Below are positions 1-64,000 of a DNA stretch of 64,000 nt, piece by piece (the stretch's first letter is position 1; each line of letters starts with the position of its first letter). Origin of the DNA: an uncultured Flavobacteriaceae bacterium. Its GTDB lineage: Bacteria; Bacteroidota; Bacteroidia; NS11-12g; UBA955. A program made the translations under genes and the position numbers. The notes under the pieces were generated by a model. The model did not search any database. It saw only the letters and a list, made by a program, of their open reading frames with translations, and had not been told where the DNA came from. Where the stretch lies: NCBI GenBank assembly GCA_964626685.1, contig CAZVJY010000001.1, positions 173,881 through 237,880 of the forward strand, in the 5' to 3' direction.

Positions 1-2
1 GT

Positions 3-491
3 CACGCTCTAAACCCAGAAACGCCGCGTTTGTCAGGCTGGTGGGGCTACCGCGAAGACAAACGCTTTCTGATGCAGCGCGGTTACGAACCCGAACCCGG
101 CGCGGCAGGCTGGCAATTATCCAATGCGCCCGTATTCGGCATGGCCGTTCACGCCGCCAGCCTGGATATTTTCCACCGTGCGGGCATGCAAAATTTGGCA
201 GACAAGAGCCAAAAACTCACCGGATACCTGGATTTCATTCTAAAAGACTGTCGAAATCAGAACCCAAGTTTGCGATTCAGCATCATTACACCTGACAACG
301 AGCGCGGCTGTCAGATAAGCTTATTGACAGATGAAAACGGGAAAAAACTTTTTGAACACCTGACAAAACAGGGCATTGTGGCCGACTGGCGTGAACCCAA
401 TGTCATTCGGATGGCACCGGTGCCTTTGTACAACAGCTTCACTGATGTTTGGAAGCTGGGTCAGGCACTGCTTGATTTCAGGATTTTTTAG
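3..491 (+). CDS. kynU: Kynureninase, C-terminal part (truncated by window start)
   Basis: PRLSGWWG...RFLM...GAAGWQLSNAP, RGCQIS and DWREPNVIRMAPVPLYNSF motifs; frame is open to the window edge. Confidence 0.9.
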   Translation, partial: HALNPETPRLSGWWGYREDKRFLMQRGYEPEPGAAGWQLSNAPVFGMAVHAASLDIFHRAGMQNLADKSQKLTGYLDFILKDCRNQNPSLRFSIITPDNERGCQISLLTDENGKKLFEHLTKQGIVADWREPNVIRMAPVPLYNSFTDVWKLGQALLDFRIF

Positions 492-1371
492 CCCGAAACT
501 GCTTCTTCCACAACTGTTTAACCATACCATCCTTGAGACCCACATTCGGGGCATAAATCTCATGGATATGACACTGTTCCATTATTTGAATAAAAATATT
601 ACCGGCATGGTTGATCACCTCCGCCCTGTCGGGATTTAGCTTCAGCTCATAAACCCTGTCGTGATGGTTAAGTGATTCAATATATGCATTGGTGCTTTTC
701 AGATGGTGCAAGTTCATCGCCTCTCGTGAGGCTGTGCCGGCAAGGGCATGTAACTTTACGATATTACCGCCGGTACCAATTGCCTTGACGGATTCATCGG
801 GTAGAAATGGCAACTCTGAGAGCCATTTGAGCATACGCTGGGTTTCGGATGCCTTAACTTTGCCCTCCCTTATGCGCACGGTCCCGATATTAAAACTCTC
901 GTATTGTTTTGTTTTACCGTTGCGGATTAAACTGATCTCGGTGCTGCCTCCACCCACATCAATATGAAGGAAAGTGCTTTTGCCCGGCAGGCTGTCCAGA
1001 ATGGCAGCCTGTACAAGCCTGCTTTCCTCTTTACCTGAAATGATATCAATTTTCAAACCCGTGATTTTTCGGATGTCCTTAGCCAGTTTTTCACCGTTTT
1101 CGGCATCTCTCATTGCGCTGGTAGCACAAACACGCACAGCGTCAACATTATAAATCTCCATGAGCAGTGCAAACGACTGCATGGCTTTCAATAGCAAATC
1201 CGATTTTTTTCGGCCGATTTCCTTATCCTTGAACACGTCATCACCCAGACGCAGCGGCAACCTGGTAAACTCAACCTGCTTAAAATCCGTATCCGGCAAA
1301 TCTTCATGCAGCGGCCGTGCTATATACAACCTTACGGCATTGGACCCAATGTCTATGGCAGCAATTTTCAC
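478..1371 (-). CDS. ppx: Ppx/GppA family exopolyphosphatase
   Basis: IDIGSNAVRL, ATSAMRDAEN, IDVGGGSTE, GTGGN and GLKDG ASKHA motifs. Confidence 0.88.
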   Translation of the reverse strand: MKIAAIDIGSNAVRLYIARPLHEDLPDTDFKQVEFTRLPLRLGDDVFKDKEIGRKKSDLLLKAMQSFALLMEIYNVDAVRVCATSAMRDAENGEKLAKDIRKITGLKIDIISGKEESRLVQAAILDSLPGKSTFLHIDVGGGSTEISLIRNGKTKQYESFNIGTVRIREGKVKASETQRMLKWLSELPFLPDESVKAIGTGGNIVKLHALAGTASREAMNLHHLKSTNAYIESLNHHDRVYELKLNPDRAEVINHAGNIFIQIMEQCHIHEIYAPNVGLKDGMVKQLWKKQFRAKKS

Positions 1372-1500
1372 CCCTGCAATTTAAAAGAGTCTGTAAAATC
1401 ATTTACATCATGTTGCCCACATTCTGTTCTCTTTTTAGGTCAATAAAATAGCTATAAAAATTAAACGCTTTAAAAAGTTGTTGTTGTTTTTTCATTGAGA

Positions 1501-1518
1501 TAGTGTACATTTGACACA
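1501..1518. promoter_or_regulatory. NrtR-type operator TAGTGT-acatttg-ACACA overlapping the susC -7 promoter element TACATTTG (1506-1513)
   Basis: GT-N7-AC palindrome 12 bp upstream of the susC ATG; same core at 15028, 15839 and 19188. Confidence 0.75.
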
Positions 1519-1530
1519 CCGAGTTTCTTT

Positions 1531-4500
1531 ATGAAAAAACACATACCCATTCTTTTGATTCTGTTTTTTTCGGGAATAATTCCTGTACTGGCGCAGAATC
1601 CAACCCTTACCGGCAAGGTAAAGAATCAAAGCGGCAAAGCCGTGGAAGGTGCTATTATCAAGACTTCTACCGGTGAAACCGCCGCAACTTCAGATGTGAA
1701 CGGCAATTTTTCCATTGTACTGCCTGTTGGGAATCACACACTAACCATCTCGGCGAAAGATTACCAGGAAATCACCGAAACCGTGAGTGTAAAACCGGGA
1801 CAGACTATCCTTCCCGATATCACCCTAAATCCAACATCTGATGTGGGTGAAGTGGTAATTATCGGTTACGGCACCACCACCAAACGCGATCTTACCGGCT
1901 CAGTAACTTCACTGAAAGGGGCCGATGTACAGGACATGCCCACACCCAGTTTTGAAGCAGCCATACAGGGTAAGGCACCCGGTGTGCAGATTACCACTGG
2001 AAGCGGTGTGGCGGGTTCAGGCACACTGGTACGCATTCGCGGTGTAGCCTCTATTTCGGCCGCAGGTGATCCGCTTTACATTGTGGATGGTATTCCCATC
2101 TCTCAGAATTACTTCGTAAATGGCAATAATGGGGGCTTCAACAACAACCCGCTTGCCACGCTAAACCCCGAGGATATTGAATCCATAGAAATATTAAAAG
2201 ATGCCGCTGCCACATCCATTTATGGTTCGCGCGGCTCAAACGGTGTAATTTTAATTTCCACCAAGCGTGCCAAAAAAAGCGGTTTGAAATTTGATTTCAC
2301 CTCCCGTGTCGGTACATCACAGCCTACATTCCGCCCACAAATGCTAAACAGCAAGCAATTTCTTCAGCTGTATCAGGAAGCCTGGGAAAATGATGGCGGA
2401 ACCGGCCGCGCTCCACTCCCCAACAATATATCCTGGGAAGAAGCAGAAAAAACCAATACCGACTGGATAGATGAAACTATGGGTATGGGCATCAAACAGA
2501 TGTATTCTTTGGGAACCACCTACCGCAAAAACAAGCTGGGGGCTTATCTTGGTCTAACTTACGACAACAACGGAAGTTTTGTTATCGGAAGCCGCTACAA
2601 GCGCAGTTCTGCCCGTTTGAATGTGGATTATGAACCTATCAAAAACCTGACCCTGAATTTGAGCTCATCCTATACACAAGGTATCAATAATCGTGTGGAC
2701 GGTGCATGGAGCGGTGGCTTTGGAGCGGCTATGAGTACTGCCCTCCCGATCTATCCTGTATATGATACTTCGGGCAACTTCTGGAGGCCCGGCGCAGGAA
2801 GCCTCAATCCGGTGGCTGTCCGCAATCTGAAAGACTGGAGAACTACAGAAAACCGGACCATCAACAACTTCAAGGCTTCCTACAAAATTTCAGACAAATG
2901 GGTAGTATCTGCTTTTGCTGCAATGGATAACATGGACTTCTTTGAAGACATTTACGAGCCAAAAGCCCTGATCAACACCAACCATGCAGGGATTGCAAAA
3001 CGTTCACCACGCAGCACGTTCAACTACAACTATAACCTGATTACAAACTACAACATCCTCAACACCGAAAAACAAACGCTGGATGCGATGGTGGGTACAG
3101 AATTTCAGAAATCCATCGTAAGATCCAGCTATATAGAAGTGAGCGATATGAGTCACGGGCTTCATAAAGGCGAACAGGGCGGTGCCGCTTCTACCCGATT
3201 GGAACGGAAAAATGCCACCGAAGCCTTCGCTTTTGCTTCCTACTTCCTCCGTATGAACTACAAACTGCAAAACAAATACATTCTGCAGTTTACTATGAGA
3301 ACGGACGGATCCTCTCGTTTCGGTCCCAATAATGCCTATGGTTTCTTCCCGGCCGTATCTGGTGCATGGGTAGTGAGCGATGAGAACTTCATGCGCAACT
3401 TCCGCCGCAACAACTTCCTGAAAGTGAAAGCCGGTTTTGGCCGCACCGGAAACACCCCGAATGAAAATTATGCGTGGCGTGGTACTTTTACCCCACCTCA
3501 GAATTCTTTTGGATACAATGGCTTACCAAGCATTTTCCCCACCCGTTTGGAAAACCCCGATCTGAAATGGGAAACCTCCGATGTGCTTGACGTTACCTTA
3601 GAAGGCGGCCTGATGAAAAACCGCATTACCTGGGAACTTTCATATTACAACAAAACCACCAACGGTGTAATCCTGGACCTTGCTGTGCCTCGCTCACTCG
3701 GATTCTCGTCATACTATGACAACGTGGGTGCGGTTCGCAACACCGGTATTGAATTTTCGTTTACCTCAAGAAATATCGTTAAAAAACTGTTCTCCTGGAC
3801 CACCCAGTTCAACATTGCCAGAAACTACAACGAGATCCTGAATATTGGTGTTTACACCCAGGATGCCGTATCTGGCGGCACCAACGATACCCGTGTGGTG
3901 GTAGGACAGCCGATTGGCACCAACTACCTGGTGCGCTTTTCACATGTTGACCCCGCAACTGGAAGACCTGTTTATCTTGACAGAAACGGCAATGAAACCT
4001 TTACCTGGACCAACAATGATCGCGTAGCGGTGGGTAGCGTACTGCCCAAAGCTGTGGGTGGATTAACCAACAACTTCACCTGGAAAAACTGGAACCTCAG
4101 CTGCCTGTTCGTTTATAAAATTGGCGGCAACATCTATAATTCCAGTGGAAAGCGCCAGAATGGTGTGGTTACTGACTGGAACATGACCACAGACTACTTC
4201 GACCGCTGGCAGCAACCCGGCGATGTGGCCAAATACCCAAAATTGTCTATGCAAACCAATCAGTACGGATTGCCTCCTGATCCTTTCCAGTATAACACCA
4301 CTTTGTTCTTGGAAGATGGAAGCTATCTGCGTTTGCGCAACCTCTCTATCGGCTACCGCATTCCTGCCAAATGGTTTGGAAAGGCCATTCAATCCAGCCG
4401 CATCATCTTCACCGGTACCAACCTGCTAACCTTTACCAAATTCACCGGTGGCGATCCTGAAATTGCCCGCGATTTCGAAAATCCGGCCGACAGAAACATG

Positions 4501-4572
4501 AGCTCGAATATCACCTACCTGACCGCACCTCAGGAAAAGTCTTACAACCTAACCCTTAATCTCACCTTCTGA
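1531..4572 (+). CDS. susC: SusC/RagA TonB-dependent outer-membrane transporter
   Basis: Signal peptide, VVIIGYG, LKDAAATSIYGSRGSNGVILISTK SusC signature, NPDLKWET, C-terminal LNLTF. Confidence 0.95.
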   Translation: MKKHIPILLILFFSGIIPVLAQNPTLTGKVKNQSGKAVEGAIIKTSTGETAATSDVNGNFSIVLPVGNHTLTISAKDYQEITETVSVKPGQTILPDITLNPTSDVGEVVIIGYGTTTKRDLTGSVTSLKGADVQDMPTPSFEAAIQGKAPGVQITTGSGVAGSGTLVRIRGVASISAAGDPLYIVDGIPISQNYFVNGNNGGFNNNPLATLNPEDIESIEILKDAAATSIYGSRGSNGVILISTKRAKKSGLKFDFTSRVGTSQPTFRPQMLNSKQFLQLYQEAWENDGGTGRAPLPNNISWEEAEKTNTDWIDETMGMGIKQMYSLGTTYRKNKLGAYLGLTYDNNGSFVIGSRYKRSSARLNVDYEPIKNLTLNLSSSYTQGINNRVDGAWSGGFGAAMSTALPIYPVYDTSGNFWRPGAGSLNPVAVRNLKDWRTTENRTINNFKASYKISDKWVVSAFAAMDNMDFFEDIYEPKALINTNHAGIAKRSPRSTFNYNYNLITNYNILNTEKQTLDAMVGTEFQKSIVRSSYIEVSDMSHGLHKGEQGGAASTRLERKNATEAFAFASYFLRMNYKLQNKYILQFTMRTDGSSRFGPNNAYGFFPAVSGAWVVSDENFMRNFRRNNFLKVKAGFGRTGNTPNENYAWRGTFTPPQNSFGYNGLPSIFPTRLENPDLKWETSDVLDVTLEGGLMKNRITWELSYYNKTTNGVILDLAVPRSLGFSSYYDNVGAVRNTGIEFSFTSRNIVKKLFSWTTQFNIARNYNEILNIGVYTQDAVSGGTNDTRVVVGQPIGTNYLVRFSHVDPATGRPVYLDRNGNETFTWTNNDRVAVGSVLPKAVGGLTNNFTWKNWNLSCLFVYKIGGNIYNSSGKRQNGVVTDWNMTTDYFDRWQQPGDVAKYPKLSMQTNQYGLPPDPFQYNTTLFLEDGSYLRLRNLSIGYRIPAKWFGKAIQSSRIIFTGTNLLTFTKFTGGDPEIARDFENPADRNMSSNITYLTAPQEKSYNLTLNLTF

Positions 4573-5957
4573 TGAAAAACATGCTAAAAACATATGCCAT
4601 AGCTGCAGCCATCGGTATCAGCGCTATTGGGGTTTCCTGCAAAAAAATGCTGGATCTGAAACCCGAAAATTTAACCCTGGCTGAGGACGCCCTTAAGACC
4701 ACGGCCGATGTTCAGGCCTTGCTGAATTCATGCTACGACGAATTTGCCAACCTCATGAATGGCTCGGTACAAAACATTCACGAACTGCTGGGTGAAAATG
4801 TGGCACAGCCTCAGAACTCAGCAGGAAGCCTGTATTATACCATCTGGAACCGTGGTACTTTCTCGTTCAGAACCGCAGACCGAGAATACCTGGATTTTTA
4901 CAACTGCATACTCCGCATCAATACCATTTTTGAACGTATTGACGCTGTTTCGGATATGACTCCGGAGAATAAAAAGCGAATTCTGGCAGAAGGGCGATTC
5001 CTGAGGGCATGGTGCCACTGGGAGCTTGTAAAATTGTGGGCCCAGCCTTTCGGTTATACTGCTGACAATTCTCATCCCGGTGTGCCCATTCGCCTGAAAG
5101 CCGACAAAACCATAGAACTGAGAGCCAGTGTAGGTGCGGTTTACAATCAGGTTCTCGCAGATCTGGATGCTGCCATTGCAGATTTGCCTGCCAGCAATAA
5201 CAATTATGCAAACGCAGCCGCAGGAAAAGCTCTCAAGGCCAAGGTGCTTTTCATGATGAACGATTTCAGCGGTGCACAAACTTTAGCCGATGAGATCATT
5301 AACAGCGGAACCTACACCTTCTCTGACTCATTTTCGCGCTTTGTAAAAGGTGCCCCTGAAGAAATCATCTTCCAGCTAATCAGCACAGGTAACAGTGACA
5401 ACCGCGGCAGCTCATTCATCAATAACTACCGCTCGGACAACAACCCCAATCCCATTTTGAGACCTTCAGCCGCATTCGCTGCTGTTGCCATGCAGGGCCA
5501 CGATTTGCGCAGCAAGTTTTATGAAGTGAAGAACAAGGGCAAAGCCAATGAATTCTATTTGTGTCACAAATTTGACAAAGATTTTTTCAATGTTCCCTTA
5601 ATTCACTTGTCAGATATATTGCTGATGAGGGCTGAGTGCATTGTTGAAAACGGTGGCGACAAAATCAAAGCCATTGCAGATGTGGACAAGATCAGAAAGC
5701 GCGCCTATGATACCAACTGGATTGCCATAGACCCGCTGATCAGCACAGCTGCCCTGAAAGACTCCATCCGTCACCAGCGCCGTCTAGAACTGGCTTTTGA
5801 AGGAGACTGGACACTGCAGCTGCGCAGAAGAGGTGCCAAAGGAGAGAATATTAAAATCAGAAACAGCGATTGGAACTGCCCCGGCATGCTGATACAGTTT
5901 CCCCAAAGCGAAAACACGGCAGGATTTATCTTTAACACTGAAGGAGGATGCAACTAA
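4572..5957 (+). CDS. susD: SusD/RagB family lipoprotein
   Basis: Lipobox GVSC, AEGRFLRAW, ALKAKVLF, RRLELAFEGD; translationally coupled to susC. Confidence 0.9.
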   Translation: MKNMLKTYAIAAAIGISAIGVSCKKMLDLKPENLTLAEDALKTTADVQALLNSCYDEFANLMNGSVQNIHELLGENVAQPQNSAGSLYYTIWNRGTFSFRTADREYLDFYNCILRINTIFERIDAVSDMTPENKKRILAEGRFLRAWCHWELVKLWAQPFGYTADNSHPGVPIRLKADKTIELRASVGAVYNQVLADLDAAIADLPASNNNYANAAAGKALKAKVLFMMNDFSGAQTLADEIINSGTYTFSDSFSRFVKGAPEEIIFQLISTGNSDNRGSSFINNYRSDNNPNPILRPSAAFAAVAMQGHDLRSKFYEVKNKGKANEFYLCHKFDKDFFNVPLIHLSDILLMRAECIVENGGDKIKAIADVDKIRKRAYDTNWIAIDPLISTAALKDSIRHQRRLELAFEGDWTLQLRRRGAKGENIKIRNSDWNCPGMLIQFPQSENTAGFIFNTEGGCN

Positions 5958-6424
5958 TGAAAAATATGTTTATCACGGCCGCAGTGGCATTCCTGCTAGT
6001 GCTGCCAGCCTGTAAGAAAAACAACCTTGAACTCAACGATGCTTCCAGCAAACTGGAAGGCATACAGGACGTGTGGGTGCTGGATGAAGTGAAACAGTTT
6101 GATCCCGCCAACAAAGACCTGGTACTGGATGTGACAGATGTTTTTAAAGGAGTTACACCCATTGAACTGAATGTAAATTCTAAGGATCTAACCTATGTGT
6201 TTAACCAGCCCAATCCCCTGTTTCTGGGAAGCAGCGGAACTTGGAAATTTGACGACAACAATTTCCCTACCCAGATAGAGATGACCGGCGATGCCGGTGT
6301 TCAAACCGTTAAGCTGCTCAGGACTGTAAGAACCGTAGATCAGAAACTCAGCATTCAGCTCACCCGCTACTGTGGTGGCGGAACCCCAAGTACCATCTAT
6401 CAATTTAGCTTTGTAAGAAAATGA
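5957..6424 (+). CDS. Small PUL lipoprotein (DUF5004/lipocalin-like)
   Basis: Lipobox LPAC, GxW and GTWKFDD beta-rich motifs; directly after susD; start taken at MKNMF. Confidence 0.6.
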   Translation: MKNMFITAAVAFLLVLPACKKNNLELNDASSKLEGIQDVWVLDEVKQFDPANKDLVLDVTDVFKGVTPIELNVNSKDLTYVFNQPNPLFLGSSGTWKFDDNNFPTQIEMTGDAGVQTVKLLRTVRTVDQKLSIQLTRYCGGGTPSTIYQFSFVRK

Positions 6425-7308
6425 AAAATAACTGGATTCAATATGTGGCCGTTGCCCTGGTAGGATTGTTTTCGGCCAATGCATACGGGCAGGCTGCTTA
6501 CCTCGATAAACCTGAAGAGTTTGATCCTACCAAGCCCTGCAAAATCATGGTAAACCTTAAGTTGACCAAAAATGACTGGGGAATTGTAGACATTGCCACC
6601 ACCGAAGATATGTATATCTGGACCTGGAAGCCCAAAGAACACCCTGCAGGTCACCCACTGGCAAACGGAATAGGCTCTCAGGCATGGAAAAGCAGCAATG
6701 ATGCTTTGAAAATGACCAAGGAATCTGAGGGTGTTTACAGTTTCACCATGATACCTACGGTATTCTACGAGTGTGATGCGGCCACGGTTTACAAAGAGGA
6801 CTTTCATTTTCTTGTTAAACCCAAAGACGGTGGCGGATACGGTGATCCGGATAAAAAAACGGAAGATCTGACCATTGCGGTGGATCCCCCCTCCGGTCCT
6901 GTGGTAAAAATTCAAACTGTACCCATCGGTAAAGGTTTGAAGAAAGACACCATGATTACCGCAACAGCGGATGTTTTCAGCGTGATATACAACAACAACG
7001 CCGAAGAAAAATTAACCATGCAGAATGCTACTGAATTGTATGTATATCCCATCGCATATGACTCGGCAGGAATGGCATACAAAATTGCCGCAAATGCGAA
7101 AAGAGCCGGAGATTTCCCTCAACTGAAGATGAAGCAGACAGCCAAAGGTATTTTCCAGTTCAGCATTATCCCCGAGAAGTTTTTCAATATACCCGCAGGT
7201 AAAAAAATCTACCGCATTGAATACCAGATTGTGAAACCCAACCTGGTAAACACCGATGACGCTATTGATGATAAAATGATTTATCAGTTTAACCAAGGCG
7301 GTTGCTAA
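6421..7308 (+). CDS. Secreted non-catalytic protein with two CBM98/DUF4961-like modules
   Basis: SpI signal (ANAYG-Q); LKMTKESEGVYSFTMIPTVFY and LKMKQTAKGIFQFSIIPEKFF resemble KMTYSGNNIYRIKIFIPTFY in the GH13 at 20636. Confidence 0.55.
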   Translation: MKNNWIQYVAVALVGLFSANAYGQAAYLDKPEEFDPTKPCKIMVNLKLTKNDWGIVDIATTEDMYIWTWKPKEHPAGHPLANGIGSQAWKSSNDALKMTKESEGVYSFTMIPTVFYECDAATVYKEDFHFLVKPKDGGGYGDPDKKTEDLTIAVDPPSGPVVKIQTVPIGKGLKKDTMITATADVFSVIYNNNAEEKLTMQNATELYVYPIAYDSAGMAYKIAANAKRAGDFPQLKMKQTAKGIFQFSIIPEKFFNIPAGKKIYRIEYQIVKPNLVNTDDAIDDKMIYQFNQGGC

Positions 7309-7316
7309 CAAAACTG

Positions 7317-7358
7317 AAGCATAAAAAAGGGCCGGAATTCCGGCCCTTTTTTATGCTT
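7317..7358. terminator. Bidirectional rho-independent terminator (perfect 42-bp palindrome)
   Basis: aagcataaaaaagggccggaa|ttccggcccttttttatgctt between convergent operons. Confidence 0.9.
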
Positions 7359-7366
7359 TTAACGCT

Positions 7367-8743
7367 TTACTTTCTTTGTATTACAAGATAACCCCACGGC
7401 GCTACCTTTTCATCCTTGTAGCATTCATTGCCCAGTAAAATTTTGCCTTTAGGTACCTTCACGGCAGGTTTAACAGCATCACCCCCCATATTCATATAGA
7501 TCCAAATGCAGTTTTTCTTTGATTTACGTTCAATCACAAGCTGATCTTTCCGTTTCGTCCGCAGGGCTTTCCATTGATTCAGTGCGGCAGAGGTACCCAA
7601 AGCAGGTTGTCCGGTGCGCAATTGGCACAACTGGCTATAGAAGGCAAAATAATCTTCATTGTCACGCATTTGCACCGTGTCTTTCTCGAAAAACCGCAAA
7701 CGTCGGTTGTTTCCGTATTCCTGGCCTGTATACAGTAAAGGAATACCGGGAGCTGTGAAGGTGTACACCGCCATCACCTTCCACGCCGGTCCCATGCGTT
7801 CAAACTCAGTACCGTTCCATGAGTTTTCATCGTGGTTGGTAATGAAATTCATCATGTATACGTTTGCAGGGAATTTTTTCATCTTTCGGGTCATCACACT
7901 GTCTATGTACCAGGTTGTTTTGGTTCCACGCGAAACTTGATTCAGCACGTGGTGCATTTCCCAGCCATAAAAGGCATTGAACGCTCCTTTAAACTGGCCC
8001 ATATCATGCTCCTCTGATTCTGCAAGCATAAAAATGGGTTTTACCTTCTCTATTTCTTTGCGTGCAGCATCCCAAAAATCAGCAGGAACACTCATGGCTA
8101 CATCGCAGCGAAAACCATCCATATCACACTGCTCTATCCAGAATTTCATATCCTGAATCATGGCTTTGCGCATTTCGGCGTTGCCATAGTTCAAATCGGC
8201 AACATCAGTCCAACCCATGCTATTGCCCTCTTCATTAAGCGGATCGGTAATATTGCCATTTTTGTCTTTTGTATACCATTCAGGATGGGCACTGATCCAA
8301 GGATGATCCCACGAAGTGTGATTTCCAACCCAGTCCAGGATTACCTTCATGCCCATACCATGGCATTCTTTCACCAACGCTTTAAATTCATCCATACTTC
8401 CAAAAAATGGATTCACCTTGGTGTAGTTGCTAATAGAATAAGGGCTGCCAAGATAACGGCCTCTCTCTGCCGGATTCGTGATATCCTCTACAAAAAGATC
8501 CCCTTTGGCTTTGCGTTTCTTTTCGCCGATAGGCTGCACGGGCATAAACCAAAGTACATTTACCCCCAGCTGCTTCAGCCTGGGTAAATCCCTGCTGAAC
8601 GCAGCAATGCTGCCTTCCGGGGTGTGATGACGAAGGTTAACTTCGTAAATAACAGGATTTTTTGGCCAGTCTGACGGCTGTGCCCATACCATAGGCAAAC
8701 CCAGTGACCATAAGGCTGCCAGAAGGATGATATTCTTTTTCAT
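7367..8743 (-). CDS. GH13 alpha-amylase family protein, secreted/periplasmic
   Basis: Signal peptide MKKNIILL...VWAQ; DWVGNHT, DGFRCDVA, LAESE, TNHDEN catalytic regions; start placed at 8743. Confidence 0.9.
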   Translation of the reverse strand: MKKNIILLAALWSLGLPMVWAQPSDWPKNPVIYEVNLRHHTPEGSIAAFSRDLPRLKQLGVNVLWFMPVQPIGEKKRKAKGDLFVEDITNPAERGRYLGSPYSISNYTKVNPFFGSMDEFKALVKECHGMGMKVILDWVGNHTSWDHPWISAHPEWYTKDKNGNITDPLNEEGNSMGWTDVADLNYGNAEMRKAMIQDMKFWIEQCDMDGFRCDVAMSVPADFWDAARKEIEKVKPIFMLAESEEHDMGQFKGAFNAFYGWEMHHVLNQVSRGTKTTWYIDSVMTRKMKKFPANVYMMNFITNHDENSWNGTEFERMGPAWKVMAVYTFTAPGIPLLYTGQEYGNNRRLRFFEKDTVQMRDNEDYFAFYSQLCQLRTGQPALGTSAALNQWKALRTKRKDQLVIERKSKKNCIWIYMNMGGDAVKPAVKVPKGKILLGNECYKDEKVAPWGYLVIQRK

Positions 8744-8744
8744 A

Positions 8745-11180
8745 TTATTTTTTTCTGTAAATAAAGATTCCTGTTTGTGACGGCTGAAGGAATAATCCTT
8801 TACGCATTCTAACCAGATCTGCCTTGTCAAAACCCGAAGTCCATAAAGCTGTCGGTGTGCCACCAAATTCTTCGATCAATGGAGTTAACGATGTCGGCTC
8901 CAAAGCCGCTGTGCTGCGGTTTATAGCCATCACCGCCAACTCATTGAGATACCTGCGGCAAACCACGACTTGCGAATCATTGCAGGCAACAACTTTGTAA
9001 TCACCATAACACAGTGCCATGCTGCCGGTTCGCAGTTTTGCAAGCGCTGCAACCTTGTTCTTTAATTCGGTTTGCTGACGGGTTAAGCCGCTAAACTGCA
9101 TCATATTGCGATTACCCGGGTCATTGCCACCCGTCATTCCAATTTCATCTCCATTGTAAACAACAGGAATACCCGGCGCGAAGAAAAGCCAGGTATAGAA
9201 CTGCAAAAACGTATGGTAAGCCGAATCGGATTTCAGGGGCAGATCGCCAAGATGCCCCATTTTTTTTGCCTCATTCCACCCGGTTTTAGGTGTAATGGTT
9301 CCGTCTGCATATGACATGAACCGGGGTTTATCCTGATTTCCGGTAATATTCCCCATCAGGTGGTGAAAACCGTATTGACCCAGACTGCGAAGTTGCTCGG
9401 TTACCAGGCCTGTCAGCGGAGCATTCCAGGCAAAGGTTCGCATCATGGCATCATACAGGTTAAAATCAAACTGGGCATCCAGCAGGCCATGACCCAGATA
9501 CGAGCCTATCAACCCGGTATTGCCATAGGTTTCGCCAATCTGGTAAATACGCTGCTTCCGCTTAGGCTCAATCTCTGTGCGTATTTTAGCAGTAAGCAAA
9601 CGGGTGAAATTGTCCGGGATATGTTTGGTGGCATCATGCCGAAACCCATCAAATTCAAATTCCCTAAGCCAGTAAAGTGCTGAATCTACCATATAGCTTG
9701 CCACTTCCGGCCTGCCCAGATCCAGGGTTGGTAAAAATGTATCAAACCAGGTCGTTAAACGCTGTTCATCCCAAAGTTCTGTATTCATGCGTCCATCAGG
9801 CAGGTACAATGGCGTTACCCAGTCCGGATGCTGCTTGTAAATCGGATGTTCTTTGTGCACGTGATGCGCCACATAATCAAGGTAAACATTGCTGTTGTGC
9901 CTGTGCGCCTCATCCAGCATATCCTTCAGTGCTTTTGTATTTCCGAACCTTTCATCAATCAGTGTATTTGAAACAGGCCAGTATCCATGATACCCACTGA
10001 ACTTTACATGCGGATCAGGGAAATCGCCCCAGGCTCCTTTTGGGTTTTTGGAGATGGGACTAATCCATAAAGCATTCATTCCCATACTGTCCAGGTAGCC
10101 CTCTCTCAGTTTTTGGGTAATTCCCTGAATATCGCCACCCTGAAAATTGGTTCTGTGGGTCACCCGCGGATGATCCACCGGCTTATCATTGCTTTTATCC
10201 CCATTATGGAAACGATCTACAAAAGCAAAATACATGACCGTGCGCTCCAGATCTTCCCGGTTCAGCAATGTTGGATCGGTTATCGGCTTTCCATACTCCA
10301 GCGGAATAAGCAGATCATTTCCATGAACATATTCTGTTGCACAATACACCCTGATGTAACTGCGCTTGACAGATCTAGCTTCAGCAGGAATTCCCACATT
10401 CAGTTTGTTTTCACTTTTCAGTGACTGATGATTGATTTGGTTATTCCAAAGCGCAAGTATGTTAAGACTGTATGAACCCAGATTTTCAGTTTGCTCGATG
10501 AGGAATCCCTGTGCGGTGGAAGTGGCCGTGATATGGGGCACAGGGCGTGTTTCTTGTACCAGTAAAACGGAGTTTTCACCGCCAAAGCCGTTGCTTCTCC
10601 GGGTAGGATTGCCCGCATCTGCAACCTCCCTGCCATCCACTACAAACTGATATCCGTATTCGCCCGGATTTAGTTCAAGCCGGGTCTCATACACACTATC
10701 AGTTATTTTTTGCAGCGGATGCAATTGGGCATTCCAGGCATTAAAATCTCCTTTTACAAAAACCCCTTTTTCACATTTACCGCTGTACCGAAAGGTTACA
10801 GGAATTTGTACCTGCTTTTTCAGAATCAGATCGCAGCGGGTTTTGTCACTATGATTGAGAACGGGCAGACCAAATAAAACCCGGTTATTCCCACTTTTTG
10901 GAAAGATAATCTTTAAATCAGGCAAGTCATCGGGAGCAAGAACCGTAAGTTGTGATGAGCCCATCCCGGTATTTAGACCCGTCACATCTGTAAAAATACC
11001 GACCTTTTTCCCTGGAAATACATCCGCTTTTGGAAGTCGGGTGGTATCGCCAGTCAGCCATACAGGCATTACCGGAGCGGATAAATCAGCATAAGCAATG
11101 ACAAACTTCTTGTTAATATTACCACAAGCCCCGAGCGCCGAGGTCAGAATACACAAGAATATGCGCCAGGCGGTTTTCAT
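8745..11180 (-). CDS. Lipoprotein alpha-amylase: CBM48-like module plus GH13
   Basis: Lipobox LGAC; VFVKGDFNAW...YGYQFVVDG CBM48-like module; DRFHNGD, YHGYW, DGFRHDATKH, IGETY, GNQD. Confidence 0.88.
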   Translation of the reverse strand: MKTAWRIFLCILTSALGACGNINKKFVIAYADLSAPVMPVWLTGDTTRLPKADVFPGKKVGIFTDVTGLNTGMGSSQLTVLAPDDLPDLKIIFPKSGNNRVLFGLPVLNHSDKTRCDLILKKQVQIPVTFRYSGKCEKGVFVKGDFNAWNAQLHPLQKITDSVYETRLELNPGEYGYQFVVDGREVADAGNPTRRSNGFGGENSVLLVQETRPVPHITATSTAQGFLIEQTENLGSYSLNILALWNNQINHQSLKSENKLNVGIPAEARSVKRSYIRVYCATEYVHGNDLLIPLEYGKPITDPTLLNREDLERTVMYFAFVDRFHNGDKSNDKPVDHPRVTHRTNFQGGDIQGITQKLREGYLDSMGMNALWISPISKNPKGAWGDFPDPHVKFSGYHGYWPVSNTLIDERFGNTKALKDMLDEAHRHNSNVYLDYVAHHVHKEHPIYKQHPDWVTPLYLPDGRMNTELWDEQRLTTWFDTFLPTLDLGRPEVASYMVDSALYWLREFEFDGFRHDATKHIPDNFTRLLTAKIRTEIEPKRKQRIYQIGETYGNTGLIGSYLGHGLLDAQFDFNLYDAMMRTFAWNAPLTGLVTEQLRSLGQYGFHHLMGNITGNQDKPRFMSYADGTITPKTGWNEAKKMGHLGDLPLKSDSAYHTFLQFYTWLFFAPGIPVVYNGDEIGMTGGNDPGNRNMMQFSGLTRQQTELKNKVAALAKLRTGSMALCYGDYKVVACNDSQVVVCRRYLNELAVMAINRSTAALEPTSLTPLIEEFGGTPTALWTSGFDKADLVRMRKGLFLQPSQTGIFIYRKK

Positions 11181-13471
11181 CCAATGAAAATTTCGCCGGA
11201 GGCGTCTACAGTATAGGGCTTTGAGCAGCAAATAATTTCTGTTTGTAAACCCTCAAGATTCTGCACAGTAACGCCTTTTTTGTCTATGCTAATACCCAGC
11301 AAATTCCCCCTGAAGCGCAGGTTAAAACGCATACTGGTCCATTTTGCCGGCAGTGCAGGATTTAAATGCAGCTTTCCGTTGCGAACACGAATACCTGCAA
11401 ATCCTTTACTGATAGTCATCCACGTGCCGGCCATGCTGGTTATGTGGCAACCATCACAGGTATCGTTGTTAATATCATTCAAATCCAGGCGGGCCGTGCG
11501 CAGGTAAAATTCATAGGCTTTATCCTCGTTGCCTATCTTATTGGCCAGAATGCTGTGAATACATGGCGATAATGAAGATTCATGCACGGTAAACGGCTCG
11601 TAAAAATCGAAGTGCCGACGGTGCGTATCCATATCAAAATCGTCTTCAAAAAAGTAAAAACCCTGCAACACATCGGCCTGTTTAATATAACAACTTCTGA
11701 GTATGCGATCCCAGCTCCAGTGCTCCACAATAGGTCGCTGAGAGGCTGGCAGCTGCGAAACAGGAATCAGTTCTTTGTCCAGAAATCCATCCTGCTGAAG
11801 AAATACATTGTGGTCAGCATCAAACGGGAAATACATGTTGGACTGAATCTTGAGCCAGTTTTGTATTTCGCTGTCATCCAAACCGGTTTTCACTTTAATC
11901 TCAGTCAACCTATTCCCTGCTGACTGAGCCATTTTTTCATATTGCTCCGCTGCATAGCGCATGCACCATGAAGCGACGTAATTGGTGTACCAGTTGTTGT
12001 TTACGTTGTTTTCAAACTCATTGGGACCGGTCACACCCAGCATCACATATTGCTTTTTGTCCTCGGACCAATTTACACGCTGCGCCCAGAAACGGGCTAT
12101 ACCGATAAGCACTTCAAGCCCGTGAGAAGCCATATAATCCTCGTCGCCCGTGTAATTTATATAATCATAGATGGCATAGGCAATGGCCCCGTTTCGGTGA
12201 ATTTCCTCGAACGTAATTTCCCATTCATTGTGGCATTCTTCACCGTTCATGGTAACCATCGGGTACAAAGCCGCGCCGTTTTTAAAACCGAGTTTCTCGG
12301 CATTTTCAATGGCTTTGGGTAATTGCTGATAGCGATACAGCAACAGGTTTTTGGATACTTCCGGCGAAGCCGTTCCCAGATAAAAAGGTATGCAGTAGGC
12401 TTCCGTGTCCCAGTAGGTACTGCCACCGTATTTTTCACCGGTAAATCCTTTAGGACCAATGTTCAATCGGGCATCGTCGCCGGTGTAGGTCTGAAACAGC
12501 TGAAAAATATTGAAACGTATAGCCTGCTGGGCTGATGTATCCCCTTCAATTTCAATATCGCAGTTTTTCCAAACAGCCGACCATGCATCGGACTGTTCTT
12601 TTTTCAGCATATCAAAACCTGTGCGGTATGCATTCTCCAACTCCGGCATGCCCTGCAACTCAAATTCCTCGCGCTTCACGTATAAATCGCTTAGTATGAT
12701 GCAGTATTTTTCGAATGTCAGGGTTTCTCCAGCCTTGAGTACAAATGTATAATCCATACCCGCATACAAATCCGTTTTTGCGGAATCTGACTTAACGGGA
12801 GCCTGCCCCTCATTCCAGCTATGGCGACACAAGGCAAATACACCAAAGTTCGTTTTGCGGGTTTCCTGCGATAGCCATGCTATGGGCTGATCAAAAAAAC
12901 CGGTTTGGGTATTTTGCCAGAAAAACTCATCGTAATTGGCATCCTGGTTTCGCGCGTCACCGTTCAGTCCGCTGCTGATGTTTAGTGTACAATCTTGGGT
13001 GGCCTTGATGCTGTAGCGAATTACCCCCAGGTTCTTACGCTCCATACTGCAAAATCGCTCAGTCTCTGCCTGAATAACATTGCCATTAATCATAACCTCA
13101 AATTGCCTTTTTAGCAATCCGTTTTTCATATCCAGCTCACGGCGAAAAAATGCCGGAGCTGTTTTGGCCATATCAATCGGGGTGCCGTCAACAGCCACTT
13201 CAATGCTGTTCCAGTTTACCGAATTCAGTACCTTGGCAAAATACTCGGGATAGCCGTTTTTCCACCACCCCACGCGGGTTTTATCAGGGTAGTAAATGCC
13301 GGCTATATAAGATCCTCTTAAAGTGGGACCGCTGAAAGCCTCTTCAAAATTGGCGCGTTGCCCCATTCGGCCATTTCCAATACTGAACAAACTTTCTGAA
13401 ACTTTATTTCTGGAAGAATCAAAGCCCTCCTCAACAATGCTCCAGGGATTTATCTTTATGTAATCCTTCAT
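11177..13471 (-). CDS. GH65 maltose phosphorylase
   Basis: ESLFSIGNG, IGPKGFTGEKYGGSTYWDTE, VTGPNEFENNV, IKQADV, HESSLS; adjacent to beta-PGM. Confidence 0.93.
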   Translation of the reverse strand: MKDYIKINPWSIVEEGFDSSRNKVSESLFSIGNGRMGQRANFEEAFSGPTLRGSYIAGIYYPDKTRVGWWKNGYPEYFAKVLNSVNWNSIEVAVDGTPIDMAKTAPAFFRRELDMKNGLLKRQFEVMINGNVIQAETERFCSMERKNLGVIRYSIKATQDCTLNISSGLNGDARNQDANYDEFFWQNTQTGFFDQPIAWLSQETRKTNFGVFALCRHSWNEGQAPVKSDSAKTDLYAGMDYTFVLKAGETLTFEKYCIILSDLYVKREEFELQGMPELENAYRTGFDMLKKEQSDAWSAVWKNCDIEIEGDTSAQQAIRFNIFQLFQTYTGDDARLNIGPKGFTGEKYGGSTYWDTEAYCIPFYLGTASPEVSKNLLLYRYQQLPKAIENAEKLGFKNGAALYPMVTMNGEECHNEWEITFEEIHRNGAIAYAIYDYINYTGDEDYMASHGLEVLIGIARFWAQRVNWSEDKKQYVMLGVTGPNEFENNVNNNWYTNYVASWCMRYAAEQYEKMAQSAGNRLTEIKVKTGLDDSEIQNWLKIQSNMYFPFDADHNVFLQQDGFLDKELIPVSQLPASQRPIVEHWSWDRILRSCYIKQADVLQGFYFFEDDFDMDTHRRHFDFYEPFTVHESSLSPCIHSILANKIGNEDKAYEFYLRTARLDLNDINNDTCDGCHITSMAGTWMTISKGFAGIRVRNGKLHLNPALPAKWTSMRFNLRFRGNLLGISIDKKGVTVQNLEGLQTEIICCSKPYTVDASGEIFIG

Positions 13472-13484
13472 AGGTTATCGATGA

Positions 13485-14135
13485 TTAAGAAAATTGTGAC
13501 TGAAGAAAAGTCAGATCAATATTCAGCAGGTTCTGAACACAAACATCAGCCTCCGTCAGTTGTCCGTGTGCAGTAATACCCAGTACACGCATACCGGCGG
13601 CTCTGGCTGCTGCAACGCCTGCATCGGCGTCTTCAATTACAAGGCAACTATCCACAGGAAGGCCAAGCAGTTTGGCCGCATTTAGAAACACCTCCGGATC
13701 GGGTTTGGTTTGCCTGACCATATTGCCGTCTACCACAGCATCAAAGTAGCTGGCAAGCTGTAGTTTATCCAAAATAAACGTTGCGTTTTTGGAACTGCTT
13801 CCCACTGCCGTTTTCAGCCCTGCTGATCTGATATTCTCCAAAAAAGCTAACACACCTGGCAAGATATCTGCTGAAGACAACGAGGCAATCAGTTCAAGAT
13901 AATGGTTGTTTTTTTCGGTAAGCAAAAATGCCTTCTCCTCATCGGTGCGTTCAGCTCCTGCCCAATTGAGAATGATATCCAGGCTTTCGGATCTGCTTAC
14001 GCCTTTCAACTGTTCATTGTGTTTTTCCGTTAATTCAAAACCCGCACCCTCAGCAATTCTTCGCCATGAGTGATAGTGATGCACGGCAGTATCAGTGAGC
14101 ACTCCGTCAAGATCAAAGATCACGCCGCGAATCAT
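13485..14135 (-). CDS. pgmB: Beta-phosphoglucomutase (HAD family)
   Basis: FDLDGVLTDTA, LKGVSR, SSSKNA, KPDPEVF, IEDA. Confidence 0.93.
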   Translation of the reverse strand: MIRGVIFDLDGVLTDTAVHHYHSWRRIAEGAGFELTEKHNEQLKGVSRSESLDIILNWAGAERTDEEKAFLLTEKNNHYLELIASLSSADILPGVLAFLENIRSAGLKTAVGSSSKNATFILDKLQLASYFDAVVDGNMVRQTKPDPEVFLNAAKLLGLPVDSCLVIEDADAGVAAARAAGMRVLGITAHGQLTEADVCVQNLLNIDLTFLQSQFS

Positions 14136-15004
14136 GACTTCTCTGTATTGTTGTATGCCGACTCTCTGGCCAAGTGGTATTTCAGCAGCGACATACCGGG
14201 ATTCTTGTCAATTTCCCCCAGGGTAAACCCCTTTTCCACAGCTACCTTTTGCAAAATTTCGGTGAAATAATATGCCACCGACCCTACAAAATGAACCGGA
14301 ACCTCGCGGAAGTTGGGGAAGCAGCAAATATGGATTTCCGCAAACCTGGATAGGCCCTCATACACCAGCTCCTTCATATAAGGATGATCCTTGTGAGGTA
14401 CAATAAAACGCATAAAGGAAGCCAGGAAAACATTGGCTTTATTGGTGTTGTAAACCTGGTGAAATATTTCCTCTTTTTGAAGCTTGTACTGCTCGTAAAA
14501 GGCAGTTTGCAACTCGGCAGGCAGACGCTTGTAAAGATAATCGGAGATGATTTTCTTACCAAAATAAGATCCACTTCCCTCGTCCCCCAATATGTATCCC
14601 AGTGCAGGAACCTGCTCTGAAACCGCATGGCCGTCATAATAGCAACTATTGCTCCCTGTTCCGATAATACAGGTAATGGCGGGTCTTCCGTCCCAGGTGG
14701 CAAAGGCAGAGGCATTCAAATCGTGATTCACCTCGCAGTGGGCACGGGTAAAAAACTGCCTGAGTGCAGTCAGTATCACTTCATTCCTTTCCGAACTTGA
14801 ACATCCGGCACCGTAAAAATAGACCGCATCGGCCTGTCCGGCAACATTGCTTAAATCAGGGTTTGCCTTCAGGTGGGTTAAAATTTCATCAGGCTGATGA
14901 AAAAATGGATTAAAACCCATTGTGTGGGTTTCAAGTACATCATTACTATGATTGCTAATCAGCCAATCGCATTTGGTAGAACCACTTTCAGCTACAATGA
15001 TCAT
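14132..15004 (-). CDS. BadF/BcrA-type (GlcNAc kinase-like) sugar kinase
   Basis: AESGSTKCDW, FYGAGC, IIGTGSNSC, LGYILGDEGSG, FVGSVA. Confidence 0.85.
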   Translation of the reverse strand: MIIVAESGSTKCDWLISNHSNDVLETHTMGFNPFFHQPDEILTHLKANPDLSNVAGQADAVYFYGAGCSSSERNEVILTALRQFFTRAHCEVNHDLNASAFATWDGRPAITCIIGTGSNSCYYDGHAVSEQVPALGYILGDEGSGSYFGKKIISDYLYKRLPAELQTAFYEQYKLQKEEIFHQVYNTNKANVFLASFMRFIVPHKDHPYMKELVYEGLSRFAEIHICCFPNFREVPVHFVGSVAYYFTEILQKVAVEKGFTLGEIDKNPGMSLLKYHLARESAYNNTEKS

Positions 15005-15020
15005 CCTTTTCGTATAAGTG

Positions 15021-15044
15021 CAAACTTAGTGTAATTATTACACA
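15021..15044. promoter_or_regulatory. Minus-strand -7 element TAAGTTTG (15021-15028) abutting operator AGTGT-aattatt-ACACA (15028-15044)
   Basis: In the divergent intergenic region between the kinase operon and the regulator. Confidence 0.75.
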
Positions 15045-15118
15045 TAGCCAAAGGAACCTTGATGATTATTGATACAAAAAAAACCAAAGTTACTATATTT
15101 GTGAACCCCATTTTTGCT

Positions 15119-15829
15119 ATGCCCCAACAGGCCATAAATCCCAATGTTTCCGTAGACTGTGTCATTTTCAGTTTTAATAATCAGGAACTGGAAGTACTGT
15201 TGATTGAGCGTTCAGCCGGCAATACCGACAAGATAGATGAAATCAAGGCGTTGCCCGGAAACCTGATTTATGAAGATGAAACCCTCGATTGTGCGGCACA
15301 GCGCGTTTTAACTGAGCTCACCGGTCTGGAAAACATTTTCCTGGAGCAGGTTTATACTTTCGGTGATCCTGACAGAATCAGCAAAAAACACGACCAGGAC
15401 TGGCTCAGAAGTATTCGAGCACATCCCGAAGCCAGGGTAATTACTGTGGCCTACACCTCGCTCATCAACAAAGAAAGATTCAATCTCACACCCTCAAGTT
15501 TTGCACGCAATGCCGTTTGGATAAAGGTAAAAGACGTGCCCCAACTGGGATTTGACCACAACGATATTCTGGAAAAAGCACTGGACCATCTCAAGCACAA
15601 AATATACATTGAGCCACTGGGTTATGAGCTGCTACCGGACCGGTTTACCCTTGCCCAGTTGCAGAAACTGTACGAGGCGATATTGGATGATACGTTTGAT
15701 AAAAGAAACTTCCGCCGTAAAATCCTGCGAACCTTATTCATTGTGCCCCTGAATGAAAAACAGCAAGGCGTTGCCCACAAGCCGGCCGGACTCTACCGAT
15801 TTGACAAATCCCTGTTTCATCAGATGTAA
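15119..15829 (+). CDS. NrtR-family NUDIX-wHTH transcriptional regulator (alpha-glucan locus)
   Basis: SVDCVIF, ALPG...ELTGL degenerate Nudix box, TFGDPDR, FTLAQLQKLYEAIL, DKRNFRRK, HKPAGLYRF; -7 element TATATTTG at 15094-15101. Confidence 0.9.
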   Translation: MPQQAINPNVSVDCVIFSFNNQELEVLLIERSAGNTDKIDEIKALPGNLIYEDETLDCAAQRVLTELTGLENIFLEQVYTFGDPDRISKKHDQDWLRSIRAHPEARVITVAYTSLINKERFNLTPSSFARNAVWIKVKDVPQLGFDHNDILEKALDHLKHKIYIEPLGYELLPDRFTLAQLQKLYEAILDDTFDKRNFRRKILRTLFIVPLNEKQQGVAHKPAGLYRFDKSLFHQM

Positions 15830-15838
15830 TACTTCTCA

Positions 15839-15859
15839 ATAGTGTTTGTTTGACACTAT
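15839..15859. promoter_or_regulatory. NrtR-type operator ATAGTGT-ttgtttg-ACACTAT upstream of MFS gene
   Basis: Perfect 7-bp inverted arms with a 7-bp spacer. Confidence 0.8.
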
Positions 15860-15892
15860 GAGCCGAATTCCGTAGATTGCGGCCCCAACCTT

Positions 15893-17224
15893 ATGGAAAA
15901 GAAACCCAAACTTACGGCTGCACAAATCACCTGGATGAGCTTTGGCTTCATGGGAATTCAGTGTGGTTTCGGCCTGCAAAATGGGAATGCAAGTCGCATC
16001 CTTGAAGATTTTGGCGCCAAAGTGCACGAGCTCAGTTGGTTTTGGCTGGTGGCACCGCTTACCGGCATGCTCGTACAGCCGCTCATCGGATATTTCAGCG
16101 ATAAAACCTGGACACCGCTTGGCAGACGAAAGCCTTATTTTCTGGCCGGCACGCTGCTTTGCTGCATTGCCATTGTGATGCTGCCCAATAGTGCTGCCTG
16201 GTTTGCGGGAAAATCCGCCCTGCTTTTTGGCGCTATTTTTCTTGCCCTGATGGATGCCAGCATAAACGTAGCCATGGAACCGTTCCGCGCTTTGGTGGCA
16301 GACAATCTCAATGATGAACAGCGCACCCTGGGCTTCAGCATTCAAACTTTTTTAATCGGTATTGGTGCTGTACTGGGCAGCTGGCTCCCCTGGATGATGA
16401 CCAACCTGTTTGAAATCAGCAATACTGCTCCTAAAGGCTTGGTTGCAGACAATGTAGTGTATTCCTTTTACGTGGGTGCAGCGTTTTTTCTGGCTAGTAT
16501 TCTCGTAACCGTGCTTTTTGCAAAAGAATATGACCCTGAAACATATGCCCGCTATCACGGCGAAAGCAGGGAAGAAGAAAAAGCGGGCCTGTCTGAAATT
16601 TTCAGGGATTTTGGCAGAATGCCGAAAGCCATGCTGCAGCTGGGGTTGGTGCAATTCTTCAGCTGGTTTGGTTTGTTTTGCATGTGGGTTTATACCACCA
16701 GGGCCGTGGCAGACAATGCTTTCGGCTACGATGGCACCCAAAAAGATATTCTTGGCAAAGCCGGCGACTGGGTTGGAATATTGTTTGGCATTTACAATGG
16801 CGTGAGTGCCATATACGCGCTGATTCTCCCGGCGATTGTGCGGAAAATCGGCCGCAAACAAACCCATGCATTCTCGCTGGTTTGCGGTGGCATTGGCCTT
16901 ATCTCCATGTTCTTCATCACCAATCCTGATATGCTTGTATACAGCATGGTGGGCGTTGGCATGGCCTGGGCCAGTATACTTGCTATGCCCTATGCCATAC
17001 TGGCAGGAAGTATACCTGCAGGGAAAATGGGCATATACATGGGTATCTTCAACTTCTTCATTACCATACCACAGATTGTGAGCGCTTTGCTGGCTGGCCC
17101 AATGGTCTCTTTTCTCTTTGACAATCAGGCGATCTATGCGCTGGTAACCGCCGGCCTTATGATGCTGCTGGCTGCCGTTTCCATGATTTATGTGAACGAT
17201 GGCAAACTGATTAAAATGAAGTAA
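15893..17224 (+). CDS. MFS maltose/maltodextrin transporter (SLC45/GPH-like)
   Basis: Multiple TM helices; MSFGFMGIQCGFGLQ, QPLIGYFSD, GRRKPYF, GMAWASILAMPY, MGIFNFFITIPQI. Confidence 0.88.
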   Translation: MEKKPKLTAAQITWMSFGFMGIQCGFGLQNGNASRILEDFGAKVHELSWFWLVAPLTGMLVQPLIGYFSDKTWTPLGRRKPYFLAGTLLCCIAIVMLPNSAAWFAGKSALLFGAIFLALMDASINVAMEPFRALVADNLNDEQRTLGFSIQTFLIGIGAVLGSWLPWMMTNLFEISNTAPKGLVADNVVYSFYVGAAFFLASILVTVLFAKEYDPETYARYHGESREEEKAGLSEIFRDFGRMPKAMLQLGLVQFFSWFGLFCMWVYTTRAVADNAFGYDGTQKDILGKAGDWVGILFGIYNGVSAIYALILPAIVRKIGRKQTHAFSLVCGGIGLISMFFITNPDMLVYSMVGVGMAWASILAMPYAILAGSIPAGKMGIYMGIFNFFITIPQIVSALLAGPMVSFLFDNQAIYALVTAGLMMLLAAVSMIYVNDGKLIKMK

Positions 17225-17307
17225 TTGTCGCCTTTGAGTTTATTGGTTGAATGGGAAACTTTTGCCTGTCTTCCACAGAAAAACCATTAAACGGTTAAAC
17301 CCATACG

Positions 17308-19143
17308 CTATTTACCCTTCTTTGGATAATGCACCACCGAAACACCCATAGGGTCTACTGAAGAAACCTGCAAAACCCTGGTTTCGGGATTCAGCAAGAC
17401 AATGCCTTTTTCCCATGTGGCTTTAATGTCAGGGTAGCGGCGGCTATCAACATGCTGCGGTTTTTCTGATTGGTTTACAAATACACCAATTATGTCTCTT
17501 TCACCCTCTATAAAGAATGCATACAATCCGTTGTAGGGGATGTACTGTGTACGTCGACCCTTCTCAAACAATTCGGCATAGCGTTCACGTATTCCGGCCA
17601 GGCCTTTTATGCAATCAAATATTTCACGCTGATCGGAGCTAAGTCCTTCTGCGGTAAAACCATTTTTTTTATCATCCTTCCATCCACCGGGTGCATCCCT
17701 GCGAATTGCACCATGGGCCCCCGTATCGGTCATCAGCCATTCAGTGCCGTAAAAGATGCAGGGAATTCCACGGCTCAAATACATTAATGCCAGTGCCATT
17801 TTGGTTTTGGATAAATTCTTTCCAAACGTAGCGTGCATACGGTTTAAATCATGATTATCGGCAAAGGTTACCAGCATTTCAGGCTTTTGATATACATAAT
17901 CTGAAGCCATGAGGTAATACAATCGGCTGACACCTGTATTCCAGCCAAAAGGCTCGTTCAACGCCTGATGCAGACCGAAACAAAATTGAAAATCGGTTAC
18001 CGCATCCGGTAACCCCATACTCGTAAAAAGCCTATTGGGAGCAAAAACGGACTGCGCCGCCAGGGTATGTTCCCAGGTTTCACCAAACACAAACAAGCCG
18101 GGAAACGCTTTTTTAAGATCCAAATTAAGCATTGTCAAGAAACCCGGTTTTGAATATGGATATGTATCTACCCTTACGGCAGAAGCAGATGTGGTTGCCA
18201 CCCACCACAGCGTATTTTGAATGAGATACCGCGCCACGTGCTGATTTTCCTGATTTAAATCCGGCATGTGATGATCAAACCAGCCTTCCAGCATCGTTTT
18301 CACTTCAGAGGGCGCTGCATAAGGATCACTTAAAGCCGAAACCCTATAATTGCTCCGAAAGAAAGTATCCCGAATGTGAAACCAGTCATCTGAAATCCGT
18401 TTTTTGTACAAAGGATGTTCATTCCCTACATGGTTGTACACCATATCCAGCACCCACCTGACACCTTGTTGACGGCTTTTTTCGGCCAGTTTAAAATATT
18501 CTTCATTGCTGCCAAACCGCGGATCGATGCGGTAATGATCGGTGCAGGCATACCCATGATAGCTTTGGGACGGCTGGTTATTTTCCAGCAAGGGCGTCAT
18601 CCAAAGGGCATTGAAGCCCAGTTTTTTTATGTGATCAAGGTTTTTTGCCACACCGGCTACATCGCCACCATGCCTGCCGTGCAGGGCGGTTCTGTCTGCC
18701 TTTTCCAGCATACCATCAACATTATCATTACTTTCATTCCCATTGGCAAACCGGTCCGGCATAAGCAAATACATGCGGTCTGCTGCGCTCATCTTAGCCC
18801 CGGAAAACGGTTTTTCCCTTACCTCATATTTTAACGTTTGTTTTCTGCCAGAAAGAGTAGTTTCAAGAAAAAAATCACCCTGTCCCTGCTTGACCCGCAG
18901 GTATAAAATTCTATATCCCGCATTTAACCTTTTTACGTCTGAAATTAGCCTGGGACCACCCTTGATTCGGATTGAAGCCATGTGAACCGAATCTCCATAC
19001 AACAAAATCTGGAAGCTTTCCTGGCCCATATTTTTAAACCAAAACGGAGGATCGCAACGCCTGATGTGCTGAGCTCCGGAATGAACCAAAACAAATGTTT
19101 GGATCAATAAAAAAAGACTGATTTTAGGTCTTAAAAACTTCAT
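17308..19143 (-). CDS. GH13 neopullulanase/cyclomaltodextrinase (SusA-like)
   Basis: DPPFWF N-terminal domain, PDRFANG, RHGGD, SYHGY, GWFDHHMPDLNQ, RVDTYPY, DNHD; start placed at MKFL. Confidence 0.88.
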   Translation of the reverse strand: MKFLRPKISLFLLIQTFVLVHSGAQHIRRCDPPFWFKNMGQESFQILLYGDSVHMASIRIKGGPRLISDVKRLNAGYRILYLRVKQGQGDFFLETTLSGRKQTLKYEVREKPFSGAKMSAADRMYLLMPDRFANGNESNDNVDGMLEKADRTALHGRHGGDVAGVAKNLDHIKKLGFNALWMTPLLENNQPSQSYHGYACTDHYRIDPRFGSNEEYFKLAEKSRQQGVRWVLDMVYNHVGNEHPLYKKRISDDWFHIRDTFFRSNYRVSALSDPYAAPSEVKTMLEGWFDHHMPDLNQENQHVARYLIQNTLWWVATTSASAVRVDTYPYSKPGFLTMLNLDLKKAFPGLFVFGETWEHTLAAQSVFAPNRLFTSMGLPDAVTDFQFCFGLHQALNEPFGWNTGVSRLYYLMASDYVYQKPEMLVTFADNHDLNRMHATFGKNLSKTKMALALMYLSRGIPCIFYGTEWLMTDTGAHGAIRRDAPGGWKDDKKNGFTAEGLSSDQREIFDCIKGLAGIRERYAELFEKGRRTQYIPYNGLYAFFIEGERDIIGVFVNQSEKPQHVDSRRYPDIKATWEKGIVLLNPETRVLQVSSVDPMGVSVVHYPKKGK

Positions 19144-19187
19144 AATTTGGTAAAAATATTTCAACAAAGAAAAAAAATATCCTTCAA

Positions 19188-19222
19188 TGTGTCCAATTTA
19201 CACTTATTAATTTTTATTTTTG
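19188..19222. promoter_or_regulatory. Operator TGTGT-ccaattt-ACACT (19188-19204) and plus-strand -7 element TATTTTTG (19215-19222)
   Basis: Fourth GTGT-N7-ACAC copy, between divergent susA-like and T9SS genes. Confidence 0.72.
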
Positions 19223-19251
19223 CTTCTAGATCTAAACTTATCAAACCAACC

Positions 19252-20559
19252 ATGATTAAAAATTACCTGACCATTCTTGCATTTTCGGCATCAGCGGGCC
19301 TTTATGCACAAGCAGCGGATGTAACGCTCAAGGTCGACGATCGAAACAACAAAACCAAAACCGCTATTAAATTCAAAGGTCAGTTCAACAATTGGGCCGA
19401 CGTCTCTGCGTATGATGACGGAACCAATGGTGATGTTACTGCCAATGACAACATTTGGTCTCTTAAGGTTACTGGTGTTGCTCCCGGAACTTACGAATGG
19501 GGTGCAACAGATCAGGACGGTGCCTGGCTGACACCCGGTGTTCCCAATTACCAGTTCACCGTGAACCAAGGATCTGTTTCAGGACAGACTGAAATTATTA
19601 TTCCAAAAAATAAACCGACCCACTCGGTTGTTTTCACTGTGCGCGACCTCGCAAAAAAAGAAACCGGCATTAAACTGAAAGGTTCTATGTTCGGCTGGTC
19701 TGCCAAGGATATGTTCGACAATGGAACCAACGGTGACACCACCGCCGGCGACAATGTATGGACTCTGAAAACCGATGTAGAAGAAGGCAGCTGGTCGTGG
19801 GGCATTGAGAATGAATGTGGCTGGAAGCTTGTAGGTCCCAACCGCGACTTTACAGTAGCCGTTGGTGGTTCCGTTTCAGGCTCTATCTCATACAGTATTC
19901 CTGCTCTTAACACACCCAAGAACGTAACATTCCGTATTTACATGGGTGATGTGATTGTTAGCTCTGCAGGCCTTTATGTTGCAGGAAATTTCCAGGATGC
20001 TGTAGCCGGCAAGAAACTCTGCAACTGGAGCAAAGACACCCTGCGCCTCACCGATGCCAACAATGACGATGTTTATGAACTCACTGTAAGCCTGTCTCCC
20101 GGCTCTTACCAGTACAAGTATTTCAACGGCCGTGGCGGTGATCCCGATGGTGAAAAAGGCGATTTCAAAACAGGCGGTTGTGGCTCTGACAACGGTCTGG
20201 GCGGATTCAACAGAAACCTTGACCTGAGTAGCCTTACCAAAGACACCGTTTTGGTTGTTTACAAATTCGACAGCTGCTCAGTATACAAAATGCCAACTAC
20301 CGGCATCAAGAAATCAAACACTGTTTTCAAGGGTGTTTATCCTAACCCTGCTACAGCATCAGCGAATGTTTCATTCACTAACAAAAGCGTTGCACACGTA
20401 GTAGAACTGCTTGATATTTCAGGAAAAGTAGTATCAAAAAATAACTTCGCTGCAGGTGCAAATTATGGCACTATCATGAAGCCTGCTTCAGGAACTTATT
20501 TTGTGAAGGTAACCGCTGCAGATGGAACAACTGCAAGCACAACCCTCGTGTTTGAATAA
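19252..20559 (+). CDS. Non-catalytic T9SS-secreted protein with three Ig/CBM-like modules
   Basis: Signal peptide; two repeats with D[D/N]GTNGD.TA.DN.W; third module VTFRIYM...TDANNDDVYELT; CTD VYPNPA...DISGK...GTYFVKV. Confidence 0.8.
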   Translation: MIKNYLTILAFSASAGLYAQAADVTLKVDDRNNKTKTAIKFKGQFNNWADVSAYDDGTNGDVTANDNIWSLKVTGVAPGTYEWGATDQDGAWLTPGVPNYQFTVNQGSVSGQTEIIIPKNKPTHSVVFTVRDLAKKETGIKLKGSMFGWSAKDMFDNGTNGDTTAGDNVWTLKTDVEEGSWSWGIENECGWKLVGPNRDFTVAVGGSVSGSISYSIPALNTPKNVTFRIYMGDVIVSSAGLYVAGNFQDAVAGKKLCNWSKDTLRLTDANNDDVYELTVSLSPGSYQYKYFNGRGGDPDGEKGDFKTGGCGSDNGLGGFNRNLDLSSLTKDTVLVVYKFDSCSVYKMPTTGIKKSNTVFKGVYPNPATASANVSFTNKSVAHVVELLDISGKVVSKNNFAAGANYGTIMKPASGTYFVKVTAADGTTASTTLVFE

Positions 20560-20575
20560 TTGATATTTCCCCTAC

Positions 20576-20614
20576 AAAAAGGCAACTTTCTCAATAAAAG
20601 TTGCCTTTTTTTTT
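20576..20614 (+). terminator. Rho-independent terminator
   Basis: aaaaaggcaacttt / aaagttgccttttt stem followed by a T-tract. Confidence 0.8.
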
Positions 20615-20635
20615 GCTAAATTCGAGAACAAAGCC

Positions 20636-23398
20636 ATGTTTAAAATATATACAGTAGTTTTTTCATTCATGCTAAGCAGTGCTGCTTTTGCACAAATGAC
20701 ACTGGATCCTGTTTTTGCTTCACAAAACGACAGTGTAACTATCATTTACGATGCTACCAAAGGTAACGGAGCCCTCAAGGATCTCGGGCCTCCCGATGTG
20801 TATATCCATACCGGAGTGATAACCAACCTCAGTAATGGCAACTCTGACTGGCGCTATGTTAAAGGGGTTTGGGGCACTGATGACGCACCCCGAAAAATGA
20901 CCTATAGCGGTAACAATATTTACAGAATCAAAATTTTCATTCCCACTTTCTATGGCGTCCCCGGTACAGAAACCATCAGAAAAATTGCTGCAGTTTTCCG
21001 GGATCGCACAGGCAACAAAGTTGGACGCAATGCAGACGGGACAGATATCTATGCCGATATCTTTCCTCCCGGACTGAAAATTAGTTTCACAAAACCCTCG
21101 GAAATACCGGGCATTTTTGAAACCTCAGATAACATTACCTTCGAAGCAAAAGCCTCTGAGTCAGCACGGATTGCATTTTTTGAAAATGGTATTCAACTGG
21201 ACACCCTTACGGCCGTTACTTTCAGCAAAACCCTAACAGGCAAGGCCCCTGGACGCTATATGTATGTTGTGCGAGCCCAAAAAGGCAGTATGACAGCCAG
21301 TGACACCTTGTTTGTTTCAATTAATCCGCCAGTTACAACTGAAGCCTTGCCTGCAGGTATGGTGGATGGCGCCAATTACATCAACGATACAACCCTGTTG
21401 TTTTCACTGGCTGCACCAGGCAAGAAATACGTATATCTCATTGGCGACTTCAACAACTGGCAGCCTCTGCCTGCCTATTTCATGAAAAAGACCCCCGATG
21501 GCAATCGCTGGTGGCTCATGGTTTCGGGTTTGAAAAAGGGACAACAATACGGGTATCAATACCTTGTTGATGGCCTTTTGAGAGAAGCAGATCCACTGAG
21601 TGAACTTATTTTGGACAACTGGAACGATGGTTTCATCAACAAAGCAGACTTTCCCGGCTTACCAAGCTACCCCTCAGGCAAATCTACGGGGCTGGTTTCT
21701 GTGGTCCAACCCGGCAAATCTGCTTATGCATGGAAGCACGATACCTTTACTGTGCGCAATGTTGGTTCCTTAAACATATACGAACTTCATATAAGGGATT
21801 TTATAGCTGCTCACTCATACACGGTATTGAAGGACACACTCCCTTACCTGAAAAAACTGGGTGTAAATGCCATCAAGCTCATGCCAGTAAACGAATTTGA
21901 AGCTAACTCAAGCTGGGGTTATAATGTTTCCTACCACATGGCCCTGGATAAGTACTACGGCAATGCAAATCAGCTCAAGGCCTTTATTGATGAGTGTCAC
22001 AAGCAAGGTATAGCTGTATTTCTGGATGTGGTTTTCAACCATGTATTCGGGCAAAGCACCCTCTGTCACCTATACTGGAACAGTGCACTAAACCAGCCTG
22101 CTGATAACAATCCCTGGTTAAACCCAGTTGCAAAACACGATTTCAACGTAGGCTATGATTTTAATCATGAAAGTCAGTTTACCCAACAATATATGGATCG
22201 CGTCATTAGATACTGGCTCACCGAATTCAAGGCTGACGGATTCCGATTTGATCTTTCCAAAGGATTTACACAAAAAAACACCCTGGGGAACACTGCAGCA
22301 TGGGGACAGTATGATGGCAGCCGAATCTACCTTCTAAAGCGCATGCGTGATGTTATCAGGAGTTATGACAACAACGCCGTATTGATACTCGAACACTTTG
22401 CTGACAACAGTGAAGAAACCGAACTATCCAACGAAGGATTTCTTTTTTGGGGTAATGGAAATAACGCATTTACGGAAGTATCCATGGGCTACAACTATGA
22501 TCTCTCGTGGTTCAGCAACTACAAAAGCCGCGGATGGAGCAAACCTCACCTGATTTCCTACATGGAAAGCCATGATGAGGAGCGTATGATGTATAAAAAC
22601 ATCACCTTTGGTAATAGCAACGGTGGTTATAATGTAAGACAGCTTTCTACTGCACTTAAAAGAGGTGAAATGGCTACCGTTCTTTTCTTCAGCGTTCCCG
22701 GTCCAAAAATGATATGGCAATTTGGCGAACTGGGCTATGACGTAAATATCAACTTCAATGGTCGAACCGGAGAAAAGCCCATTCGCTGGAACTACCTAAC
22801 TGAGCCTGACCGCCAGGGCCTGCATCAGGTATACGCTACCATGATGAACCTTAGAAACAAATATCCTGTTTTTCATACCACATTCAGCAATTTTAACCTG
22901 GGTGGACGGGTTAAAAAAGCCTGGCTGCAACACTTTGATCACTATGTGCACGTAATCGCCAATACAGATGTGGTGCCTACCAGCACAACCTACGATTTCC
23001 ATGATACAGGAAAATGGTATGAAGTTTTTTCCGGAGACAGCCTGAGGGTTACCAATAAAAACATGCCCATTACCCTCGCACCGGGTGCATACCGAATGTT
23101 TACCAACAAACGAATGGAGTTGCAGCCCAAGGTTCAAATCCCAAACAGCACTGATAAACTGGATAATCATTCGGAAATCCTGGTGTATCCGAATCCTGCT
23201 TCTGACGCGTTGAACCTGATGGGACCCGTGAACGCCCGTATTCAGGTAAGAGATGCTTCAGGACGGTGTGTTTACACCGGATTTATGAAAGATAAATTCA
23301 TGCAAATCCATACCCGAAACTGGCCTAACGGAGTGTATGTAATTCATGGCCAATCACAGAATGGTACCTGGTCTGTGAAAACGCTGATACAGCACTAA
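20636..23398 (+). CDS. T9SS-secreted alpha-amylase: CBM98-like, Ig, CBM48 and GH13 (GH13_47-like) domains plus CTD
   Basis: VYIHTGVIT N-terminal module, LIGDFNNW, IYELHIRDF, SWGYN, DGFRFDLSKG, ILEHF, ESHDEER, VYPNPA. Confidence 0.88.
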   Translation: MFKIYTVVFSFMLSSAAFAQMTLDPVFASQNDSVTIIYDATKGNGALKDLGPPDVYIHTGVITNLSNGNSDWRYVKGVWGTDDAPRKMTYSGNNIYRIKIFIPTFYGVPGTETIRKIAAVFRDRTGNKVGRNADGTDIYADIFPPGLKISFTKPSEIPGIFETSDNITFEAKASESARIAFFENGIQLDTLTAVTFSKTLTGKAPGRYMYVVRAQKGSMTASDTLFVSINPPVTTEALPAGMVDGANYINDTTLLFSLAAPGKKYVYLIGDFNNWQPLPAYFMKKTPDGNRWWLMVSGLKKGQQYGYQYLVDGLLREADPLSELILDNWNDGFINKADFPGLPSYPSGKSTGLVSVVQPGKSAYAWKHDTFTVRNVGSLNIYELHIRDFIAAHSYTVLKDTLPYLKKLGVNAIKLMPVNEFEANSSWGYNVSYHMALDKYYGNANQLKAFIDECHKQGIAVFLDVVFNHVFGQSTLCHLYWNSALNQPADNNPWLNPVAKHDFNVGYDFNHESQFTQQYMDRVIRYWLTEFKADGFRFDLSKGFTQKNTLGNTAAWGQYDGSRIYLLKRMRDVIRSYDNNAVLILEHFADNSEETELSNEGFLFWGNGNNAFTEVSMGYNYDLSWFSNYKSRGWSKPHLISYMESHDEERMMYKNITFGNSNGGYNVRQLSTALKRGEMATVLFFSVPGPKMIWQFGELGYDVNINFNGRTGEKPIRWNYLTEPDRQGLHQVYATMMNLRNKYPVFHTTFSNFNLGGRVKKAWLQHFDHYVHVIANTDVVPTSTTYDFHDTGKWYEVFSGDSLRVTNKNMPITLAPGAYRMFTNKRMELQPKVQIPNSTDKLDNHSEILVYPNPASDALNLMGPVNARIQVRDASGRCVYTGFMKDKFMQIHTRNWPNGVYVIHGQSQNGTWSVKTLIQH

Positions 23399-23415
23399 AA
23401 TCCATTCCCGCACAG

Positions 23416-23446
23416 AAAACCCTGCTAAAATGGCAGGGTTTTTTTT
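23416..23446 (+). terminator. Rho-independent terminator
   Basis: aaaaccctgc / gcagggtttt stem followed by a T-tract. Confidence 0.82.
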
Positions 23447-23557
23447 ATGCACAATAACACAAATTCGGGGAAGTGTGGTATTTGGCAGGTATAAATAGTA
23501 GCTTTGTAGTGTAATTCTGTTTGGCTCAGCTTTTGCCATCAGATAGTTAACTGCATA

Positions 23558-25579
23558 ATGAGCGAAAATAAAAACAACAAACCCAAACCCGGTGGTTTCC
23601 GGTTCAACCCTTACTGGATTTATGGCATCATCTTTATTGTGATGCTTGTTCTTACCTTCTTGCCCCGGGGTTCGGGCCGCAGCACCAACTGGGCTGAGGT
23701 TCGTCAGATGATAGTTCAGGGTGATATCGAAAAACTTACCATTGTTAATGAGCAGATTGTAGAAGTATACCTCACCAAAGAAGCAAGCCAAAAGGAGGAA
23801 CATAAATCCAGCGCGAAAAAAGAAGACATGCTGGGTGCCAATCAGCCTAATTACTACTTTGAAATAGAAAAGGGTTACTTCAACAATGAAATCAAGGATT
23901 TGAAAGAGGAGTTGAAGGAAAAGAAGACTGAAACTCCCATACCGCCTATTTCCTATGAATCACACAGCGACTTCATGGGCCAGTTGTTTCAATGGCTTTT
24001 CTTCATAGGTATTTTCCTTATTTTCTGGAGCATCCTGTTCCGCCGTGTGGGCGGTGGTGGTGGTGGAAGCGGTTCAAACATATTCAGCATAGGCCGCGCC
24101 AGAGCTCAGCTTTTTGACAAAGACACCAAAGTTAACATTTCTTTCAAGGATGTGGCAGGTCTGGAAGAAGCCAAGGTAGAAGTAATGGAGGTTGTTGACT
24201 TCCTTAAAAACCCTAAAAAATACACTAACCTTGGAGGTAAAATTCCTAAAGGCGTGCTGCTTGTAGGCCCTCCCGGAACAGGCAAAACCCTGCTGGCTAA
24301 AGCCGTTGCCGGTGAAGCCGGGGTTCCCTTCTTCTCTCTGTCAGGTTCTGATTTCGTGGAAATGTTTGTGGGGGTGGGTGCCAGCCGTGTACGCGATCTG
24401 TTCAAACAGGCCAAAGAAAAGGCCCCCTGTATTATCTTCATTGATGAAATTGATGCCGTAGGCCGGGCCCGTGGTAAAAACCTGGTGCAGGGCAGCAATG
24501 ACGAACGTGAAAACACACTGAACCAGCTTCTGGCTGAAATGGATGGCTTTGGAACCGACAGCGGTGTAATTATCATGGCTGCCACCAACCGTCCGGATAT
24601 TCTTGACAGCGCCTTACTGCGTCCGGGCCGTTTCGATAGACAAATCACTGTAGACCGACCTGATTTGGCAGGCAGAGAACAAATTTTCAAAGTTCACCTG
24701 AAGCCCCTTACCAAGCTGGCAGGCGATGTAGATGCACATAAACTGGCCGCACAAACGCCCGGATTTGCCGGTGCAGAAATTGCCAATGTTTGCAATGAAG
24801 CTGCGCTCATCGCCGCACGCCATGGCAAAGATCACGTAGATATGCAGGATTTTCAGGATGCCATTGATCGCGTCATCGGCGGACTGGAGAAAAAGAATAA
24901 AATCATTTCACCCGAAGAAAAGCAGATTGTAGCTTACCACGAGGCCGGTCATGCCATCGCAGGCTGGTTCCTCGAAAATGCCGATCCCCTGCTGAAGGTG
25001 AGCATTGTTCCCCGCGGTGTGGCTGCTTTGGGATACGCACAGTATCTTCCTAAAGAACAATACCTGTACCGCACCGAGCAGCTGTTGGACAGTATGTGTA
25101 TGACCTTGGGTGGCAGGGCTGCAGAAGACATTTTCTTCGGAAAAATAAGTACAGGTGCACAAAATGACCTGGAGCGCATCACCAAAATGGCCTACAGCAT
25201 GGTTACCATTTATGGCATGAGCGAAAAAGTAGGCAACCTTTCGTTCTATGATCCGCAGGGCGAATATGGCTACCAAAAGCCTTACAGCGAGAAAACCTCC
25301 GAACTGATAGATGAGGAAGTGCGCAACATCATTGCAGGTGCCTATAACCGCTGCAAGAATCTGCTGACCGAAAAGAAAGAAGAACTGAAAGCAGTAGCTG
25401 AAGAATTGTTGCAAAAGGAAATCTTGTTCCAGTCAGACCTCGAAAGAATTATTGGAAGAAGACCTTTTGACCATAAACCCGCAACGGAGGAAGTTCCTGA
25501 AACTACAGAACCGAAAGCAGAATTAATAGAACCGGAAACACCTGCTGACGATACCCCTGTTATTGAACCAGAATCATAA
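23558..25579 (+). CDS. ftsH: ATP-dependent zinc metalloprotease FtsH
   Basis: Two TM segments, [38 protein letters not shown]. Confidence 0.97.
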
Positions 25580-26657
25580 AAAGTGGATTAGCCGACTTGC
25601 GATTGTTGCCATTCTCATTGCAGCGTGGTATCTGCGCGGTGTCATCGCATACTTTCTTGTCGCTGCGCTGATTAACTTTATTGCAGCACCCTTGATGGCT
25701 GCAATGGAAAAACGCATTACCTGGAAAAAGAAACCCCTGGCGAGGTGGGTTTATGCTACCGCAATCATTGCTCTGCTGATTGCCGCCATGTTTGCTCTCC
25801 TGCGCTTAATCGTTCCGCCTTTGCTGGAACAGGCTGACCGAATCAGCCATATCTCAAGTGAAGATTTTAAACGCAGTTTTGGCCCACCTCTTGCCGATTT
25901 ACAGCACTATCTCTCCACATGGGGCATAGATGGCCAGCTGTTTAGTCCGGAGCACATTAAACAGGATTTTATGCATTGGATACAAACAGCAGATATCCGT
26001 AGCACAGTGACCGATATCCTGGGAGGCGTAAGTACCGCGGGTGGCTGGATTTTTTCAGTGCTTTTTATCTCATTCTTTTTTCTGAAGGAAAAGTTTCTTC
26101 TGTACAGGGTTATTCACACCCTGACACCCGATACGATTGAACCCCGAATGCAAAAGGTTCTTAGGGCCATTGAGAAATTGCTGGGAAAGTACTTTAGAAG
26201 CATATTGCTACAGGTGCTGGTATTTGGAAGCTATATATTTGTTGGATTAAGTATTGTCGGTGAACCCTATGCGCTCACCATAGCTGTTTTCTGCGGGTTA
26301 ATCAATCTTATCAGTTATGTCGGCCCGATAATGGGACTGTCTGTAGCACTGATGTTCAGTATTGGCGGGCATATCGGTGCAGATTTCTACACTTCCATAC
26401 TACCCCATTTAATGGAGGTTTCTACTGTTTTCGGAATAGCCATTCTGCTTGACAACATGGTTTCCTATCCCCTCATTTTCTCCAATTCACTGAAAGTGCA
26501 TCCACTGGAACTGTTCTTTGTGGTTTTGGCAGGGTTTCAGCTGGCCGGATTAGGCGGTATGATTGTGGCGGCTCCATTATACACCATGCTAAAAATCATT
26601 GCCAAAGAGTTTTTACAGGGCTTCGACGTGGTGCGCAGCATCACGCGGGGGGTGTAG
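25563..26657 (+). CDS. AI-2E family transporter
   Basis: Multi-TM; [22 protein letters not shown] motifs. Confidence 0.85.
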
Positions 26658-28230
26658 CAGCCTTTTGTAAACGAAAGAAATAAGCCAATCCCAGAGCCAT
26701 AGATATTCCGCTCAGGATTAACAACCATGTCAAATCACCCATGCGGGTATACAAGGTCATTTTGCGGCTGCTGTCTATGTCTATTTCAGCAGAGATAGCC
26801 GTCTTTTCCCACCATTGTGTAGATTTGATTATATCACCGTAGGGACTGATAAAGCCTGAGATTCCTGTATTGGCACTGCGCACCAGCCACCGCCTATGTT
26901 CTATAGCCCGCAATTGTGCGAAGGCAAGATGCTGTTTGTAGCCGGGTGTGTTGCCCCACCAGGCGTCGTTCGTAATCACGCACAATAAATCTGCACTGTC
27001 TTTCACAAAACGGCCGGTATAGTCACCGTAAATGCTCTCGTAGCAGATAATGGGTGCCACTTTAAGTTTACCCGCGTCAAACACTTTTGGTGCAGGGCTT
27101 TTACCTAAACTGCCCGATATGGAGTTTTCATCCAGCTCTACCGCCAGTTTGTCAATCCAGGGGAAATGCTGCACAAAGGGCATCTGCTCGGTTCCCGGTA
27201 CCAGTATGCTCTTGTGGTAATATTGAAATGGGCTATCGCCAATCAACACTGCGCTGTTGTATGCATTCCACCAGAGGGTGGGATCCTGCGTAGGACGTGC
27301 CGTGCCGTTGGGACGAACTTTGCAGTTTTCGTAAATCTGCTGCATATCCGCTCCTGTTAGAACATGCAGCGAAGGAAAGTCCTTACGAAAAGCAGCTATG
27401 GCATTAACATCAGGATGCTGCTGCGGATGGTCTGTGTCAATGGAAGAAGTAATACTGGTTTCAGGCCATACCAATAGAAATGTATTATTATCTATAGCCT
27501 TTTTGCTAAGGGCTATCATTTCGTCCACCATTTCAGAAGAGGGCCTCGAAAACTTTTCATTCCAGGGATCATAACAGGGCTGGCAAACGGCCACTTTCAC
27601 AGTCTTATCAGGTATTACGGTCTGATTCCATTTCCAGCCATTGAATACCGAAGAAGCCCAAACAAAAACCAGCAATCCGGTGGCAGCCACTCCATAACTC
27701 CGGCTGCGGTATTTCCATGTTTTCCAAATAAGCACATTCATGGCCAGCACAAAAGCCGAGCCTCCCAATGTTCCGGTTATATCATACCACTGCACCAGCC
27801 ACGGTGCCGAGGCTAATCCATTACCCAACGTAAGCCATGGCCAACTCAAATCCCAGCGGTGATGTAAAAATTCATAGGTAAGCCAGAAAACCACAAACAG
27901 GTAAACAGCAGGATCACCCAGTTTTTTGCGGCTATAGCGATACAAAACCCATGGAAGGGTCATAAACAGGGTATTCAGCAGCAGCATGGCTACTGCACCT
28001 GGAGCAGTGCTGTTCCATACCCACCAGGTGGTGAAAAGATTCCAAAAGAATAAGGCGCCATATAACCGTGTCCACCACTTCATTCCACTTCGTTCCTGCC
28101 ATTCTTCCTGCAATTGAAGCAGGGGCACAAACCCTACAAACAACAGCACAAAAATGCCAATGGGCGGCCAGGCCAGCCATAGACAAATCCCGGGTGCAAG
28201 CAGGTAATACAGCCATTTCCACTTATTCAT
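26641..28230 (-). CDS. lnt: Apolipoprotein N-acyltransferase
   Basis: WPWLTLG, VWPET, YHKSILVPGTE, ICYES, ITNDAWW, RAIE, RSANTGIS. Confidence 0.93.
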   Translation of the reverse strand: MNKWKWLYYLLAPGICLWLAWPPIGIFVLLFVGFVPLLQLQEEWQERSGMKWWTRLYGALFFWNLFTTWWVWNSTAPGAVAMLLLNTLFMTLPWVLYRYSRKKLGDPAVYLFVVFWLTYEFLHHRWDLSWPWLTLGNGLASAPWLVQWYDITGTLGGSAFVLAMNVLIWKTWKYRSRSYGVAATGLLVFVWASSVFNGWKWNQTVIPDKTVKVAVCQPCYDPWNEKFSRPSSEMVDEMIALSKKAIDNNTFLLVWPETSITSSIDTDHPQQHPDVNAIAAFRKDFPSLHVLTGADMQQIYENCKVRPNGTARPTQDPTLWWNAYNSAVLIGDSPFQYYHKSILVPGTEQMPFVQHFPWIDKLAVELDENSISGSLGKSPAPKVFDAGKLKVAPIICYESIYGDYTGRFVKDSADLLCVITNDAWWGNTPGYKQHLAFAQLRAIEHRRWLVRSANTGISGFISPYGDIIKSTQWWEKTAISAEIDIDSSRKMTLYTRMGDLTWLLILSGISMALGLAYFFRLQKAATPPA

Positions 28231-28927
28231 CTGTGTGGTCCTCCTCAGTATAATCCGTTCCCTCTAAAACCACTACAAATTCACCCTTGGGCGCGTGCAG
28301 GGAAAAATGACCAATCAGGTCATCCACATTACCATTAATGGTTTCTTCAAATTTTTTGGTTAACTCTCTGCTAACACTGATTTTACGTTCTCCAGCTCCA
28401 AGGTCTTTCAGTGCTTGAAGGGTTTTCAGCAGTTTGTGGGGACTCTCATAAAAAACAACAGTACAAGGCTGTCCAAGCATCTGCAGCAATTTGGTCTGGC
28501 GGCCTTTTTTTGGGGGTAAAAACCCTTCAAATACAAATCTGTGCAAGGCAAAACCGCTTTTCAGCAAAGCCGGAATAAAGGCGGTGGCGCCGGGAATCAC
28601 CTCAACAGGAATATTGTTCTCTACACAGGCCCTTGCCAGTAAAAATCCCGGGTCGGAGATACCTGGAGTTCCTGCATCGGAAATCTGGGCTAAAACGGCC
28701 CCTTTCTTCAGGCGATCGATAATTCCGGAAAGCCGATGGTGCTCATTGTGCTGGTGAAATGATTCAAGAGGCGTTTGTATGCCATAATGATTGAAAAGCA
28801 CTTTGCTGCTGCGGGTATCCTCCGCCAATACAGCATCGGCTGTTTTAAGCGTTTCCACCGCCCTAAATGTCATATCTGACAAATTGCCAACCGGTGTGGC
28901 GACGATGTAAAGTTTGCCGCTGCTCAA
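28223..28927 (-). CDS. rsmI: 16S rRNA C1402 2'-O-methyltransferase
   Basis: LYIVATPVGN, AEDTR, SDAGTPGISDPG, FYESPH, RELTKKFE. Confidence 0.95.
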   Translation of the reverse strand: MSSGKLYIVATPVGNLSDMTFRAVETLKTADAVLAEDTRSSKVLFNHYGIQTPLESFHQHNEHHRLSGIIDRLKKGAVLAQISDAGTPGISDPGFLLARACVENNIPVEVIPGATAFIPALLKSGFALHRFVFEGFLPPKKGRQTKLLQMLGQPCTVVFYESPHKLLKTLQALKDLGAGERKISVSRELTKKFEETINGNVDDLIGHFSLHAPKGEFVVVLEGTDYTEEDHTDE

Positions 28928-30282
28928 CTTTTGCTGATGAATAACTTTTCGGTCTTCACAGGCTTTCGGGTATCGGCACGCTTGAGCTGGAAGATGTAAA
29001 CCCCGGGAGCATAACGCGCCGTGGAAATGATTTCCTCATTGCGCCTAACAGGCATGTCTTCCACCATCAGGCGGCCTGCGGCATCATACACACTCAAGGT
29101 TAAGGTATTCAGTAATTCTTCATTGGTAACCTCCACCACCGCAGACTGGTTGCTATTTCTGGCAAAAATCTTTACCTCATTGTATACAAACGTGTCAAAA
29201 ATGCGCATTTTCTGCACAACCTCTACCTTGATGGGCAGCGCAGTGCGGTAATCTTTTATTGCAGAACGCATTACCTGAATTTGCTGACGGCTAAACATAT
29301 TCTGACAAGTCTCGGAGCTATAATCCATGTAATTCTCTATCATATCAGGCAGGTCATCTTTAGTATCAGTACAAGTATTTACACCCAAGTTACAGTTGAA
29401 GTTACTGCGGGAAGCCTGATTAGGCGTATCAAAAAGATAATCATCCACAGAACAGCCAGGGGTAAAGAAAGGTGGATCACCCCAGATATGACGTAACCCA
29501 AAATAATGACCGAACTCATGCGTTGCAACCCTGCCCCGGCGGTTGGCAGACAATGTTCCTGCAGCCCTGGGATTGTTGCGGCCAAAAACCTGAAAATGAA
29601 TGACCACACCTTGGTTATTGTTTCCAACCCATGATGAATTCGGCCAGTTGGGATGTCCAAAAGGAGGGTATGCATATCCCAGAACCAAACTGCCCTGATT
29701 CGGTACCTGCAAATCACCTACCCAAACATTCAGATATTTCAGCGGGTTCCAGGCATTATCTCCACCTTGGGAAGAGAATTTGATATTGTCATTGTTGAAA
29801 GAGAAATTGGTCAGGGTTGTACTTTTGCGAACAATACCCGTAGTAGGATTTCCTGAAGGGTCAGTGGTGGCCAGTACAAATTTGAAGCGGGTACTTCCTG
29901 CCCTGCTTTTGAAAATACTTCGCGTATTTCCGGTATCCGGATTTAACCGACTGAAATCCTGGTTCAAAACCTCCAGTTGATTGTATATCAGACTATCATG
30001 AATATTTTCATTCGAATTATTGTAAAGAATATGAAACACAACCGGAATGGTATAAATAGTATCAAAGAAATAGGTGGTATCACGAATCTTTAACTTCCTT
30101 GGCAACACCTTGGGCCCATGCACACATTGAATATAGGCTTTATCGTATGAAGCCCTGAATCCAGGGTATTGTTTCTCCAGGCTTTCCATCACATGGTCGT
30201 GTCCGCAACGCTCTATACCTGGCGTTTGGGCTTTTGTCGAGATGGCTAAAAGGGTAAAAAGTAACAGGTAAAGGTATTTCAT
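28924..30282 (-). CDS. M43 family zinc metalloprotease with T9SS CTD
   Basis: Cys-switch RCGHD, TIPVVFH, HEFGHYFGLRHIWGD, NYMDYS, CTD YDAAGR...GVYIF. Confidence 0.88.
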   Translation of the reverse strand: MKYLYLLLFTLLAISTKAQTPGIERCGHDHVMESLEKQYPGFRASYDKAYIQCVHGPKVLPRKLKIRDTTYFFDTIYTIPVVFHILYNNSNENIHDSLIYNQLEVLNQDFSRLNPDTGNTRSIFKSRAGSTRFKFVLATTDPSGNPTTGIVRKSTTLTNFSFNNDNIKFSSQGGDNAWNPLKYLNVWVGDLQVPNQGSLVLGYAYPPFGHPNWPNSSWVGNNNQGVVIHFQVFGRNNPRAAGTLSANRRGRVATHEFGHYFGLRHIWGDPPFFTPGCSVDDYLFDTPNQASRSNFNCNLGVNTCTDTKDDLPDMIENYMDYSSETCQNMFSRQQIQVMRSAIKDYRTALPIKVEVVQKMRIFDTFVYNEVKIFARNSNQSAVVEVTNEELLNTLTLSVYDAAGRLMVEDMPVRRNEEIISTARYAPGVYIFQLKRADTRKPVKTEKLFISKS

Positions 30283-30286
30283 ATGA

Positions 30287-31069
30287 CTATTTTCCTTTGA
30301 ATTCTGGTTTTCTCTTTTCATTAAATGCAGTTACACCTTCGCGGTAATCTTCGCTGCGCCCTGCAATCTCCTGGCAGTAGGCTTCATATTGCAACATGGT
30401 CTCCAGATCAGAATGTGTGGCTTTATTCAGCATCTTTTTAATCATTCCAATGGCCAGTGTTGGGGCATTTGCATAATAACCGGCTGCTTTATCTACTTCT
30501 TCGTCCAGCATTTCAGACGAGACCACGCGGTTGATTAAACCCCATTCAAGCGCCTGCTGTGCAGTCACTTTCTGAGCCATGGTGCACATTTCAAAAGCAC
30601 GGGCGGGCGAAATGGCCTTGGGCAGGAAATAACTGCTGCCACTATCAGGAACCAGACCAACATTCACAAAAACTTCAATCAGTGAAACATGCTCGGCTGC
30701 AATGATAAAATCACAGGCAAGTGCCAGTGATGCTCCCGCCCCCGCTGCCACACCATTGATTCTGCCGATGATGGGCTTGGGCATATCCCGCATGGCGCGG
30801 ATAATAGGATTGTAACGCTTGTAAAGACTTTCACTCAGGCTGCGGTTTTTACTGCCTGCGATGGCTTTTAAGTCCTGACCACTGCAAAATGCCTTTCCTG
30901 CTCCGGTTAGCACCAGCACACGAACCTCATCGTCTTTGGCAGCCTGCTTCAGTGCATCCTGCAACTGATAGCTCTGGTCATCATTGAATGCATTAAAAAC
31001 GTCGGGACGGTTAAGTGTAATGTGGGCAACATTGCCCTTTTTTTCATATAAAACTGCAGGAGATTCCAT
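30287..31069 (-). CDS. Enoyl-CoA hydratase/isomerase (PaaG-like)
   Basis: ITLNRPD, AFCSGQDL, NGVAAGAG, GLVPDSG, EKRKPEFKG. Confidence 0.88.
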   Translation of the reverse strand: MESPAVLYEKKGNVAHITLNRPDVFNAFNDDQSYQLQDALKQAAKDDEVRVLVLTGAGKAFCSGQDLKAIAGSKNRSLSESLYKRYNPIIRAMRDMPKPIIGRINGVAAGAGASLALACDFIIAAEHVSLIEVFVNVGLVPDSGSSYFLPKAISPARAFEMCTMAQKVTAQQALEWGLINRVVSSEMLDEEVDKAAGYYANAPTLAIGMIKKMLNKATHSDLETMLQYEAYCQEIAGRSEDYREGVTAFNEKRKPEFKGK

Positions 31070-31652
31070 AGTGGGTCAGCAAAAGGCTAGCAAATGCAAA
31101 TGTAACAAATAATCCAAGGCAAAAACCGAGTAATAGTTCAAAATGGCTGTGTGCAGACAATCCCTTTCGTGCCACATATACAGCCAACATCATAATTAAT
31201 GCCGCAAACACAGGCGCTGCGGACATTTGAAGGCATATTATCCAAGCCAGCAAACCAGCAACACCAGCCATATGTGCCGATGCCTTATAACCCAAAAAAT
31301 TTATCAAAAACAGCAGTGCCAGCACCGCCGTATTGCACACACTCCAAATCATGGAAGTAAGGGCATTTTCCCGAAAAATTAACCATGTAGTTATAGATGA
31401 AAACAAAATGCCGAGTGCGTACAAACCATGCCGCTGTTCGCGCCTGAAAACAAATATATCAGACACCTTTCCGAGTCTTATAAACAGCAACAGCGAAATC
31501 AAAGGGAAAATGACTGCTCCGCACAAAAATAAAACCCACACCTGCGACGAAACAGGCTCTACACTGTGCGTAAAACCCAAACCCATAGCTGCCATAGTGC
31601 CCGGATACAACAGGTAAGAAATTCCGCGATAGACAGACTGCATGTGCAGCAA
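31044..31652 (-). CDS. Membrane protein (PAP2-like C-terminus)
   Basis: Hydrophobic; KASAHMAG and AR...AHS..ELLLG pattern; start uncertain. Confidence 0.6.
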   Translation of the reverse strand: MLHMQSVYRGISYLLYPGTMAAMGLGFTHSVEPVSSQVWVLFLCGAVIFPLISLLLFIRLGKVSDIFVFRREQRHGLYALGILFSSITTWLIFRENALTSMIWSVCNTAVLALLFLINFLGYKASAHMAGVAGLLAWIICLQMSAAPVFAALIMMLAVYVARKGLSAHSHFELLLGFCLGLFVTFAFASLLLTHYGISCSFI

Positions 31653-31690
31653 AGATATACCAGGGCTATAAAGGTTTTTTTCTAAAAAGA

Positions 31691-32809
31691 CTAAATCCTA
31701 GGCCAAAGTTTACGCAAAACCAATCCATCCGTAAAACGCCATTCCAAGATTAAAAATCCGTTGGGCAGATCTGCAGGCAGTTTTGGAGCTCCTTCGTATA
31801 CACATTTCCCCGAAGAGCTGAAAACCATGCATTGCTGGGGCTGCGGACCTCCCTTACAGTGCCATTGTGCGCCATCAAACACCATTTCCCTTACTACAGA
31901 CCTCACTGAAACTGACGGTGGTGTTCGGCGAAAATCATAGCGGGCATAAACGGGATAATGATCGGATGTGTTGTTACCATAGCCTGAAATGTATGCATCG
32001 GCACGGAAAACAGCCTCAGAATTGGCCACATAATATGGCCTCAAACTGCGGTTCACCATCTGGTGATCAATCATATTGCTGAATGAAACCGTACTGCGCT
32101 GCCCTGAAAGTGTAAGGGTGCGGCTTGGGAAAAAATATGCAGCCGTATCAGCAAGAATGCGTGCAAATGGTGTAGCGAGATTGTTGTAAATACTCACATC
32201 CAGATCGTCGTTCCAGTCGCCGATAACCAAAAACTTTCTCGACTTTCGGGCATCCATATAATCTTTCAATGCCTCGCTGCTGCGCTTGCGAAAATCATAG
32301 GATTCGGCTCTCTCAGACGTGTTGCCGGTGTTGGCCTTTAGGTGAATCACTATGACATAGACTGTGTCCTTTTTTAAACCGGAATTTACTTCCAGCATTA
32401 CTTCCAGCGGTAAGCGTCCCGAGGCAAACTCGCGCTCATACACCGCCAGAATGTGCTGGGCATTGAGTACACGAAACATACTCTTACGGTAAATCAGTGC
32501 TGTTTTCTGGGTTTGAGACCAGGTTGAAATCACACCATCAAAGCCAGGAAGCCTTGCCCTGAGTGTATCCCAGGCCGCGGGGCTGCTCACTTCACACATG
32601 CCCCACAAATCCAGATCCATACCTTTCATGACGGCCACCACGTTTTTCATTTGGGTTACCTCATTCGATGGTCCAAACTGTGAATTACCCAGCCACTCGG
32701 TATTCCAGCAGGCTACGTCTACGGTTGTGTCTGTGCCGATTTTAGGAATACTCTGGGCACCCAGCCCATAAACAAAAAAGAACCCGATAACGACAATTAC
32801 TTTTTTCAA
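31691..32809 (-). CDS. Secreted endonuclease/exonuclease/phosphatase family protein
   Basis: WNTEW, HLKA, GDWND, IDH, SDHYPV; degenerate T9SS-like tail. Confidence 0.85.
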   Translation of the reverse strand: MKKVIVVIGFFFVYGLGAQSIPKIGTDTTVDVACWNTEWLGNSQFGPSNEVTQMKNVVAVMKGMDLDLWGMCEVSSPAAWDTLRARLPGFDGVISTWSQTQKTALIYRKSMFRVLNAQHILAVYEREFASGRLPLEVMLEVNSGLKKDTVYVIVIHLKANTGNTSERAESYDFRKRSSEALKDYMDARKSRKFLVIGDWNDDLDVSIYNNLATPFARILADTAAYFFPSRTLTLSGQRSTVSFSNMIDHQMVNRSLRPYYVANSEAVFRADAYISGYGNNTSDHYPVYARYDFRRTPPSVSVRSVVREMVFDGAQWHCKGGPQPQQCMVFSSSGKCVYEGAPKLPADLPNGFLILEWRFTDGLVLRKLWPRI

Positions 32810-33684
32810 TTTCGCTTGTCAAAACCCCAGCTGAGTTTGTTTCTGAGGGTATCCATAAAATGATCGCCATGCAGGCGCAATATTTTTAGTTCATGATCGG
32901 CTTTGCGAACAGCCATGTGGGTTTCGCCGCTAATGGATTGGCTTCGGGCATCCAGTGATGCCAGATAACTGCTCGCCCTGCCTTCAATCTCAAAACTGAT
33001 TACCAGGTTGTCGCTCACCACCACCGGCCGCACATTCAGGTTATGCGGGGCAATAGGTGTAATGACAAAATTGTCCGACCCGGGAAAGATAATGGGGCCA
33101 CCGCAGCTCAGCGAGTAACCCGTAGAACCCGTGGGTGTTGAAATTATCAAACCATCACTCCAGTAGCTGTTCATGAACTCCCCGTTCAGGTAAGTATGAA
33201 CAACTATCATGCTGGAGGTTTCTTTTTTGTGTATCACAAAATCGTTGAGCGCAAACGCATGATCAAACAACTTGGTGGTAGACTCCAGTTGAAGCAGGGT
33301 TCTGCTTTCAATTGTATAGTTTCCGCGCTCCACGTCGGTAATTGCCTTGTCTATGCCTTCAACAGAAATACCTGCCAGAAAGCCCAAGCGACCCGTATTC
33401 AAACCCAAAACCGGCACATTGCTGTCGCGCACCAGAGAAATGGCATCGAGCATGGTACCGTCACCACCCACACAGATAAGCAGATCAAGCAAAGGTTCTT
33501 TGGCAGAAAGATGCTGAAAGGTATTCAGCTTGAATTCGGTGCCTCCATGCATTTGCACGTAATCCACCAATGACTGGGTACACCAAACTTCGTGTCCACG
33601 GCGGTTCAGGGTATCGAGCAACAGGTTAAAACCCGACTCATGCTTATGATCCCTGACAGATTTGGCGTATACCCCTATTTTCAT
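32806..33684 (-). CDS. nadK: NAD kinase
   Basis: GGDGTML, NTGRLGFL, ALND, STPTGSTGYSLSCGGP. Confidence 0.95.
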   Translation of the reverse strand: MKIGVYAKSVRDHKHESGFNLLLDTLNRRGHEVWCTQSLVDYVQMHGGTEFKLNTFQHLSAKEPLLDLLICVGGDGTMLDAISLVRDSNVPVLGLNTGRLGFLAGISVEGIDKAITDVERGNYTIESRTLLQLESTTKLFDHAFALNDFVIHKKETSSMIVVHTYLNGEFMNSYWSDGLIISTPTGSTGYSLSCGGPIIFPGSDNFVITPIAPHNLNVRPVVVSDNLVISFEIEGRASSYLASLDARSQSISGETHMAVRKADHELKILRLHGDHFMDTLRNKLSWGFDKRN

Positions 33685-33686
33685 GC

Positions 33687-35078
33687 TTAAAAAGCGTTAG
33701 TAAAAGACATATTAAATACCCAGTTTCCCCAGTGGTTGCGGCTCAGTTCGAAGCGCGACATGGCTGTGTACCACACAATCACATCCAGGCCTACCCCTGC
33801 ACCTGTCATCCAGCGGGAATTCAGGGTGTTTTCAGGCAACATTACCGGTCTGATAACGCGGCCTGCATCCGCAAAGATAGTACACCACACACTAACAGGC
33901 AGTGTTCGGTAATTTTCAAAAGCTGAAATTCCCGGCACCATTTTCCCGGAATGCCTGTAAACAGGCCTTCTCAGACCGGTTTTACCCAGTATAAAACCCA
34001 TTCCGTCGGCCACATATGGCTCATAACCCCGAACATAGCGGTTTTCATAGCCCAGCTGACGGGCAAAAACGTAGGGCAATGTTCCCACCAATAAAGCATT
34101 CAGATCCGCATTGTATGAAGCCTGCAGGGCATTGGTAAACACCCAGCTTCCCATGGGTTTAAAATAATTTGCCTTCATGTAACCCTGTGCGATGACCGGT
34201 GAGCGTGACAGCGGATTTAGCCTGGTATAAGTCACCCCAGTTTTAACATAATAACCATCCATTGGATAATGACGTTGCCTGCGGTGATCCGTGGTGTATG
34301 CAAATCCAATACCCGCGTAATCTCCTTTTTGTCCGGCCATGTATTGCTTTACAGCCCGTTCATTCTTTTTAACCGCCGAATCCGAATAGCGATAGGTTCC
34401 ATAATTAACCTGCCATTCCAAAAAGCTGTAGTAACTAAGCCGTTTTCTCAGCATACCATTTAGCCAGGTATTCCGCTGCACGGGTTCCGATTCTACCCGC
34501 AAAAACTGCAATCTGTCACCGGAAGTTTGATACCACAATTCGTGGTTGCTCCAGTAGCCGGCACCAATAGAGTAGGCAAACCCTCTGTTATAAGTTGGAA
34601 ACGGCCTGCTGTACTGTACAGCATAACTGCGGTTATATCCATGGATGGCCTTTAGTGCCAGCGTCTGGTTCCGGCCTCTGAGGTTATTCAAAAATAACGT
34701 TCCTCCATAAATTAGACGAGACAGGTCTTTCCCTTGCCACCAGACATTAAAATTGCGATCAGCCCAGGTAATTTCAGGCAAAAACCAGGTGTATTTTTTT
34801 TCTTTTAGCAGAATAAAAACAGAGTCATTGGCCAATTGAATTTCTACATGTGTAAACAATCCCAAATCGCTTGTACGCTGTATCCAAAGAGTTTTCAAAC
34901 TATCATTAAACAGGGTATTCTCATTTTTATCAAGGCCCAATTCCCTGAAAACAACTTCTTCTTTGGTAGTACGATTTCCTATTATCGCTATATTACGATT
35001 AGGTATACTATTTTGAGCAAATAGGATGTGAATTTTAAAACATAACAATAAACCGATATATCGGTTAAAACTAGGCAT
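33687..35078 (-). CDS. Omp85/BamA-TamA-like outer membrane protein with one POTRA domain
   Basis: IIGNRTTKEEVVFREL POTRA, VRGYE loop motif, FADAG, GAGVGL, terminal F. Confidence 0.75.
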   Translation of the reverse strand: MPSFNRYIGLLLCFKIHILFAQNSIPNRNIAIIGNRTTKEEVVFRELGLDKNENTLFNDSLKTLWIQRTSDLGLFTHVEIQLANDSVFILLKEKKYTWFLPEITWADRNFNVWWQGKDLSRLIYGGTLFLNNLRGRNQTLALKAIHGYNRSYAVQYSRPFPTYNRGFAYSIGAGYWSNHELWYQTSGDRLQFLRVESEPVQRNTWLNGMLRKRLSYYSFLEWQVNYGTYRYSDSAVKKNERAVKQYMAGQKGDYAGIGFAYTTDHRRQRHYPMDGYYVKTGVTYTRLNPLSRSPVIAQGYMKANYFKPMGSWVFTNALQASYNADLNALLVGTLPYVFARQLGYENRYVRGYEPYVADGMGFILGKTGLRRPVYRHSGKMVPGISAFENYRTLPVSVWCTIFADAGRVIRPVMLPENTLNSRWMTGAGVGLDVIVWYTAMSRFELSRNHWGNWVFNMSFTNAF

Positions 35079-35580
35079 TTTTTCTTTCCAGAATCACAAA
35101 ATCAAACGCGTATTTGTGTTTTTCATCAATGGAATGATGCTCTCTGAAAACCTCATTCCATAATATTTTTTCATACGCAGGGAAAAATGTATCGGCACCC
35201 GGAAAATGTCCATCTACTTCCGTGATATATAATTTATCAAGCATGGCTAAAGACTGTTTATAAATTTCTCCGCCACCAATAATAAATATCTCACCGTCAT
35301 GTTGCGATTTAGCATATCCCAATGATTTTTCAAGGCTATCAACTGCGTAAAATCCATCAATTACATTTTCAGGATTTCGGGTAATCACAATATTAAGTCG
35401 TTTCTTAAGCGGCTTGCCCAGGCTTTGCATGTTTTTTCTGCCCATAATAACGGGTTTACCGCGGGTATGTTGTACGAACCATGAAAAATCATCTGGCAGA
35501 TGCCACAGCAAATCATTGCCTGCGCCCAGTTCCAGGCCTTTTCCAACGGCAGCAATGGCCGAAATACAATGAGAAGACAT
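35071..35580 (-). CDS. folA: Dihydrofolate reductase
   Basis: LLWHLPDDF, VIMGRK, NIVITR, IIGGGEIY, ADTFFP. Confidence 0.95.
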   Translation of the reverse strand: MSSHCISAIAAVGKGLELGAGNDLLWHLPDDFSWFVQHTRGKPVIMGRKNMQSLGKPLKKRLNIVITRNPENVIDGFYAVDSLEKSLGYAKSQHDGEIFIIGGGEIYKQSLAMLDKLYITEVDGHFPGADTFFPAYEKILWNEVFREHHSIDEKHKYAFDFVILERKNA

Positions 35581-35584
35581 GGTA

Positions 35585-35619
35585 CAAAGGTAAGCCCTGA
35601 AAATTAAGCTGTATCTTTG
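35585..35619. promoter_or_regulatory. Back-to-back Bacteroidota -7 elements for folA (minus, TACCTTTG 35585-35592) and der (plus, TATCTTTG 35612-35619)
   Basis: Two exact TAnnTTTG matches in a 48-bp divergent gap. Confidence 0.65.
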
Positions 35620-35628
35620 TACCTTATT

Positions 35629-36939
35629 ATGAGTCGTTTGGTAGCTATAGTAGGGAGGCCCAATGTGGGTAAATCAACATTGTTCAACCGTTTAACAGGA
35701 GAACGCAAAGCCATTGTTGATGATATGAGCGGCGTTACCCGTGACCGCCACTATGGCACTTCTGAGTGGAACGGTATTGAGTTTTCCGTAGTGGACACCG
35801 GCGGTTTTGTACCCGACAGTTCGGATGTGTTTGAAGCTGCCATTCGCGAGCAGGTTCACATTGCCATAGAAGAAGCTTCCGTATTGCTTTTTGTGGTGGA
35901 TGTGATGAGCGATGTGCATCCGCTGGACGAAGAATTTGCCCAGATTCTGAGGCGCTCCAAAAAACCCGTGCTGCTGGTGGTAAACAAAGTTGATAACGAA
36001 AGACTGAGCATGGATGCTTCCGTATTCTACACCCTCGGTTTCGACCAGTATTTCGAAATTTCATCCGCAAATGGTCACGGTACCGGAGATTTGCTTGACG
36101 AAGTGGCTGCGCGGCTCAAGGAAGAAGCTCCCGATACCAGCATTGACGAAGACCTTCCCCGCATTGCCATTGTAGGAAGACCCAACGTGGGCAAAAGCAG
36201 CCTGGTAAATGCCCTCACTGGAACCCAACGCAATATTGTAACCAACATTGCCGGCACTACCCGCGATTCGCTGGACACCAAATACAAAGCCTACGGCAAA
36301 GAATTCATCCTGGTGGATACCGCCGGTATACGCCGCAAAAGCAAGGTGCATGAAAACATTGAATTTTACAGTGTAATGCGCTCCCTGCGTGCGCTGGAGA
36401 ATAGCGATGTGGTGGTAATTGTGATTGATGCCACCCAAGGCCTGGAATCGCAGGATTTGAACCTGTTCTGGATGGCACACCGCCTGGGGAAAGGGGTTGT
36501 GATACTCGTAAATAAATGGGATCTGGTGGAAAAGGACACCAATACCCACCTCGCATACACCGAAGATATCAAATCCAAAATATCACCATTTGTGGATGTG
36601 CCGATTTTGTACATCTCTGCTGTAACCAAACAGCGTATTTTTCAGGCCCTGGAAACCATCCTGCAGGTGTATGATGGCCTGACCATGAAAATTCCCACCC
36701 ACAAACTCAATGAATACCTGTTGCCTATCATGGAAGCGTTTCCGCCACCCAGCCGCAAGGGCAAATTCGTGAAAATTAAGTTTGTGACCCAGCTGCCCTC
36801 CAAAAGGCTGGCTATAGCGCTGTTTTGCAACCTGCCACAATACGTGGCCGACAGCTATTCCCGATTTATTGAAAACAAGCTGCGCGAAGCATTTCCGCTG
36901 ACCGGTGTGCCGGTGACGTTGTTTTTCCGCAAAAAATGA
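35629..36939 (+). CDS. der: Ribosome biogenesis GTPase Der
   Basis: Two GRPNVGKS P-loops, DTGG/DTAG, NKVD/NKWD. Confidence 0.97.
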   Translation: MSRLVAIVGRPNVGKSTLFNRLTGERKAIVDDMSGVTRDRHYGTSEWNGIEFSVVDTGGFVPDSSDVFEAAIREQVHIAIEEASVLLFVVDVMSDVHPLDEEFAQILRRSKKPVLLVVNKVDNERLSMDASVFYTLGFDQYFEISSANGHGTGDLLDEVAARLKEEAPDTSIDEDLPRIAIVGRPNVGKSSLVNALTGTQRNIVTNIAGTTRDSLDTKYKAYGKEFILVDTAGIRRKSKVHENIEFYSVMRSLRALENSDVVVIVIDATQGLESQDLNLFWMAHRLGKGVVILVNKWDLVEKDTNTHLAYTEDIKSKISPFVDVPILYISAVTKQRIFQALETILQVYDGLTMKIPTHKLNEYLLPIMEAFPPPSRKGKFVKIKFVTQLPSKRLAIALFCNLPQYVADSYSRFIENKLREAFPLTGVPVTLFFRKK

Positions 36940-37982
36940 GTACCGCTCAGGATATCCGATCCCTTACCCTTCCGCAACTGGAACAGGCCCTCAAAGACCT
37001 TGGGGAGCCCGCATTCAGGGGCCGGCAGATTTATGAATGGCTGTGGAAGAAAGGGGCCCGGGATATAGCAGGCATGACCAATTTATCGCTGGCACTGAGA
37101 GAAAAGCTACAAAGCCATTTCTGCCTGCTGCCCGCGCAAATACACACCCAGCAAAAAAGCAAAGACGGAACCATAAAATGCAGTTTTGTGCTGCACGACG
37201 GCAACCTGATTGAAGGCGTGCTAATACCCACCGAAACCCGCGTTACGGCTTGCGTTAGCAGCCAGGTAGGATGCAGCCTGGACTGTAAATTTTGTGCAAC
37301 TGGCTATCTAAAACGGCAGCGCAACCTCGAAGCAGGCGAAATCTATGATCAGGTATGGTTGCTGAATGAACTGGCCGAAAAGCACTATGGCAAAGGGCTT
37401 GACAATATTGTGTACATGGGCATGGGTGAACCCTTACTCAATTATGCAAATGTGTGGCGCAGCGTGGAACTCATAACCGGTGAAAACGGCCTGAACATGA
37501 GCCCGCAGCGTATTACCGTGAGCACTGCAGGCATTGTCAAAATGATTGTGAAAATGGCCGATGACGGTGCCAAATTCAACCTGGCACTGAGCCTGCACGC
37601 AGCCAACGACGAGAAACGCACCGCCATCATGCCGATCAACGCCAGCAACAACCTGGAAATGCTGGCCGAAGCGCTGAAACACTGGTATGACAAAACAGGC
37701 TCCCGGCCCACATTGGAATACACCGTTATAGAAGGTATAAATGACGATGGAGAGGAAATGCGCGAACTGATTGCCTTTGCCCGGAAATTCCCCTGTAAAA
37801 TCAACCTGATAGAATACAACCCCATAGGTGAACTGGCTCCTTACCTTCCAACCCAGGAAAATAAACTCGAACGCTTTGCCAACGGACTATCCGCTGCAAA
37901 ACTGATTGTGAATGTGCGCAGGAGCCGCGGTAAAGATATTGATGCAGCCTGCGGTCAGCTGGCCAACAAACTGGGCAATTAA
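36936..37982 (+). CDS. rlmN: 23S rRNA A2503 methyltransferase (radical SAM)
   Basis: SSQVGCSLDCKFC, MGMGEP, DIDAACGQL. Confidence 0.96.
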   Translation: MSTAQDIRSLTLPQLEQALKDLGEPAFRGRQIYEWLWKKGARDIAGMTNLSLALREKLQSHFCLLPAQIHTQQKSKDGTIKCSFVLHDGNLIEGVLIPTETRVTACVSSQVGCSLDCKFCATGYLKRQRNLEAGEIYDQVWLLNELAEKHYGKGLDNIVYMGMGEPLLNYANVWRSVELITGENGLNMSPQRITVSTAGIVKMIVKMADDGAKFNLALSLHAANDEKRTAIMPINASNNLEMLAEALKHWYDKTGSRPTLEYTVIEGINDDGEEMRELIAFARKFPCKINLIEYNPIGELAPYLPTQENKLERFANGLSAAKLIVNVRRSRGKDIDAACGQLANKLGN

Positions 37983-38497
37983 CGCTTCAGCAGCATTATA
38001 AAGTCATTCATAAAATAACCGTCACCGATGTCAAAATCGGCCACCTGCTCTATCACAAAACCCATTTTAAAATAAAAATTAATGGCCTTGTAATTCTGCC
38101 GGTTTACCTGCAGGCGCAGTTCGCGGCAATCCCTGTAATTTTTCATGATTTCATGAATAACATAAGATCCCACACCGGTGCGCTGCTGGGTGGTTTTGAT
38201 ATAACATTTATTCAGAAAATAGTTTCCAGGCCCCTTATTTTCTAATGCAGCAAATCCAATGGGGGTTTCATTTTCCAGCACAAGAAAAAAAAGCTGTCCG
38301 CTCTGCATTTGGTGCAGCATGGCTTCTTCGGCATACATGCGGTTCAGCATATAATCAACCTGCGCCTGACCAATGATGGCGGGATAATGGTCGTTCCATA
38401 TTTCGCGGGCCAGTACCTGAATGGTGGAAATATCTTTTTCGGAGGCGGCTGATAAATGCAAATTCACAATGCAAAAATGCGCAAATTTGTGGGGCAA
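37979..38497 (-). CDS. GNAT family acetyltransferase
   Basis: QRTGVGS, LQVNRQN..AINFY..MGF; start uncertain. Confidence 0.85.
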   Translation of the reverse strand: MPHKFAHFCIVNLHLSAASEKDISTIQVLAREIWNDHYPAIIGQAQVDYMLNRMYAEEAMLHQMQSGQLFFLVLENETPIGFAALENKGPGNYFLNKCYIKTTQQRTGVGSYVIHEIMKNYRDCRELRLQVNRQNYKAINFYFKMGFVIEQVADFDIGDGYFMNDFIMLLKR

Positions 38498-38502
38498 TAA
38501 CG

Positions 38503-39228
38503 ATGTTTAGGGCAGAATCTCTGGAAAGTGGCTACGTACAAGAAAAAAAATCCTGTGTATTGCACGGCCCTATGAATTTTGACATAAAACCGGGCTCACT
38601 GCTGCTGCTGGCAGGCAAAAACGGGGCTGGCAAAAGTACACTGATGCAGATTCTTGGAGGACTGGAAAAACCTTTATCCGGCAGGGTAATCATCAATGGC
38701 TCCGATTTGCACAAAGTGAGCACAGAAACCCGCGCATCACTCATCAGCCAGGTTTTCACGCACCCGCCCAACATGCCATTAACAACAGCCAAAGAAGTTG
38801 TTTTCAGTAGTCGCCTGCGCTTTGTATCCGGCTGGAACGGCAACATCAAGGACCATGAAAAAGAGCTGCTAAAAGCACTGGAAATGTGCGGCATGGAAGC
38901 TTTTGCCGAAAGACAATTCAACACCCTCAGCGACGGCGAAAAACAAAAGGTAATGATTGCGCGCGCACTGGCTCAGGAAACTCCGGTATTGCTGATGGAT
39001 GAACCTTTGGCCTTTCTTGATTATCCCGGCAGAAGAGAAATGCTGGCGCGCATGAAAAAATGGTGCAGTGAGCTGGGCAAAACCATCCTATTCAGCAGCC
39101 ATGACCTCGAACTGGCATTGAAAAGCGCGGATGCCATGCTGCTGTTGCAGGATAAAGGCAATTACAGATGGGAATGGGATCAAAAAACGGTAGCTCACAC
39201 GGATCCCGCGACGTTGTTTGGCGCATGA
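38503..39228 (+). CDS. ABC transporter ATP-binding protein (iron-chelate/FecE-like)
   Basis: GKNGAGKST, LSDGEKQKVMIARALAQ, LLMDEP, SHD. Confidence 0.88.
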   Translation: MFRAESLESGYVQEKKSCVLHGPMNFDIKPGSLLLLAGKNGAGKSTLMQILGGLEKPLSGRVIINGSDLHKVSTETRASLISQVFTHPPNMPLTTAKEVVFSSRLRFVSGWNGNIKDHEKELLKALEMCGMEAFAERQFNTLSDGEKQKVMIARALAQETPVLLMDEPLAFLDYPGRREMLARMKKWCSELGKTILFSSHDLELALKSADAMLLLQDKGNYRWEWDQKTVAHTDPATLFGA

Positions 39229-39959
39229 AAACCCGCAGGCCATTTCGGTTTAAACAATTTGAAGTAGCGCAGGAAGGCGGTTGTATGCCCGTAACCACCG
39301 ATGCCTGTATTTTCGGCGCCCTGGCAGACATTGGAAATGCCAGAAGTGTACTGGATATTGGGACGGGTACCGGATTATTGTCGCTGATGCTGGCACAACG
39401 GTTTCCCGAAGCGCATTTTACGGCTGTTGATATTGATGAAGCAAGTGTGAACCAAGCAAATCAAAATTTTGGCAACTCACCATGGAAAGGCCGTCTGCAT
39501 GGCATCATAGCCGATATCCGAGAATGGGAACCGGGCAAACAATTTGATGCCATCGTGTGCAATCCACCATTTTTTGAGAATCAGTTGCAAAGCGAAAGTG
39601 ACGCCAAACGCAGGGCCCGGCACACAGTGACATTGGATTATGAAAAACTGTTACTTAGTATAAAAAACCTATTAAAATCCGAAGGTAAATGCTGGCTACT
39701 TTTACCCTATATACATATGGATTTTATTGATACAGCACTTAAAAAGCACAATTTATATACCATTCATAAAATACCAGTGAGATCTTTTGACAAATCGAAT
39801 CCACATGTATATATTATTTACATCAGCAAAACCAATGCTGAAGGATTTTACAGTGACTTTATAGTTTACGAAAGAAAAGGCGTTTTATCCGCAAATATGA
39901 AAATCTTAATGAAAGATTTTTACCTGGATTTAATTACCGATAAAAAGCAATATAAATAG
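39225..39959 (+). CDS. tRNA1(Val) A37 N6-methyltransferase (TrmN6/YfiC-like)
   Basis: FRFKQF, VTTDA, LDIGTGTG, NPPFF, ARH. Confidence 0.88.
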   Translation: MKTRRPFRFKQFEVAQEGGCMPVTTDACIFGALADIGNARSVLDIGTGTGLLSLMLAQRFPEAHFTAVDIDEASVNQANQNFGNSPWKGRLHGIIADIREWEPGKQFDAIVCNPPFFENQLQSESDAKRRARHTVTLDYEKLLLSIKNLLKSEGKCWLLLPYIHMDFIDTALKKHNLYTIHKIPVRSFDKSNPHVYIIYISKTNAEGFYSDFIVYERKGVLSANMKILMKDFYLDLITDKKQYK

Positions 39960-40007
39960 GATATTTATTTTATTTATTTTTAGAAATAAATAACAATTTA
40001 CGTACGG

Positions 40008-40697
40008 TCAACCCCTTGGTTTCAATGGCCTGATTTCGAGGTTTACAGGATGGTAGTTTGCCGGGCTTTCCAGCGCATATATTATTTGTGTCGCAACATC
40101 TTCAGGCATAAGCATATTGTCGTGCGCCTTGATATTGGCACTGTGTCTGAAAAAATCGGTTTTCACACTGCCGGGATACACACAGGTAACCTTCACCCCA
40201 AAATCGCGCACTTCCTTGTATAGCGCATCGCTGAAACCGCGCACCGCAAACTTGGTGGCGCAATATCCAGAAACCTGCTGATACCCTTCTAGGCCTGCAA
40301 TGCTGGCAATATTTACAATATGCCCCGAGTCTTGCTTCTTCATGCCCGGCAACACCCTGCGTGTAAAATAAAAAATACCGTTCACATTGGTATTGAACAT
40401 CTCCTGCCACTGTTCCACGCTCAGTTCTTCGCACGCACCAAAATAGCCAAGTCCGGCATTGTTGATGAGGATGTCAACAGTACCGTGCTTTTGCAAAATA
40501 CTATCCATTACCGCATCTGCTTGCGCCTGATTGCCCACATCGGCATGCAAACAATGGTATTTCTCATGCTGCAAACTGCAACCGCTGCGGCAAATGCCAT
40601 ATACCTCAGCCCCTTTTTCCAGCAACATTTTCACACACTCAAGGCCAATACCTTTGTTAGCGCCGGTAACCACGGCAATTTTATTTTTCAATTCCAT
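40008..40697 (-). CDS. SDR family oxidoreductase
   Basis: TGANKGIG, NNAG, YCATK. Confidence 0.92.
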   Translation of the reverse strand: MELKNKIAVVTGANKGIGLECVKMLLEKGAEVYGICRSGCSLQHEKYHCLHADVGNQAQADAVMDSILQKHGTVDILINNAGLGYFGACEELSVEQWQEMFNTNVNGIFYFTRRVLPGMKKQDSGHIVNIASIAGLEGYQQVSGYCATKFAVRGFSDALYKEVRDFGVKVTCVYPGSVKTDFFRHSANIKAHDNMLMPEDVATQIIYALESPANYHPVNLEIRPLKPRG

Positions 40698-41703
40698 AAG
40701 ATTTCAGTTTTTTCATTAACAATTCAAGGCTGTTTTCGGTTTGCTGCCAGTCCCAAGCCTGAGGCTCAGAACGAAATCCGTTTTCCGCCACAAAATAACG
40801 GTACGATTTATCATAGTAACCCATTAATATACGCACCCACGTTGTTTTTGCGCCACTCAGGATAGCCTCTTTTGCCTGCTGGCACAACAATCCTCCCAGT
40901 CTTTTTCTGAGCTTTTCGGTCTTTTCTGCCAGTATTTCCGGGTCAAAACCGGCATATTCTTTTTCAAGCCGCTCCATGCGCTGATGCTGTGGCACATCAA
41001 TTTCAAGCACAGAACTTTGCAACATATTCTGCCAAAAACCTTCCGGCATAACACAGGCTCCTATCTTGCGACTTTCATTTTCCAGAATGAGTGTTTGTGA
41101 AACAGGGAAAGCCGTAACCGCTTCGTGCAGCAGATTCTCAAACATTTCCACCGAGGGCTGTGCAGGCATGCCTAAACCGCCCAGGGCACTGCCTCTGTGA
41201 AATGCAAGCCCTTCCAGGTCAATCACAGAATACCCCTTCTCTGCCAGCATATGCAGGATTTCTGTTTTGCCCACACCTGTCATACCTCCGAGCAACAGCA
41301 TTTTACGCGGATTTGACAACGTAGTTTGAACCCTATTTCGGTAGGCTTTGTACCCCCCGGAAATAAGGCTCACAGGCTGTCCTCCCCACGAAAGTATTGT
41401 GGCGGAAATATGGCTTCTCAAACCACCCCGCCAGCAATAAAAAAGGGGATTGGCGCCGGCCGCCTTAAATTCCTCATAAAGTATGTGAAACCGGGGACCG
41501 AGCAGCTTAAAACCCAATGCCACAGCTGCGACTCTGCCCTGCTGCTTGTAGATAGTCCCTACCTGCACCCGTTCATCGTTTCGCAACAACGGAATATTTA
41601 CCGCTCCGGGAATGTGCCCCCTTTCAAATTCAGCTTCGCTGCGAACATCAATCAAAACATGACCTTCAAAGGGGAACTTATCTGCCTTGATCATGTTTAT
41701 CAT
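40681..41703 (-). CDS. mnmH: tRNA 2-selenouridine synthase
   Basis: Rhodanese DVRSEAEF..GHIPGA, YCWRGGLRS, GMTGVGKT, DLEGLAFHRGS, ENESRKIG. Confidence 0.92.
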   Translation of the reverse strand: MINMIKADKFPFEGHVLIDVRSEAEFERGHIPGAVNIPLLRNDERVQVGTIYKQQGRVAAVALGFKLLGPRFHILYEEFKAAGANPLFYCWRGGLRSHISATILSWGGQPVSLISGGYKAYRNRVQTTLSNPRKMLLLGGMTGVGKTEILHMLAEKGYSVIDLEGLAFHRGSALGGLGMPAQPSVEMFENLLHEAVTAFPVSQTLILENESRKIGACVMPEGFWQNMLQSSVLEIDVPQHQRMERLEKEYAGFDPEILAEKTEKLRKRLGGLLCQQAKEAILSGAKTTWVRILMGYYDKSYRYFVAENGFRSEPQAWDWQQTENSLELLMKKLKSYGIEK

Positions 41704-41898
41704 TTGGCAAAGATGCTGAAATTGACGGAATTGGCACGCATATAAATTTAACCAATACCGTATTTGCAGGAATACACAAAAGTCATTACTGTCAATTGTT
41801 GAGATGACAGTTTTAAACTAGGTAAACTTGTTTGCTAACAGTTATAAAATGTTATTGTAGTTTGTCATGCTGACCTTTCCTAAGCATGACCAGGTTCA

Positions 41899-42207
41899 CT
41901 AACCAATCACCTCAAGCAAACTGCGGTAGGCGAGCACACGTTCTCCATATTTATCGCGGGTTTTGGCCTGCAGTGCGGGTGCAAAATTGTCACGGTAGCG
42001 CTCATAATCGACCATGCTCTGCGCCGTGTATTGCACAGCGATATTTATGCCTTCGTCATCATCAGCCTGGGTAAGCAGCCGCATCATTTTCACATCCAGA
42101 AAACAACCTGTGGCCATAACCTCTGGCAAATGTTCATCACGCATCCATGCAAGCCATTCAGCCTCCATATCGGAGGAAATATGGCAGGTGACGTTGTAGA
42201 CAACCAT
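41899..42207 (-). CDS. DUF4286 family protein
   Basis: VYNVT...WLAWM..EHLPEVMATGCF...QY pattern. Confidence 0.8.
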   Translation of the reverse strand: MVVYNVTCHISSDMEAEWLAWMRDEHLPEVMATGCFLDVKMMRLLTQADDDEGINIAVQYTAQSMVDYERYRDNFAPALQAKTRDKYGERVLAYRSLLEVIG

Positions 42208-42458
42208 TACAGCGCTTTTACGCGGATATGGTAGCTTTCCATGATGAGGTTGGCAAGGAGTTTTTTGCAGGCTGTTTCAGCTGCTGAGTAAGCCGCTGCC
42301 TCGTCCGCTGCTTCCATTTCCATCGTGATGAACTTACCGACGCGTACTTCACTTACCTGAGGCAAACCAATGGAAGACATACTGTGCGTAACCGCCTTGC
42401 CCTGGGGATCCAGCAACCCTTTTTTGGGCATGATTTCAATTTCTGCGAAAAATTTCAC
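42207..42458 (-). CDS. purS: FGAM synthase subunit PurS
   Basis: LLDPQGKAV, VRVGK, CKKLLAN..ME; -7 element TAACTTTG at 42463-42470 (minus). Confidence 0.92.
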   Translation of the reverse strand: MKFFAEIEIMPKKGLLDPQGKAVTHSMSSIGLPQVSEVRVGKFITMEMEAADEAAAYSAAETACKKLLANLIMESYHIRVKAL

Positions 42459-42565
42459 AAGGCAAAGTTACCCATATTTACCCAAACCCAAATCTGCCTT
42501 TTACACAGAATCTGCACAATAAAAATTGACTTTGCCGTGTCCAAACTCCGTAGTTACTTTGAACA

Positions 42566-43195
42566 ATGATGCGAATTATTGCTTTAGTAATGCCCATGGT
42601 CCTTTTAGCCTGGTCCTGCAATCCTGCCAATACAGATAAACATGCCGACACCGACTCCGCCGCAGCAAACACAACTGATACAGCACAAACAGAGACCACA
42701 CAACCCGATGTGGTAGCAGCGGGAGAACACAGCATTACAGACAAGAGCACCTTACAAAACCTCTATTTACTCGGCAAGGAGGTAAGCTGCAGTTACCCGG
42801 CAATCCCCGAACAACTAAAACAGCAATTACCAGACATCATGCAGGCCATCACCGACAACAAGGCCGTGATTACCGGCAGCTACCACATTGTACTGTTGGA
42901 AAACCCGGACGCAGTGAAGCCTTCCCGAATTTTCATCGGCATTCCTGTTCAGAAAGCTACTAAAGTAGGCGGTTTTGGCATGTTTACCATTCCATCCGGC
43001 AAATACCTCCGCCACCAATGTTCTGCCGAGCCGGGGAAGTCCCTTTCCGTTCACCGGAACGTGCTGAATGTGCCATTTAAAAAACTGAAACAAAAGGCAG
43101 GATTTCCCATTATTGAAAAATATGCTGAAACCCGCAACGATGAAATGACCAGTGTAATCAGTAAAGCCACGTTTTACTACACTATTGCGCAGTAA
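42566..43195 (+). CDS. Lipoprotein with GyrI-like small-molecule-binding domain
   Basis: Lipobox AWSC; IGIPV...IPSGKYL...H...PIIEKY pattern. Confidence 0.55.
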   Translation: MMRIIALVMPMVLLAWSCNPANTDKHADTDSAAANTTDTAQTETTQPDVVAAGEHSITDKSTLQNLYLLGKEVSCSYPAIPEQLKQQLPDIMQAITDNKAVITGSYHIVLLENPDAVKPSRIFIGIPVQKATKVGGFGMFTIPSGKYLRHQCSAEPGKSLSVHRNVLNVPFKKLKQKAGFPIIEKYAETRNDEMTSVISKATFYYTIAQ

Positions 43196-43271
43196 GTCTG
43201 GAATATTTGCCTTTCTCTCAATTCTATCCTACATTTGATAAGATGCGAAGGTTCCAAATCAAGAGCATATC

Positions 43272-44471
43272 ATGAAACCCTGGATGAACCTTTCAGATCT
43301 GATGGGCGGGGTGCGCAGAGCCCTTGAGGCCGGCTTTTCCGGCCACACATTCCGCATTATTGCGGAAACTACCGATGTTAAAATTTACCACAACAGGCAA
43401 TATGCTTTTCTTAACCTGGTGGAAAAACAGGGCTCAGAAATTGCAGCCGCCGCAGGCGCAGTTATCTGGCGCGAGCATTTTCATCTCATCAAAAATTTTG
43501 AAAACATCACCGGAATCACCTTCGAACAAAACCTGCAGGTAGTGCTGGAAGTAGAAATCCAGTTTCACGAACGATACGGGCTTCGGCTTAATATTGTAGA
43601 TATTGACACTGCCTATACCCTGGGCAAAATGGAGCAGGAGCGCGAAAAAGTATTGCGTAAACTGGCCTACGATGTGCCGCATCTGGTGTGGCTGGAAGAC
43701 GGCGATTATATTTCTGCAAACCAATTGCTAAACAAATCCCTGGTGATGCAGCGCGTAGCCTTGATAGCTGCCCCCGGCAGCGACGGACGCCGCGATTTTC
43801 TGAAAGAACTGCAGGAAAACACCTGGAGTATTACCTATGAAGTGGAAGAGTTTCCCGCATCGGTTCAGGGTCAAAATGCGGCGAGGGAACTCTTGAAGCA
43901 GCTCAATAATATTGTTTCCCGTGCATCGGAATTTGATGTCATCGCCATGGTGCGCGGAGGTGGCAGCAACACAGACCTTACCGCTTTTGATGATTATGAT
44001 CTGGCCAAATGCATTGCCGATTGCCCCAAACCCGTGCTTACCGGTATAGGCCACGACCGAAACATCAGCGTGGCCGATGTAGTGGGACACACCATGCTGA
44101 AAACCCCCACCCGCTGTGCAGCTGCCATTACCGAACACAACATGGCATTTCTGAGCTGGCTGCAGGAAGGACAAACCCGCATTGGCAATGCAGCTTCGCG
44201 CTTTCTGGAAAATGGTAAACAACAAGCCCAAGACACATCCAGAAGACTGAAAACAGCGGCATCCTGGATACTGGAGGCTGAAAAAAACAAACTGCTTCAG
44301 GCAGATAAGCACCTGGATATGCTGCAACCGGCCAAAACCCTGGAAATGGGCTATGCACTCATTTCCAAAAACGGACATATTGTAACGTCACATTCTCAGT
44401 TGTTGGATAACGACAACATTGAAATCCGCTTTTCAGACGGATATTCGCACGCCTTGATTACCCCAAAATGA
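43272..44471 (+). CDS. xseA: Exodeoxyribonuclease VII large subunit
   Basis: OB fold, VQG, RGGGS, TGIGH, TPT, LEMGYA; -7 element TACATTTG at 43230-43237. Confidence 0.9.
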   Translation: MKPWMNLSDLMGGVRRALEAGFSGHTFRIIAETTDVKIYHNRQYAFLNLVEKQGSEIAAAAGAVIWREHFHLIKNFENITGITFEQNLQVVLEVEIQFHERYGLRLNIVDIDTAYTLGKMEQEREKVLRKLAYDVPHLVWLEDGDYISANQLLNKSLVMQRVALIAAPGSDGRRDFLKELQENTWSITYEVEEFPASVQGQNAARELLKQLNNIVSRASEFDVIAMVRGGGSNTDLTAFDDYDLAKCIADCPKPVLTGIGHDRNISVADVVGHTMLKTPTRCAAAITEHNMAFLSWLQEGQTRIGNAASRFLENGKQQAQDTSRRLKTAASWILEAEKNKLLQADKHLDMLQPAKTLEMGYALISKNGHIVTSHSQLLDNDNIEIRFSDGYSHALITPK

Positions 44472-44659
44472 AAACAAACGATACTTTCTCTTACGAAACA
44501 GCCAAAAAACGCCTGGAAGTCATCATGAAAGACCTTGAAAGCGGAAAAATTGGTATTGATGACCTGGAAGCCACGCTTCACGAGGCCAAGGACCTCATTC
44601 AGAAATCACTGAAAAAACTCACCGAAACCGAAAAAATTATCAGGAATTGGGAAGCTTAA
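44468..44659 (+). CDS. xseB: Exodeoxyribonuclease VII small subunit
   Basis: SYE.A..RLE.I...LESG; follows xseA. Confidence 0.88.
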   Translation: MKTNDTFSYETAKKRLEVIMKDLESGKIGIDDLEATLHEAKDLIQKSLKKLTETEKIIRNWEA

Positions 44660-45543
44660 CTGCGCTAAAACCCGGCGACCAAATTGCCCTCATTGCGCCT
44701 GCGAGGGCCGTAAACAAAGCTGAAATGGCGGCTTTTGCGGCATGGTGCAACGAAAAAAAACTGATCCTACAGGAAGGACAACACCTGTACGGCCGCTACA
44801 ACCAGTTTTCCGGAACGGCTGAAGAGCGGGCTTCTGACCTTCGGGAAGCCTGGCAAAACACGGATATTAAAGCTGTTTTTTGCGCACGTGGCGGCTATGG
44901 CTGTGTGCAAATGCTGGAATTGCTTGAGGATGTTGACTGGAAATCCAATGCCAAATGGCTGATTGGATTCAGCGATATCACCACCCTGCATCTGCATCTC
45001 AACAAAATGGGCATTCCCACCCTACACGGCCCTATGGCCATCCACTGGGGAATAAAACATGCATTTACGGAAGAAAACATCGCCCGTACGGAAGATGCAT
45101 TATTTCATCTTAACGTTGCAATTGATTCTCAAAACCAAACAGCCGGCCATGTTTCTGGATTTTCCGGCAAACTTTTGGGCGGAAACCTCAGTCTGGTCTA
45201 TGCAGCCCTCGGCACCCCCGAACAACCCGACACCGAAAACGCCGTTTTATTTCTGGAAGACCTCGATGAGTATCTGTACCATGTGGACCGCATGATGATG
45301 GCGCTGAAAAGAGCCGGACTGCTGAAAAAACTGTCAGGGTTGATAGTTGGAGGGATGACTGACATGAAGGATAATGCCATCCCCTATGGCCATACGGCGG
45401 AAGAAATAATCCGCCAACACATGGCAGGCACAGGAATTCCTGTCGTTTTTGATTTCCCCGCGGGGCATACCCCAAAAAATGCTTGTTTCTTCATGGGTGC
45501 CGACTGTACTTTTGAAAACGGAAAACTGATCCAGCAACTATAA
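44647..45543 (+). CDS. LD-carboxypeptidase (peptidase S66)
   Basis: ARGGYG, GFSDIT, GGNLS, FLED, AGH. Confidence 0.92.
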   Translation: MGSLTALKPGDQIALIAPARAVNKAEMAAFAAWCNEKKLILQEGQHLYGRYNQFSGTAEERASDLREAWQNTDIKAVFCARGGYGCVQMLELLEDVDWKSNAKWLIGFSDITTLHLHLNKMGIPTLHGPMAIHWGIKHAFTEENIARTEDALFHLNVAIDSQNQTAGHVSGFSGKLLGGNLSLVYAALGTPEQPDTENAVLFLEDLDEYLYHVDRMMMALKRAGLLKKLSGLIVGGMTDMKDNAIPYGHTAEEIIRQHMAGTGIPVVFDFPAGHTPKNACFFMGADCTFENGKLIQQL

Positions 45544-45546
45544 ACC

Positions 45547-46044
45547 ATGATTTCCCGCGAAACCTATATAGAACTTACCAAGTTTGGTATCGTGGGGGTC
45601 CTGTGTTTCGGAATGGACCTAAGTATTTACTATGGGCTCACCATGTTGCCCTGGATGCCCACCTTCGTGGCCAAGTCCATGAGTACGGTATCCTCCACCA
45701 TGTTCAATTATTACCTGAACAAAACATGGACCTGGGGACAAAGCAACCGCGATACCAAACGATTCACACGCTACATGGTGCTTTACAGCATCTCTGGTTT
45801 ATTAAACGTACTTTCCAACGAGCTGTTCCTTCAATGGCTTCCCAACAATGAATTTCAAATGCTGATTGTACACACCGAGCAAGCTGTTCAAAAACCGTTT
45901 TTCACCATTAAACTGGATAAGTTTCTTGCTGTAATCGGTGCCACCTGTGTAGGAATGGTAGTGAATTTTATCGGTCAGAAGTGGTGGGTTTTCAAAGAAC
46001 CATCAACACCTGCATTCCCGGAAGATTCCGGCAATGTTCACTGA
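45547..46044 (+). CDS. GtrA family membrane protein
   Basis: KFGIVG, NYYLNKTWTW, NFIGQKWWVF. Confidence 0.82.
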   Translation: MISRETYIELTKFGIVGVLCFGMDLSIYYGLTMLPWMPTFVAKSMSTVSSTMFNYYLNKTWTWGQSNRDTKRFTRYMVLYSISGLLNVLSNELFLQWLPNNEFQMLIVHTEQAVQKPFFTIKLDKFLAVIGATCVGMVVNFIGQKWWVFKEPSTPAFPEDSGNVH

Positions 46045-46090
46045 TTGCTGTACCGGGAAAAATTGGTATCAATTTTGATTTGATAATAAC

Positions 46091-46858
46091 ATGCATTTAA
46101 GGATATTCTTTTCACTGCTGGCCGGTATTGTGATTTTGCCTGCCTGCGACACACTGAGCCAACTGCCAGTGCAGATTAACCTGCCCACAGCCGAAAACCC
46201 GGTACCATCAGCGTCTGAAGCCGCATCCGGGCTGAAAGAAGCACTCATCAGCGGGGTTGGAAAAGGAACCAATGCGCTCAACAAACCCGGAGCGTTTTTT
46301 CAAAATGCTGCCCGAAAGATATTATTACCCCGCGAAATACAGGAACTGGAAAGTAAAATCCGTGGGAATGCCGTATTGAACGCCGCCATCGGCGGGCAAC
46401 TCGATAAAGCCATAAAGGCCATGAACGACGGGGCTGAGAATGCCATGGGAAAAGCCATGCCTATCTTCAGAGATGCCGTATTGAATATGTCATTTGCCGA
46501 TGCTATGGGCATATTACGCGGTGGCAACGGTGCCGCGACAAGGTATCTGCAAAACACCACCACTGCAGCCCTTCAGCAAGCCTTTAAGCCCGTTATTCAG
46601 CAGGCGCTGAACGACGTGAAAATCACCGAATACTGGAACCCAATAATCCGCGAAATCAACAAGCCGCTTAATAAAACACTGCTTGGTATCAAACAGGATA
46701 TCAATCCCGATTTGAATGCCTACGTTACAGAAAAGGCAACCAATGTGCTATTTGTGGAAATCGAACAGCAGGAAAATGCCATCCGTTCCAATCCGGTTGA
46801 AAGAACCACTGCCCTGCTGAAAAAAGTATTTGACTACGCAGACAGTCAAAAAAAATAA
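46091..46858 (+). CDS. DUF4197 family lipoprotein
   Basis: Lipobox LPAC; GLKEAL..G, MN..AE.A, AATRYL, E..IR.NP..RTT.LLKKVF. Confidence 0.85.
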   Translation: MHLRIFFSLLAGIVILPACDTLSQLPVQINLPTAENPVPSASEAASGLKEALISGVGKGTNALNKPGAFFQNAARKILLPREIQELESKIRGNAVLNAAIGGQLDKAIKAMNDGAENAMGKAMPIFRDAVLNMSFADAMGILRGGNGAATRYLQNTTTAALQQAFKPVIQQALNDVKITEYWNPIIREINKPLNKTLLGIKQDINPDLNAYVTEKATNVLFVEIEQQENAIRSNPVERTTALLKKVFDYADSQKK

Positions 46859-46899
46859 GTTCGGCGCACCCTTCGGCTTTTTTTATTTAATTTTACCTC

Positions 46900-49539
46900 G
46901 TGAGAGGCCCTGTTATCCTGTTTTTATTTCTGCTTGCAGGCACCAAACTTCAGGCACAGGAAAAAGGTCTTTCGATTAATATCAGTTACACAGCTGTTTC
47001 TGTTTCTTTTTCAGCGGCCATTGCCGGATTTGAGGAACGAACTGGCATGCCGATTCAGTATGATGCAGCCCTTGCCCCTTCCGCTGACAAGAAGTTTAGT
47101 TTCCGCTTCCAAAATGTGCGTGCATCGCAGGCCCTGCATGATTTTTTGGCTTCAGCCGGATTGCGCTATGAGGTAAAAAACGGACAGGTATTTCTGCAGA
47201 AACGCCTGCCCCTGCATCCGGAATCGGGATACCGTGTTTCCGGCAAAATTATCTCTGCAGGGAATGGTGAATACATCAACGCCGCCGCGGTTGGCACCAC
47301 GCTAAAACCCCATATGACAACCACCTCAGATGCCGGTTTTTTTAGCCTAAGGCTTTTACCGGGCATCCATGTGCTGCAAATTTCCTATCCGGGCTTCAAT
47401 CCCATTTTTGACACCCTCTATGTAGACCGTGATTACAACCTGCAGTATGAAATGCTGAAACAAAATACGTCAATGGACGCCGTTCATATTCAGGCACTGA
47501 AAGGACGAGGATTGCAGTCTGTTATTCAGGGCCAGACCGATCAGCACGAAATGAACCGCATCCGACTGGGCTGGATGCCTCAGCTGCTCGGAGAGCCGGA
47601 TGTGGTGCGTACCCTGAGTATGCTTCCGGGTGTGGTGGGTGGAAGCGAAGGCATGCTGGGCATGTATGTGCGCGGTGGCGCGGCAGACCAAAACCTGGTG
47701 CTGCTGGATGATGTGCCGGTTTTTAACAGCTACCATCTGTTTGGGGTTTTCTCCGTATTTAACGACGATGCACTTCGCTCGGCAAGGCTGCTTAAAGGTA
47801 GTTTTCCGGCACGATACGGTGGTCGCTTAAGCAGCGTAATTTCAGTACAAAGCAAGGAGGGTAACCGCCAAAAAATCAGCGGTATTGCCAATGTAGGTCT
47901 GCTTTCAGGGCGTATTTTTCTGGAAGGTCCCATTTGGAAAGACCGCACTACGTTTACCCTTTCCATGCGGCGCAGCTACCTGGATTTTCTTGCGGGACAG
48001 GCTGCATCGTTTCTCAACCTCAGTGACAGCATCAATCCCAGCAACCTCTATTATTTCTGGGATCTGAATGCACGCGTAACACACCGCTTTAACAGCAAAA
48101 GCCGTATCAGTGCAGGAATATACGCAGGGCAAGATATCGGTGGACTAAACGAATCATCCGTAAATGAACAACCGGAAATCAGTACGGAAGAGCGTAAAAA
48201 ACAATTGACGGGATGGGGAAACCGCGTAGCCGGAATCAAGTGGAATTATCAGGCCAGAACAGGCCTTGAGTGGATGCTTCGAGCCCATTTAACCCGCTAT
48301 GGCTATGAATACAAACGTGAATTTTCATTCAGAAGGGAAAGTAAAATCAGTCCCCAAACCAATGTGGATGACTACACCCGCTATGAACTGGAAAACGGTA
48401 TTCAGGATTTGGAAGCCGCCTGGGAAATGCGCATGCGTATTAAACCAGGATGGGTTTGGGAACAAGGGGTTGGAATATCCAATCATCGCTTTACCCCCGG
48501 CAACAGAAAACAATTCAGCCGCATTAACAATACTGAAAGCGAATTGCTTTTCAATGATGATCGCCTGAATGTTCCGGAATACTTCACCTATACGGAATTT
48601 CAGTACAACGGGAAGCGCCGGTGGTCGGGTTCTGCAGGCCTGCGGCTGGGTAGTTTCAAACTTCCCGATCCATATTATTTCATCCTGCCGGAACCCAGAT
48701 TAAACCTTAAATACAGGCTGGGAAACAACCGTTTTCTGCACGCTTCGGCCACCCGAAACAGACAGTTCTTTCACCTGCTTACCAATCTTACGCTAGGCCT
48801 GCCCGGCGATATATGGGTTCCGAGCAATCGCCGGTTTCAGCCCGGAATGTCCGATCAGCTGAGCCTGGGGTTTGCCCAAAGCAAAACAGGATGGGCTTTC
48901 AGCTCGGAAGTGTTTTACAGAAGTTTCAGCCATATTTTGGAATACAAAGACAATGCGGGATACGTTACCTCAGGCACGAACTGGCAGGATGCTGTTACCG
49001 CAGGAAACGGTGAAGCCTATGGTCTTGAAATGCTTGCCGAAAAAACAAGCGGCAAAATCAACGGCTGGGTGGCTTACACGCTCATGTGGAATAACCGCTG
49101 GTTTGCGGATTTGAACAACGGTCAGTCTTTTCCGGCCCGGTATGACAGACGGCACAATGTATATGTAGCCGGTGTATATCACTGGAAGCCTGATGTCGAT
49201 ATCAATGCTTCCTGGACCTTCAACAGCGGATTTGCATACACCCTGCCGGTGGCTGTGTACGGCTCACCCACACCCAACGACCCTTACCGCGATATTTTTG
49301 TGTACGGAAACCGCAACAACGCCCGCGCAGCAGATAACCACCGACTTGATATCAGTATTACGCTGGAGAAACAACGCAAGGGTTACGTGCGCCACTGGAC
49401 ACTGGGCGTTTTCAATGTTTACAACCGGTTTAACCCTTTTTACATTAATCCTGGTTTTGATCGTTTGGGAAACCGAAAACTATACCAGGTTAGCATGCTG
49501 CCACTGTTGCCCAACGTAAGTTATAAAATTACCTTTTGA
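46900..49539 (+). CDS. TonB-dependent receptor with N-terminal extension
   Basis: GEPDV..TL..LPGV, VRGG..DQNL.LLD, FPARYGGRLSSV, YDRRH, terminal F; STN-like N-terminal domain. Confidence 0.88.
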   Translation: MRGPVILFLFLLAGTKLQAQEKGLSINISYTAVSVSFSAAIAGFEERTGMPIQYDAALAPSADKKFSFRFQNVRASQALHDFLASAGLRYEVKNGQVFLQKRLPLHPESGYRVSGKIISAGNGEYINAAAVGTTLKPHMTTTSDAGFFSLRLLPGIHVLQISYPGFNPIFDTLYVDRDYNLQYEMLKQNTSMDAVHIQALKGRGLQSVIQGQTDQHEMNRIRLGWMPQLLGEPDVVRTLSMLPGVVGGSEGMLGMYVRGGAADQNLVLLDDVPVFNSYHLFGVFSVFNDDALRSARLLKGSFPARYGGRLSSVISVQSKEGNRQKISGIANVGLLSGRIFLEGPIWKDRTTFTLSMRRSYLDFLAGQAASFLNLSDSINPSNLYYFWDLNARVTHRFNSKSRISAGIYAGQDIGGLNESSVNEQPEISTEERKKQLTGWGNRVAGIKWNYQARTGLEWMLRAHLTRYGYEYKREFSFRRESKISPQTNVDDYTRYELENGIQDLEAAWEMRMRIKPGWVWEQGVGISNHRFTPGNRKQFSRINNTESELLFNDDRLNVPEYFTYTEFQYNGKRRWSGSAGLRLGSFKLPDPYYFILPEPRLNLKYRLGNNRFLHASATRNRQFFHLLTNLTLGLPGDIWVPSNRRFQPGMSDQLSLGFAQSKTGWAFSSEVFYRSFSHILEYKDNAGYVTSGTNWQDAVTAGNGEAYGLEMLAEKTSGKINGWVAYTLMWNNRWFADLNNGQSFPARYDRRHNVYVAGVYHWKPDVDINASWTFNSGFAYTLPVAVYGSPTPNDPYRDIFVYGNRNNARAADNHRLDISITLEKQRKGYVRHWTLGVFNVYNRFNPFYINPGFDRLGNRKLYQVSMLPLLPNVSYKITF

Positions 49540-50441
49540 AAAATCATCTGTTTTATATCGCTATTTCAGTTGTCATTAGCGCCTGCGTTAAGGAAATCCC
49601 TTACAATCCGGACATGCAAACCAGCCCCATTCCTGCTGTACATTGCTTTGTTACACCGGACAGTATACTAACAACAGACTGCAGGCTCACGGCTCCATTC
49701 GGCAGCAAAGACATGCCCGTGGCCAATGCTAAATTCTCCCTGTGGAAAGCAGGCCAGCAACAGGATAGTACCCTTTATGCCGGAAACGGGATTCACCTTT
49801 TTGGTTCCAATACCACAAAAGCAGGTGATTCCCTGATTTTTAAGGGCAATGTACCCGGAATTCAAGCATTTGAAATTCCTTTGGTTATTCCCGATCATGC
49901 ACCCATAAAGATATTTGACACCACCAGACAACTTATTCCCGGCATTGGGCGCGCGTTTTCGGTTGCCGCGTGGTTTAATGATGATGCTACAAAAGACAAT
50001 TATTATCGATGCTATTTATACAAAACCGCATATAAGTATGTTTACGACTACACAGGCAAGTTAACAGACAGCTTTCTGAAAAAAGAGATCATTGCCTTGT
50101 TCTCCGATGATCTGGCTGCGGCTGAAAACGATTTCAATAATTATACATCACGAGAGGTTATTTTTTCAGATGCTACATTCAACGGTGTTTACAAAAACAT
50201 GGTTTTTTACACCTCTGACCGTCTGCTGAAAACAGCCTTTGAAAGGCCTACAGGCATTGAGTTTCATCTGGAAAACATCAGCAAATCTCTGTTTGATTTT
50301 TACAATACACGCAACGCCCATATTTGGCAACAGCAAAGCATCAGCCAGCTTCCCGGCAAAATAAAAGGAAACATCCCCGGTGCTTTCGGCGTTGTAGGTG
50401 CCTATACAGGCGACTACAGGTTTGTAGCCATAAAGCGATAA
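49536..50441 (+). CDS. DUF4249 family lipoprotein partner of the TonB-dependent receptor
   Basis: Lipobox ISAC; F.DD....NYY, FSDATFNG, GNI.GAFGV. Confidence 0.78.
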   Translation: MKNHLFYIAISVVISACVKEIPYNPDMQTSPIPAVHCFVTPDSILTTDCRLTAPFGSKDMPVANAKFSLWKAGQQQDSTLYAGNGIHLFGSNTTKAGDSLIFKGNVPGIQAFEIPLVIPDHAPIKIFDTTRQLIPGIGRAFSVAAWFNDDATKDNYYRCYLYKTAYKYVYDYTGKLTDSFLKKEIIALFSDDLAAAENDFNNYTSREVIFSDATFNGVYKNMVFYTSDRLLKTAFERPTGIEFHLENISKSLFDFYNTRNAHIWQQQSISQLPGKIKGNIPGAFGVVGAYTGDYRFVAIKR

Positions 50442-50586
50442 GTGTTTTTGTAGTAAGGTTGCCTTAAATAACTTATACAGGCTGCCGCATACATACTCGT
50501 TTTTCACCTAATAATGGATTCGATTTAATCACATATGATTGATTTATAGATTTTTGCGAATCTATTTTCAAATACCCAAAGACGAC

Positions 50587-50650
50587 TTATTGTATTTTTA
50601 ACAATAATCTTATTGTTTATTGTACAATATGAATGGTTTTTATACCTTTG
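50587..50650. promoter_or_regulatory. Tandem operators TTATTGT-attttta-ACAATAA (50587-50607) and TTATTGT-ttattgt-ACAATAT (50610-50630), then -7 element TACCTTTG (50643-50650)
   Basis: Two GT-N7-AC palindromes matching the site at 62819. Confidence 0.78.
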
Positions 50651-50673
50651 TTATTAAATCAACTTTAACCGAT

Positions 50674-52341
50674 ATGAAAAAAATCTTTACTATTTTGATG
50701 CTTGGGGCCGTTTTCTCAGGATTGATGGCACAAAAGCAGGTTACATTCAAAGTAGACATGAACAACTACACCGGTGGTTCATTTACTACTGTTTATGTAA
50801 GTGGTTCGTTCAACTCCTGGTCCGGAAACAGCAATGCACTGACGGATACAGACGCTGATGGTGTTTGGGAAGCTACTTTCCCCATCACTGATGATTCCAT
50901 TGAGTACAAATTCACTATGGACAATTGGAGCAAACAGGAGTCTCTCACACCCGGCAGTTCTTGTACCAAGACTACCGGCGGATTTACCAATCGCTTTGTT
51001 AGGCTTACAGGCAACGTTACCCTCAGCAAGGTTTGTTTTGAAAGCTGCTCGGCTTGTACTCCGGTGACCAACAAATCCATCACTTTCAATGTGAATATGA
51101 GACAATACACCGGCACCTACACCAATGTTTACGTTTCGGGCAATTTCAACGGATGGTCTGGTAACAGCAATCAACTTACGGATACAGACGGTGATAAAAT
51201 CTTCACCGGCACATTTGATATTACCCAGGATTCCATTGAATATAAATTCACAGTAGACAACTGGAAAGACGATGAGAAACTGACCGCAGGAAGCACATGC
51301 ACCAAAACCACCGGCAACTTTACCAACCGTTTCCTGAAAGTAACAGGACCAAAGGTACTCGGCAAGGTTTGCTGGGGTAGCTGCAGCGAGTGCACCAATG
51401 ATGTTACCTTTAAGGTTGACATGAACAAATATAAAGGCGCTCCCTTTAACGGTGTATTTGTAAACGGCAGTTTCAACGGATGGTGCGGCAGCTGCAATCC
51501 CATGTCAGACGCGGATAAAGATGGCATCTGGGAAGTAAAACTGCCTTTGCCACAAGATTCTATTGAATATCTTTTCACACTGGACACCTGGAGAGTACAA
51601 GAAAAAATGGCTCAGGGTAGCTCCTGCACCAAAACCGTAGGGCAATTCACCAACCGCTTCCTGAAAATTACAGGCGCCACTGTTCTTGATACTGTATGCT
51701 TTGAATCCTGCCTTAGCTGCGCCGATACCAAACAGAAGGTTAATGTGACCTTCAAGGTTGATATGAGCAAGAACACCGCTACATTCACTACGGTAAACAT
51801 CAATGGTACGTTCAACAACTGGTGCGGCAACTGCAATACTATGACCGATGCCAATAACGACAAGGTTTATGAAATAACCCTTCCTATCAATGCCACAGAC
51901 ACTTTCGAATACCTGTTTACCCTTGATGGCTGGGCTACCAAAGAAATCTTTACCGGAGGTGAAAGCTGCACCAAAACCACAGGCCAGTTTACCAACCGTA
52001 TGGGTGTGGTTACTTCAGACTCCACTATGCCTGCAGTATGCTGGGAAAAGTGTGTAACCTGTGCAACTGCTGGCACTGCTACCATTGCTGCACATGGTGT
52101 GAAAGTATTCCCCAACCCCGGCAACGGATTGTTTAATGTAACTGCTTCATTCAGCAACCTCACTGCAGGAAACATCGAAGTGTATGATGTAGTAGGCCAG
52201 AAGCTTTACAGCAAAGACTTCACAGGAAAAACCATCAACACCGAAATCAACCTTAACAGCGCCAAGCCCGGCATGTATCTGATGGTTATCAATACCGCAG
52301 AAGGCAGCTACCAGGAGCGCATCTTCATCAACAGCAAATAA
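50674..52341 (+). CDS. Non-catalytic T9SS-secreted protein with four tandem Cys-rich Ig/CBM-like repeats
   Basis: Signal peptide MKKIF...LMAQ; four repeats; CTD VFPNPG...YDVVGQ...GMYLM. Confidence 0.85.
   Translation: MKKIFTILMLGAVFSGLMAQKQVTFKVDMNNYTGGSFTTVYVSGSFNSWSGNSNALTDTDADGVWEATFPITDDSIEYKFTMDNWSKQESLTPGSSCTKTTGGFTNRFVRLTGNVTLSKVCFESCSACTPVTNKSITFNVNMRQYTGTYTNVYVSGNFNGWSGNSNQLTDTDGDKIFTGTFDITQDSIEYKFTVDNWKDDEKLTAGSTCTKTTGNFTNRFLKVTGPKVLGKVCWGSCSECTNDVTFKVDMNKYKGAPFNGVFVNGSFNGWCGSCNPMSDADKDGIWEVKLPLPQDSIEYLFTLDTWRVQEKMAQGSSCTKTVGQFTNRFLKITGATVLDTVCFESCLSCADTKQKVNVTFKVDMSKNTATFTTVNINGTFNNWCGNCNTMTDANNDKVYEITLPINATDTFEYLFTLDGWATKEIFTGGESCTKTTGQFTNRMGVVTSDSTMPAVCWEKCVTCATAGTATIAAHGVKVFPNPGNGLFNVTASFSNLTAGNIEVYDVVGQKLYSKDFTGKTINTEINLNSAKPGMYLMVINTAEGSYQERIFINSK
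50740..52062 (+). repeat. Four intragenic repeats of about 106-114 codons
   Basis: Units start at 50740, 51079, 51403 and 51745; each [VI]TF.V[DN]M...G.FN.W...D.D.D...EY.FT.D.W...CTKT.G.FTNR...VC..C..C. Confidence 0.92.
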
Positions 52342-52357
52342 TCATTTGGTTTGATAT

Positions 52358-52390
52358 ACAAAGAGGGAGGCCATGTGCCTCCTTTTTTGT
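52358..52390. terminator. Terminator between convergent genes
   Basis: ggaggc-catgt-gcctcc stem followed by tttttt. Confidence 0.75.
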
Positions 52391-52392
52391 TT

Positions 52393-53238
52393 TTAAGGAA
52401 TATACTCAAAAGAACGTATCACCACTTCTACAGGCTTTCCGTCGGATGGGGGCAAACCACTCAAAAGCCACAAATTCATGCGGGCACGGGTGGTAGCACC
52501 GGGTGCTGGTATGATAATGGGATTCGAAACCCTGCCACCCTCAATTTTGGTCCTTACGGGATTGTTAAGGTTGAAACTCCAGCTTGCCAGCGGACTTCCT
52601 CCCGGGTAAACAGATCCGGTATAGGAGTTCCAAGTAACCTGATCTGCACGCCAGTTAAAGATATGGGTGCTGGGTTGTTTCAGCTTGCTCACCTGCATTA
52701 CAGGCTTAAAAGAACGCTCGCTGTATGCAATTGGATTGTCAAAAATTACCGGCTGCACGGAATACGTAAGGGTAAGGCTGTCATTGGCTCTGAACCATTT
52801 GGAGAACTCAATGTCAACTTCACTGTTTGCCTGTTCCTGAAATGAATTGTCATCCCAGGTAAACAAACCCAGTACCACACGCTCATTGATATTGGCAACA
52901 TCGCTCTCGATGCAGAACACATAGGTTCCGTAACCTGAATTTTCCGTACAGATAACTTCACTGCTTTGCCACCTGCCGTTAATTCTGGCAATGCGCAGAT
53001 GCAAATATCCTTTGCTGTCAACCCAAACCATGCTGTCACTACCATTAAAATAATTGGGACCGGGACCCACTGGGCCCGTGCTGGATTTGATGTTCCAGCC
53101 GTAGCCGGAAAAGACCAAATCGCCTGAATCCCGTATTATCCGGCTCTTGTTATCCGGCGGATCAGATTGCTTACAGGAGTATACAGGCAACAGCAACATT
53201 GCTGCCAAAGCGGGAATGAAATACAATATTCTGGTCAT
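52393..53238 (-). CDS. GH16 family lipoprotein (beta-glucanase)
   Basis: Lipobox VYSC; VDSKGYLHL, GYGTY, catalytic EVDIE, MNLW. Confidence 0.75.
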   Translation of the reverse strand: MTRILYFIPALAAMLLLPVYSCKQSDPPDNKSRIIRDSGDLVFSGYGWNIKSSTGPVGPGPNYFNGSDSMVWVDSKGYLHLRIARINGRWQSSEVICTENSGYGTYVFCIESDVANINERVVLGLFTWDDNSFQEQANSEVDIEFSKWFRANDSLTLTYSVQPVIFDNPIAYSERSFKPVMQVSKLKQPSTHIFNWRADQVTWNSYTGSVYPGGSPLASWSFNLNNPVRTKIEGGRVSNPIIIPAPGATTRARMNLWLLSGLPPSDGKPVEVVIRSFEYIP

Positions 53239-55472
53239 CAGGGTTTGTGGTTTATCGTTACGGTTTGCTGTCCGGCGAAGAAATGAAGGATACCGGATGC
53301 CTTAAATGGTTTCATATCAGCGCCAATGTCTCCCACCTCGGAAAAGGGAACTTTAAGCGTAACAACAGCATCCTGCCCGGGCTTAAGATTGACCTTACTA
53401 AATGCGCAAAGTTTTTTCTGGGAGGGTGTAACCGGGGCATATTCATCGCGGTAATACACCTGCACCACTTCTTTGCCTTCGCGACTTCCTGTATTTCTTA
53501 CAATAACATTAATAACAAATGTATCATTTTGTGACGTTACCTTTAGTTCCCGGTAGTCGTAACGGGTAAAGGAAAGCCCATACCCAAAATCATACAATGG
53601 TCTGTAGCCTTTATCGCCAAAATGAATATCATTGTCTTCTGTACGTTTACGGTCATAATGTACAATATCTCCTGATGAACGCGGGTAGGTAAAAGGCAAG
53701 CGGCCCGAAGGGTTTATTTTACCATACAATAAGTCCACCAGTGGCTTTGCTCCCTCCTGTCCGGGGATATAGGCATGTACCACGGCACGGCTTATTGCAT
53801 CCAGGTCGGTTATGATGCGCGGCCTTCCCAACAGCAGCACCAATACCACAGGCACATTTCTGGCATTCAGCTGGTTCAGTGCAATTCGGTCTGCTGCAGG
53901 AATGGTAATGGCCAAATCATCAATGTTACCAGGGATTTCCGTGGCAGGCGTTTCCCCGAGGCAATACAGAACAACATTCGGTAACTGTTTCGATTTGCGC
54001 GTATTTCGGGCCACAAACTGTGCTGTTACCTCTGAAATATTTTCCTTGCCATAACCGGCTTTCAAAGCCTGTAGGATGGTTAATTTATTTGACTCATTGA
54101 AACTTGTATCCTGACCCAGCCATGTTTGCGACCAGGCCCCGTTCAGGTAATTGAGGCTGTTGGCACCGTTGCCCATTACCCACACCTTTGATTCGGTCTT
54201 CAGCGGCAATATATCTCCCTTATTTTTTAGGAGGGTTATCGATTCGCCTACGGCATCATATGCCACCCGCGCAAAACTGTCTGAGCCGAATAACGGATAA
54301 TCGGTCAGCGATGGCAGGCTTACTTTTCCTTCAAGGCCTAAATCTGCTTTCAGTTTCAATATACGCCGCACAGACATATCCAGACGGCTTTCCGGAATCT
54401 CCCCCGATTTTACCAGGTCCAGCAACAGTTCATTGAACTGAAAATCGTTGGGGGTCATACTCATATCGATACCCGCCATCACGGCCATTTTCACGGCATC
54501 CCTCAGCGTTTCAGCTACTTTGTGTGTGGTATGCAGTTTGTATACATCTTCCCAGTCGGTAACAGCCACCCCTTCAAAGCCCAGCTCTTCTCTAAGCAAG
54601 GTTGTGAGAATGGGATAGCTGGCATGAACCGGCACGCCATTCAACTCACCGGAGTTGATCATCAGGGTTTTAGCCTTCAACCGGATGGCTTCCTGAAATG
54701 TGGGCAGAAAATACGCCCTCAGTTCCCGTTCGCCAATCCAAACAGGGGTTCGGTCTTTGCCACTCAATGGGTAGCTGTAGCCCAGAAAATGCTTCATGCA
54801 GGCTGCCACCTGCCCATTTCCGAAGGTATTGCCCTGATAACCAGTGATACAGGCATTTGTCATCTTTTTGGCCAGACACACATCTTCGCCATAGGTTTCG
54901 AAGAACCGCGACCACAGAGGTTGCCTGCCAATATCCAGCACCGGTGAAAAATTCCATGGAATGCCGGAGGCACGGGTTTCGTATGCAGTTATCCGGGCTG
55001 CAGCCTTCACCAACTCCGGATTCCAGGTAGCAGCCTGCCCGATTTGCTGTGGAAACAGGGTTGATCCGAGTGTATAATTGGCTCCATGAATCGCATCGAT
55101 GCCATACAAAACAGGAATGCCATGTTTAGTGTAAAGGCTATTTGCCTGTTGAATGCTGTCAATCAGTTCCAGCCAGCGCTTGCGGCTGAGGGCATGAAAC
55201 CCGCATCCGCAGTTAAGCACGGATCCTACCTTGTAGCGCTGGAAAGCAAGACGAAGTTTGGCAGTATCCAGGCGGATGGGGTCAGCAACTTCACATGTTT
55301 TGCCCACGGCAAGCACACCCAGGTCTATCTGCGACATTTGGCCTACTTTTTCTTCCAAAGTCATGGACTTCAGGCGGTTTTCCACCGCTGCATCGCGGCT
55401 GTTCTGTGCACTAATTGTATGAGAAAAGGCAAAAACAAGGATTGCCAGAAACATCTTTATGCCTGTATTCAT
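53238..55472 (-). CDS. GH3 beta-glucosidase, periplasmic
   Basis: MTLEEKVGQM, GIDAIHG, RFFETYGED, CMKHF, VTDWED, PSGRLPFT, FGYGLS, Fn3-like EVVQVY. Confidence 0.93.
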   Translation of the reverse strand: MNTGIKMFLAILVFAFSHTISAQNSRDAAVENRLKSMTLEEKVGQMSQIDLGVLAVGKTCEVADPIRLDTAKLRLAFQRYKVGSVLNCGCGFHALSRKRWLELIDSIQQANSLYTKHGIPVLYGIDAIHGANYTLGSTLFPQQIGQAATWNPELVKAAARITAYETRASGIPWNFSPVLDIGRQPLWSRFFETYGEDVCLAKKMTNACITGYQGNTFGNGQVAACMKHFLGYSYPLSGKDRTPVWIGERELRAYFLPTFQEAIRLKAKTLMINSGELNGVPVHASYPILTTLLREELGFEGVAVTDWEDVYKLHTTHKVAETLRDAVKMAVMAGIDMSMTPNDFQFNELLLDLVKSGEIPESRLDMSVRRILKLKADLGLEGKVSLPSLTDYPLFGSDSFARVAYDAVGESITLLKNKGDILPLKTESKVWVMGNGANSLNYLNGAWSQTWLGQDTSFNESNKLTILQALKAGYGKENISEVTAQFVARNTRKSKQLPNVVLYCLGETPATEIPGNIDDLAITIPAADRIALNQLNARNVPVVLVLLLGRPRIITDLDAISRAVVHAYIPGQEGAKPLVDLLYGKINPSGRLPFTYPRSSGDIVHYDRKRTEDNDIHFGDKGYRPLYDFGYGLSFTRYDYRELKVTSQNDTFVINVIVRNTGSREGKEVVQVYYRDEYAPVTPSQKKLCAFSKVNLKPGQDAVVTLKVPFSEVGDIGADMKPFKASGILHFFAGQQTVTINHKP

Positions 55473-55477
55473 ATGGA

Positions 55478-56167
55478 TTATCTGCTTTTTCTTACCAGTT
55501 TAATATTATCGAAATACACATCTCCGTCAGCCTCAAACTGTATGATAAACTGTTTTATCATATCGGGCTGGGCCTGAAATCGGTCAAAAGGAAATTCCGT
55601 GAGTGGAATCAGCGCTGTTGTCCATTGTCCGGGCATAATACGGCTGCCATTAAGGTATTTGGCGGAAAATCCGATAAAACACTGAGCGCCTGTGTAATCT
55701 TCGAGTGCCAGAGCCAACGGCAAGGATTTCAAGGTGTCGGTTTGTGAACGGATCTGTATTTGAATGCAGGCGGAATCCAGTATGCCCGACAAATCCTTGG
55801 GTTGCCAGTTATCCCAGCCAAAGCCCATTCCTATCCATTTGCAGCCACCGGCTATTTTATCCCATTTGGCACGCATACAATAGGAACCGGAAGCAGGCCG
55901 ATTGTCAACCTTTGTTACTGAAACACATGCCGACTCTTTGGATACCCAGATATCAGAGCCCATGCTTTCATCGAAAAGCTCCAGCGCACTGAAACCACCG
56001 ATATCAGCGATAGTTCGCGTTTCAGCATAATCGTACAGCTCCATTTTTTTCATACGAAGAACCCCTTTCGTTATGTGTACAGTATCCAAATTGCGTACAG
56101 CCGTGTCCTGTGCGTGGAGGGCGCTGCACAGCAACATCAGGCTAAGAACACAAGACAATGCTTTCAT
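55478..56167 (-). CDS. Secreted stand-alone carbohydrate-binding-module-like protein (CBM11/CBM30-like jelly roll)
   Basis: SpI signal ALHAQ; WIGMGFGWDNW..KDLS, WTTALIPLTEF, VYFDNIKLV. Confidence 0.6.
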   Translation of the reverse strand: MKALSCVLSLMLLCSALHAQDTAVRNLDTVHITKGVLRMKKMELYDYAETRTIADIGGFSALELFDESMGSDIWVSKESACVSVTKVDNRPASGSYCMRAKWDKIAGGCKWIGMGFGWDNWQPKDLSGILDSACIQIQIRSQTDTLKSLPLALALEDYTGAQCFIGFSAKYLNGSRIMPGQWTTALIPLTEFPFDRFQAQPDMIKQFIIQFEADGDVYFDNIKLVRKSR

Positions 56168-57171
56168 TACAGTTCCAGCGGGGCTTTCTCGGTGAAGATG
56201 AGATAGTCAATCTTGGTGCCGGCCGCACCCAGCGATGGATTGGCCAGATGCAGCATGGAAATGGTAACAATGCTATTCGGGTTGTGGCGGTTATTGCCTT
56301 TGTTGGGCGCCGGCTGTCCATTGCTAAGGTGTATCAAATCGCTGTATTTGAATGATACCATTTTCCAGCCCTGCCAGTTTACAATGATTTCCTTGTCAAA
56401 CTGGTCGTCGGCACTGGCATCGAATACCTTGTTGTTGTTATCATCTTCTTTAAACTGAAATAGTACCCTGCTGGGATTGGGGGTTGCATCGCCATAAATA
56501 AGACAGTTGAAGTACACATCTTCAGGAACCGTGCTCAAAGACAGTGTGGGTGAGCCATAGGCAGACGCTGGAAAATCAATCAGGCCAATGAGCCAGTCCC
56601 AAGAGACCGTTCCGGCCATGTTCAGATAGTTTTTGCCCTGAACTGAAAAGCCATCGGTTTTTACCTTAAAATCCATATTGGCTCCAGATTGAATAAACGT
56701 ATTCCATTTTGCGTTCAGTCCGGTCTCGAAGTCAGCAATAACAAGCCCCTGAGGAACCCGTACCCCGTTAACACCCACATTCAAACTGAAGCTATCGGTA
56801 ACCCCGGCAATTTTGAGCACGGCGCGGCAGGGTTCTGTGCGGAATGCAGGCAAAACGGTGGTAGTACCGTTCCATTCGGCATTTGCGGCGTTAATCTGAC
56901 GGGATTTCCCGGAGATAATTTTTCTCGCTTTGCTCAAATCCCCGTAAATGGTAATGGTCCAGTCGCATTGCTTGGTGAATTCTGCACCAAAAACAATGGT
57001 TTCCCCTTTTGAAAAATCAGCTGCACTTTTGCTTGCCGTGAAGGGTTTTACCATGCCAAACGGACCATTAAGATCTTCCAGGCTAGGGCCTTCAAAGGGC
57101 TTGTTTTCGCGCTTGCATGAAGCCAAAATAAACAACAGTGGCAATATGCGGTATAGTGTTTTCATATTCAT
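56167..57171 (-). CDS. Lipoprotein with Ig-like plus CBM-like domains (candidate surface glycan-binding protein)
   Basis: Lipobox LASC; IADFE, WQGWKMVSFKYSDL, IDYLIF. Confidence 0.6.
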   Translation of the reverse strand: MNMKTLYRILPLLFILASCKRENKPFEGPSLEDLNGPFGMVKPFTASKSAADFSKGETIVFGAEFTKQCDWTITIYGDLSKARKIISGKSRQINAANAEWNGTTTVLPAFRTEPCRAVLKIAGVTDSFSLNVGVNGVRVPQGLVIADFETGLNAKWNTFIQSGANMDFKVKTDGFSVQGKNYLNMAGTVSWDWLIGLIDFPASAYGSPTLSLSTVPEDVYFNCLIYGDATPNPSRVLFQFKEDDNNNKVFDASADDQFDKEIIVNWQGWKMVSFKYSDLIHLSNGQPAPNKGNNRHNPNSIVTISMLHLANPSLGAAGTKIDYLIFTEKAPLEL

Positions 57172-58898
57172 CAGAATGTCATGTTATAAATGGCCTGCAT
57201 CTGTCCGATACTGTAATCCCGGTATGACTGGGCCTTGTTTTGAAATTGCATGCGCTGATACATGAGCGCCAGGTAAGTCTTGCCACCAAAGCGAACACGA
57301 AGTCCGGCTGCGGCCGTGCTGTGTTTTTGATTGGCTGAGAATCCTGCAAAATCGATAACCTCGGTATATTCGTTGCGCACGGCCATCATATCGTTTCCTT
57401 TGCCTTGCAGCACAGTATAGCCACCCAGCAAATCAATGTCCTTCATCACCTCTACTTCCATACCGGCCGACCATTGCAGAGAAGTCAAGTCCAGCTCTTC
57501 ATACGCGCGGGTGCTTTTACGCCGGGTGTTCTGGTCACAGGCAGACAATAGCAACTTCGCTTGTTTTTTTAAACCCAGCAGCTTTCCTGCATCGCAGATT
57601 ATATCCAGGCGGGTCATATCCATCTTTTTCAGCTCGGGTGTTCCCTGCCCTAAAATTTCAGATAAACGCCAGCGTTGCGCATCGATTGTTATAGTATTTT
57701 TTACAATATTATACTTTGCCTTTGCATAAAAACCCTGCCTGTTAAAGGTCGCTATTCCATATGGAAGCACATTGTTTATTAAAGGATTGTAGGCCATCAG
57801 CCTTGTATTGATACCGGTGCGGTAGAGATTGGTGTTGCCAATAAAATCCAACAGATGAAGAGGCCGGTCTATCTGCATTTGGGTATAGCGGTTATACAAT
57901 AAGGGTTGTGCATTGTAATCGATACGCTTGGACTGCGCAGCCATACTCCTGAAATCGGGTCCCACATTGATATAACCCGCTTCGGCCTCCCAGCGTTTGC
58001 TGCCGGGAGCAACTTTTACAAAACCATGAACAAAAAAGTCCTGCAGGTGTGGTGATGCGGTATCATGCACCATGCGGTAGGATGAATTGCCGGCTTCGCC
58101 TCCGAATGTGAACAGCTGTTTGGTGATTGCCTGCTTCCATTCCCAAGACAAGGTTTGCACCGTATTCTGAAACAACAGTGGTTGTGTTGCGGTTTCCTTA
58201 ACATCAAAAATGCGGCTGATATTGTAAGCCAGGGTGGCCTTTTTGTTCCATACCCAGTTGGCGGTTGCCCCTGTGTGCAGGCGTTCGGGCTGGCTGCCGA
58301 AATTGGTGGCATTCAAACGGGTAAGGTATCCATGAAAGTTCCAGTCAGATTTGAGTTTTACGGATTCCAATCCAAAATCTGCCGCCGCTCCCTGTTGCCG
58401 CCAGGTTCCGGGCACGAAAAAGGATTCGTAGTTTACAATATCCCGCTGAAGATCAAATACTGCAGGCTGCTGCATGCACCGGTCCTCATCGTGGTTCCAG
58501 AAAGTAAACGGTGTCTGTTTAAGGTTGATATCACCCAGCTGGTAACGGACTTTATCGGCAATCACGCCTTTTAACCAAAGCTGACGAACATCAAAGGATA
58601 CGCCCGCACCCCAGAAACCGCCAAAACGGTTATTGATGCGAATCATACCCAGTATTTCGGTGTTTTTATTGGGTCGAATATTGAAACCCAAATCTATAAG
58701 GGCATATCCACCGGCGTTTTTGGGAGCAGTGACCTTGTCAGGAACACTGTCCTTCACTTGCAATTCGGAGTTGGCCAAAACCGAACGCGCACCCCCTTTC
58801 ATACTAAACTTGGGGCTGTTTTGTGCAAGCATTACCATAGGCATTGCCGCTGCAAGGAAACCGAAAATTTTAATGCTATTGCGTATGAGTATTTTCAT
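57171..58898 (-). CDS. Uncharacterised predicted outer-membrane beta-barrel protein B
   Basis: SpI signal, amphipathic strands, C-terminal QAIYNMTF beta-signal; no TonB plug motifs recognised. Confidence 0.6.
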   Translation of the reverse strand: MKILIRNSIKIFGFLAAAMPMVMLAQNSPKFSMKGGARSVLANSELQVKDSVPDKVTAPKNAGGYALIDLGFNIRPNKNTEILGMIRINNRFGGFWGAGVSFDVRQLWLKGVIADKVRYQLGDINLKQTPFTFWNHDEDRCMQQPAVFDLQRDIVNYESFFVPGTWRQQGAAADFGLESVKLKSDWNFHGYLTRLNATNFGSQPERLHTGATANWVWNKKATLAYNISRIFDVKETATQPLLFQNTVQTLSWEWKQAITKQLFTFGGEAGNSSYRMVHDTASPHLQDFFVHGFVKVAPGSKRWEAEAGYINVGPDFRSMAAQSKRIDYNAQPLLYNRYTQMQIDRPLHLLDFIGNTNLYRTGINTRLMAYNPLINNVLPYGIATFNRQGFYAKAKYNIVKNTITIDAQRWRLSEILGQGTPELKKMDMTRLDIICDAGKLLGLKKQAKLLLSACDQNTRRKSTRAYEELDLTSLQWSAGMEVEVMKDIDLLGGYTVLQGKGNDMMAVRNEYTEVIDFAGFSANQKHSTAAAGLRVRFGGKTYLALMYQRMQFQNKAQSYRDYSIGQMQAIYNMTF

Positions 58899-60751
58899 CA
58901 AAAGAATATTTTTAATTCCACAGTGGTTTCCCATCCGCGGTATCGGTCTTTACTGAAGCTGCGGTCTCTGTAATACATTTTTCTCTGCCTGATATACAGG
59001 CCTGCACCTTTGCTCATTTCGATATCGAAGCCGGTGGCAATACCATAGCCTTCCTGGTTTTTGGGCCTTCGGCTGATGGCATCGGTACGGGTATCGTAAT
59101 TGGCTATTATTCTCTCTGCGCCGGCATAGTTGCACCATACCAGGTTTTTGGCCAGTTTCAGATAAGACTCCAGCTGGTGATAATACGTGCGGAGATAGGC
59201 TTTTTCCGTAAACACGGTAAAGGGAGAGGCAAAAGACTGAACCGAAGCGTAGGTACCGAGGTAATTTATAAAGAGATCTTTCCCGGCGAGCTGCGTTTTA
59301 TATTTGATTTGAAGTTCAGCGGTATTGAAATATTTATCGTCCAGCGGAACCTTGCGGGAATCTACATTTACCAGATCAACAGATTCAAAAACACCGCGGT
59401 ATACTTTGGTGAGGTTGGCATAAGGCCCCACTCCGGCAGGAAAAGACCAGCGCCAGAATCGCGATAAGGCCAGGTTGTTTACCGGGTGCGAATAGGTTAT
59501 TTGTGTAGCAATACGCTCCAGTTCGCGGGCAATGCTATAACCCGCATTGATGCGAAACCGACCTGCTTTGGTTTCAGAGTTTAGTTCTATCCCAGTGCGA
59601 TTATTCGTCAGTTGGCCTACCGGCACCATAGCGCTGGAAAAAGGCGCCAGCACCAGCTGTGCATCGCTTTGAGCCCCTGTATTATTACCTTCGGCAATGG
59701 CTGAATTCCAGAATACACTGCTGTTGTTGATGACCTTTGGACTGATGCGGAAGTAATGGATTTGAAGGGGTATCCGAAGCACGCGCTGCGGGATGTCCAG
59801 TTTCAGCGAGATCGCTTCACCCCAGCCCTTATTGTATGAATTACTATAATACCGTCCGGCACCGGTTTCACCGTATACTTTCCAGCCATTTTTCTGCCAT
59901 ACAAACTCGGCAGTATGCACGGAAAAGCCGAGGGTACTGCTCAGCAGTGAATCTGAATATGTTTGGTTATTAAACGTATTGAGGCTGATGTATCGGTTAT
60001 CGTCGCCTTTTTTAATTTTTCCGCCCAGGCTGTGATTGGGCAGTGGGGTCATACCACCATTCAGCTGCGTTTTGCCGTACATCAGCACCCCAGAAAAACC
60101 ATGCGGCAGGTTGCTGCCTTCAAGAATCAGCCCCTGAAATGCCTGTCTGCCCCAGCGGGTATCCTGGTTCATGGCGCCGGTCTGATAAAAGGTCTGGTAG
60201 CGATCCATGGCATTGCGGGTCATTGGGTCCCATGGGTTGCGCTCGAATACGGTAAAACGGTTAAATCCAGGGTTGGAAAAGAAAGTAAAGGGTGTTAGGG
60301 AATACCAGTTTATGCCACCTGTTTGTATCTGCAAGGTACCTTTCTCAAAATCATGGGTACCGGTGAGGCTAACGCCAAGGTTAAGCCCTTTTACATTTTC
60401 AGCCATTCCGCCTCCCATCATGGGTGTCCACAGGTAAAAATCTGTGTAAAAACGGGTGTTGGGGGATATACTTCCGCCCAGGTTAAGCAACAGTTGCGGT
60501 ATCTGGCTGTCATCACCCACAAAAATATTTAATGGGGTATTCATCTGTTCGGTATAACCTTCCTGCAGATGGCGCACATTGGTGATAAACCTGTAATAGC
60601 CTGACACCTGGAAGCGTTCAAGGGTAGGTATGGGTGCTTTGGGATGCACACCCGGCGTTTCACTTAGCTTAGCTGTATCCTGTGCAGTGGCAGACATTGC
60701 CACAGCAGCCAGCCAAACAGAGCATACAATATGAATGTATTTCTTCATCAT
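58898..60751 (-). CDS. Uncharacterised predicted outer-membrane beta-barrel protein A
   Basis: SpI signal ATAQ, amphipathic strands, C-terminal TVELKIFF; shares motifs with protein B. Confidence 0.6.
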   Translation of the reverse strand: MMKKYIHIVCSVWLAAVAMSATAQDTAKLSETPGVHPKAPIPTLERFQVSGYYRFITNVRHLQEGYTEQMNTPLNIFVGDDSQIPQLLLNLGGSISPNTRFYTDFYLWTPMMGGGMAENVKGLNLGVSLTGTHDFEKGTLQIQTGGINWYSLTPFTFFSNPGFNRFTVFERNPWDPMTRNAMDRYQTFYQTGAMNQDTRWGRQAFQGLILEGSNLPHGFSGVLMYGKTQLNGGMTPLPNHSLGGKIKKGDDNRYISLNTFNNQTYSDSLLSSTLGFSVHTAEFVWQKNGWKVYGETGAGRYYSNSYNKGWGEAISLKLDIPQRVLRIPLQIHYFRISPKVINNSSVFWNSAIAEGNNTGAQSDAQLVLAPFSSAMVPVGQLTNNRTGIELNSETKAGRFRINAGYSIARELERIATQITYSHPVNNLALSRFWRWSFPAGVGPYANLTKVYRGVFESVDLVNVDSRKVPLDDKYFNTAELQIKYKTQLAGKDLFINYLGTYASVQSFASPFTVFTEKAYLRTYYHQLESYLKLAKNLVWCNYAGAERIIANYDTRTDAISRRPKNQEGYGIATGFDIEMSKGAGLYIRQRKMYYRDRSFSKDRYRGWETTVELKIFF

Positions 60752-62106
60752 GGCTGGTCAAAACTTTGTAAATCGTATCTCTTAAATCTGAGTTTTTTAC
60801 TGCCTTCCGGAGCAGCTGCATCCCTCACCAGAAAAGGCATATTGGCATAGGCAACCTTGTTTTTATAGTGTATAGTTACAAACAAACGGTACGCGCCGGA
60901 CTGGCGGGGTGCTTTGAACTGCAGTTCAAAATCGTTGGCTTTTTTAATAAACCCGCTTATTTCAGATGCCTCATTTTCAAGATCGCCACCGGCTTTTTTA
61001 TCATCGCTTTCTGCGAGCATTTTCCATTCTATTCTGTAACTGCGCGGACTATTGCTTTCCTCCGCTGTGGCCCTCAGCAGGACTGCTTTCACCAGTGCAC
61101 TGTTCAAAGAACCCGCATCAACCGTAATATTATCTGAGGCTACTTTTGAATTGATGAACAGTCCGTTTACTGAGGGGGTGGGGGTTACAGGCCATTTACC
61201 ATTCCACAGCCTGTATAAATTGTCTATTGCCTCGGTTTGTTTGTTTTCTTTTGTAAACAGGCCGTACCATGTGAGGGTATACTCCTGTTTTTGTCCCCAT
61301 AAAAACACATAGGAACCAATACAATGCTGGCTATCCGCCTTAATGTACTTTATATACCGATCCCAGTACACATCGGCTTTTTCGCGGCTAGTTTGCTCGA
61401 TTGCCGCATTCCAGGATGTTACCGGCGATTCCCAGTGTCCATTGGGCCCCCATTCGGTTATCATGTAAGGACCGTTCCAGCCAAACCGTCCTATGTTTTT
61501 GGGTACACCAGCAATATCACCGTAGGTATTTATACCATAAACATCAATATCAGGAGCTTTTTCGAGAATATGCTGTACCTCCATGGAATCCAGTCCTGCC
61601 GTGACGGTACAGGTGGGATGGTTGGGGTCCGTTTCGTGTATATATTTTGCTATAGCCTGAATGCTATGCCACACTTTGGTATTGCTGTAAAACAGATCCA
61701 CCTCATTGCCAATACCCCACATCAACAGGGCGGGATGGTTTTTATAGCGGTCCACCACCGATTTAAAATGCTGTATTTGTTTCTGTACAGCCAGATTATT
61801 ATCGTAGTCAAATCCGTGGCGCTCATGCTGCACCCACATTCCAAGCATCACCATTAATCCTTTGCTATAGGCCTCATCCAATATGCGCTGCGCATCGTCT
61901 ATTCCCCAGGTGCGGATGGTATTGCCGCCACAATCTACGAGCAGGTCAAGCTGAACCGTTCCTCCGGCGCCTTTGATGTAATAGGGCTGTCCGTTCTTTA
62001 GCAATTGCCACTGCCCGTTTTTTTGGACAACCTTAATCATGGCAGGCTGCGCTAACACTGGAAGGTGTGCCGCAATGAAAATTAATATGAATGCAATTAC
62101 TCTCAC
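60748..62106 (-). CDS. Clan GH-A TIM-barrel glycoside hydrolase, GH158-like (endo-beta-1,3-glucanase), often annotated GH2 TIM barrel
   Basis: YYIKGAGG, GGNTIRTW, HPALLMWGIGNE (acid/base), YMITEWGP (nucleophile), C-terminal Ig GAYRLF. Confidence 0.72.
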   Translation of the reverse strand: MRVIAFILIFIAAHLPVLAQPAMIKVVQKNGQWQLLKNGQPYYIKGAGGTVQLDLLVDCGGNTIRTWGIDDAQRILDEAYSKGLMVMLGMWVQHERHGFDYDNNLAVQKQIQHFKSVVDRYKNHPALLMWGIGNEVDLFYSNTKVWHSIQAIAKYIHETDPNHPTCTVTAGLDSMEVQHILEKAPDIDVYGINTYGDIAGVPKNIGRFGWNGPYMITEWGPNGHWESPVTSWNAAIEQTSREKADVYWDRYIKYIKADSQHCIGSYVFLWGQKQEYTLTWYGLFTKENKQTEAIDNLYRLWNGKWPVTPTPSVNGLFINSKVASDNITVDAGSLNSALVKAVLLRATAEESNSPRSYRIEWKMLAESDDKKAGGDLENEASEISGFIKKANDFELQFKAPRQSGAYRLFVTIHYKNKVAYANMPFLVRDAAAPEGSKKLRFKRYDLQSFDQP

Positions 62107-62801
62107 TACAGGATACCCCCTTCAAAGCCCAGCTGCTTGGCTTTTGCAGCGTTGTAACGATAGAGCATGGCAGGTCGGTGTGTAACATTTTTCTGAAGCC
62201 TACCCGTTTCTTCTATAATACCTGATGACAAAATCTTTTTTCTAAAGTTTCTTACATCAAATTCTTCTTCCAGAATACTTTCATGAATAAACTGCAGTTC
62301 CGTCAGGGTAAAATATTTGGGCAACAGTTCAAATACCAGCGGCTGCGTGCGGATTCGGTTTTTCAGCAAACGGCGGGCGTATTCAAGAATATCGCGGTGA
62401 TCGAATGGCAGCTTCGGAATTTCCGTAACCTTGAACCATGCTACATCCTTGGCCCAGGAGGCTGCCTGTGGATGGTAGTTTTCTACCTTTATCAGGGCAA
62501 AATAAGCAATGGTAAAAACCCTGCCAAACGGGTGTCTGTCCACACTGCCGAATGTTTGTATCTGCTCCATGTAAACCTGATCCAGACCAGTGAGCTGTTT
62601 AAGCACCTTTTCGGCGGAGTATTCCAGATCCATTTCGGGGGCAATCAGATCACCGGGCAAAGCCCAAGAACCGGTAAAAGGTTCCGAACCGCGTGAAATG
62701 AGAAGTACTTTCAATCCATCGGCGTCGAATCCAAATACCACATTGTCTACAGAAACCGCAACATTGAAGTATTGCTTGAGTGTTTTCTTGAGATTTTTCA
62801 T
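62106..62801 (-). CDS. NrtR-family NUDIX-wHTH transcriptional regulator (beta-glucan locus)
   Basis: SVDNVVFG, WALPG, TFGSVDRHP, LPFDH, FTLTELQ, DVRNFRKK, HRPAMLYRY. Confidence 0.9.
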   Translation of the reverse strand: MKNLKKTLKQYFNVAVSVDNVVFGFDADGLKVLLISRGSEPFTGSWALPGDLIAPEMDLEYSAEKVLKQLTGLDQVYMEQIQTFGSVDRHPFGRVFTIAYFALIKVENYHPQAASWAKDVAWFKVTEIPKLPFDHRDILEYARRLLKNRIRTQPLVFELLPKYFTLTELQFIHESILEEEFDVRNFRKKILSSGIIEETGRLQKNVTHRPAMLYRYNAAKAKQLGFEGGIL

Positions 62802-62812
62802 TGGGTTTGAAG

Positions 62813-62837
62813 CAAATATATTGTAAAAAGTACAATA
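62813..62837. promoter_or_regulatory. Minus-strand -7 element TATATTTG (62813-62820) overlapped by operator TATTGT-aaaaagt-ACAATA (62819-62837)
   Basis: Palindrome directly upstream of the NrtR-led operon. Confidence 0.78.
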
Positions 62838-63018
62838 ATTACCAATTCCAAAAATGATAAGCCTTTTGGGGTTTTTTGTTTAACATTTTTTCTCAAACTA
62901 AACACTTTGAAACTCTCGGCAAAACAAGAGACTTCGGATCGACTTTGGGGAACAGAATAACCCAGCGGATTATTTTTGGTACAGTTGTTGATATTCTATT
63001 TTCAAAAATTACAAAACC

Positions 63019-63432
63019 ATGAAGAAGATTTTTACCCTCGGATTCGCTGCCATGGCCGCTACTGCCATGCTGGTAGCAGGTATTAAGCAAAACGAGACCA
63101 TCAAATGGAACAAAACCACCCACGATTTCGGAACCGTTAAAATGGGTCCTCCTGCTGATGTAACGTTCACTTTTACCAACAACGGCAAAGCGCCTGTGGT
63201 TATCACTGCTGCACAGCCAAGCTGCGGTTGCACTACACCTACCTACACCAAAACGCCAGTAATGCCTGGCAAAACCGGTGAGGTAAAGGCAAGCTACGGT
63301 ACTGAAGGTCGTCCAGGTTTCTTCCAGAAAACGGTAAAAGTAACTTTTGACAACGGCGGTTCAACCGATCTTACCATCACCGGCACTGTATCTACCGAAA
63401 GCCCTGCCGGCAGCGGAAATCAGCTTAAGTAA
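63019..63432 (+). CDS. DUF1573 domain protein
   Basis: HDFG, FTFTN.G..P..I, SCGCT, PGKTG. Confidence 0.88.
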   Translation: MKKIFTLGFAAMAATAMLVAGIKQNETIKWNKTTHDFGTVKMGPPADVTFTFTNNGKAPVVITAAQPSCGCTTPTYTKTPVMPGKTGEVKASYGTEGRPGFFQKTVKVTFDNGGSTDLTITGTVSTESPAGSGNQLK

Positions 63433-63455
63433 TTCTTTTCAGGTATAGAAGCGTT

Positions 63456-63890
63456 ATGAAAAAGTTCCTTTTCTCTCTCCTGCTTGCCGCTACCATGGGC
63501 AGCGCCGTTGCCCAGGATCAGCCCGCGGCTGCGGCTGCACCTGCAAGCAATGCCAAGGTGAAATTTGAGACCATTACCCACAATTTTGGAAATGTGATTG
63601 AAGGCCAGATTGCCCGCTACGATTTTAAATTCACCAACACAGGCACCGACCCGCTGATACTGAGCAATGTTCAGGCCAGCTGTGGCTGTACTTCTCCCAA
63701 GTGGCCCCGCGAACCTATCGCACCGGGAGCGTCGGCTGTGGTTACCGCTGAATACAACAGCTCGGGCCGCCCCGGCAACTTTACTAAAAATATTTTTGTG
63801 TACAGCAACGGCGGCGATGTAACCCTTACCATTACCGGTATTGTGGTGAAAGAACCCGAAAAACCAAAGTCTGTTATTATCGGAAACTGA
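63456..63890 (+). CDS. DUF1573 domain protein (paralogue)
   Basis: HNFG, FKFTNTG..PLI, SCGCT, GRPGNF.K. Confidence 0.88.
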   Translation: MKKFLFSLLLAATMGSAVAQDQPAAAAAPASNAKVKFETITHNFGNVIEGQIARYDFKFTNTGTDPLILSNVQASCGCTSPKWPREPIAPGASAVVTAEYNSSGRPGNFTKNIFVYSNGGDVTLTITGIVVKEPEKPKSVIIGN

Positions 63891-63896
63891 TATTCC

Positions 63897-63923
63897 AAAG
63901 GCCGGTTCATCCGGCCTTTTTTT
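63897..63923 (+). terminator. Rho-independent terminator
   Basis: aaaggccgg-ttcat-ccggccttt followed by a T-tract. Confidence 0.8.
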
Positions 63924-63927
63924 ATTC

Positions 63928-64000
63928 ATGAAAAACGCATTGTTAACGCTGTCTGTGCTGGTCTTTGGTCATTTTGCCAGAGCACAGGAAACGCATTTAC
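63928..64000 (+). CDS. Start of a secreted protein (truncated by window end)
   Basis: MKNALLTLSVLVFGHFARAQ signal-peptide-like sequence. Confidence 0.5.
   Translation, partial: MKNALLTLSVLVFGHFARAQETHL

Follow-up and report, generated by a model that had tools for sequence, protein, structure and literature searches.

Two AraR-like paralogues from the NrtR family, each with a private operator class, are probably the local repressors of an alpha-glucan locus and a beta-glucan locus encoded in the window (the whole 64,000-nucleotide stretch of DNA analysed here, from the genome of an uncultured freshwater bacterium). We rate this reading, which is drawn from sequence comparison, at a probability of about 0.8. 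The regulator of the alpha-glucan locus (NrtR-a) is accompanied by GTGT-N7-ACAC palindromes, that of the beta-glucan locus (NrtR-b) by TATTGT-N7-ACAATA palindromes, and a single base pair in each half-site (G vs. T) tells the two classes apart.

An earlier note on this DNA had assigned one NUDIX-wHTH gene to each locus. Profile searches agree: the ORFs 15059-15829 (plus strand) and 62106-62801 (minus strand) both match PF21906 (NrtR_WHD), PF19368, and PF00293, and PF21906 matches nothing else in the genome. In both proteins, which are 41% identical, an N-terminal Nudix-fold domain (PF00293, E 7.6e-07 for NrtR-a and 5.5e-07 for NrtR-b) is followed by a C-terminal winged helix of the NrtR type (PF21906, E 2.2e-25 and 2.2e-24; PF19368, E about 1e-12). 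The NrtR-a frame opens at 15059, and its likely start is the ATG at 15119, giving 236 residues as in relatives; a likely -7 box for this gene, TATATTTG, lies in front of it at 15094-15101. The alpha-glucan locus is organized as follows.

1500-1520: alpha operator a1, ATAGTGTACATTTGACACACC, upstream of SusC (14.0 bits with the alpha matrix)
1531-4572 and 4572-5957, plus strand: SusC and SusD (Pfam; synteny in relatives)
5948-6424 and 6421-7308, plus strand: small SusE-like lipoprotein and DUF4961 SusF-like protein (Pfam; synteny in relatives)
7367-15004, minus strand: operon running leftward from a2 (Pfam and NCBIfam matches), with GH13 (7367-8866), GH13 with CBM48 (8745-11231), GH65 of the maltose-phosphorylase type (11177-13471), beta-phosphoglucomutase (13485-14135), and a sugar-kinase-like gene (14132-15004)
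15026-15046: alpha operator a2, TTAGTGTAATTATTACACATA, in the divergent region between the kinase operon and NrtR-a
15119-15829, plus strand: NrtR-a, predicted Nudix and winged-helix repressor, recognition helix D-K-R-N-F-R-R-K
15839-15859: alpha operator a3, ATAGTGTTTGTTTGACACTAT, between NrtR-a and the MFS gene (20.9 bits)
15893-17224, plus strand: MFS/GPH-type sugar symporter (profile matches)
17308-19167, minus strand: GH13 with a cyclomaltodextrinase-type N-domain, likely start ATG 19146
19186-19206: alpha operator a4, AATGTGTCCAATTTACACTTA, in the divergent region between GH13 and the T9SS protein (23.9 bits)
19147-20559, plus strand: ORF of a T9SS-sorted X25/CBM-like protein, likely start 19253 (profile matches)
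20636-23398, plus strand: T9SS-sorted GH13 (profile matches)

A SusC-like TonB-dependent transporter gene adjoins one for a SusD-like lipoprotein, the canonical trait of polysaccharide utilization loci (PULs), and the genes from 1531 to 7308 (plus strand) are, as predicted from their sequences, an alpha-glucan uptake set. The MFS/GPH symporter is likely a maltose/maltodextrin importer. Among the operators, a1 is the weaker alpha site, with a degenerate right arm and the -7 box TACATTTG inside its spacer; an equivalent site stands at the same place in all three same-genus genomes fetched. The a2 site, which has the top alpha score of the genome (26.7 bits), overlaps the minus-strand -7 box TAAGTTTG. 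The a3 site is kept in the same-genus loci and in one further relative (G034), and inspection for promoter boxes found no clear -7 box adjoining it. The a4 site, conserved in relatives, precedes the -7 box TATTTTTG by 9 bp.

The features of the beta-glucan locus are these.

50587-50607 and 50610-50630: tandem beta operators b1 and b2, upstream of the gene for the T9SS protein with four CBM48-like modules (26.7 and 25.4 bits)
50676-52341, plus strand: secreted (T9SS) protein with four CBM48-like modules, likely start ATG 50676
52393-62801, minus strand: beta-glucan operon (profile matches; synteny in six relatives, G013, G039, G001, G004, G011, and G005)
52393-53238 and 53238-55472, minus strand: lipoprotein of 281 aa and GH3
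55478-56167 and 56167-57171, minus strand: SGBP-like protein of 229 aa and lipoprotein of 334 aa
57171-58934 and 58898-60751, minus strand: ORFs of 587 and 617 aa, both secreted and of no assigned family
57689-57709: b4, candidate auxiliary beta operator inside the 587-aa ORF (24.1 bits)
59829-59849: b5, candidate auxiliary beta operator inside the 617-aa ORF (22.0 bits)
60748-62106 and 62106-62801, minus strand: GH158 and NrtR-b, the latter with recognition helix D-V-R-N-F-R-K-K (profile matches)
62818-62838: beta operator b3, ATATTGTAAAAAGTACAATAA, at the promoter of the NrtR-b operon (29.4 bits)

The GH158 protein matches the PDB entries 9oro (E 8.8e-97) and 6pal (E 5.9e-67). A search of 52393-62801 for Plug, TonB-barrel, and SusD domains gave no match even at E 0.1; in place of a SusC/SusD pair, the operon encodes the 617-aa and 587-aa secreted proteins. 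The tandem operators are separated by 2 bp, and the pair is conserved in G004; 13 bp lie between the end of b2 and the -7 box TACCTTTG, and b3 overlaps the minus-strand -7 box TATATTTG. At the place matching b5, both G004 and G005 have one-mismatch sites, and the b4 position is not common to G004. The gene behind b1 and b2 has Pfam matches to the "glycogen-binding" CBM48, yet synteny puts it in beta-glucan loci: a T9SS gene with CBM48 modules recurs beside three of them (L196, L207, and L261).

All seven sites claimed in the earlier note are present, at positions that needed correction by 0 to 3 bases: GTGT-N7-ACAC starts at 1503, 15029, 15842, and 19189, and TATTGT-N7-ACAATA at 50588, 50611, and 62819. 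Once over-long TTG starts are discounted, all are intergenic. Both motifs are commoner than chance, with shuffle means of 0.66 and 0.00, and none of 100 shuffles reaching either four copies of the first or three of the second; the shorter core TTGT-N7-ACAA alone is not enriched (four matches in the window, a count reached by 20 of 100 shuffles). Across the whole genome (2,317,496 bases), GTGT-N7-ACAC occurs 19 times, four of them inside the 17.7-kb alpha locus, and TATTGT-N7-ACAATA is confined to the three copies of the window. The genome-wide scan proposed earlier was run with alpha and beta matrices trained on sites of other genomes, the beta matrix on just 8 sites, of which same-genus genomes supplied 5, and with the reversed 2.3-Mb genome as the null. 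Window sites rank at the top: three alpha sites (26.7, 23.9, and 20.9 bits) are within the top four and a1 is at rank 8, while all of the top five beta matches are inside the window. The reversed genome holds no alpha match of at least 16 bits and no beta match of at least 20 bits.

The partition of alpha- and beta-glucan genes between the paralogues extends to relatives, which were studied in a set of 41 genomes and in 80 public metagenome (MAG) loci. In the first set, an exact GTGT-N7-ACAC lies beside NrtR-a in 22/22 loci (our own included), spanning 48-100% identity and two families. Among the public loci, 70 of 80 have an alpha site of at least 14 bits within 300 bp upstream, and 4 of the remaining 10 lack upstream DNA. 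The neighbours of NrtR-a in relatives are kinase-like, beta-phosphoglucomutase, GH65, GH13, and MFS genes; at least one maltose/alpha-glucan gene is found in 68/80 public loci and GH158 or GH3 in 0/80, and the regulator is paired divergently with the kinase-like gene in 56/80 and adjoins an MFS gene in 42/80. TATTGT-N7-ACAATA is present at NrtR-b in 10/10 same-genus loci (again with our own) as well as in G020 and G013, and the neighbours of NrtR-b orthologues are beta-glucan genes of the GH158, GH3, GH16, or GH144 type. Regulators with Val or Thr at residue 179 have beta sites of at least 20 bits in 5/5 metagenome loci, compared with 0/75 for all others. Each operator class is thus conserved beside its own paralogue across genera, which is consistent with the two regulons first suspected from this window alone.

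The closest solved relative of both proteins is BtAraR (BT0354; PDB 5BS6, 5DDG, 5DEQ), the L-arabinose repressor of Bacteroides thetaiotaomicron, which has the same two-domain build (PMC4666351). It is the best PDB match of NrtR-a (E 2.5e-42) and NrtR-b (E 1.9e-49), at roughly 40% identity only, and both align across its entire Nudix domain. Its operator, like that of NrtR-a, is a 21-bp palindrome with a GTGT-N7-ACAC core, and its tandem sites in araM are 3 bp apart, compared with 2 bp at b1/b2. Read from the alignments, both proteins retain the sugar-bonding Arg34, Arg86, and His131; of the other listed pocket residues, Gly47, Val92, and Phe129 are also retained, and Phe36, Gly48, and Phe49 are replaced. 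Neither protein retains all six DNA contacts (Lys179, Arg180, Asn181, Lys184, Lys204, Arg205): in the alignments, NrtR-a shows K-R-N with Arg as residue 184 and a wing bearing His-Lys, and NrtR-b shows V-R-N-K and a wing bearing His-Arg. NrtR-a departs from BtAraR in having Arg instead of Lys184 and 15 extra residues inserted into the Nudix domain, NrtR-b in having Val instead of Lys179 together with TTGT operators. The ara genes that accompany BtAraR (araMPRDAB) are found in neither locus, the neighbours in relatives being alpha- or beta-glucan genes.

The crystal structure of DNA-bound BtAraR (PMC4666351) shows two direct hydrogen bonds from Lys179 to G7, with which GTGT begins, in both half-sites. 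The G-to-T change just outside the core, to which the earlier note had drawn attention, therefore appears to be matched in the protein, since the base that differs is the one contacted by Lys179 and NrtR-b has Val there. Among 186 distinct regulators, those with Lys-Arg have GTGT in 95/131 cases, a TTGT palindrome nearby in 4/131, and no perfect palindrome in 32/131; Arg-Arg regulators have GTGT in 9/25 and TTGT in 0/25, Val-Arg regulators TTGT in 8/9 and GTGT in 0/9, and Thr-Arg regulators TTGT in 3/6 and GTGT in 0/6. A third class in relatives combines a Lys-Pro helix with AAGT-type sites. On a 66-row tree, three changes are needed to explain the Val/Thr state, and TTGT-type sites accompany every one of them. 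Because the link comes down to about three independent events, of which the large tree has one on well-supported branches, the cases are too few to apply a sign test, and the Lys/Val switch is not statistical proof.

The TAnnTTTG box is overlapped by a1, a2, and b3, and a4 and b2 lie 9-13 bp upstream of one. Since -7 or -33 promoter elements are overlapped by operators, repression is likely. There is no clear sign that NrtR-a regulates itself, given that a2 is about 50-70 bp upstream of its likely -7 box. A search of RNA runs turned up none that contains the locus. In the mechanism we propose, each protein would join a noncatalytic, sugar-binding Nudix domain to a DNA-binding winged helix. With its guanine-contacting Lys, NrtR-a would bind 21-bp palindromes of the form TAGTGT-N7-ACACTA at four promoters, those of SusCD(EF), of the kinase-bPGM-GH65-GH13-GH13 operon, of the MFS gene, and of the GH13/T9SS proteins. 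NrtR-b, with Val, would bind TATTGT-N7-ACAATA at its own GH158...GH3 beta-1,3-glucan operon and at the tandem pair of the secreted CBM-rich protein. Bound dimers would block transcription at the overlapped elements until a cytoplasmic sugar entered the Nudix pocket and released them, by analogy with L-arabinose and BtAraR.

A small sugar, rather than the glucan itself, is the most likely signal for both proteins. Maltose or maltodextrin for NrtR-a and glucose or beta-glucobiose for NrtR-b are guesses, each given rather less than even odds. Beta-clade relatives are also found at zwf-pgl-edd and in loci of the beta-1,2-glucan type, which hints at plain glucose as a possible effector; glucose also arises from maltose breakdown, so induction may not partition cleanly even if DNA binding does. 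The strongest competing explanation is that the repressors are real but a one-base difference does not insulate them, so that cross-binding or a shared effector such as glucose leaves the loci co-regulated or ranked. The classes are, after all, one position per half-site apart, the alpha matrix scores b3 at 12.7 bits, and hybrid sites that combine a TTGT half with a GTGT half lie near four Lys179 regulators (L190, L206, L208, and L220). The R180K variant of BtAraR still binds DNA (PMC4666351), so that recognition appears over-determined, and glucose as a common product would fit beta-clade relatives at beta-1,2 and beta-1,3 loci and zwf-pgl-edd. Val, however, cannot make the two bonds of Lys179 to G7, nearly all conserved sites, across many genera, retain the base typical of their class, and the beta matrix scores every alpha site below 12 bits. 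Different ligands are suggested by a conserved insert of 15-16 residues with an invariant Trp adjoining the Arg86 equivalent, found in 62/62 alpha rows and 0/12 beta rows parsed. Some cross-binding is possible, but as a whole we consider this explanation improbable.

Far less probable still is that another factor binds the palindromes, or that these arose by chance or as structural repeats, with the NrtR genes as mere neighbours. One strong alpha-type match does stand at the unrelated ctaA/ctaB junction, but it is missing in 10/10 same-genus genomes with that junction, whereas real sites travel with regulator genes in two families and 80 MAG loci, share the geometry of the crystallographic BtAraR operator, and switch class along with changes at residue 179 or 180. 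A classical ADP-ribose/NAD-responsive NrtR or active Nudix hydrolases sitting by accident in sugar loci are the least credible option, as the best NCBIfam match, the ADPR-responsive repressor NF050029 (E 9e-35 and 8.7e-46), scores 120.3 and 156.4 bits, far under its 400-bit equivalog cut-off, the R-E...E-E residues of the Nudix box are replaced in both sequences (a degeneracy shared with BtAraR, the closest solved and sugar-binding relative), and the genome scan found no sites in front of NAD genes.

The reading of two AraR-like local repressors also agrees with what is known of the family, whose operators are 21-bp palindromes with a GT-N7-AC core (PMC2330246); such palindromes adjoin the regulator genes or targets here. 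NrtR proper (SoNrtR of Shewanella oneidensis, Slr1690 of Synechocystis) shares PF21906, the Nudix domain, dimeric repression, and the core, but differs in its effector, ADP-ribose, and its regulon, NAD synthesis. XylR (BT0791), of the pentose-linked branch in Bacteroidetes, is likewise a sugar-pathway-linked paralogue resident with another in a single genome (PMC2330246, PMC4666351); compared by description, its predicted operators have the GT-N7-AC core too, while its linkage to xylose genes differs (PMC2330246). Similar loci for starch/maltose and for laminarin or beta-1,2-glucan are controlled by SusR and BguR (PMC3878776; bioRxiv 10.64898/2026.01.10.698779), unrelated membrane-spanning one-component activators of Bacteroidota PULs that sense the periplasm, unlike the cytoplasmic Nudix-type repressors predicted here. 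The BguR preprint mentions neither Nudix nor NrtR, and the literature searched yielded neither a description of this paired Nudix-repressor glucan system nor sugar-responsive NrtR members beyond AraR and XylR.

A broader and doubtful idea is that residues 179 and 180 form a reusable "address code" (Lys/Arg-Arg for GTGT, Val/Thr-Arg for TTGT, Lys-Pro for (A/T)AGT), with non-GTGT dialects arising repeatedly in beta-glucan/glucose regulators under pressure for insulation from the maltose regulator. On this view Val/Thr would have arisen at least three times; the second paralogue is of the Val/Thr or Lys-Pro type in each genome with loci fetched and classified (41 relatives searched). If true, paralogues would be insulated by one residue and one base pair against a co-resident, GTGT-reading maltose regulator. 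One class of beta-glucan regulator has been displaced by the other within a single genus (G001).

Both paralogous Nudix and winged-helix proteins of the window, NrtR-a in the alpha-glucan locus and NrtR-b in the beta-glucan locus, carry PF21906 (NrtR winged helix), PF19368 (AraR_C) and PF00293 (Nudix). They are the only PF21906 proteins in the whole genome and are 41% identical to each other, which bears out the earlier note's claim of one NUDIX-wHTH gene in each locus. Their closest solved relative is BtAraR, the L-arabinose repressor of Bacteroides thetaiotaomicron (E 2.5e-42 for NrtR-a, 1.9e-49 for NrtR-b). The cut-off of the NCBIfam equivalog for ADP-ribose-responsive NrtR is missed by both, and residues of the Nudix box are replaced in both, as in AraR, according to the alignment. 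The start of NrtR-a is most likely ATG 15119, which lies 17 nt past a TATATTTG box and gives a protein of 236 aa, the length found in relatives. Several ORFs, that of NrtR-a (15059) among them, are over-long at the 5' end, with a TTG or GTG start so early that the ORF runs into the preceding gene or an operator (8745-8866, 11177-11231, 15059, 19147, 50620); signal peptides and relatives indicate later ATG starts for these.

Features of the two loci from Pfam, NCBIfam and PDB sequence searches
1531-7308, + strand: alpha locus, SusC/SusD and two small surface proteins
15004 down to 7367, - strand: alpha locus, leftward operon of sugar-kinase-like gene, beta-phosphoglucomutase (beta-PGM; TIGR01990, above cut-off), GH65 and two GH13
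Rest of the alpha locus: NrtR-a; MFS/GPH symporter; GH13 of cyclomaltodextrinase type; a T9SS-sorted GH13 and a further T9SS-sorted protein
50676-52341, + strand: T9SS-sorted protein with four CBM48/AMPK-type ('glycogen-binding') modules, convergent to the beta operon, with the tandem operators b1/b2 in front
62801 down to 52393, - strand: beta locus, a single operon of NrtR-b, GH158 (PDB 9oro, E 8.8e-97; 6pal, E 5.9e-67), unknown secreted proteins of 617 aa and 587 aa, two lipoproteins, an SGBP-like protein and GH3 (nearest model an exo-beta-1,3/1,6-glucosidase)
55478-60751, - strand: conserved module of the beta operon in place of SusC/SusD, comprising the 617-aa and 587-aa proteins, a 334-aa lipoprotein and the 229-aa SGBP-like protein
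57689-57709 and 59829-59849: candidate auxiliary beta sites from the beta matrix, inside coding sequence of the operon

All seven sites reported in the earlier note are present, and the counts of both motifs exceed those of every one of 100 shuffles. The predicted alpha operators a1-a4 (GTGT-N7-ACAC) start at 1503, 15029, 15842 and 19189, against a shuffle mean of 0.66 and with four reached in 0/100 shuffles; the predicted beta operators b1-b3 (TATTGT-N7-ACAATA) start at 50588, 50611 and 62819, and 0/100 shuffles yield even one. By itself the core TTGT-N7-ACAA shows no enrichment (4 matches in the window, equalled or exceeded in 20 of 100 shuffles), and thus the information of the beta class resides in the extended arms. 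Across the whole 2.32-Mb assembly (44 contigs), four of the 19 GTGT-N7-ACAC matches fall inside the 17.7-kb alpha locus, and the only three matches to TATTGT-N7-ACAATA are those of the window.

The genome scan with position weight matrices that the earlier note had proposed likewise gives its top scores to sites of the window. For the alpha matrix, 20 of 29 core matches in 15 relatives' loci were used, leaving out two coding-region matches, six from two same-genus loci and one duplicate; the beta matrix draws on eight sites, of which five come from same-genus genomes. With the alpha matrix, a2 scores 26.7, a4 23.9, a3 20.9 and a1 14.0 bits, with one outsider of 21.0 bits on another contig of the genome (C3:141060-141080). 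The five best beta matches are all in the window: b3 (29.4 bits), b1 (26.7), b2 (25.4) and the intragenic sites at 57689 (24.1) and 59829 (22.0). The reversed genome, used as a null, contains no alpha match at >=16 bits and no beta match at >=20 bits. None of the alpha sites reaches 12 bits with the beta matrix, and b3 scores 12.7 bits with the alpha matrix. The outsider lies at the junction of ctaA and ctaB (heme A / heme O synthase) and is probably a chance match, since the site is absent there in 10/10 same-genus genomes. Two to three intragenic beta-class sites also occur in same-genus genomes, at partly different positions; they may be auxiliary operators acting by looping or as a roadblock, or reflect rapid site turnover. 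An any-frame ORF mask (>=120 aa) was dropped: it left just 6% of the genome as 'non-ORF', and over-long or spurious ORFs led it to score several truly intergenic sites wrongly.

The difference between the two operator classes finds a structural rationale in the complex of BtAraR with its operator GTGT-N7-ACAC. There, in each half-site, Lys179 makes hydrogen bonds to N7 and O6 of the first G; Arg180 is intercalated at the T/G step, and the GT core is read by Asn181 and Lys184 (PMC4666351). The aligned recognition helices are D-K-R-N-F-R-R-K in NrtR-a and D-V-R-N-F-R-K-K in NrtR-b. The G-to-T change claimed in the earlier note would thus fall on the base bonded by Lys179, where NrtR-a has Lys and NrtR-b Val: the two classes diverge at a single operator base, and that base is contacted by the sole contact residue of the recognition helix that differs in kind. 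In a third class residue 180 is altered (Arg to Pro), as is the next base (T to A).

Residues 179 and 180 (BtAraR numbering) and nearby palindromes in 186 distinct regulators from all fetched loci; the rows are kin
Lys-Arg (n=131): perfect GTGT palindrome 95/131; TTGT 4; none 32
Arg-Arg (n=25): GTGT 9/25; TTGT 0
Val-Arg (n=9): TTGT 8/9; GTGT 0
Thr-Arg (n=6): TTGT 3/6; GTGT 0
Lys-Pro (n=10): (A/T)AGT-N7-ACT(A/T) 6/10; other types 0

On the regulator trees, which leave out BtAraR and XylR, the Val/Thr state corresponds to three changes; all three are forced by starred branches in a quick 66-row tree and only one is supported in the large FastTree. Independent pairs of residue 179 and operator base number 1-3, too few for a test. 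With only three Val/Thr changes among kin rows, the link amounts to a few evolutionary events backed by structural reasoning and is not a statistic.

The third helix, D-K-P-N-F-R-K-K, is found in distant 'beta-like' regulators of the sister family (L086-L095) and in G001, a genome of the window's own genus (L094). The sites of these Lys-Pro regulators, approximately cTTAAAGTA-N5-TACTATAAG, lie beside GH158/GH3 loci. In G001 the Lys-Pro type sits at the far end of the beta-glucan operon that in other members of the genus is headed by the Val179 regulator, as if one regulator had displaced the other. Genome G033 has a third, distantly related NrtR paralogue (L096, contig C6; 37-40% identity) with Arg-Arg at 179/180 and a GTGT-type palindrome nearby. 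This paralogue shares the genome with one alpha-type and one Lys-Pro-type regulator, a possible exception to a strict insulation of one dialect per genome.

The pairing of regulator and operator is conserved on the alpha side. Among 41 same-order genomes of two families, 29 have a match, and an exact GTGT-N7-ACAC, mostly [TA]AGTGT-N7-ACACT[AT], lies beside the gene in 22/22 NrtR-a-type loci (48-100% identity, own included). In 15 fetched stretches of 20 kb, NrtR-a adjoins beta-PGM and GH65 in all 15 and the kinase-like gene in 14; additional alpha sites in relatives precede MFS, GH13 and T9SS genes and GH13 or SusC units, and the weak SusC site a1 is in the same place in 3/3 same-genus genomes fetched. 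The alpha clade forms one well-supported group (16 rows, SH-aLRT 99). Public genomes hold at least 587 stretches that encode NrtR-a relatives, and the 80 best of them are from MAGs that carry labels such as Flavobacteriales, Crocinitomicaceae and Cryomorphaceae. An alpha site of >=14 bits lies no more than 300 bp upstream in 70 of these 80 (upstream DNA is missing in four of the ten others); 68 of the 80 have at least one alpha-glucan gene, 66 the kinase-like gene and 52 GH65, and none has GH158 or GH3.

The NrtR-b types stand beside GH158, GH3, GH16 or GH144-type genes, in line with the proposed partition between alpha- and beta-glucan genes. TATTGT-N7-ACAATA is found at 10/10 same-genus NrtR-b loci (own included) and in G020 (65% identity) and G013 (48%), and the tandem pair before the CBM48 gene recurs in G004. 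The neighbours are the GH158...GH3 module in G013, G004, G011, G005 and metagenome contig L180, and a laminarin-type PUL of GH3, GH16 and SusCD in G020. SusCD, Laminin_G_3, a PF10091 'glycoamylase' and GH3 occur in loci L079 (G017) and L080 (G021); PF10091 corresponds to GH144, a beta-1,2-glucanase family, and the beta clade would therefore serve loci of another beta-linkage too. The metagenome scan with the beta alignment returned Lys/Arg179 regulators in 75 of 80 cases, used as a contrast set and not as beta orthologues. In one public MAG contig (L169), a Val179 beta-type regulator lies directly downstream of the GH65 end of the alpha operon, and both paralogues flank one maltose operon.

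The -7 box of Bacteroidota promoters has the consensus TAnnTTTG. Boxes of this type lie inside a1, overlap the end of a2 (kinase operon) and occur 9 bp downstream of a4; on the beta side, one overlaps the end of b3 (NrtR-b operon) and one lies 13 bp downstream of b2. By analogy with BtAraR, this placement is likely the geometry of repression. Site a2 is also ~50-70 bp upstream of the likely -7 box of NrtR-a, a spacing from which autoregulation of NrtR-a is not apparent. A look for RNA data covering 13000-21000 of the window found none. No clear -7 box was found beside a3, which may be a roadblock between NrtR-a and the MFS gene.

As to effectors, BtAraR binds the arabinose hydroxyls through Arg34, Arg86 and His131, with Phe36, Gly48 and Phe49 packing against C4/C5 (PMC4666351). 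In the alignments the first three are retained in both NrtR-a and NrtR-b; the latter three are replaced in both. NrtR-a but not NrtR-b has a 15-16-residue insert with an invariant Trp right after the Arg86 equivalent, found in 62/62 parsed alpha rows (27 unparsed), 0/12 parsed beta rows and 0/4 parsed Lys-Pro rows. No signal peptide was predicted on GH65, beta-PGM or the kinase-like protein, and signal peptides are present on GH3, GH158 and the 617-aa and 587-aa proteins; maltose would thus be split in the cytoplasm and beta-glucan degraded to glucose outside it. The Trp insert and this compartment logic tentatively suggest maltose or a maltodextrin as effector of NrtR-a and glucose or a beta-glucobiose as that of NrtR-b. 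A 24.3-bit beta-class site of a Thr179 regulator directly upstream of zwf-pgl-edd (oxidative glucose catabolism; metagenome contig L181, 8652) hints at glucose. If NrtR-b senses glucose, maltose catabolism could induce it too.

For starch and beta-glucan loci, the regulators described so far (SusR, BguR, HTCS) are sensors in the membrane, and to our knowledge little is known of polysaccharide-use regulation in non-gut Bacteroidota. The present loci suggest that both storage glucans may be controlled by cytoplasmic repressors of the Nudix type, which would be widespread among uncultured freshwater Flavobacteriales; the operator motifs are ready for regulon prediction in MAGs. In the portions of the sources available, Bacteroidetes NrtR members are linked to pentoses only (PMC2330246, PMC4666351), the starch regulator is SusR (PMC3878776), and the BguR preprint (bioRxiv 10.64898/2026.01.10.698779) and a Maribacter study describe other regulator types for laminarin with no mention of Nudix or NrtR. 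In the literature searched, no starch or beta-glucan locus turned up under an NrtR or Nudix regulator. The window contributes the two paralogues side by side, together with a proposed residue-to-base account of why their operators differ. The pairing of Lys179 with G and Val179 with T, which builds on a solved protein-DNA complex, offers a testable case of duplicated regulators gaining private operators, and could yield orthogonal repressor/operator pairs for Bacteroidota genetics.

There is no SusC/SusD pair in the beta-glucan operon, and the 617/587/334/229-aa module that replaces it may provide a different means of taking up glycans across the outer membrane. Its synteny is kept in relatives' genomes G013, G039, G001, G004, G011 and G005 and in metagenome contigs L180 and L196. 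The 617-aa and 587-aa proteins have no Pfam, NCBIfam or PDB sequence match and no detectable similarity to each other; a protein-atlas feature search returned DUF6029 (0.96) as a lead only. The gene with four CBM48 modules is also found beside beta-glucan loci in L196, L207 and L261. Beta-glucan may be the ligand of these modules; alternatively, the beta regulon may take in an alpha-glucan binder.

What the first reader, a model, noticed from the sequence alone, without database searches (positions are those of the whole stretch)
50587..62837. Candidate SusC/SusD-independent beta-glucan uptake system built on two unknown outer-membrane barrels
Seen: a tightly coupled eight-gene operon (overlapping or near-abutting stops and starts) encoding NrtR, a clan GH-A enzyme, barrel A, barrel B, a CBM-like lipoprotein, a periplasmic CBM-like protein, GH3 and a GH16 lipoprotein. 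It has no SusC, SusD or TonB-dependent receptor. Known: Bacteroidota PULs are defined by SusC/SusD, and GH158, GH16 and GH3 together degrade beta-1,3-glucans such as laminarin. Inference: the two barrels and the lipoprotein sit where susC, susD and an SGBP would normally be, so they may be an alternative, possibly TonB-independent, oligosaccharide import route.
Basis: partly seen in the sequence, partly recalled or inferred. Interest (0 to 1): 0.88.

Follow-up and report, generated by a model that had tools for sequence, protein, structure and literature searches.

The report
SusC/D-free beta-glucan uptake locus
A freshwater Bacteroidota genome carries a tightly packed gene cluster for eating beta-1,3-glucan that replaces the usual SusC/SusD importer with two large outer-membrane barrels and a lipoprotein, and these turn out to be relatives of the little-understood cellulose-uptake genes of Cytophaga hutchinsonii.

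Summary
Eight translationally coupled genes on the minus strand (52393-62801) encode an NrtR-type regulator, GH158, two Pfam-less outer-membrane proteins (barA 617 aa, barB 575 aa), a lipoprotein, a small CBM30-like protein, GH3 and a distant GH16-like lipoprotein, with no SusC/D or TonB-dependent receptor among them. AlphaFold models show two full, plug-less barrels of roughly 22-24 strands, not halves of one receptor. The cluster is conserved: barB follows barA in 67 of 67 related loci with enough flank, and the lipoprotein follows in 61 of 61.

The barrels are not wholly unknown. barA, barB and the lipoprotein have full-length homologues in a Cytophaga-type five-gene cluster. That cluster matches the published chu_1276-chu_1280 "atypical PUL" for cellulose. 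The tie to those locus tags is inferred, not verified.

So this is a beta-1,3-glucan version of a known but mechanistically unsolved system, far more widespread than reported. A model supports binding of the lipoprotein to barB's outer loops (0.65 versus 0.00 in controls). A TonB-box-like motif on the CBM30-like protein leaves TonB independence open. Transport itself is inferred, not shown.

Novelty: new variant of a known kind. Interest 0.66.

The parts
62106..62801 (-). NrtR-family (Nudix + winged-helix) transcriptional regulator, first gene of the operon
   Evidence: Pfam NrtR_WHD scores 85.8 bits (cut-off 27) and NUDIX 30.1 bits. The NCBIfam NtrR equivalog scores 156 bits, below its 400-bit cut-off, so only family-level assignment is justified. 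A 41%-identical paralogue lies at window 15059-15829, beside the starch locus. The regulator is present in 30 of 80 related loci.
60748..62106 (-). GH158 beta-1,3-glucanase with a type I signal peptide (predicted periplasmic)
   Evidence: PDB 9oro, GH158(Pro), matches at E 8.8e-97 over residues 20-427; 6pal matches at E 5.9e-67. GH158(Pro) is reported as a processive enzyme that releases laminaribiose from laminarin (PMC13195107 section 6). There is no lipobox and no T9SS domain. The gene sits directly upstream of barA in 67 of 69 loci with enough flank.
58898..60751 (-). barA: 617-aa outer-membrane beta-barrel, about 22-24 strands, no plug domain
   Evidence: It has a signal peptide and a C-terminal Phe. 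The AF2 model has pLDDT 75.6 and pTM 0.75, with strands from residue 45 to 616. The best structural matches are TonB-receptor barrels without their plugs: SusC BT1762 residues 211-1016, Z 14.2, rmsd 4.3, 407 aligned. The hit list is flat. No Pfam family matches. BLASTP to a Cytophaga hutchinsonii ATCC 33406 protein, P0397, gives E 5e-59.
57171..58898 (-). barB: 575-aa outer-membrane beta-barrel, about 22 strands, with a 40-residue N-terminal extension and no plug domain
   Evidence: The AF2 model has pLDDT 71.8 and pTM 0.67. VIA-align's best match is maltoporin (Z 16.3, rmsd 4.7, 293 aligned), then the SusC barrel and ScrY (Z 15.1), again in a flat list. It is not detectably related to barA (hhalign 2.5%). 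It follows barA in 67 of 67 loci with enough flank. BLASTP to the second gene of Cytophaga-like contig L144 gives E 9e-64.
56167..57171 (-). Lipoprotein (Cys19), two-domain, predicted partner of barB
   Evidence: The lipobox Cys19 is invariant in 35 sequences. There is no Pfam or PDB sequence match. The complex model with barB scores 0.65, against 0.00 for the best of 3 controls; the contacts use lipoprotein residues 21-35, 68 and 89. BLASTP to the third gene of L144 gives E 2e-21 over the full length. It is present in 61 of 61 loci with enough flank.
55478..56167 (-). Small secreted CBM30-like protein with an N-terminal TonB-box-like motif (NLDTVHITKG)
   Evidence: The window copy gives only Pfam SGBP_B_XBD at E 7e-4, below cut-off, and a profile match to CBM30 structures 2c24/1wmx at E 0.049. 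Orthologues pass the Pfam CBM30 cut-off: 28.1 bits in L079 and 56.9 bits in L140 (genome G103). Some orthologues add CBM9. The N-terminal motif and its two alternative forms are shown.
53238..55472 (-). GH3 beta-glucosidase with a type I signal peptide (predicted periplasmic)
   Evidence: Pfam Glyco_hydro_3 matches at E 1.5e-66, together with GH3_C and Fn3-like. The best NCBIfam model is exo-beta-1,3/1,6-glucosidase at 385 bits, below its 1330-bit cut-off. The gene is present in 45 of 51 loci with 7 kb or more downstream.
52393..53238 (-). Distant GH16-like lipoprotein (Cys22), last gene of the operon
   Evidence: A family profile hits lichenases 1mac/1byh at E 4e-4, aligning EVDIEF with EIDIEF. 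E140, D142 and E144 are invariant in 32 sequences. Pfam GH16 does not match. It is present in 49 of 51 loci with enough flank. The two loci without it are L079 and L081; L079 carries a canonical GH16 with a T9SS domain instead. A terminator-like hairpin lies at 52382-52366.
50620..52341 (+). Convergent gene: four CBM48-like modules plus a T9SS C-terminal sorting domain. Likely a cell-surface glycan binder associated with the locus.
   Evidence: Pfam gives CBM_48 in four stretches plus Por_Secre_tail. Relatives lie in 38 of 80 related loci and beside the locus in distant genome G087.

Best explanation
This is a polysaccharide utilisation locus for beta-1,3-glucan (laminarin or chrysolaminarin type) that does not use SusC/SusD.

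Its outer-membrane core is two dissimilar large plug-less beta-barrels (barA, barB), a lipoprotein and a small CBM30-like protein. The core is homologous or positionally equivalent to CHU_1276, CHU_1277, CHU_1278 and CHU_1279 of the Cytophaga hutchinsonii cellulose 'atypical PUL'. That equivalence is inferred from a C. hutchinsonii homologue and from synteny in an 86%-identical contig.

Proposed working:
1. The GH16-like surface lipoprotein nicks the glucan. A T9SS-anchored CBM48 protein may help hold it.
2. The lipoprotein sits on barB's extracellular loops.
3. Glucan chains or oligosaccharides pass the outer membrane through barA and/or barB.
4. In the periplasm, the GH158 cuts them to laminaribiose. 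Its closest characterised relative is processive.
5. GH3 makes glucose.
6. A GluP- or SGLT-type permease takes glucose up. It is unlinked in this genome and adjacent in others.
7. The NrtR-type regulator controls the operon.

Shown here: gene content, barrel fold without plug, conserved synteny, homology to the Cytophaga-type cluster, and a supported model of barB with the lipoprotein.

Inferred: the passage through the barrels, the cell side of each protein, the substrate, and the energy source.
For: Enzymes:
- GH158 matches at E 8.8e-97 to GH158(Pro). That enzyme is active on laminarin and releases laminaribiose.
- GH3 is clear by Pfam.
- The GH16-like protein has an invariant ExDxE motif.

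Barrels:
- AF2 models cover residues 45-616 (barA) and 66-573 (barB) with strands and show no plug.
- The best fold matches are receptor barrels minus plug, and sugar porins.

Linkage in related loci (unless stated):
- barB follows barA in 67 of 67 loci.
- The lipoprotein is present in 61 of 61.
- The CBM30-like gene is found in 54 of 59 by ORF clustering. The other 5 are seen by tblastn.
- GH158 is present in 67 of 69, the GH16-like gene in 49 of 51, and GH3 in 45 of 51.

Inner-membrane step:
- A GluP permease lies beside 17 of 80 loci.
- A sodium:solute symporter sits inside the G103 operon, next to a hybrid two-component regulator.

Carbohydrate link independent of neighbours:
- Three distant barA relatives carry an N-terminal CBM_4_9.

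SusC/D:
- SusC/D-like ORFs occur in 2 of 80 loci.
- The genome's only other SusC/D pair has no CAZymes nearby.
- No match to three SusD families was found in 2 of 5 genomes with the locus.

Complex:
- The barB-lipoprotein model scores 0.65, against 0.00 for the best of 3 controls.
- That mark was reached by 58 of 80 solved complexes and by 2 of 110 mismatched pairs.
- The runs agree in at least 92% of contacts, and the partner's pLDDT is at least 83.
- The contacts fall on invariant residues of both chains. By my strand-parity count they lie on barB's extracellular side.

Homology to the Cytophaga type:
- barA against C. hutchinsonii P0397 gives E 5e-59.
- Contig L144 is 86% identical to P0397 and has the order barrel, barrel, lipoprotein, 374-aa protein, GH9.
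- barB gives E 9e-64 and the lipoprotein E 2e-21 against their L144 counterparts.

Published genetics, as read in PMC12016534 (sections 3 and 11) and in passages of PMC5553014:
- chu_1276, chu_1277, chu_1279 and chu_1280 are needed for, or strongly affect, cellulose use.
Against: - No tool here measures transport. A fold says nothing about what passes through.
- Both fold-match lists are flat, so no specific channel family is indicated.
- An open barrel of 22-24 strands would be leaky. How the lumen is closed is unknown, and the long conserved loops are modelled with low confidence.
- The C. hutchinsonii literature also reports lowered cell-associated beta-glucosidase activity in chu_1276 and chu_1277 mutants (PMC5553014 discussion). 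That fits a scaffold role as well as a channel role.
- That P0397 is CHU_1276 by locus tag could not be checked.
- The fourth gene is only positionally equivalent to CHU_1279 (hhalign 1.3%).
- The substrate rests on family assignment. GH158(Pro) also cuts mixed-linkage glucan, and the GH16-like protein is nearest to lichenases.
- The complex tool's calibration holds only roughly with my own alignments.
Confidence: 0.6

Rival explanations
1. The barrels are assembly or anchoring platforms rather than channels. They hold or export the surface lipoproteins and enzymes (GH16-like protein, lipoprotein, CBM proteins), and sugars cross the outer membrane elsewhere, through general porins.
For: The complex model shows barB gripping the lipid-proximal N-terminal peptide of the lipoprotein, residues 21-35. 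That could equally reflect tethering or translocation. In C. hutchinsonii, loss of chu_1276 or chu_1277 lowers cell-associated beta-glucosidase activity. For CHU_1279, physical presence matters more than cellulose binding (PMC5553014 passages; PMC12016534 section 11). The genome has other porin-like barrels, BBP2 and DUF6029.
Against: Two large barrels would be costly for anchoring alone. Distant relatives fuse a carbohydrate-binding module directly to barA. The periplasmic enzymes GH158 and GH3 need oligosaccharides delivered across the outer membrane, and no other transporter is conserved in the locus. Reference titles listed in PMC12016534 tie CHU_1276 to glucose uptake and CHU_1277 to cellooligosaccharide use; I saw the titles only.
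Confidence: 0.17
2. The system is TonB-dependent after all, as a split transporter. The small CBM30-like protein supplies a TonB box and acts as a separate hatch at the periplasmic mouth of a barrel.
For: 20 of 56 orthologues, plus the window copy, have a signal peptide followed by (M/I/L)-D-T-V-x-(V/I)-x-(G/S)-(K/N). This count includes my manual corrections: row L066 was dropped and row L062 added. The strict pattern occurs in 17 of 56 of these proteins, against 10 of 816 other ORFs of the same loci. The window motif NLDTVHITKG resembles the pre-plug segments of this genome's own receptors, SMDAVHIQALKG and IDTLLIFDG.
Against: About 27 orthologues replace the motif with a lipobox cysteine, as do the fourth-gene proteins of the Cytophaga-type loci. 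The protein is a CBM30-like beta-sandwich, not a Plug domain. A short motif is weak evidence. No binding to TonB or to a barrel was tested.
Confidence: 0.13
3. Oligosaccharides enter through a distant SusC/D pair or another TonB-dependent receptor, and the barrels are accessory.
For: The genome has two SusC/D pairs and several other receptors. One receptor lies 2.9 kb from the operon, at 46900-49539.
Against: One SusC/D pair belongs to a starch locus, and the other has no CAZymes nearby. The nearby receptor is syntenic in only 3 of 80 loci. In 2 of 5 genomes with the locus, no match to three SusD families was found, though completeness is unknown and PF12741 was not searched. In C. hutchinsonii the SusC/D homologues are reported not to be needed for cellulose use (PMC12016534 section 3).
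Confidence: 0.06
4. The locus exports or remodels a cell-made beta-glucan, with the barrels as secretion porins.
For: The language-model search placed both barrels nearest to DUF6029, at 0.96. One paper links DUF6029 speculatively to polysaccharide secretion (PMC9603273 passages).
Against: Profile comparison does not confirm the DUF6029 link: 0.1% and 18.9%. No glycosyltransferase, Wza/OPX or flippase gene recurs in the 872 ORFs of 80 loci. All conserved enzymes are hydrolases, and sugar permeases are linked.
Confidence: 0.03

Closest known systems
Cytophaga hutchinsonii chu_1276-chu_1280 'atypical PUL' for cellulose (PMC12016534)
   Same: The gene order is the same: two outer-membrane barrels, a two-domain lipoprotein, a small CBM-like protein, then a periplasmic glycanase. 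There is no SusC/D. barA, barB and the lipoprotein are full-length homologues of the first three genes of a contig 86% identical to C. hutchinsonii. The paper also reports that predicted CHU_1276 is a barrel resembling TonB-dependent transporters.
   Different: The enzymes here are GH158, GH3 and a GH16-like protein (beta-1,3-glucan, soluble) rather than GH9 (cellulose). The regulator is NrtR-type; in C. hutchinsonii an ECF sigma factor is reported. The fourth gene is not detectably homologous. Identities are 26-29%, and the two types form separate clades. The paper reports the cluster in only two other cellulolytic species. Here, relatives were found in 314 species genomes.
Canonical SusC/SusD polysaccharide utilisation loci, including the Bacteroides beta-1,3-glucan PUL with GH158, GH16 and GH3 (PMC7157763, search listing only)
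   Same: The enzyme set and logic match: surface cleavage, outer-membrane import, periplasmic breakdown, dedicated regulator, surface glycan-binding proteins. A lipoprotein is predicted to sit on the barrel's outer face.
   Different: There is no SusC, SusD, Plug domain or SusD fold. There are two unrelated barrels instead of one. GH158 here has a plain signal peptide; that the Bacteroides enzyme is a surface enzyme is recalled, not checked.
TonB-dependent transporters
   Same: Barrel size is similar. The best structural matches of barA are receptor barrels aligned from just after their plugs.
   Different: There is no plug domain and no recognisable TonB box in either barrel. A TonB-box-like motif sits on a separate small protein, and only in part of the family.
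Sugar-specific porins (LamB, ScrY, chitoporin)
   Same: Both are plug-less outer-membrane barrels encoded with enzymes for one glycan. Maltoporin and ScrY are among barB's top fold matches. barA has long conserved loops rich in aromatic residues.
   Different: The barrels here are much larger (575-617 aa against about 420 aa, and more strands). There is no sequence relation. They are paired with a second barrel and a lipoprotein.

Membership tests
Cytophaga-type atypical PUL (chu_1276-chu_1280) | Two adjacent outer-membrane barrel genes homologous to the first two genes of the cluster | tested here: met
   barA against C. hutchinsonii ATCC 33406 protein P0397 gives E 5e-59. barB against the second gene of contig L144 gives E 9e-64. 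L144's first gene is 86% identical to P0397.
Cytophaga-type atypical PUL (chu_1276-chu_1280) | The C. hutchinsonii homologue is the gene named CHU_1276 | not testable with these tools
   The record carries another locus tag. The link is inferred from L144's five-gene order and from the 374-aa fourth gene against the published 375 aa.
Cytophaga-type atypical PUL (chu_1276-chu_1280) | Third gene: a two-domain beta-sandwich protein (CHU_1278-like) | tested here: met
   The window lipoprotein against L144's third gene gives E 2e-21 at 26% identity over the full length. The fold itself was not modelled alone.
Cytophaga-type atypical PUL (chu_1276-chu_1280) | Fourth gene homologous to the cellulose-binding CHU_1279 | tested here: not met
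   hhalign of the family profile against L145's fourth gene gives 1.3%, and phmmer gives no hit. Only the position and a similar lipoprotein N-terminus in part of the family are shared.
Cytophaga-type atypical PUL (chu_1276-chu_1280) | GH9 endoglucanase and cellulose as substrate | tested here: not met
   The enzymes here are GH158, GH3 and a GH16-like protein. GH9 is found only in the other clade's loci.
Canonical PUL | Adjacent susC/susD pair | tested here: not met
   None of the eight proteins has a Plug, TonB_dep_Rec or SusD domain. SusC/D-like ORFs occur in 2 of 80 related loci.
TonB-dependent transporter | N-terminal plug domain inside a 22-strand barrel | tested here: not met
   There is no Pfam Plug at E up to 0.1. 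The modelled strands begin at residue 45 (barA) and 66 (barB).
TonB-dependent transporter | TonB box | tested here: inconclusive
   None was seen in the barrels. A TonB-box-like motif lies on the separate CBM30-like protein in 20 of 56 orthologues plus the window copy (count includes my manual corrections).
GH158 | Sequence membership with characterised GH158 enzymes | tested here: met
   9oro matches at E 8.8e-97 and 6pal at E 5.9e-67, covering residues 20-428.
GH16 | Beta-jelly-roll with the catalytic ExDxE or ExDxxE motif | tested here: inconclusive
   The profile hits lichenases at E 4e-4 with an aligned, invariant EVDIEF. Pfam GH16 does not match. No structure was modelled.
CBM30 | Match to the CBM30 model above its cut-off | tested here: inconclusive
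   The window copy gives only a profile match at E 0.049 to CBM30 structures. Orthologues pass the cut-off: 28.1 bits in L079 and 56.9 bits in L140/G103, against a cut-off of 27.
DUF6029 | Match to PF19494 | tested here: not met
   There is no Pfam match. hhalign against an alignment of 27 DUF6029 proteins gives 0.1% for barA and 18.9% for barB. Only the language-model score of 0.96 points that way.
NrtR family regulators | Nudix domain plus NrtR winged-helix domain | tested here: met
   NrtR_WHD scores 85.8 bits and NUDIX 30.1 bits, both above cut-off. The equivalog model is below its cut-off, so the ligand is open.

The most novel reading that the evidence does not exclude
Bacteroidota have a second, modular outer-membrane glycan importer beside SusC/D. 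It is a two-barrel plus lipoprotein core that evolution has combined with different enzyme sets: GH158, GH16 and GH3 for laminarin; GH9 for cellulose; and variants with CBM4 fused to the barrel.

In this reading whole glucan chains are threaded through a barrel. They are pulled inward without TonB, by a carbohydrate-binding module held at the periplasmic mouth and by a processive periplasmic GH158. The module is held there in one of three ways: by a lipid anchor, by a peptide anchor, or by fusion to the barrel.

If so, the soluble laminarin system would be the tractable model for the long-unsolved question of how Cytophaga takes up cellulose.
Probability: 0.3. Interest if true: 0.88.

Novelty: new variant of a known kind. 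Interest (0 to 1): 0.66.

Why it matters
SusC/D is treated as the defining feature of Bacteroidota glycan uptake, and automated PUL prediction relies on it. Loci of this kind are therefore invisible to such tools.

The only described relative is the C. hutchinsonii cellulose cluster. As far as I read, it is reported in three cellulolytic species, and its mechanism is unknown.

This work adds three points:
- The same outer-membrane core serves a soluble, abundant algal glucan.
- It occurs in at least 314 species genomes, and the 80 best loci come from MAGs, mostly labelled Bacteroidota and many from freshwater.
- Some of those genomes show few or no SusD genes.

This matters for carbon-cycle annotation of lake bacteria. 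It also gives a soluble-substrate system in which barrel function, the lipoprotein cap and the question of TonB dependence can be tested directly.

Tried and rejected
- **Halves of one TonB receptor:** rejected. Each protein has its own signal peptide, a full barrel model and a C-terminal Phe.
- **barA and barB as paralogues:** not detectable (hhalign 2.5%). One shared short motif (P-x-G-x-x-T-x-N-R-x-G) was noted by eye only.
- **DUF6029 membership:** suggested by the protein atlas but not confirmed.
- **Specific structural relative:** none emerged. Foldseek best TM was 0.38-0.41, and the VIA-align lists were flat.
- **Lipoprotein and CBM-like protein as paralogues:** no.
- **CBM_4_9 of the fused barrels related to either accessory protein:** no.
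- **The 813-aa GH158 of genome G344 carrying the CBM30-like module:** no.
- **Genomic context of the CBM4-fused barrels:** not obtained. The first metagenome scan found nothing. The second returned other relatives, whose tblastn matches began at query residue 134 or later, beyond most of the fused module.
- **Operator search:** the pattern was mis-spaced by me and found nothing. The short palindrome TTGTA-N5-TACAA before the TATATTTG box is too short to weigh.
- **Promoter and terminator scans:** at chance level overall.
- **Tree:** the careful search did not finish. Only the quick tree is reported, and G103, G344, L147 and P0337 sit on long branches.
- **Literature:** searches found no paper linking CHU_1276/1277-type proteins to GH158 or laminarin. 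Supplements were closed and may hold cluster tables that I could not see.
- **Rows dropped or corrected:**
  - L011 was left out of alignment A5 because of an in-frame stop.
  - In one search, one row (L066) was misclassified as TonB-box-like and one truncated row (L062) carries the motif. I corrected both by eye.
  - In one search, only every fifth of the 80 barA ORFs was used.

Full report
**1. What is there**

The minus strand between 52393 and 62801 carries eight open reading frames. Their stops and starts share one base at five junctions and four bases at one junction. One junction has a 5-nt gap.

In order, the genes are:
- an NrtR-type regulator, with Pfam NrtR_WHD and NUDIX;
- a GH158, matching PDB 9oro 'GH158(Pro)' at E 8.8e-97 and 6pal at E 5.9e-67;
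- barA, 617 aa;
- barB, 575 aa. The shorter start is the one used by an identical public gene call, P0121;
- a lipoprotein of 334 aa;
- a 229-aa secreted protein;
- a GH3;
- a 281-aa lipoprotein.

barA and barB have signal peptides and end in Phe. Neither has a Pfam or NCBIfam family or a PDB sequence relative at E up to 10.

The finding's start coordinate also covers a convergent plus-strand gene (50620-52341). That gene has four CBM48-like modules and a T9SS sorting domain.

A terminator-like hairpin follows the last gene. That scan as a whole is at chance level.

**2. The accessory proteins**

*The 'GH16' label.* It is only partly right.
- Pfam GH16 does not match.
- A profile of 32 family members hits Bacillus and Paenibacillus lichenases at E 4e-4.
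- That alignment pairs the invariant EVDIEF with their catalytic EIDIEF.

*The 229-aa protein.*
- The window copy gives only sub-threshold hints: SGBP_B_XBD at E 7e-4 and CBM30 structures at E 0.049.
- Orthologues pass the Pfam CBM30 cut-off, and some add a CBM9 domain.

*The 334-aa lipoprotein.* It has an invariant Cys19 and no recognisable family.

**3. The barrels**

AlphaFold2 was run with alignments of 36 and 37 sequences.
- barA: pLDDT 75.6, pTM 0.75, strands from residue 45 to 616.
- barB: pLDDT 71.8, pTM 0.67, strands from residue 66 to 573.
- By my count from the secondary-structure strings, barA has about 24 strands and barB 21-22. I could not see coordinates, so I give '22-24'.
- Neither has room for a TonB-receptor plug, and Pfam finds none.

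Fold searches gave no specific relative.
- Foldseek found only generic barrel matches, with TM at most 0.41.
- VIA-align ranked the barrel part of SusC BT1762 first for barA (Z 14.2, rmsd 4.3, 407 aligned). Other receptor barrels, aligned from just after their plugs, followed.
- For barB it ranked maltoporin first (Z 16.3, rmsd 4.7, 293 aligned), then SusC and ScrY.
- Both lists are flat, so they show fold class and size only.

Other points:
- The two barrels are not detectably related to each other.
- Both carry long, highly conserved, aromatic-rich non-strand segments that are modelled with low confidence. Whether these close the lumen is unknown.

**4. Conservation**

A scan of one genome per species found 314 species encoding a barA relative. 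The best 80 loci are from MAGs, most of them labelled Bacteroidota or a lineage within it, and many from freshwater.

Counting only loci with enough flanking sequence:

| Gene | Present | Note |
|---|---|---|
| barB after barA | 67 of 67 | |
| Lipoprotein | 61 of 61 | |
| CBM30-like gene | 54 of 59 | By ORF clustering; the other five have tblastn hits |
| GH158, directly upstream | 67 of 69 | |
| GH16-like gene | 49 of 51 | |
| GH3 | 45 of 51 | |

The two loci without the GH16-like gene are L079 and L081. L079 has a canonical GH16 with a T9SS domain instead.

Further recurrent neighbours among the 80 loci:
- CBM48/T9SS proteins in 38;
- the NrtR regulator in 30;
- a GluP-type glucose permease in 17.

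In the window's own genome the GluP orthologue is unlinked.

Three distant genomes keep the module.
- G103 has a hybrid two-component regulator, a sodium:solute symporter, barA, barB, the lipoprotein, the CBM30-like protein, GH3, a canonical GH16 and GH158 in one block.
- No glycosyltransferase or export gene recurs.

**5. SusC/D**

- The genome (2.32 Mb, 99.4% complete) has two SusD matches. One lies in a starch locus inside the window. The other has no CAZymes nearby.
- Among 872 ORFs of the 80 loci, SusC/D-like ORFs occur in 2 loci. Other receptor-like ORFs occur in 4 loci, three of which are orthologues of the window's neighbouring receptor.
- I checked five genomes that carry the locus against three SusD families. 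Two gave no match and the others had one or two genes. Completeness is not given, and PF12741 was not searched.

**6. Evidence for carbohydrate handling and for a complex**

A profile search of 1.84 billion representatives found a small family: 311 proteins at E up to 0.001. Three distant members carry an N-terminal CBM_4_9 fused to the barrel.

A complex model was made of barB (26-575) with the lipoprotein (19-334), using alignments built from the same loci.
- It scored 0.65, against 0.00 for the best of three controls.
- That mark was reached by 58 of 80 solved complexes and by 2 of 110 mismatched pairs.
- The runs agree in at least 92% of contacts, and the partner's pLDDT is at least 83.
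- The tool warns that its calibration holds only roughly for user alignments.
- The contacts join the conserved peptide just after the lipid cysteine (residues 21-35, including invariant G28 and nearly invariant P29) to barB residues 287, 313-314, 415-421, 464-467 and 506-517.
- By strand parity counted from the C-terminus, all of these barB residues lie on the extracellular side. This fits a surface lipoprotein seated on the barrel.

**7. The TonB question**

The CBM30-like protein comes in two forms.
- In 20 of 56 orthologues, plus the window copy, a type I signal peptide is followed by (M/I/L)DTVx(V/I)x(G/S)(K/N). This count includes my two manual corrections.
- In about 27 orthologues, a lipobox cysteine is followed by an SFVQVQ-like strand.
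- The strict motif occurs in 17 of 56 of these proteins, against 10 of 816 other ORFs.

The window's NLDTVHITKG resembles the pre-plug segments of this genome's own receptors, SMDAVHIQALKG and IDTLLIFDG.

This is a lead, not a demonstration. It does mean that 'TonB-independent' cannot be assumed.

There is an alternative reading. The peptide, the lipid anchor and the fused CBM_4_9 may be three ways to hold a carbohydrate-binding module at the barrel.

**8. Comparison with what is known**

Divergent barA relatives from metagenome contigs keep the barA-barB-lipoprotein trio. They follow it with an unrelated protein of about 375 aa. In L141 the next gene is a GH9 by Pfam, and its homologues follow in L144, L145 and L148.

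A search with one of these relatives returned a protein named from Cytophaga hutchinsonii ATCC 33406 (P0397, 743 aa) and one from Sporocytophaga.
- The window's barA matches P0397 at E 5e-59, with the same C-terminal ETTVELKIFF.
- Contig L144, whose barA is 86% identical to P0397, has the order barrel 756, barrel 613, lipoprotein 377, 374 aa, GH9.
- The window's barB and lipoprotein match its second and third genes at E 9e-64 and 2e-21.

PMC12016534 describes chu_1276-chu_1280 as an 'atypical PUL' without SusC/D. I read its abstract, sections 3, 5, 10 and 11, and some passages. It reports:
- two outer-membrane proteins, CHU_1276 and CHU_1277. CHU_1276 is predicted there to be a barrel resembling TonB-dependent transporters;
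- two beta-sandwich proteins, CHU_1278 and CHU_1279. CHU_1279 is 375 aa, lies in the outer membrane, binds cellulose and is essential;
- a GH9, CHU_1280;
- the cluster's presence in two other cellulolytic species.

That P0397 is CHU_1276 is an inference from this matching anatomy. I could not check the locus tag.

A quick tree of 35 barA sequences splits the GH158-context clade from the Cytophaga-type and CBM4-fused clade with full support. The careful search did not finish, and several rows sit on long branches.

**9. Mechanism**

The closest characterised relative of the GH158 is reported to be processive. It is reported to release laminaribiose from laminarin and to cut some mixed-linkage glucans (PMC13195107 section 6).

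With plain signal peptides, GH158 and GH3 should act in the periplasm. This parallels the C. hutchinsonii endoglucanases that a reference title in PMC12016534 calls periplasmic; I saw only the title.

The most likely scheme is:
1. surface capture and nicking of the glucan;
2. passage through barA and/or barB under a lipoprotein cap;
3. periplasmic conversion to glucose;
4. uptake by GluP or SGLT.

Steps 1, 2 and 4 are inferred.

**10. Verdict**

- The system is a new variant (different substrate, much wider distribution) of a kind already proposed in print for cellulose.
- I found no paper that links these proteins to GH158 or laminarin.

Noticed in passing
window 1531-17224: This is a canonical starch/maltose locus. 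It holds SusC (1531-4572), SusD (4572-5957), a DUF4961 protein, two GH13 enzymes, GH65, beta-phosphoglucomutase, a sugar-kinase-like gene, a second NrtR-type regulator (15059-15829) and a GPH-family symporter. Both glycan loci of this small genome therefore use Nudix-type regulators.
   Followed up: partly
window 46900-50441 and G000:C11 (L084 1079-4332): A TonB-dependent receptor is paired with a DUF4249 lipoprotein twice in the genome. The window copy lies 2.9 kb from the operon. It is syntenic only in the closest relatives: 3 of 80 loci.
   Followed up: partly
G000:C11:54019-55677 (L084 10011-11681): A true DUF6029 barrel (336 bits) stands alone beside a BBP2 porin gene, with no CAZymes nearby. 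DUF6029 was found in 39 of 151 sampled Bacteroidota genomes.
   Followed up: partly
P0276, P0292, P0294 (and probably P0337): In these distant barA relatives, a CBM_4_9 module is fused to the N-terminus of the barrel, after a signal peptide. Their genomic context could not be obtained.
   Followed up: partly
L011 8470-9108: The CBM30-like gene of this related MAG has an in-frame stop. It may be a pseudogene or an assembly error.
   Followed up: no
L137 (G344:C1:1264000-1283900): A high-GC member of the phylum keeps barA, barB and the lipoprotein. Here they sit next to an 813-aa GH158 with an unexplained N-terminal half of about 400 aa and an 892-aa T9SS protein. No CBM30-like gene was found.
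   Followed up: partly
L149-L151 (metagenome contigs): A third context for the barrel trio: it is followed by a 447-454-aa relative of the CHU_1279-like protein, a 200-aa paralogue, an aldehyde dehydrogenase in L149 (its 454-aa counterparts in L150 and L151 were not scanned) and, in L151, a GH3. An unknown 692-aa protein lies upstream. The substrate is unknown.
   Followed up: no
window 63019-63432 and L116 3525-7196: A DUF1573 gene lies divergently upstream of the operon; relatives are present in 6 of 80 loci. A 1223-aa SprB-repeat T9SS protein lies further on.
   Followed up: no
window 62813-62835, minus strand: A TATATTTG box lies 12 nt before the regulator's ATG. It is preceded by a short palindrome, TTGTA-N5-TACAA. 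The palindrome is too short to judge, and my pattern search for it was mis-spaced.
   Followed up: no
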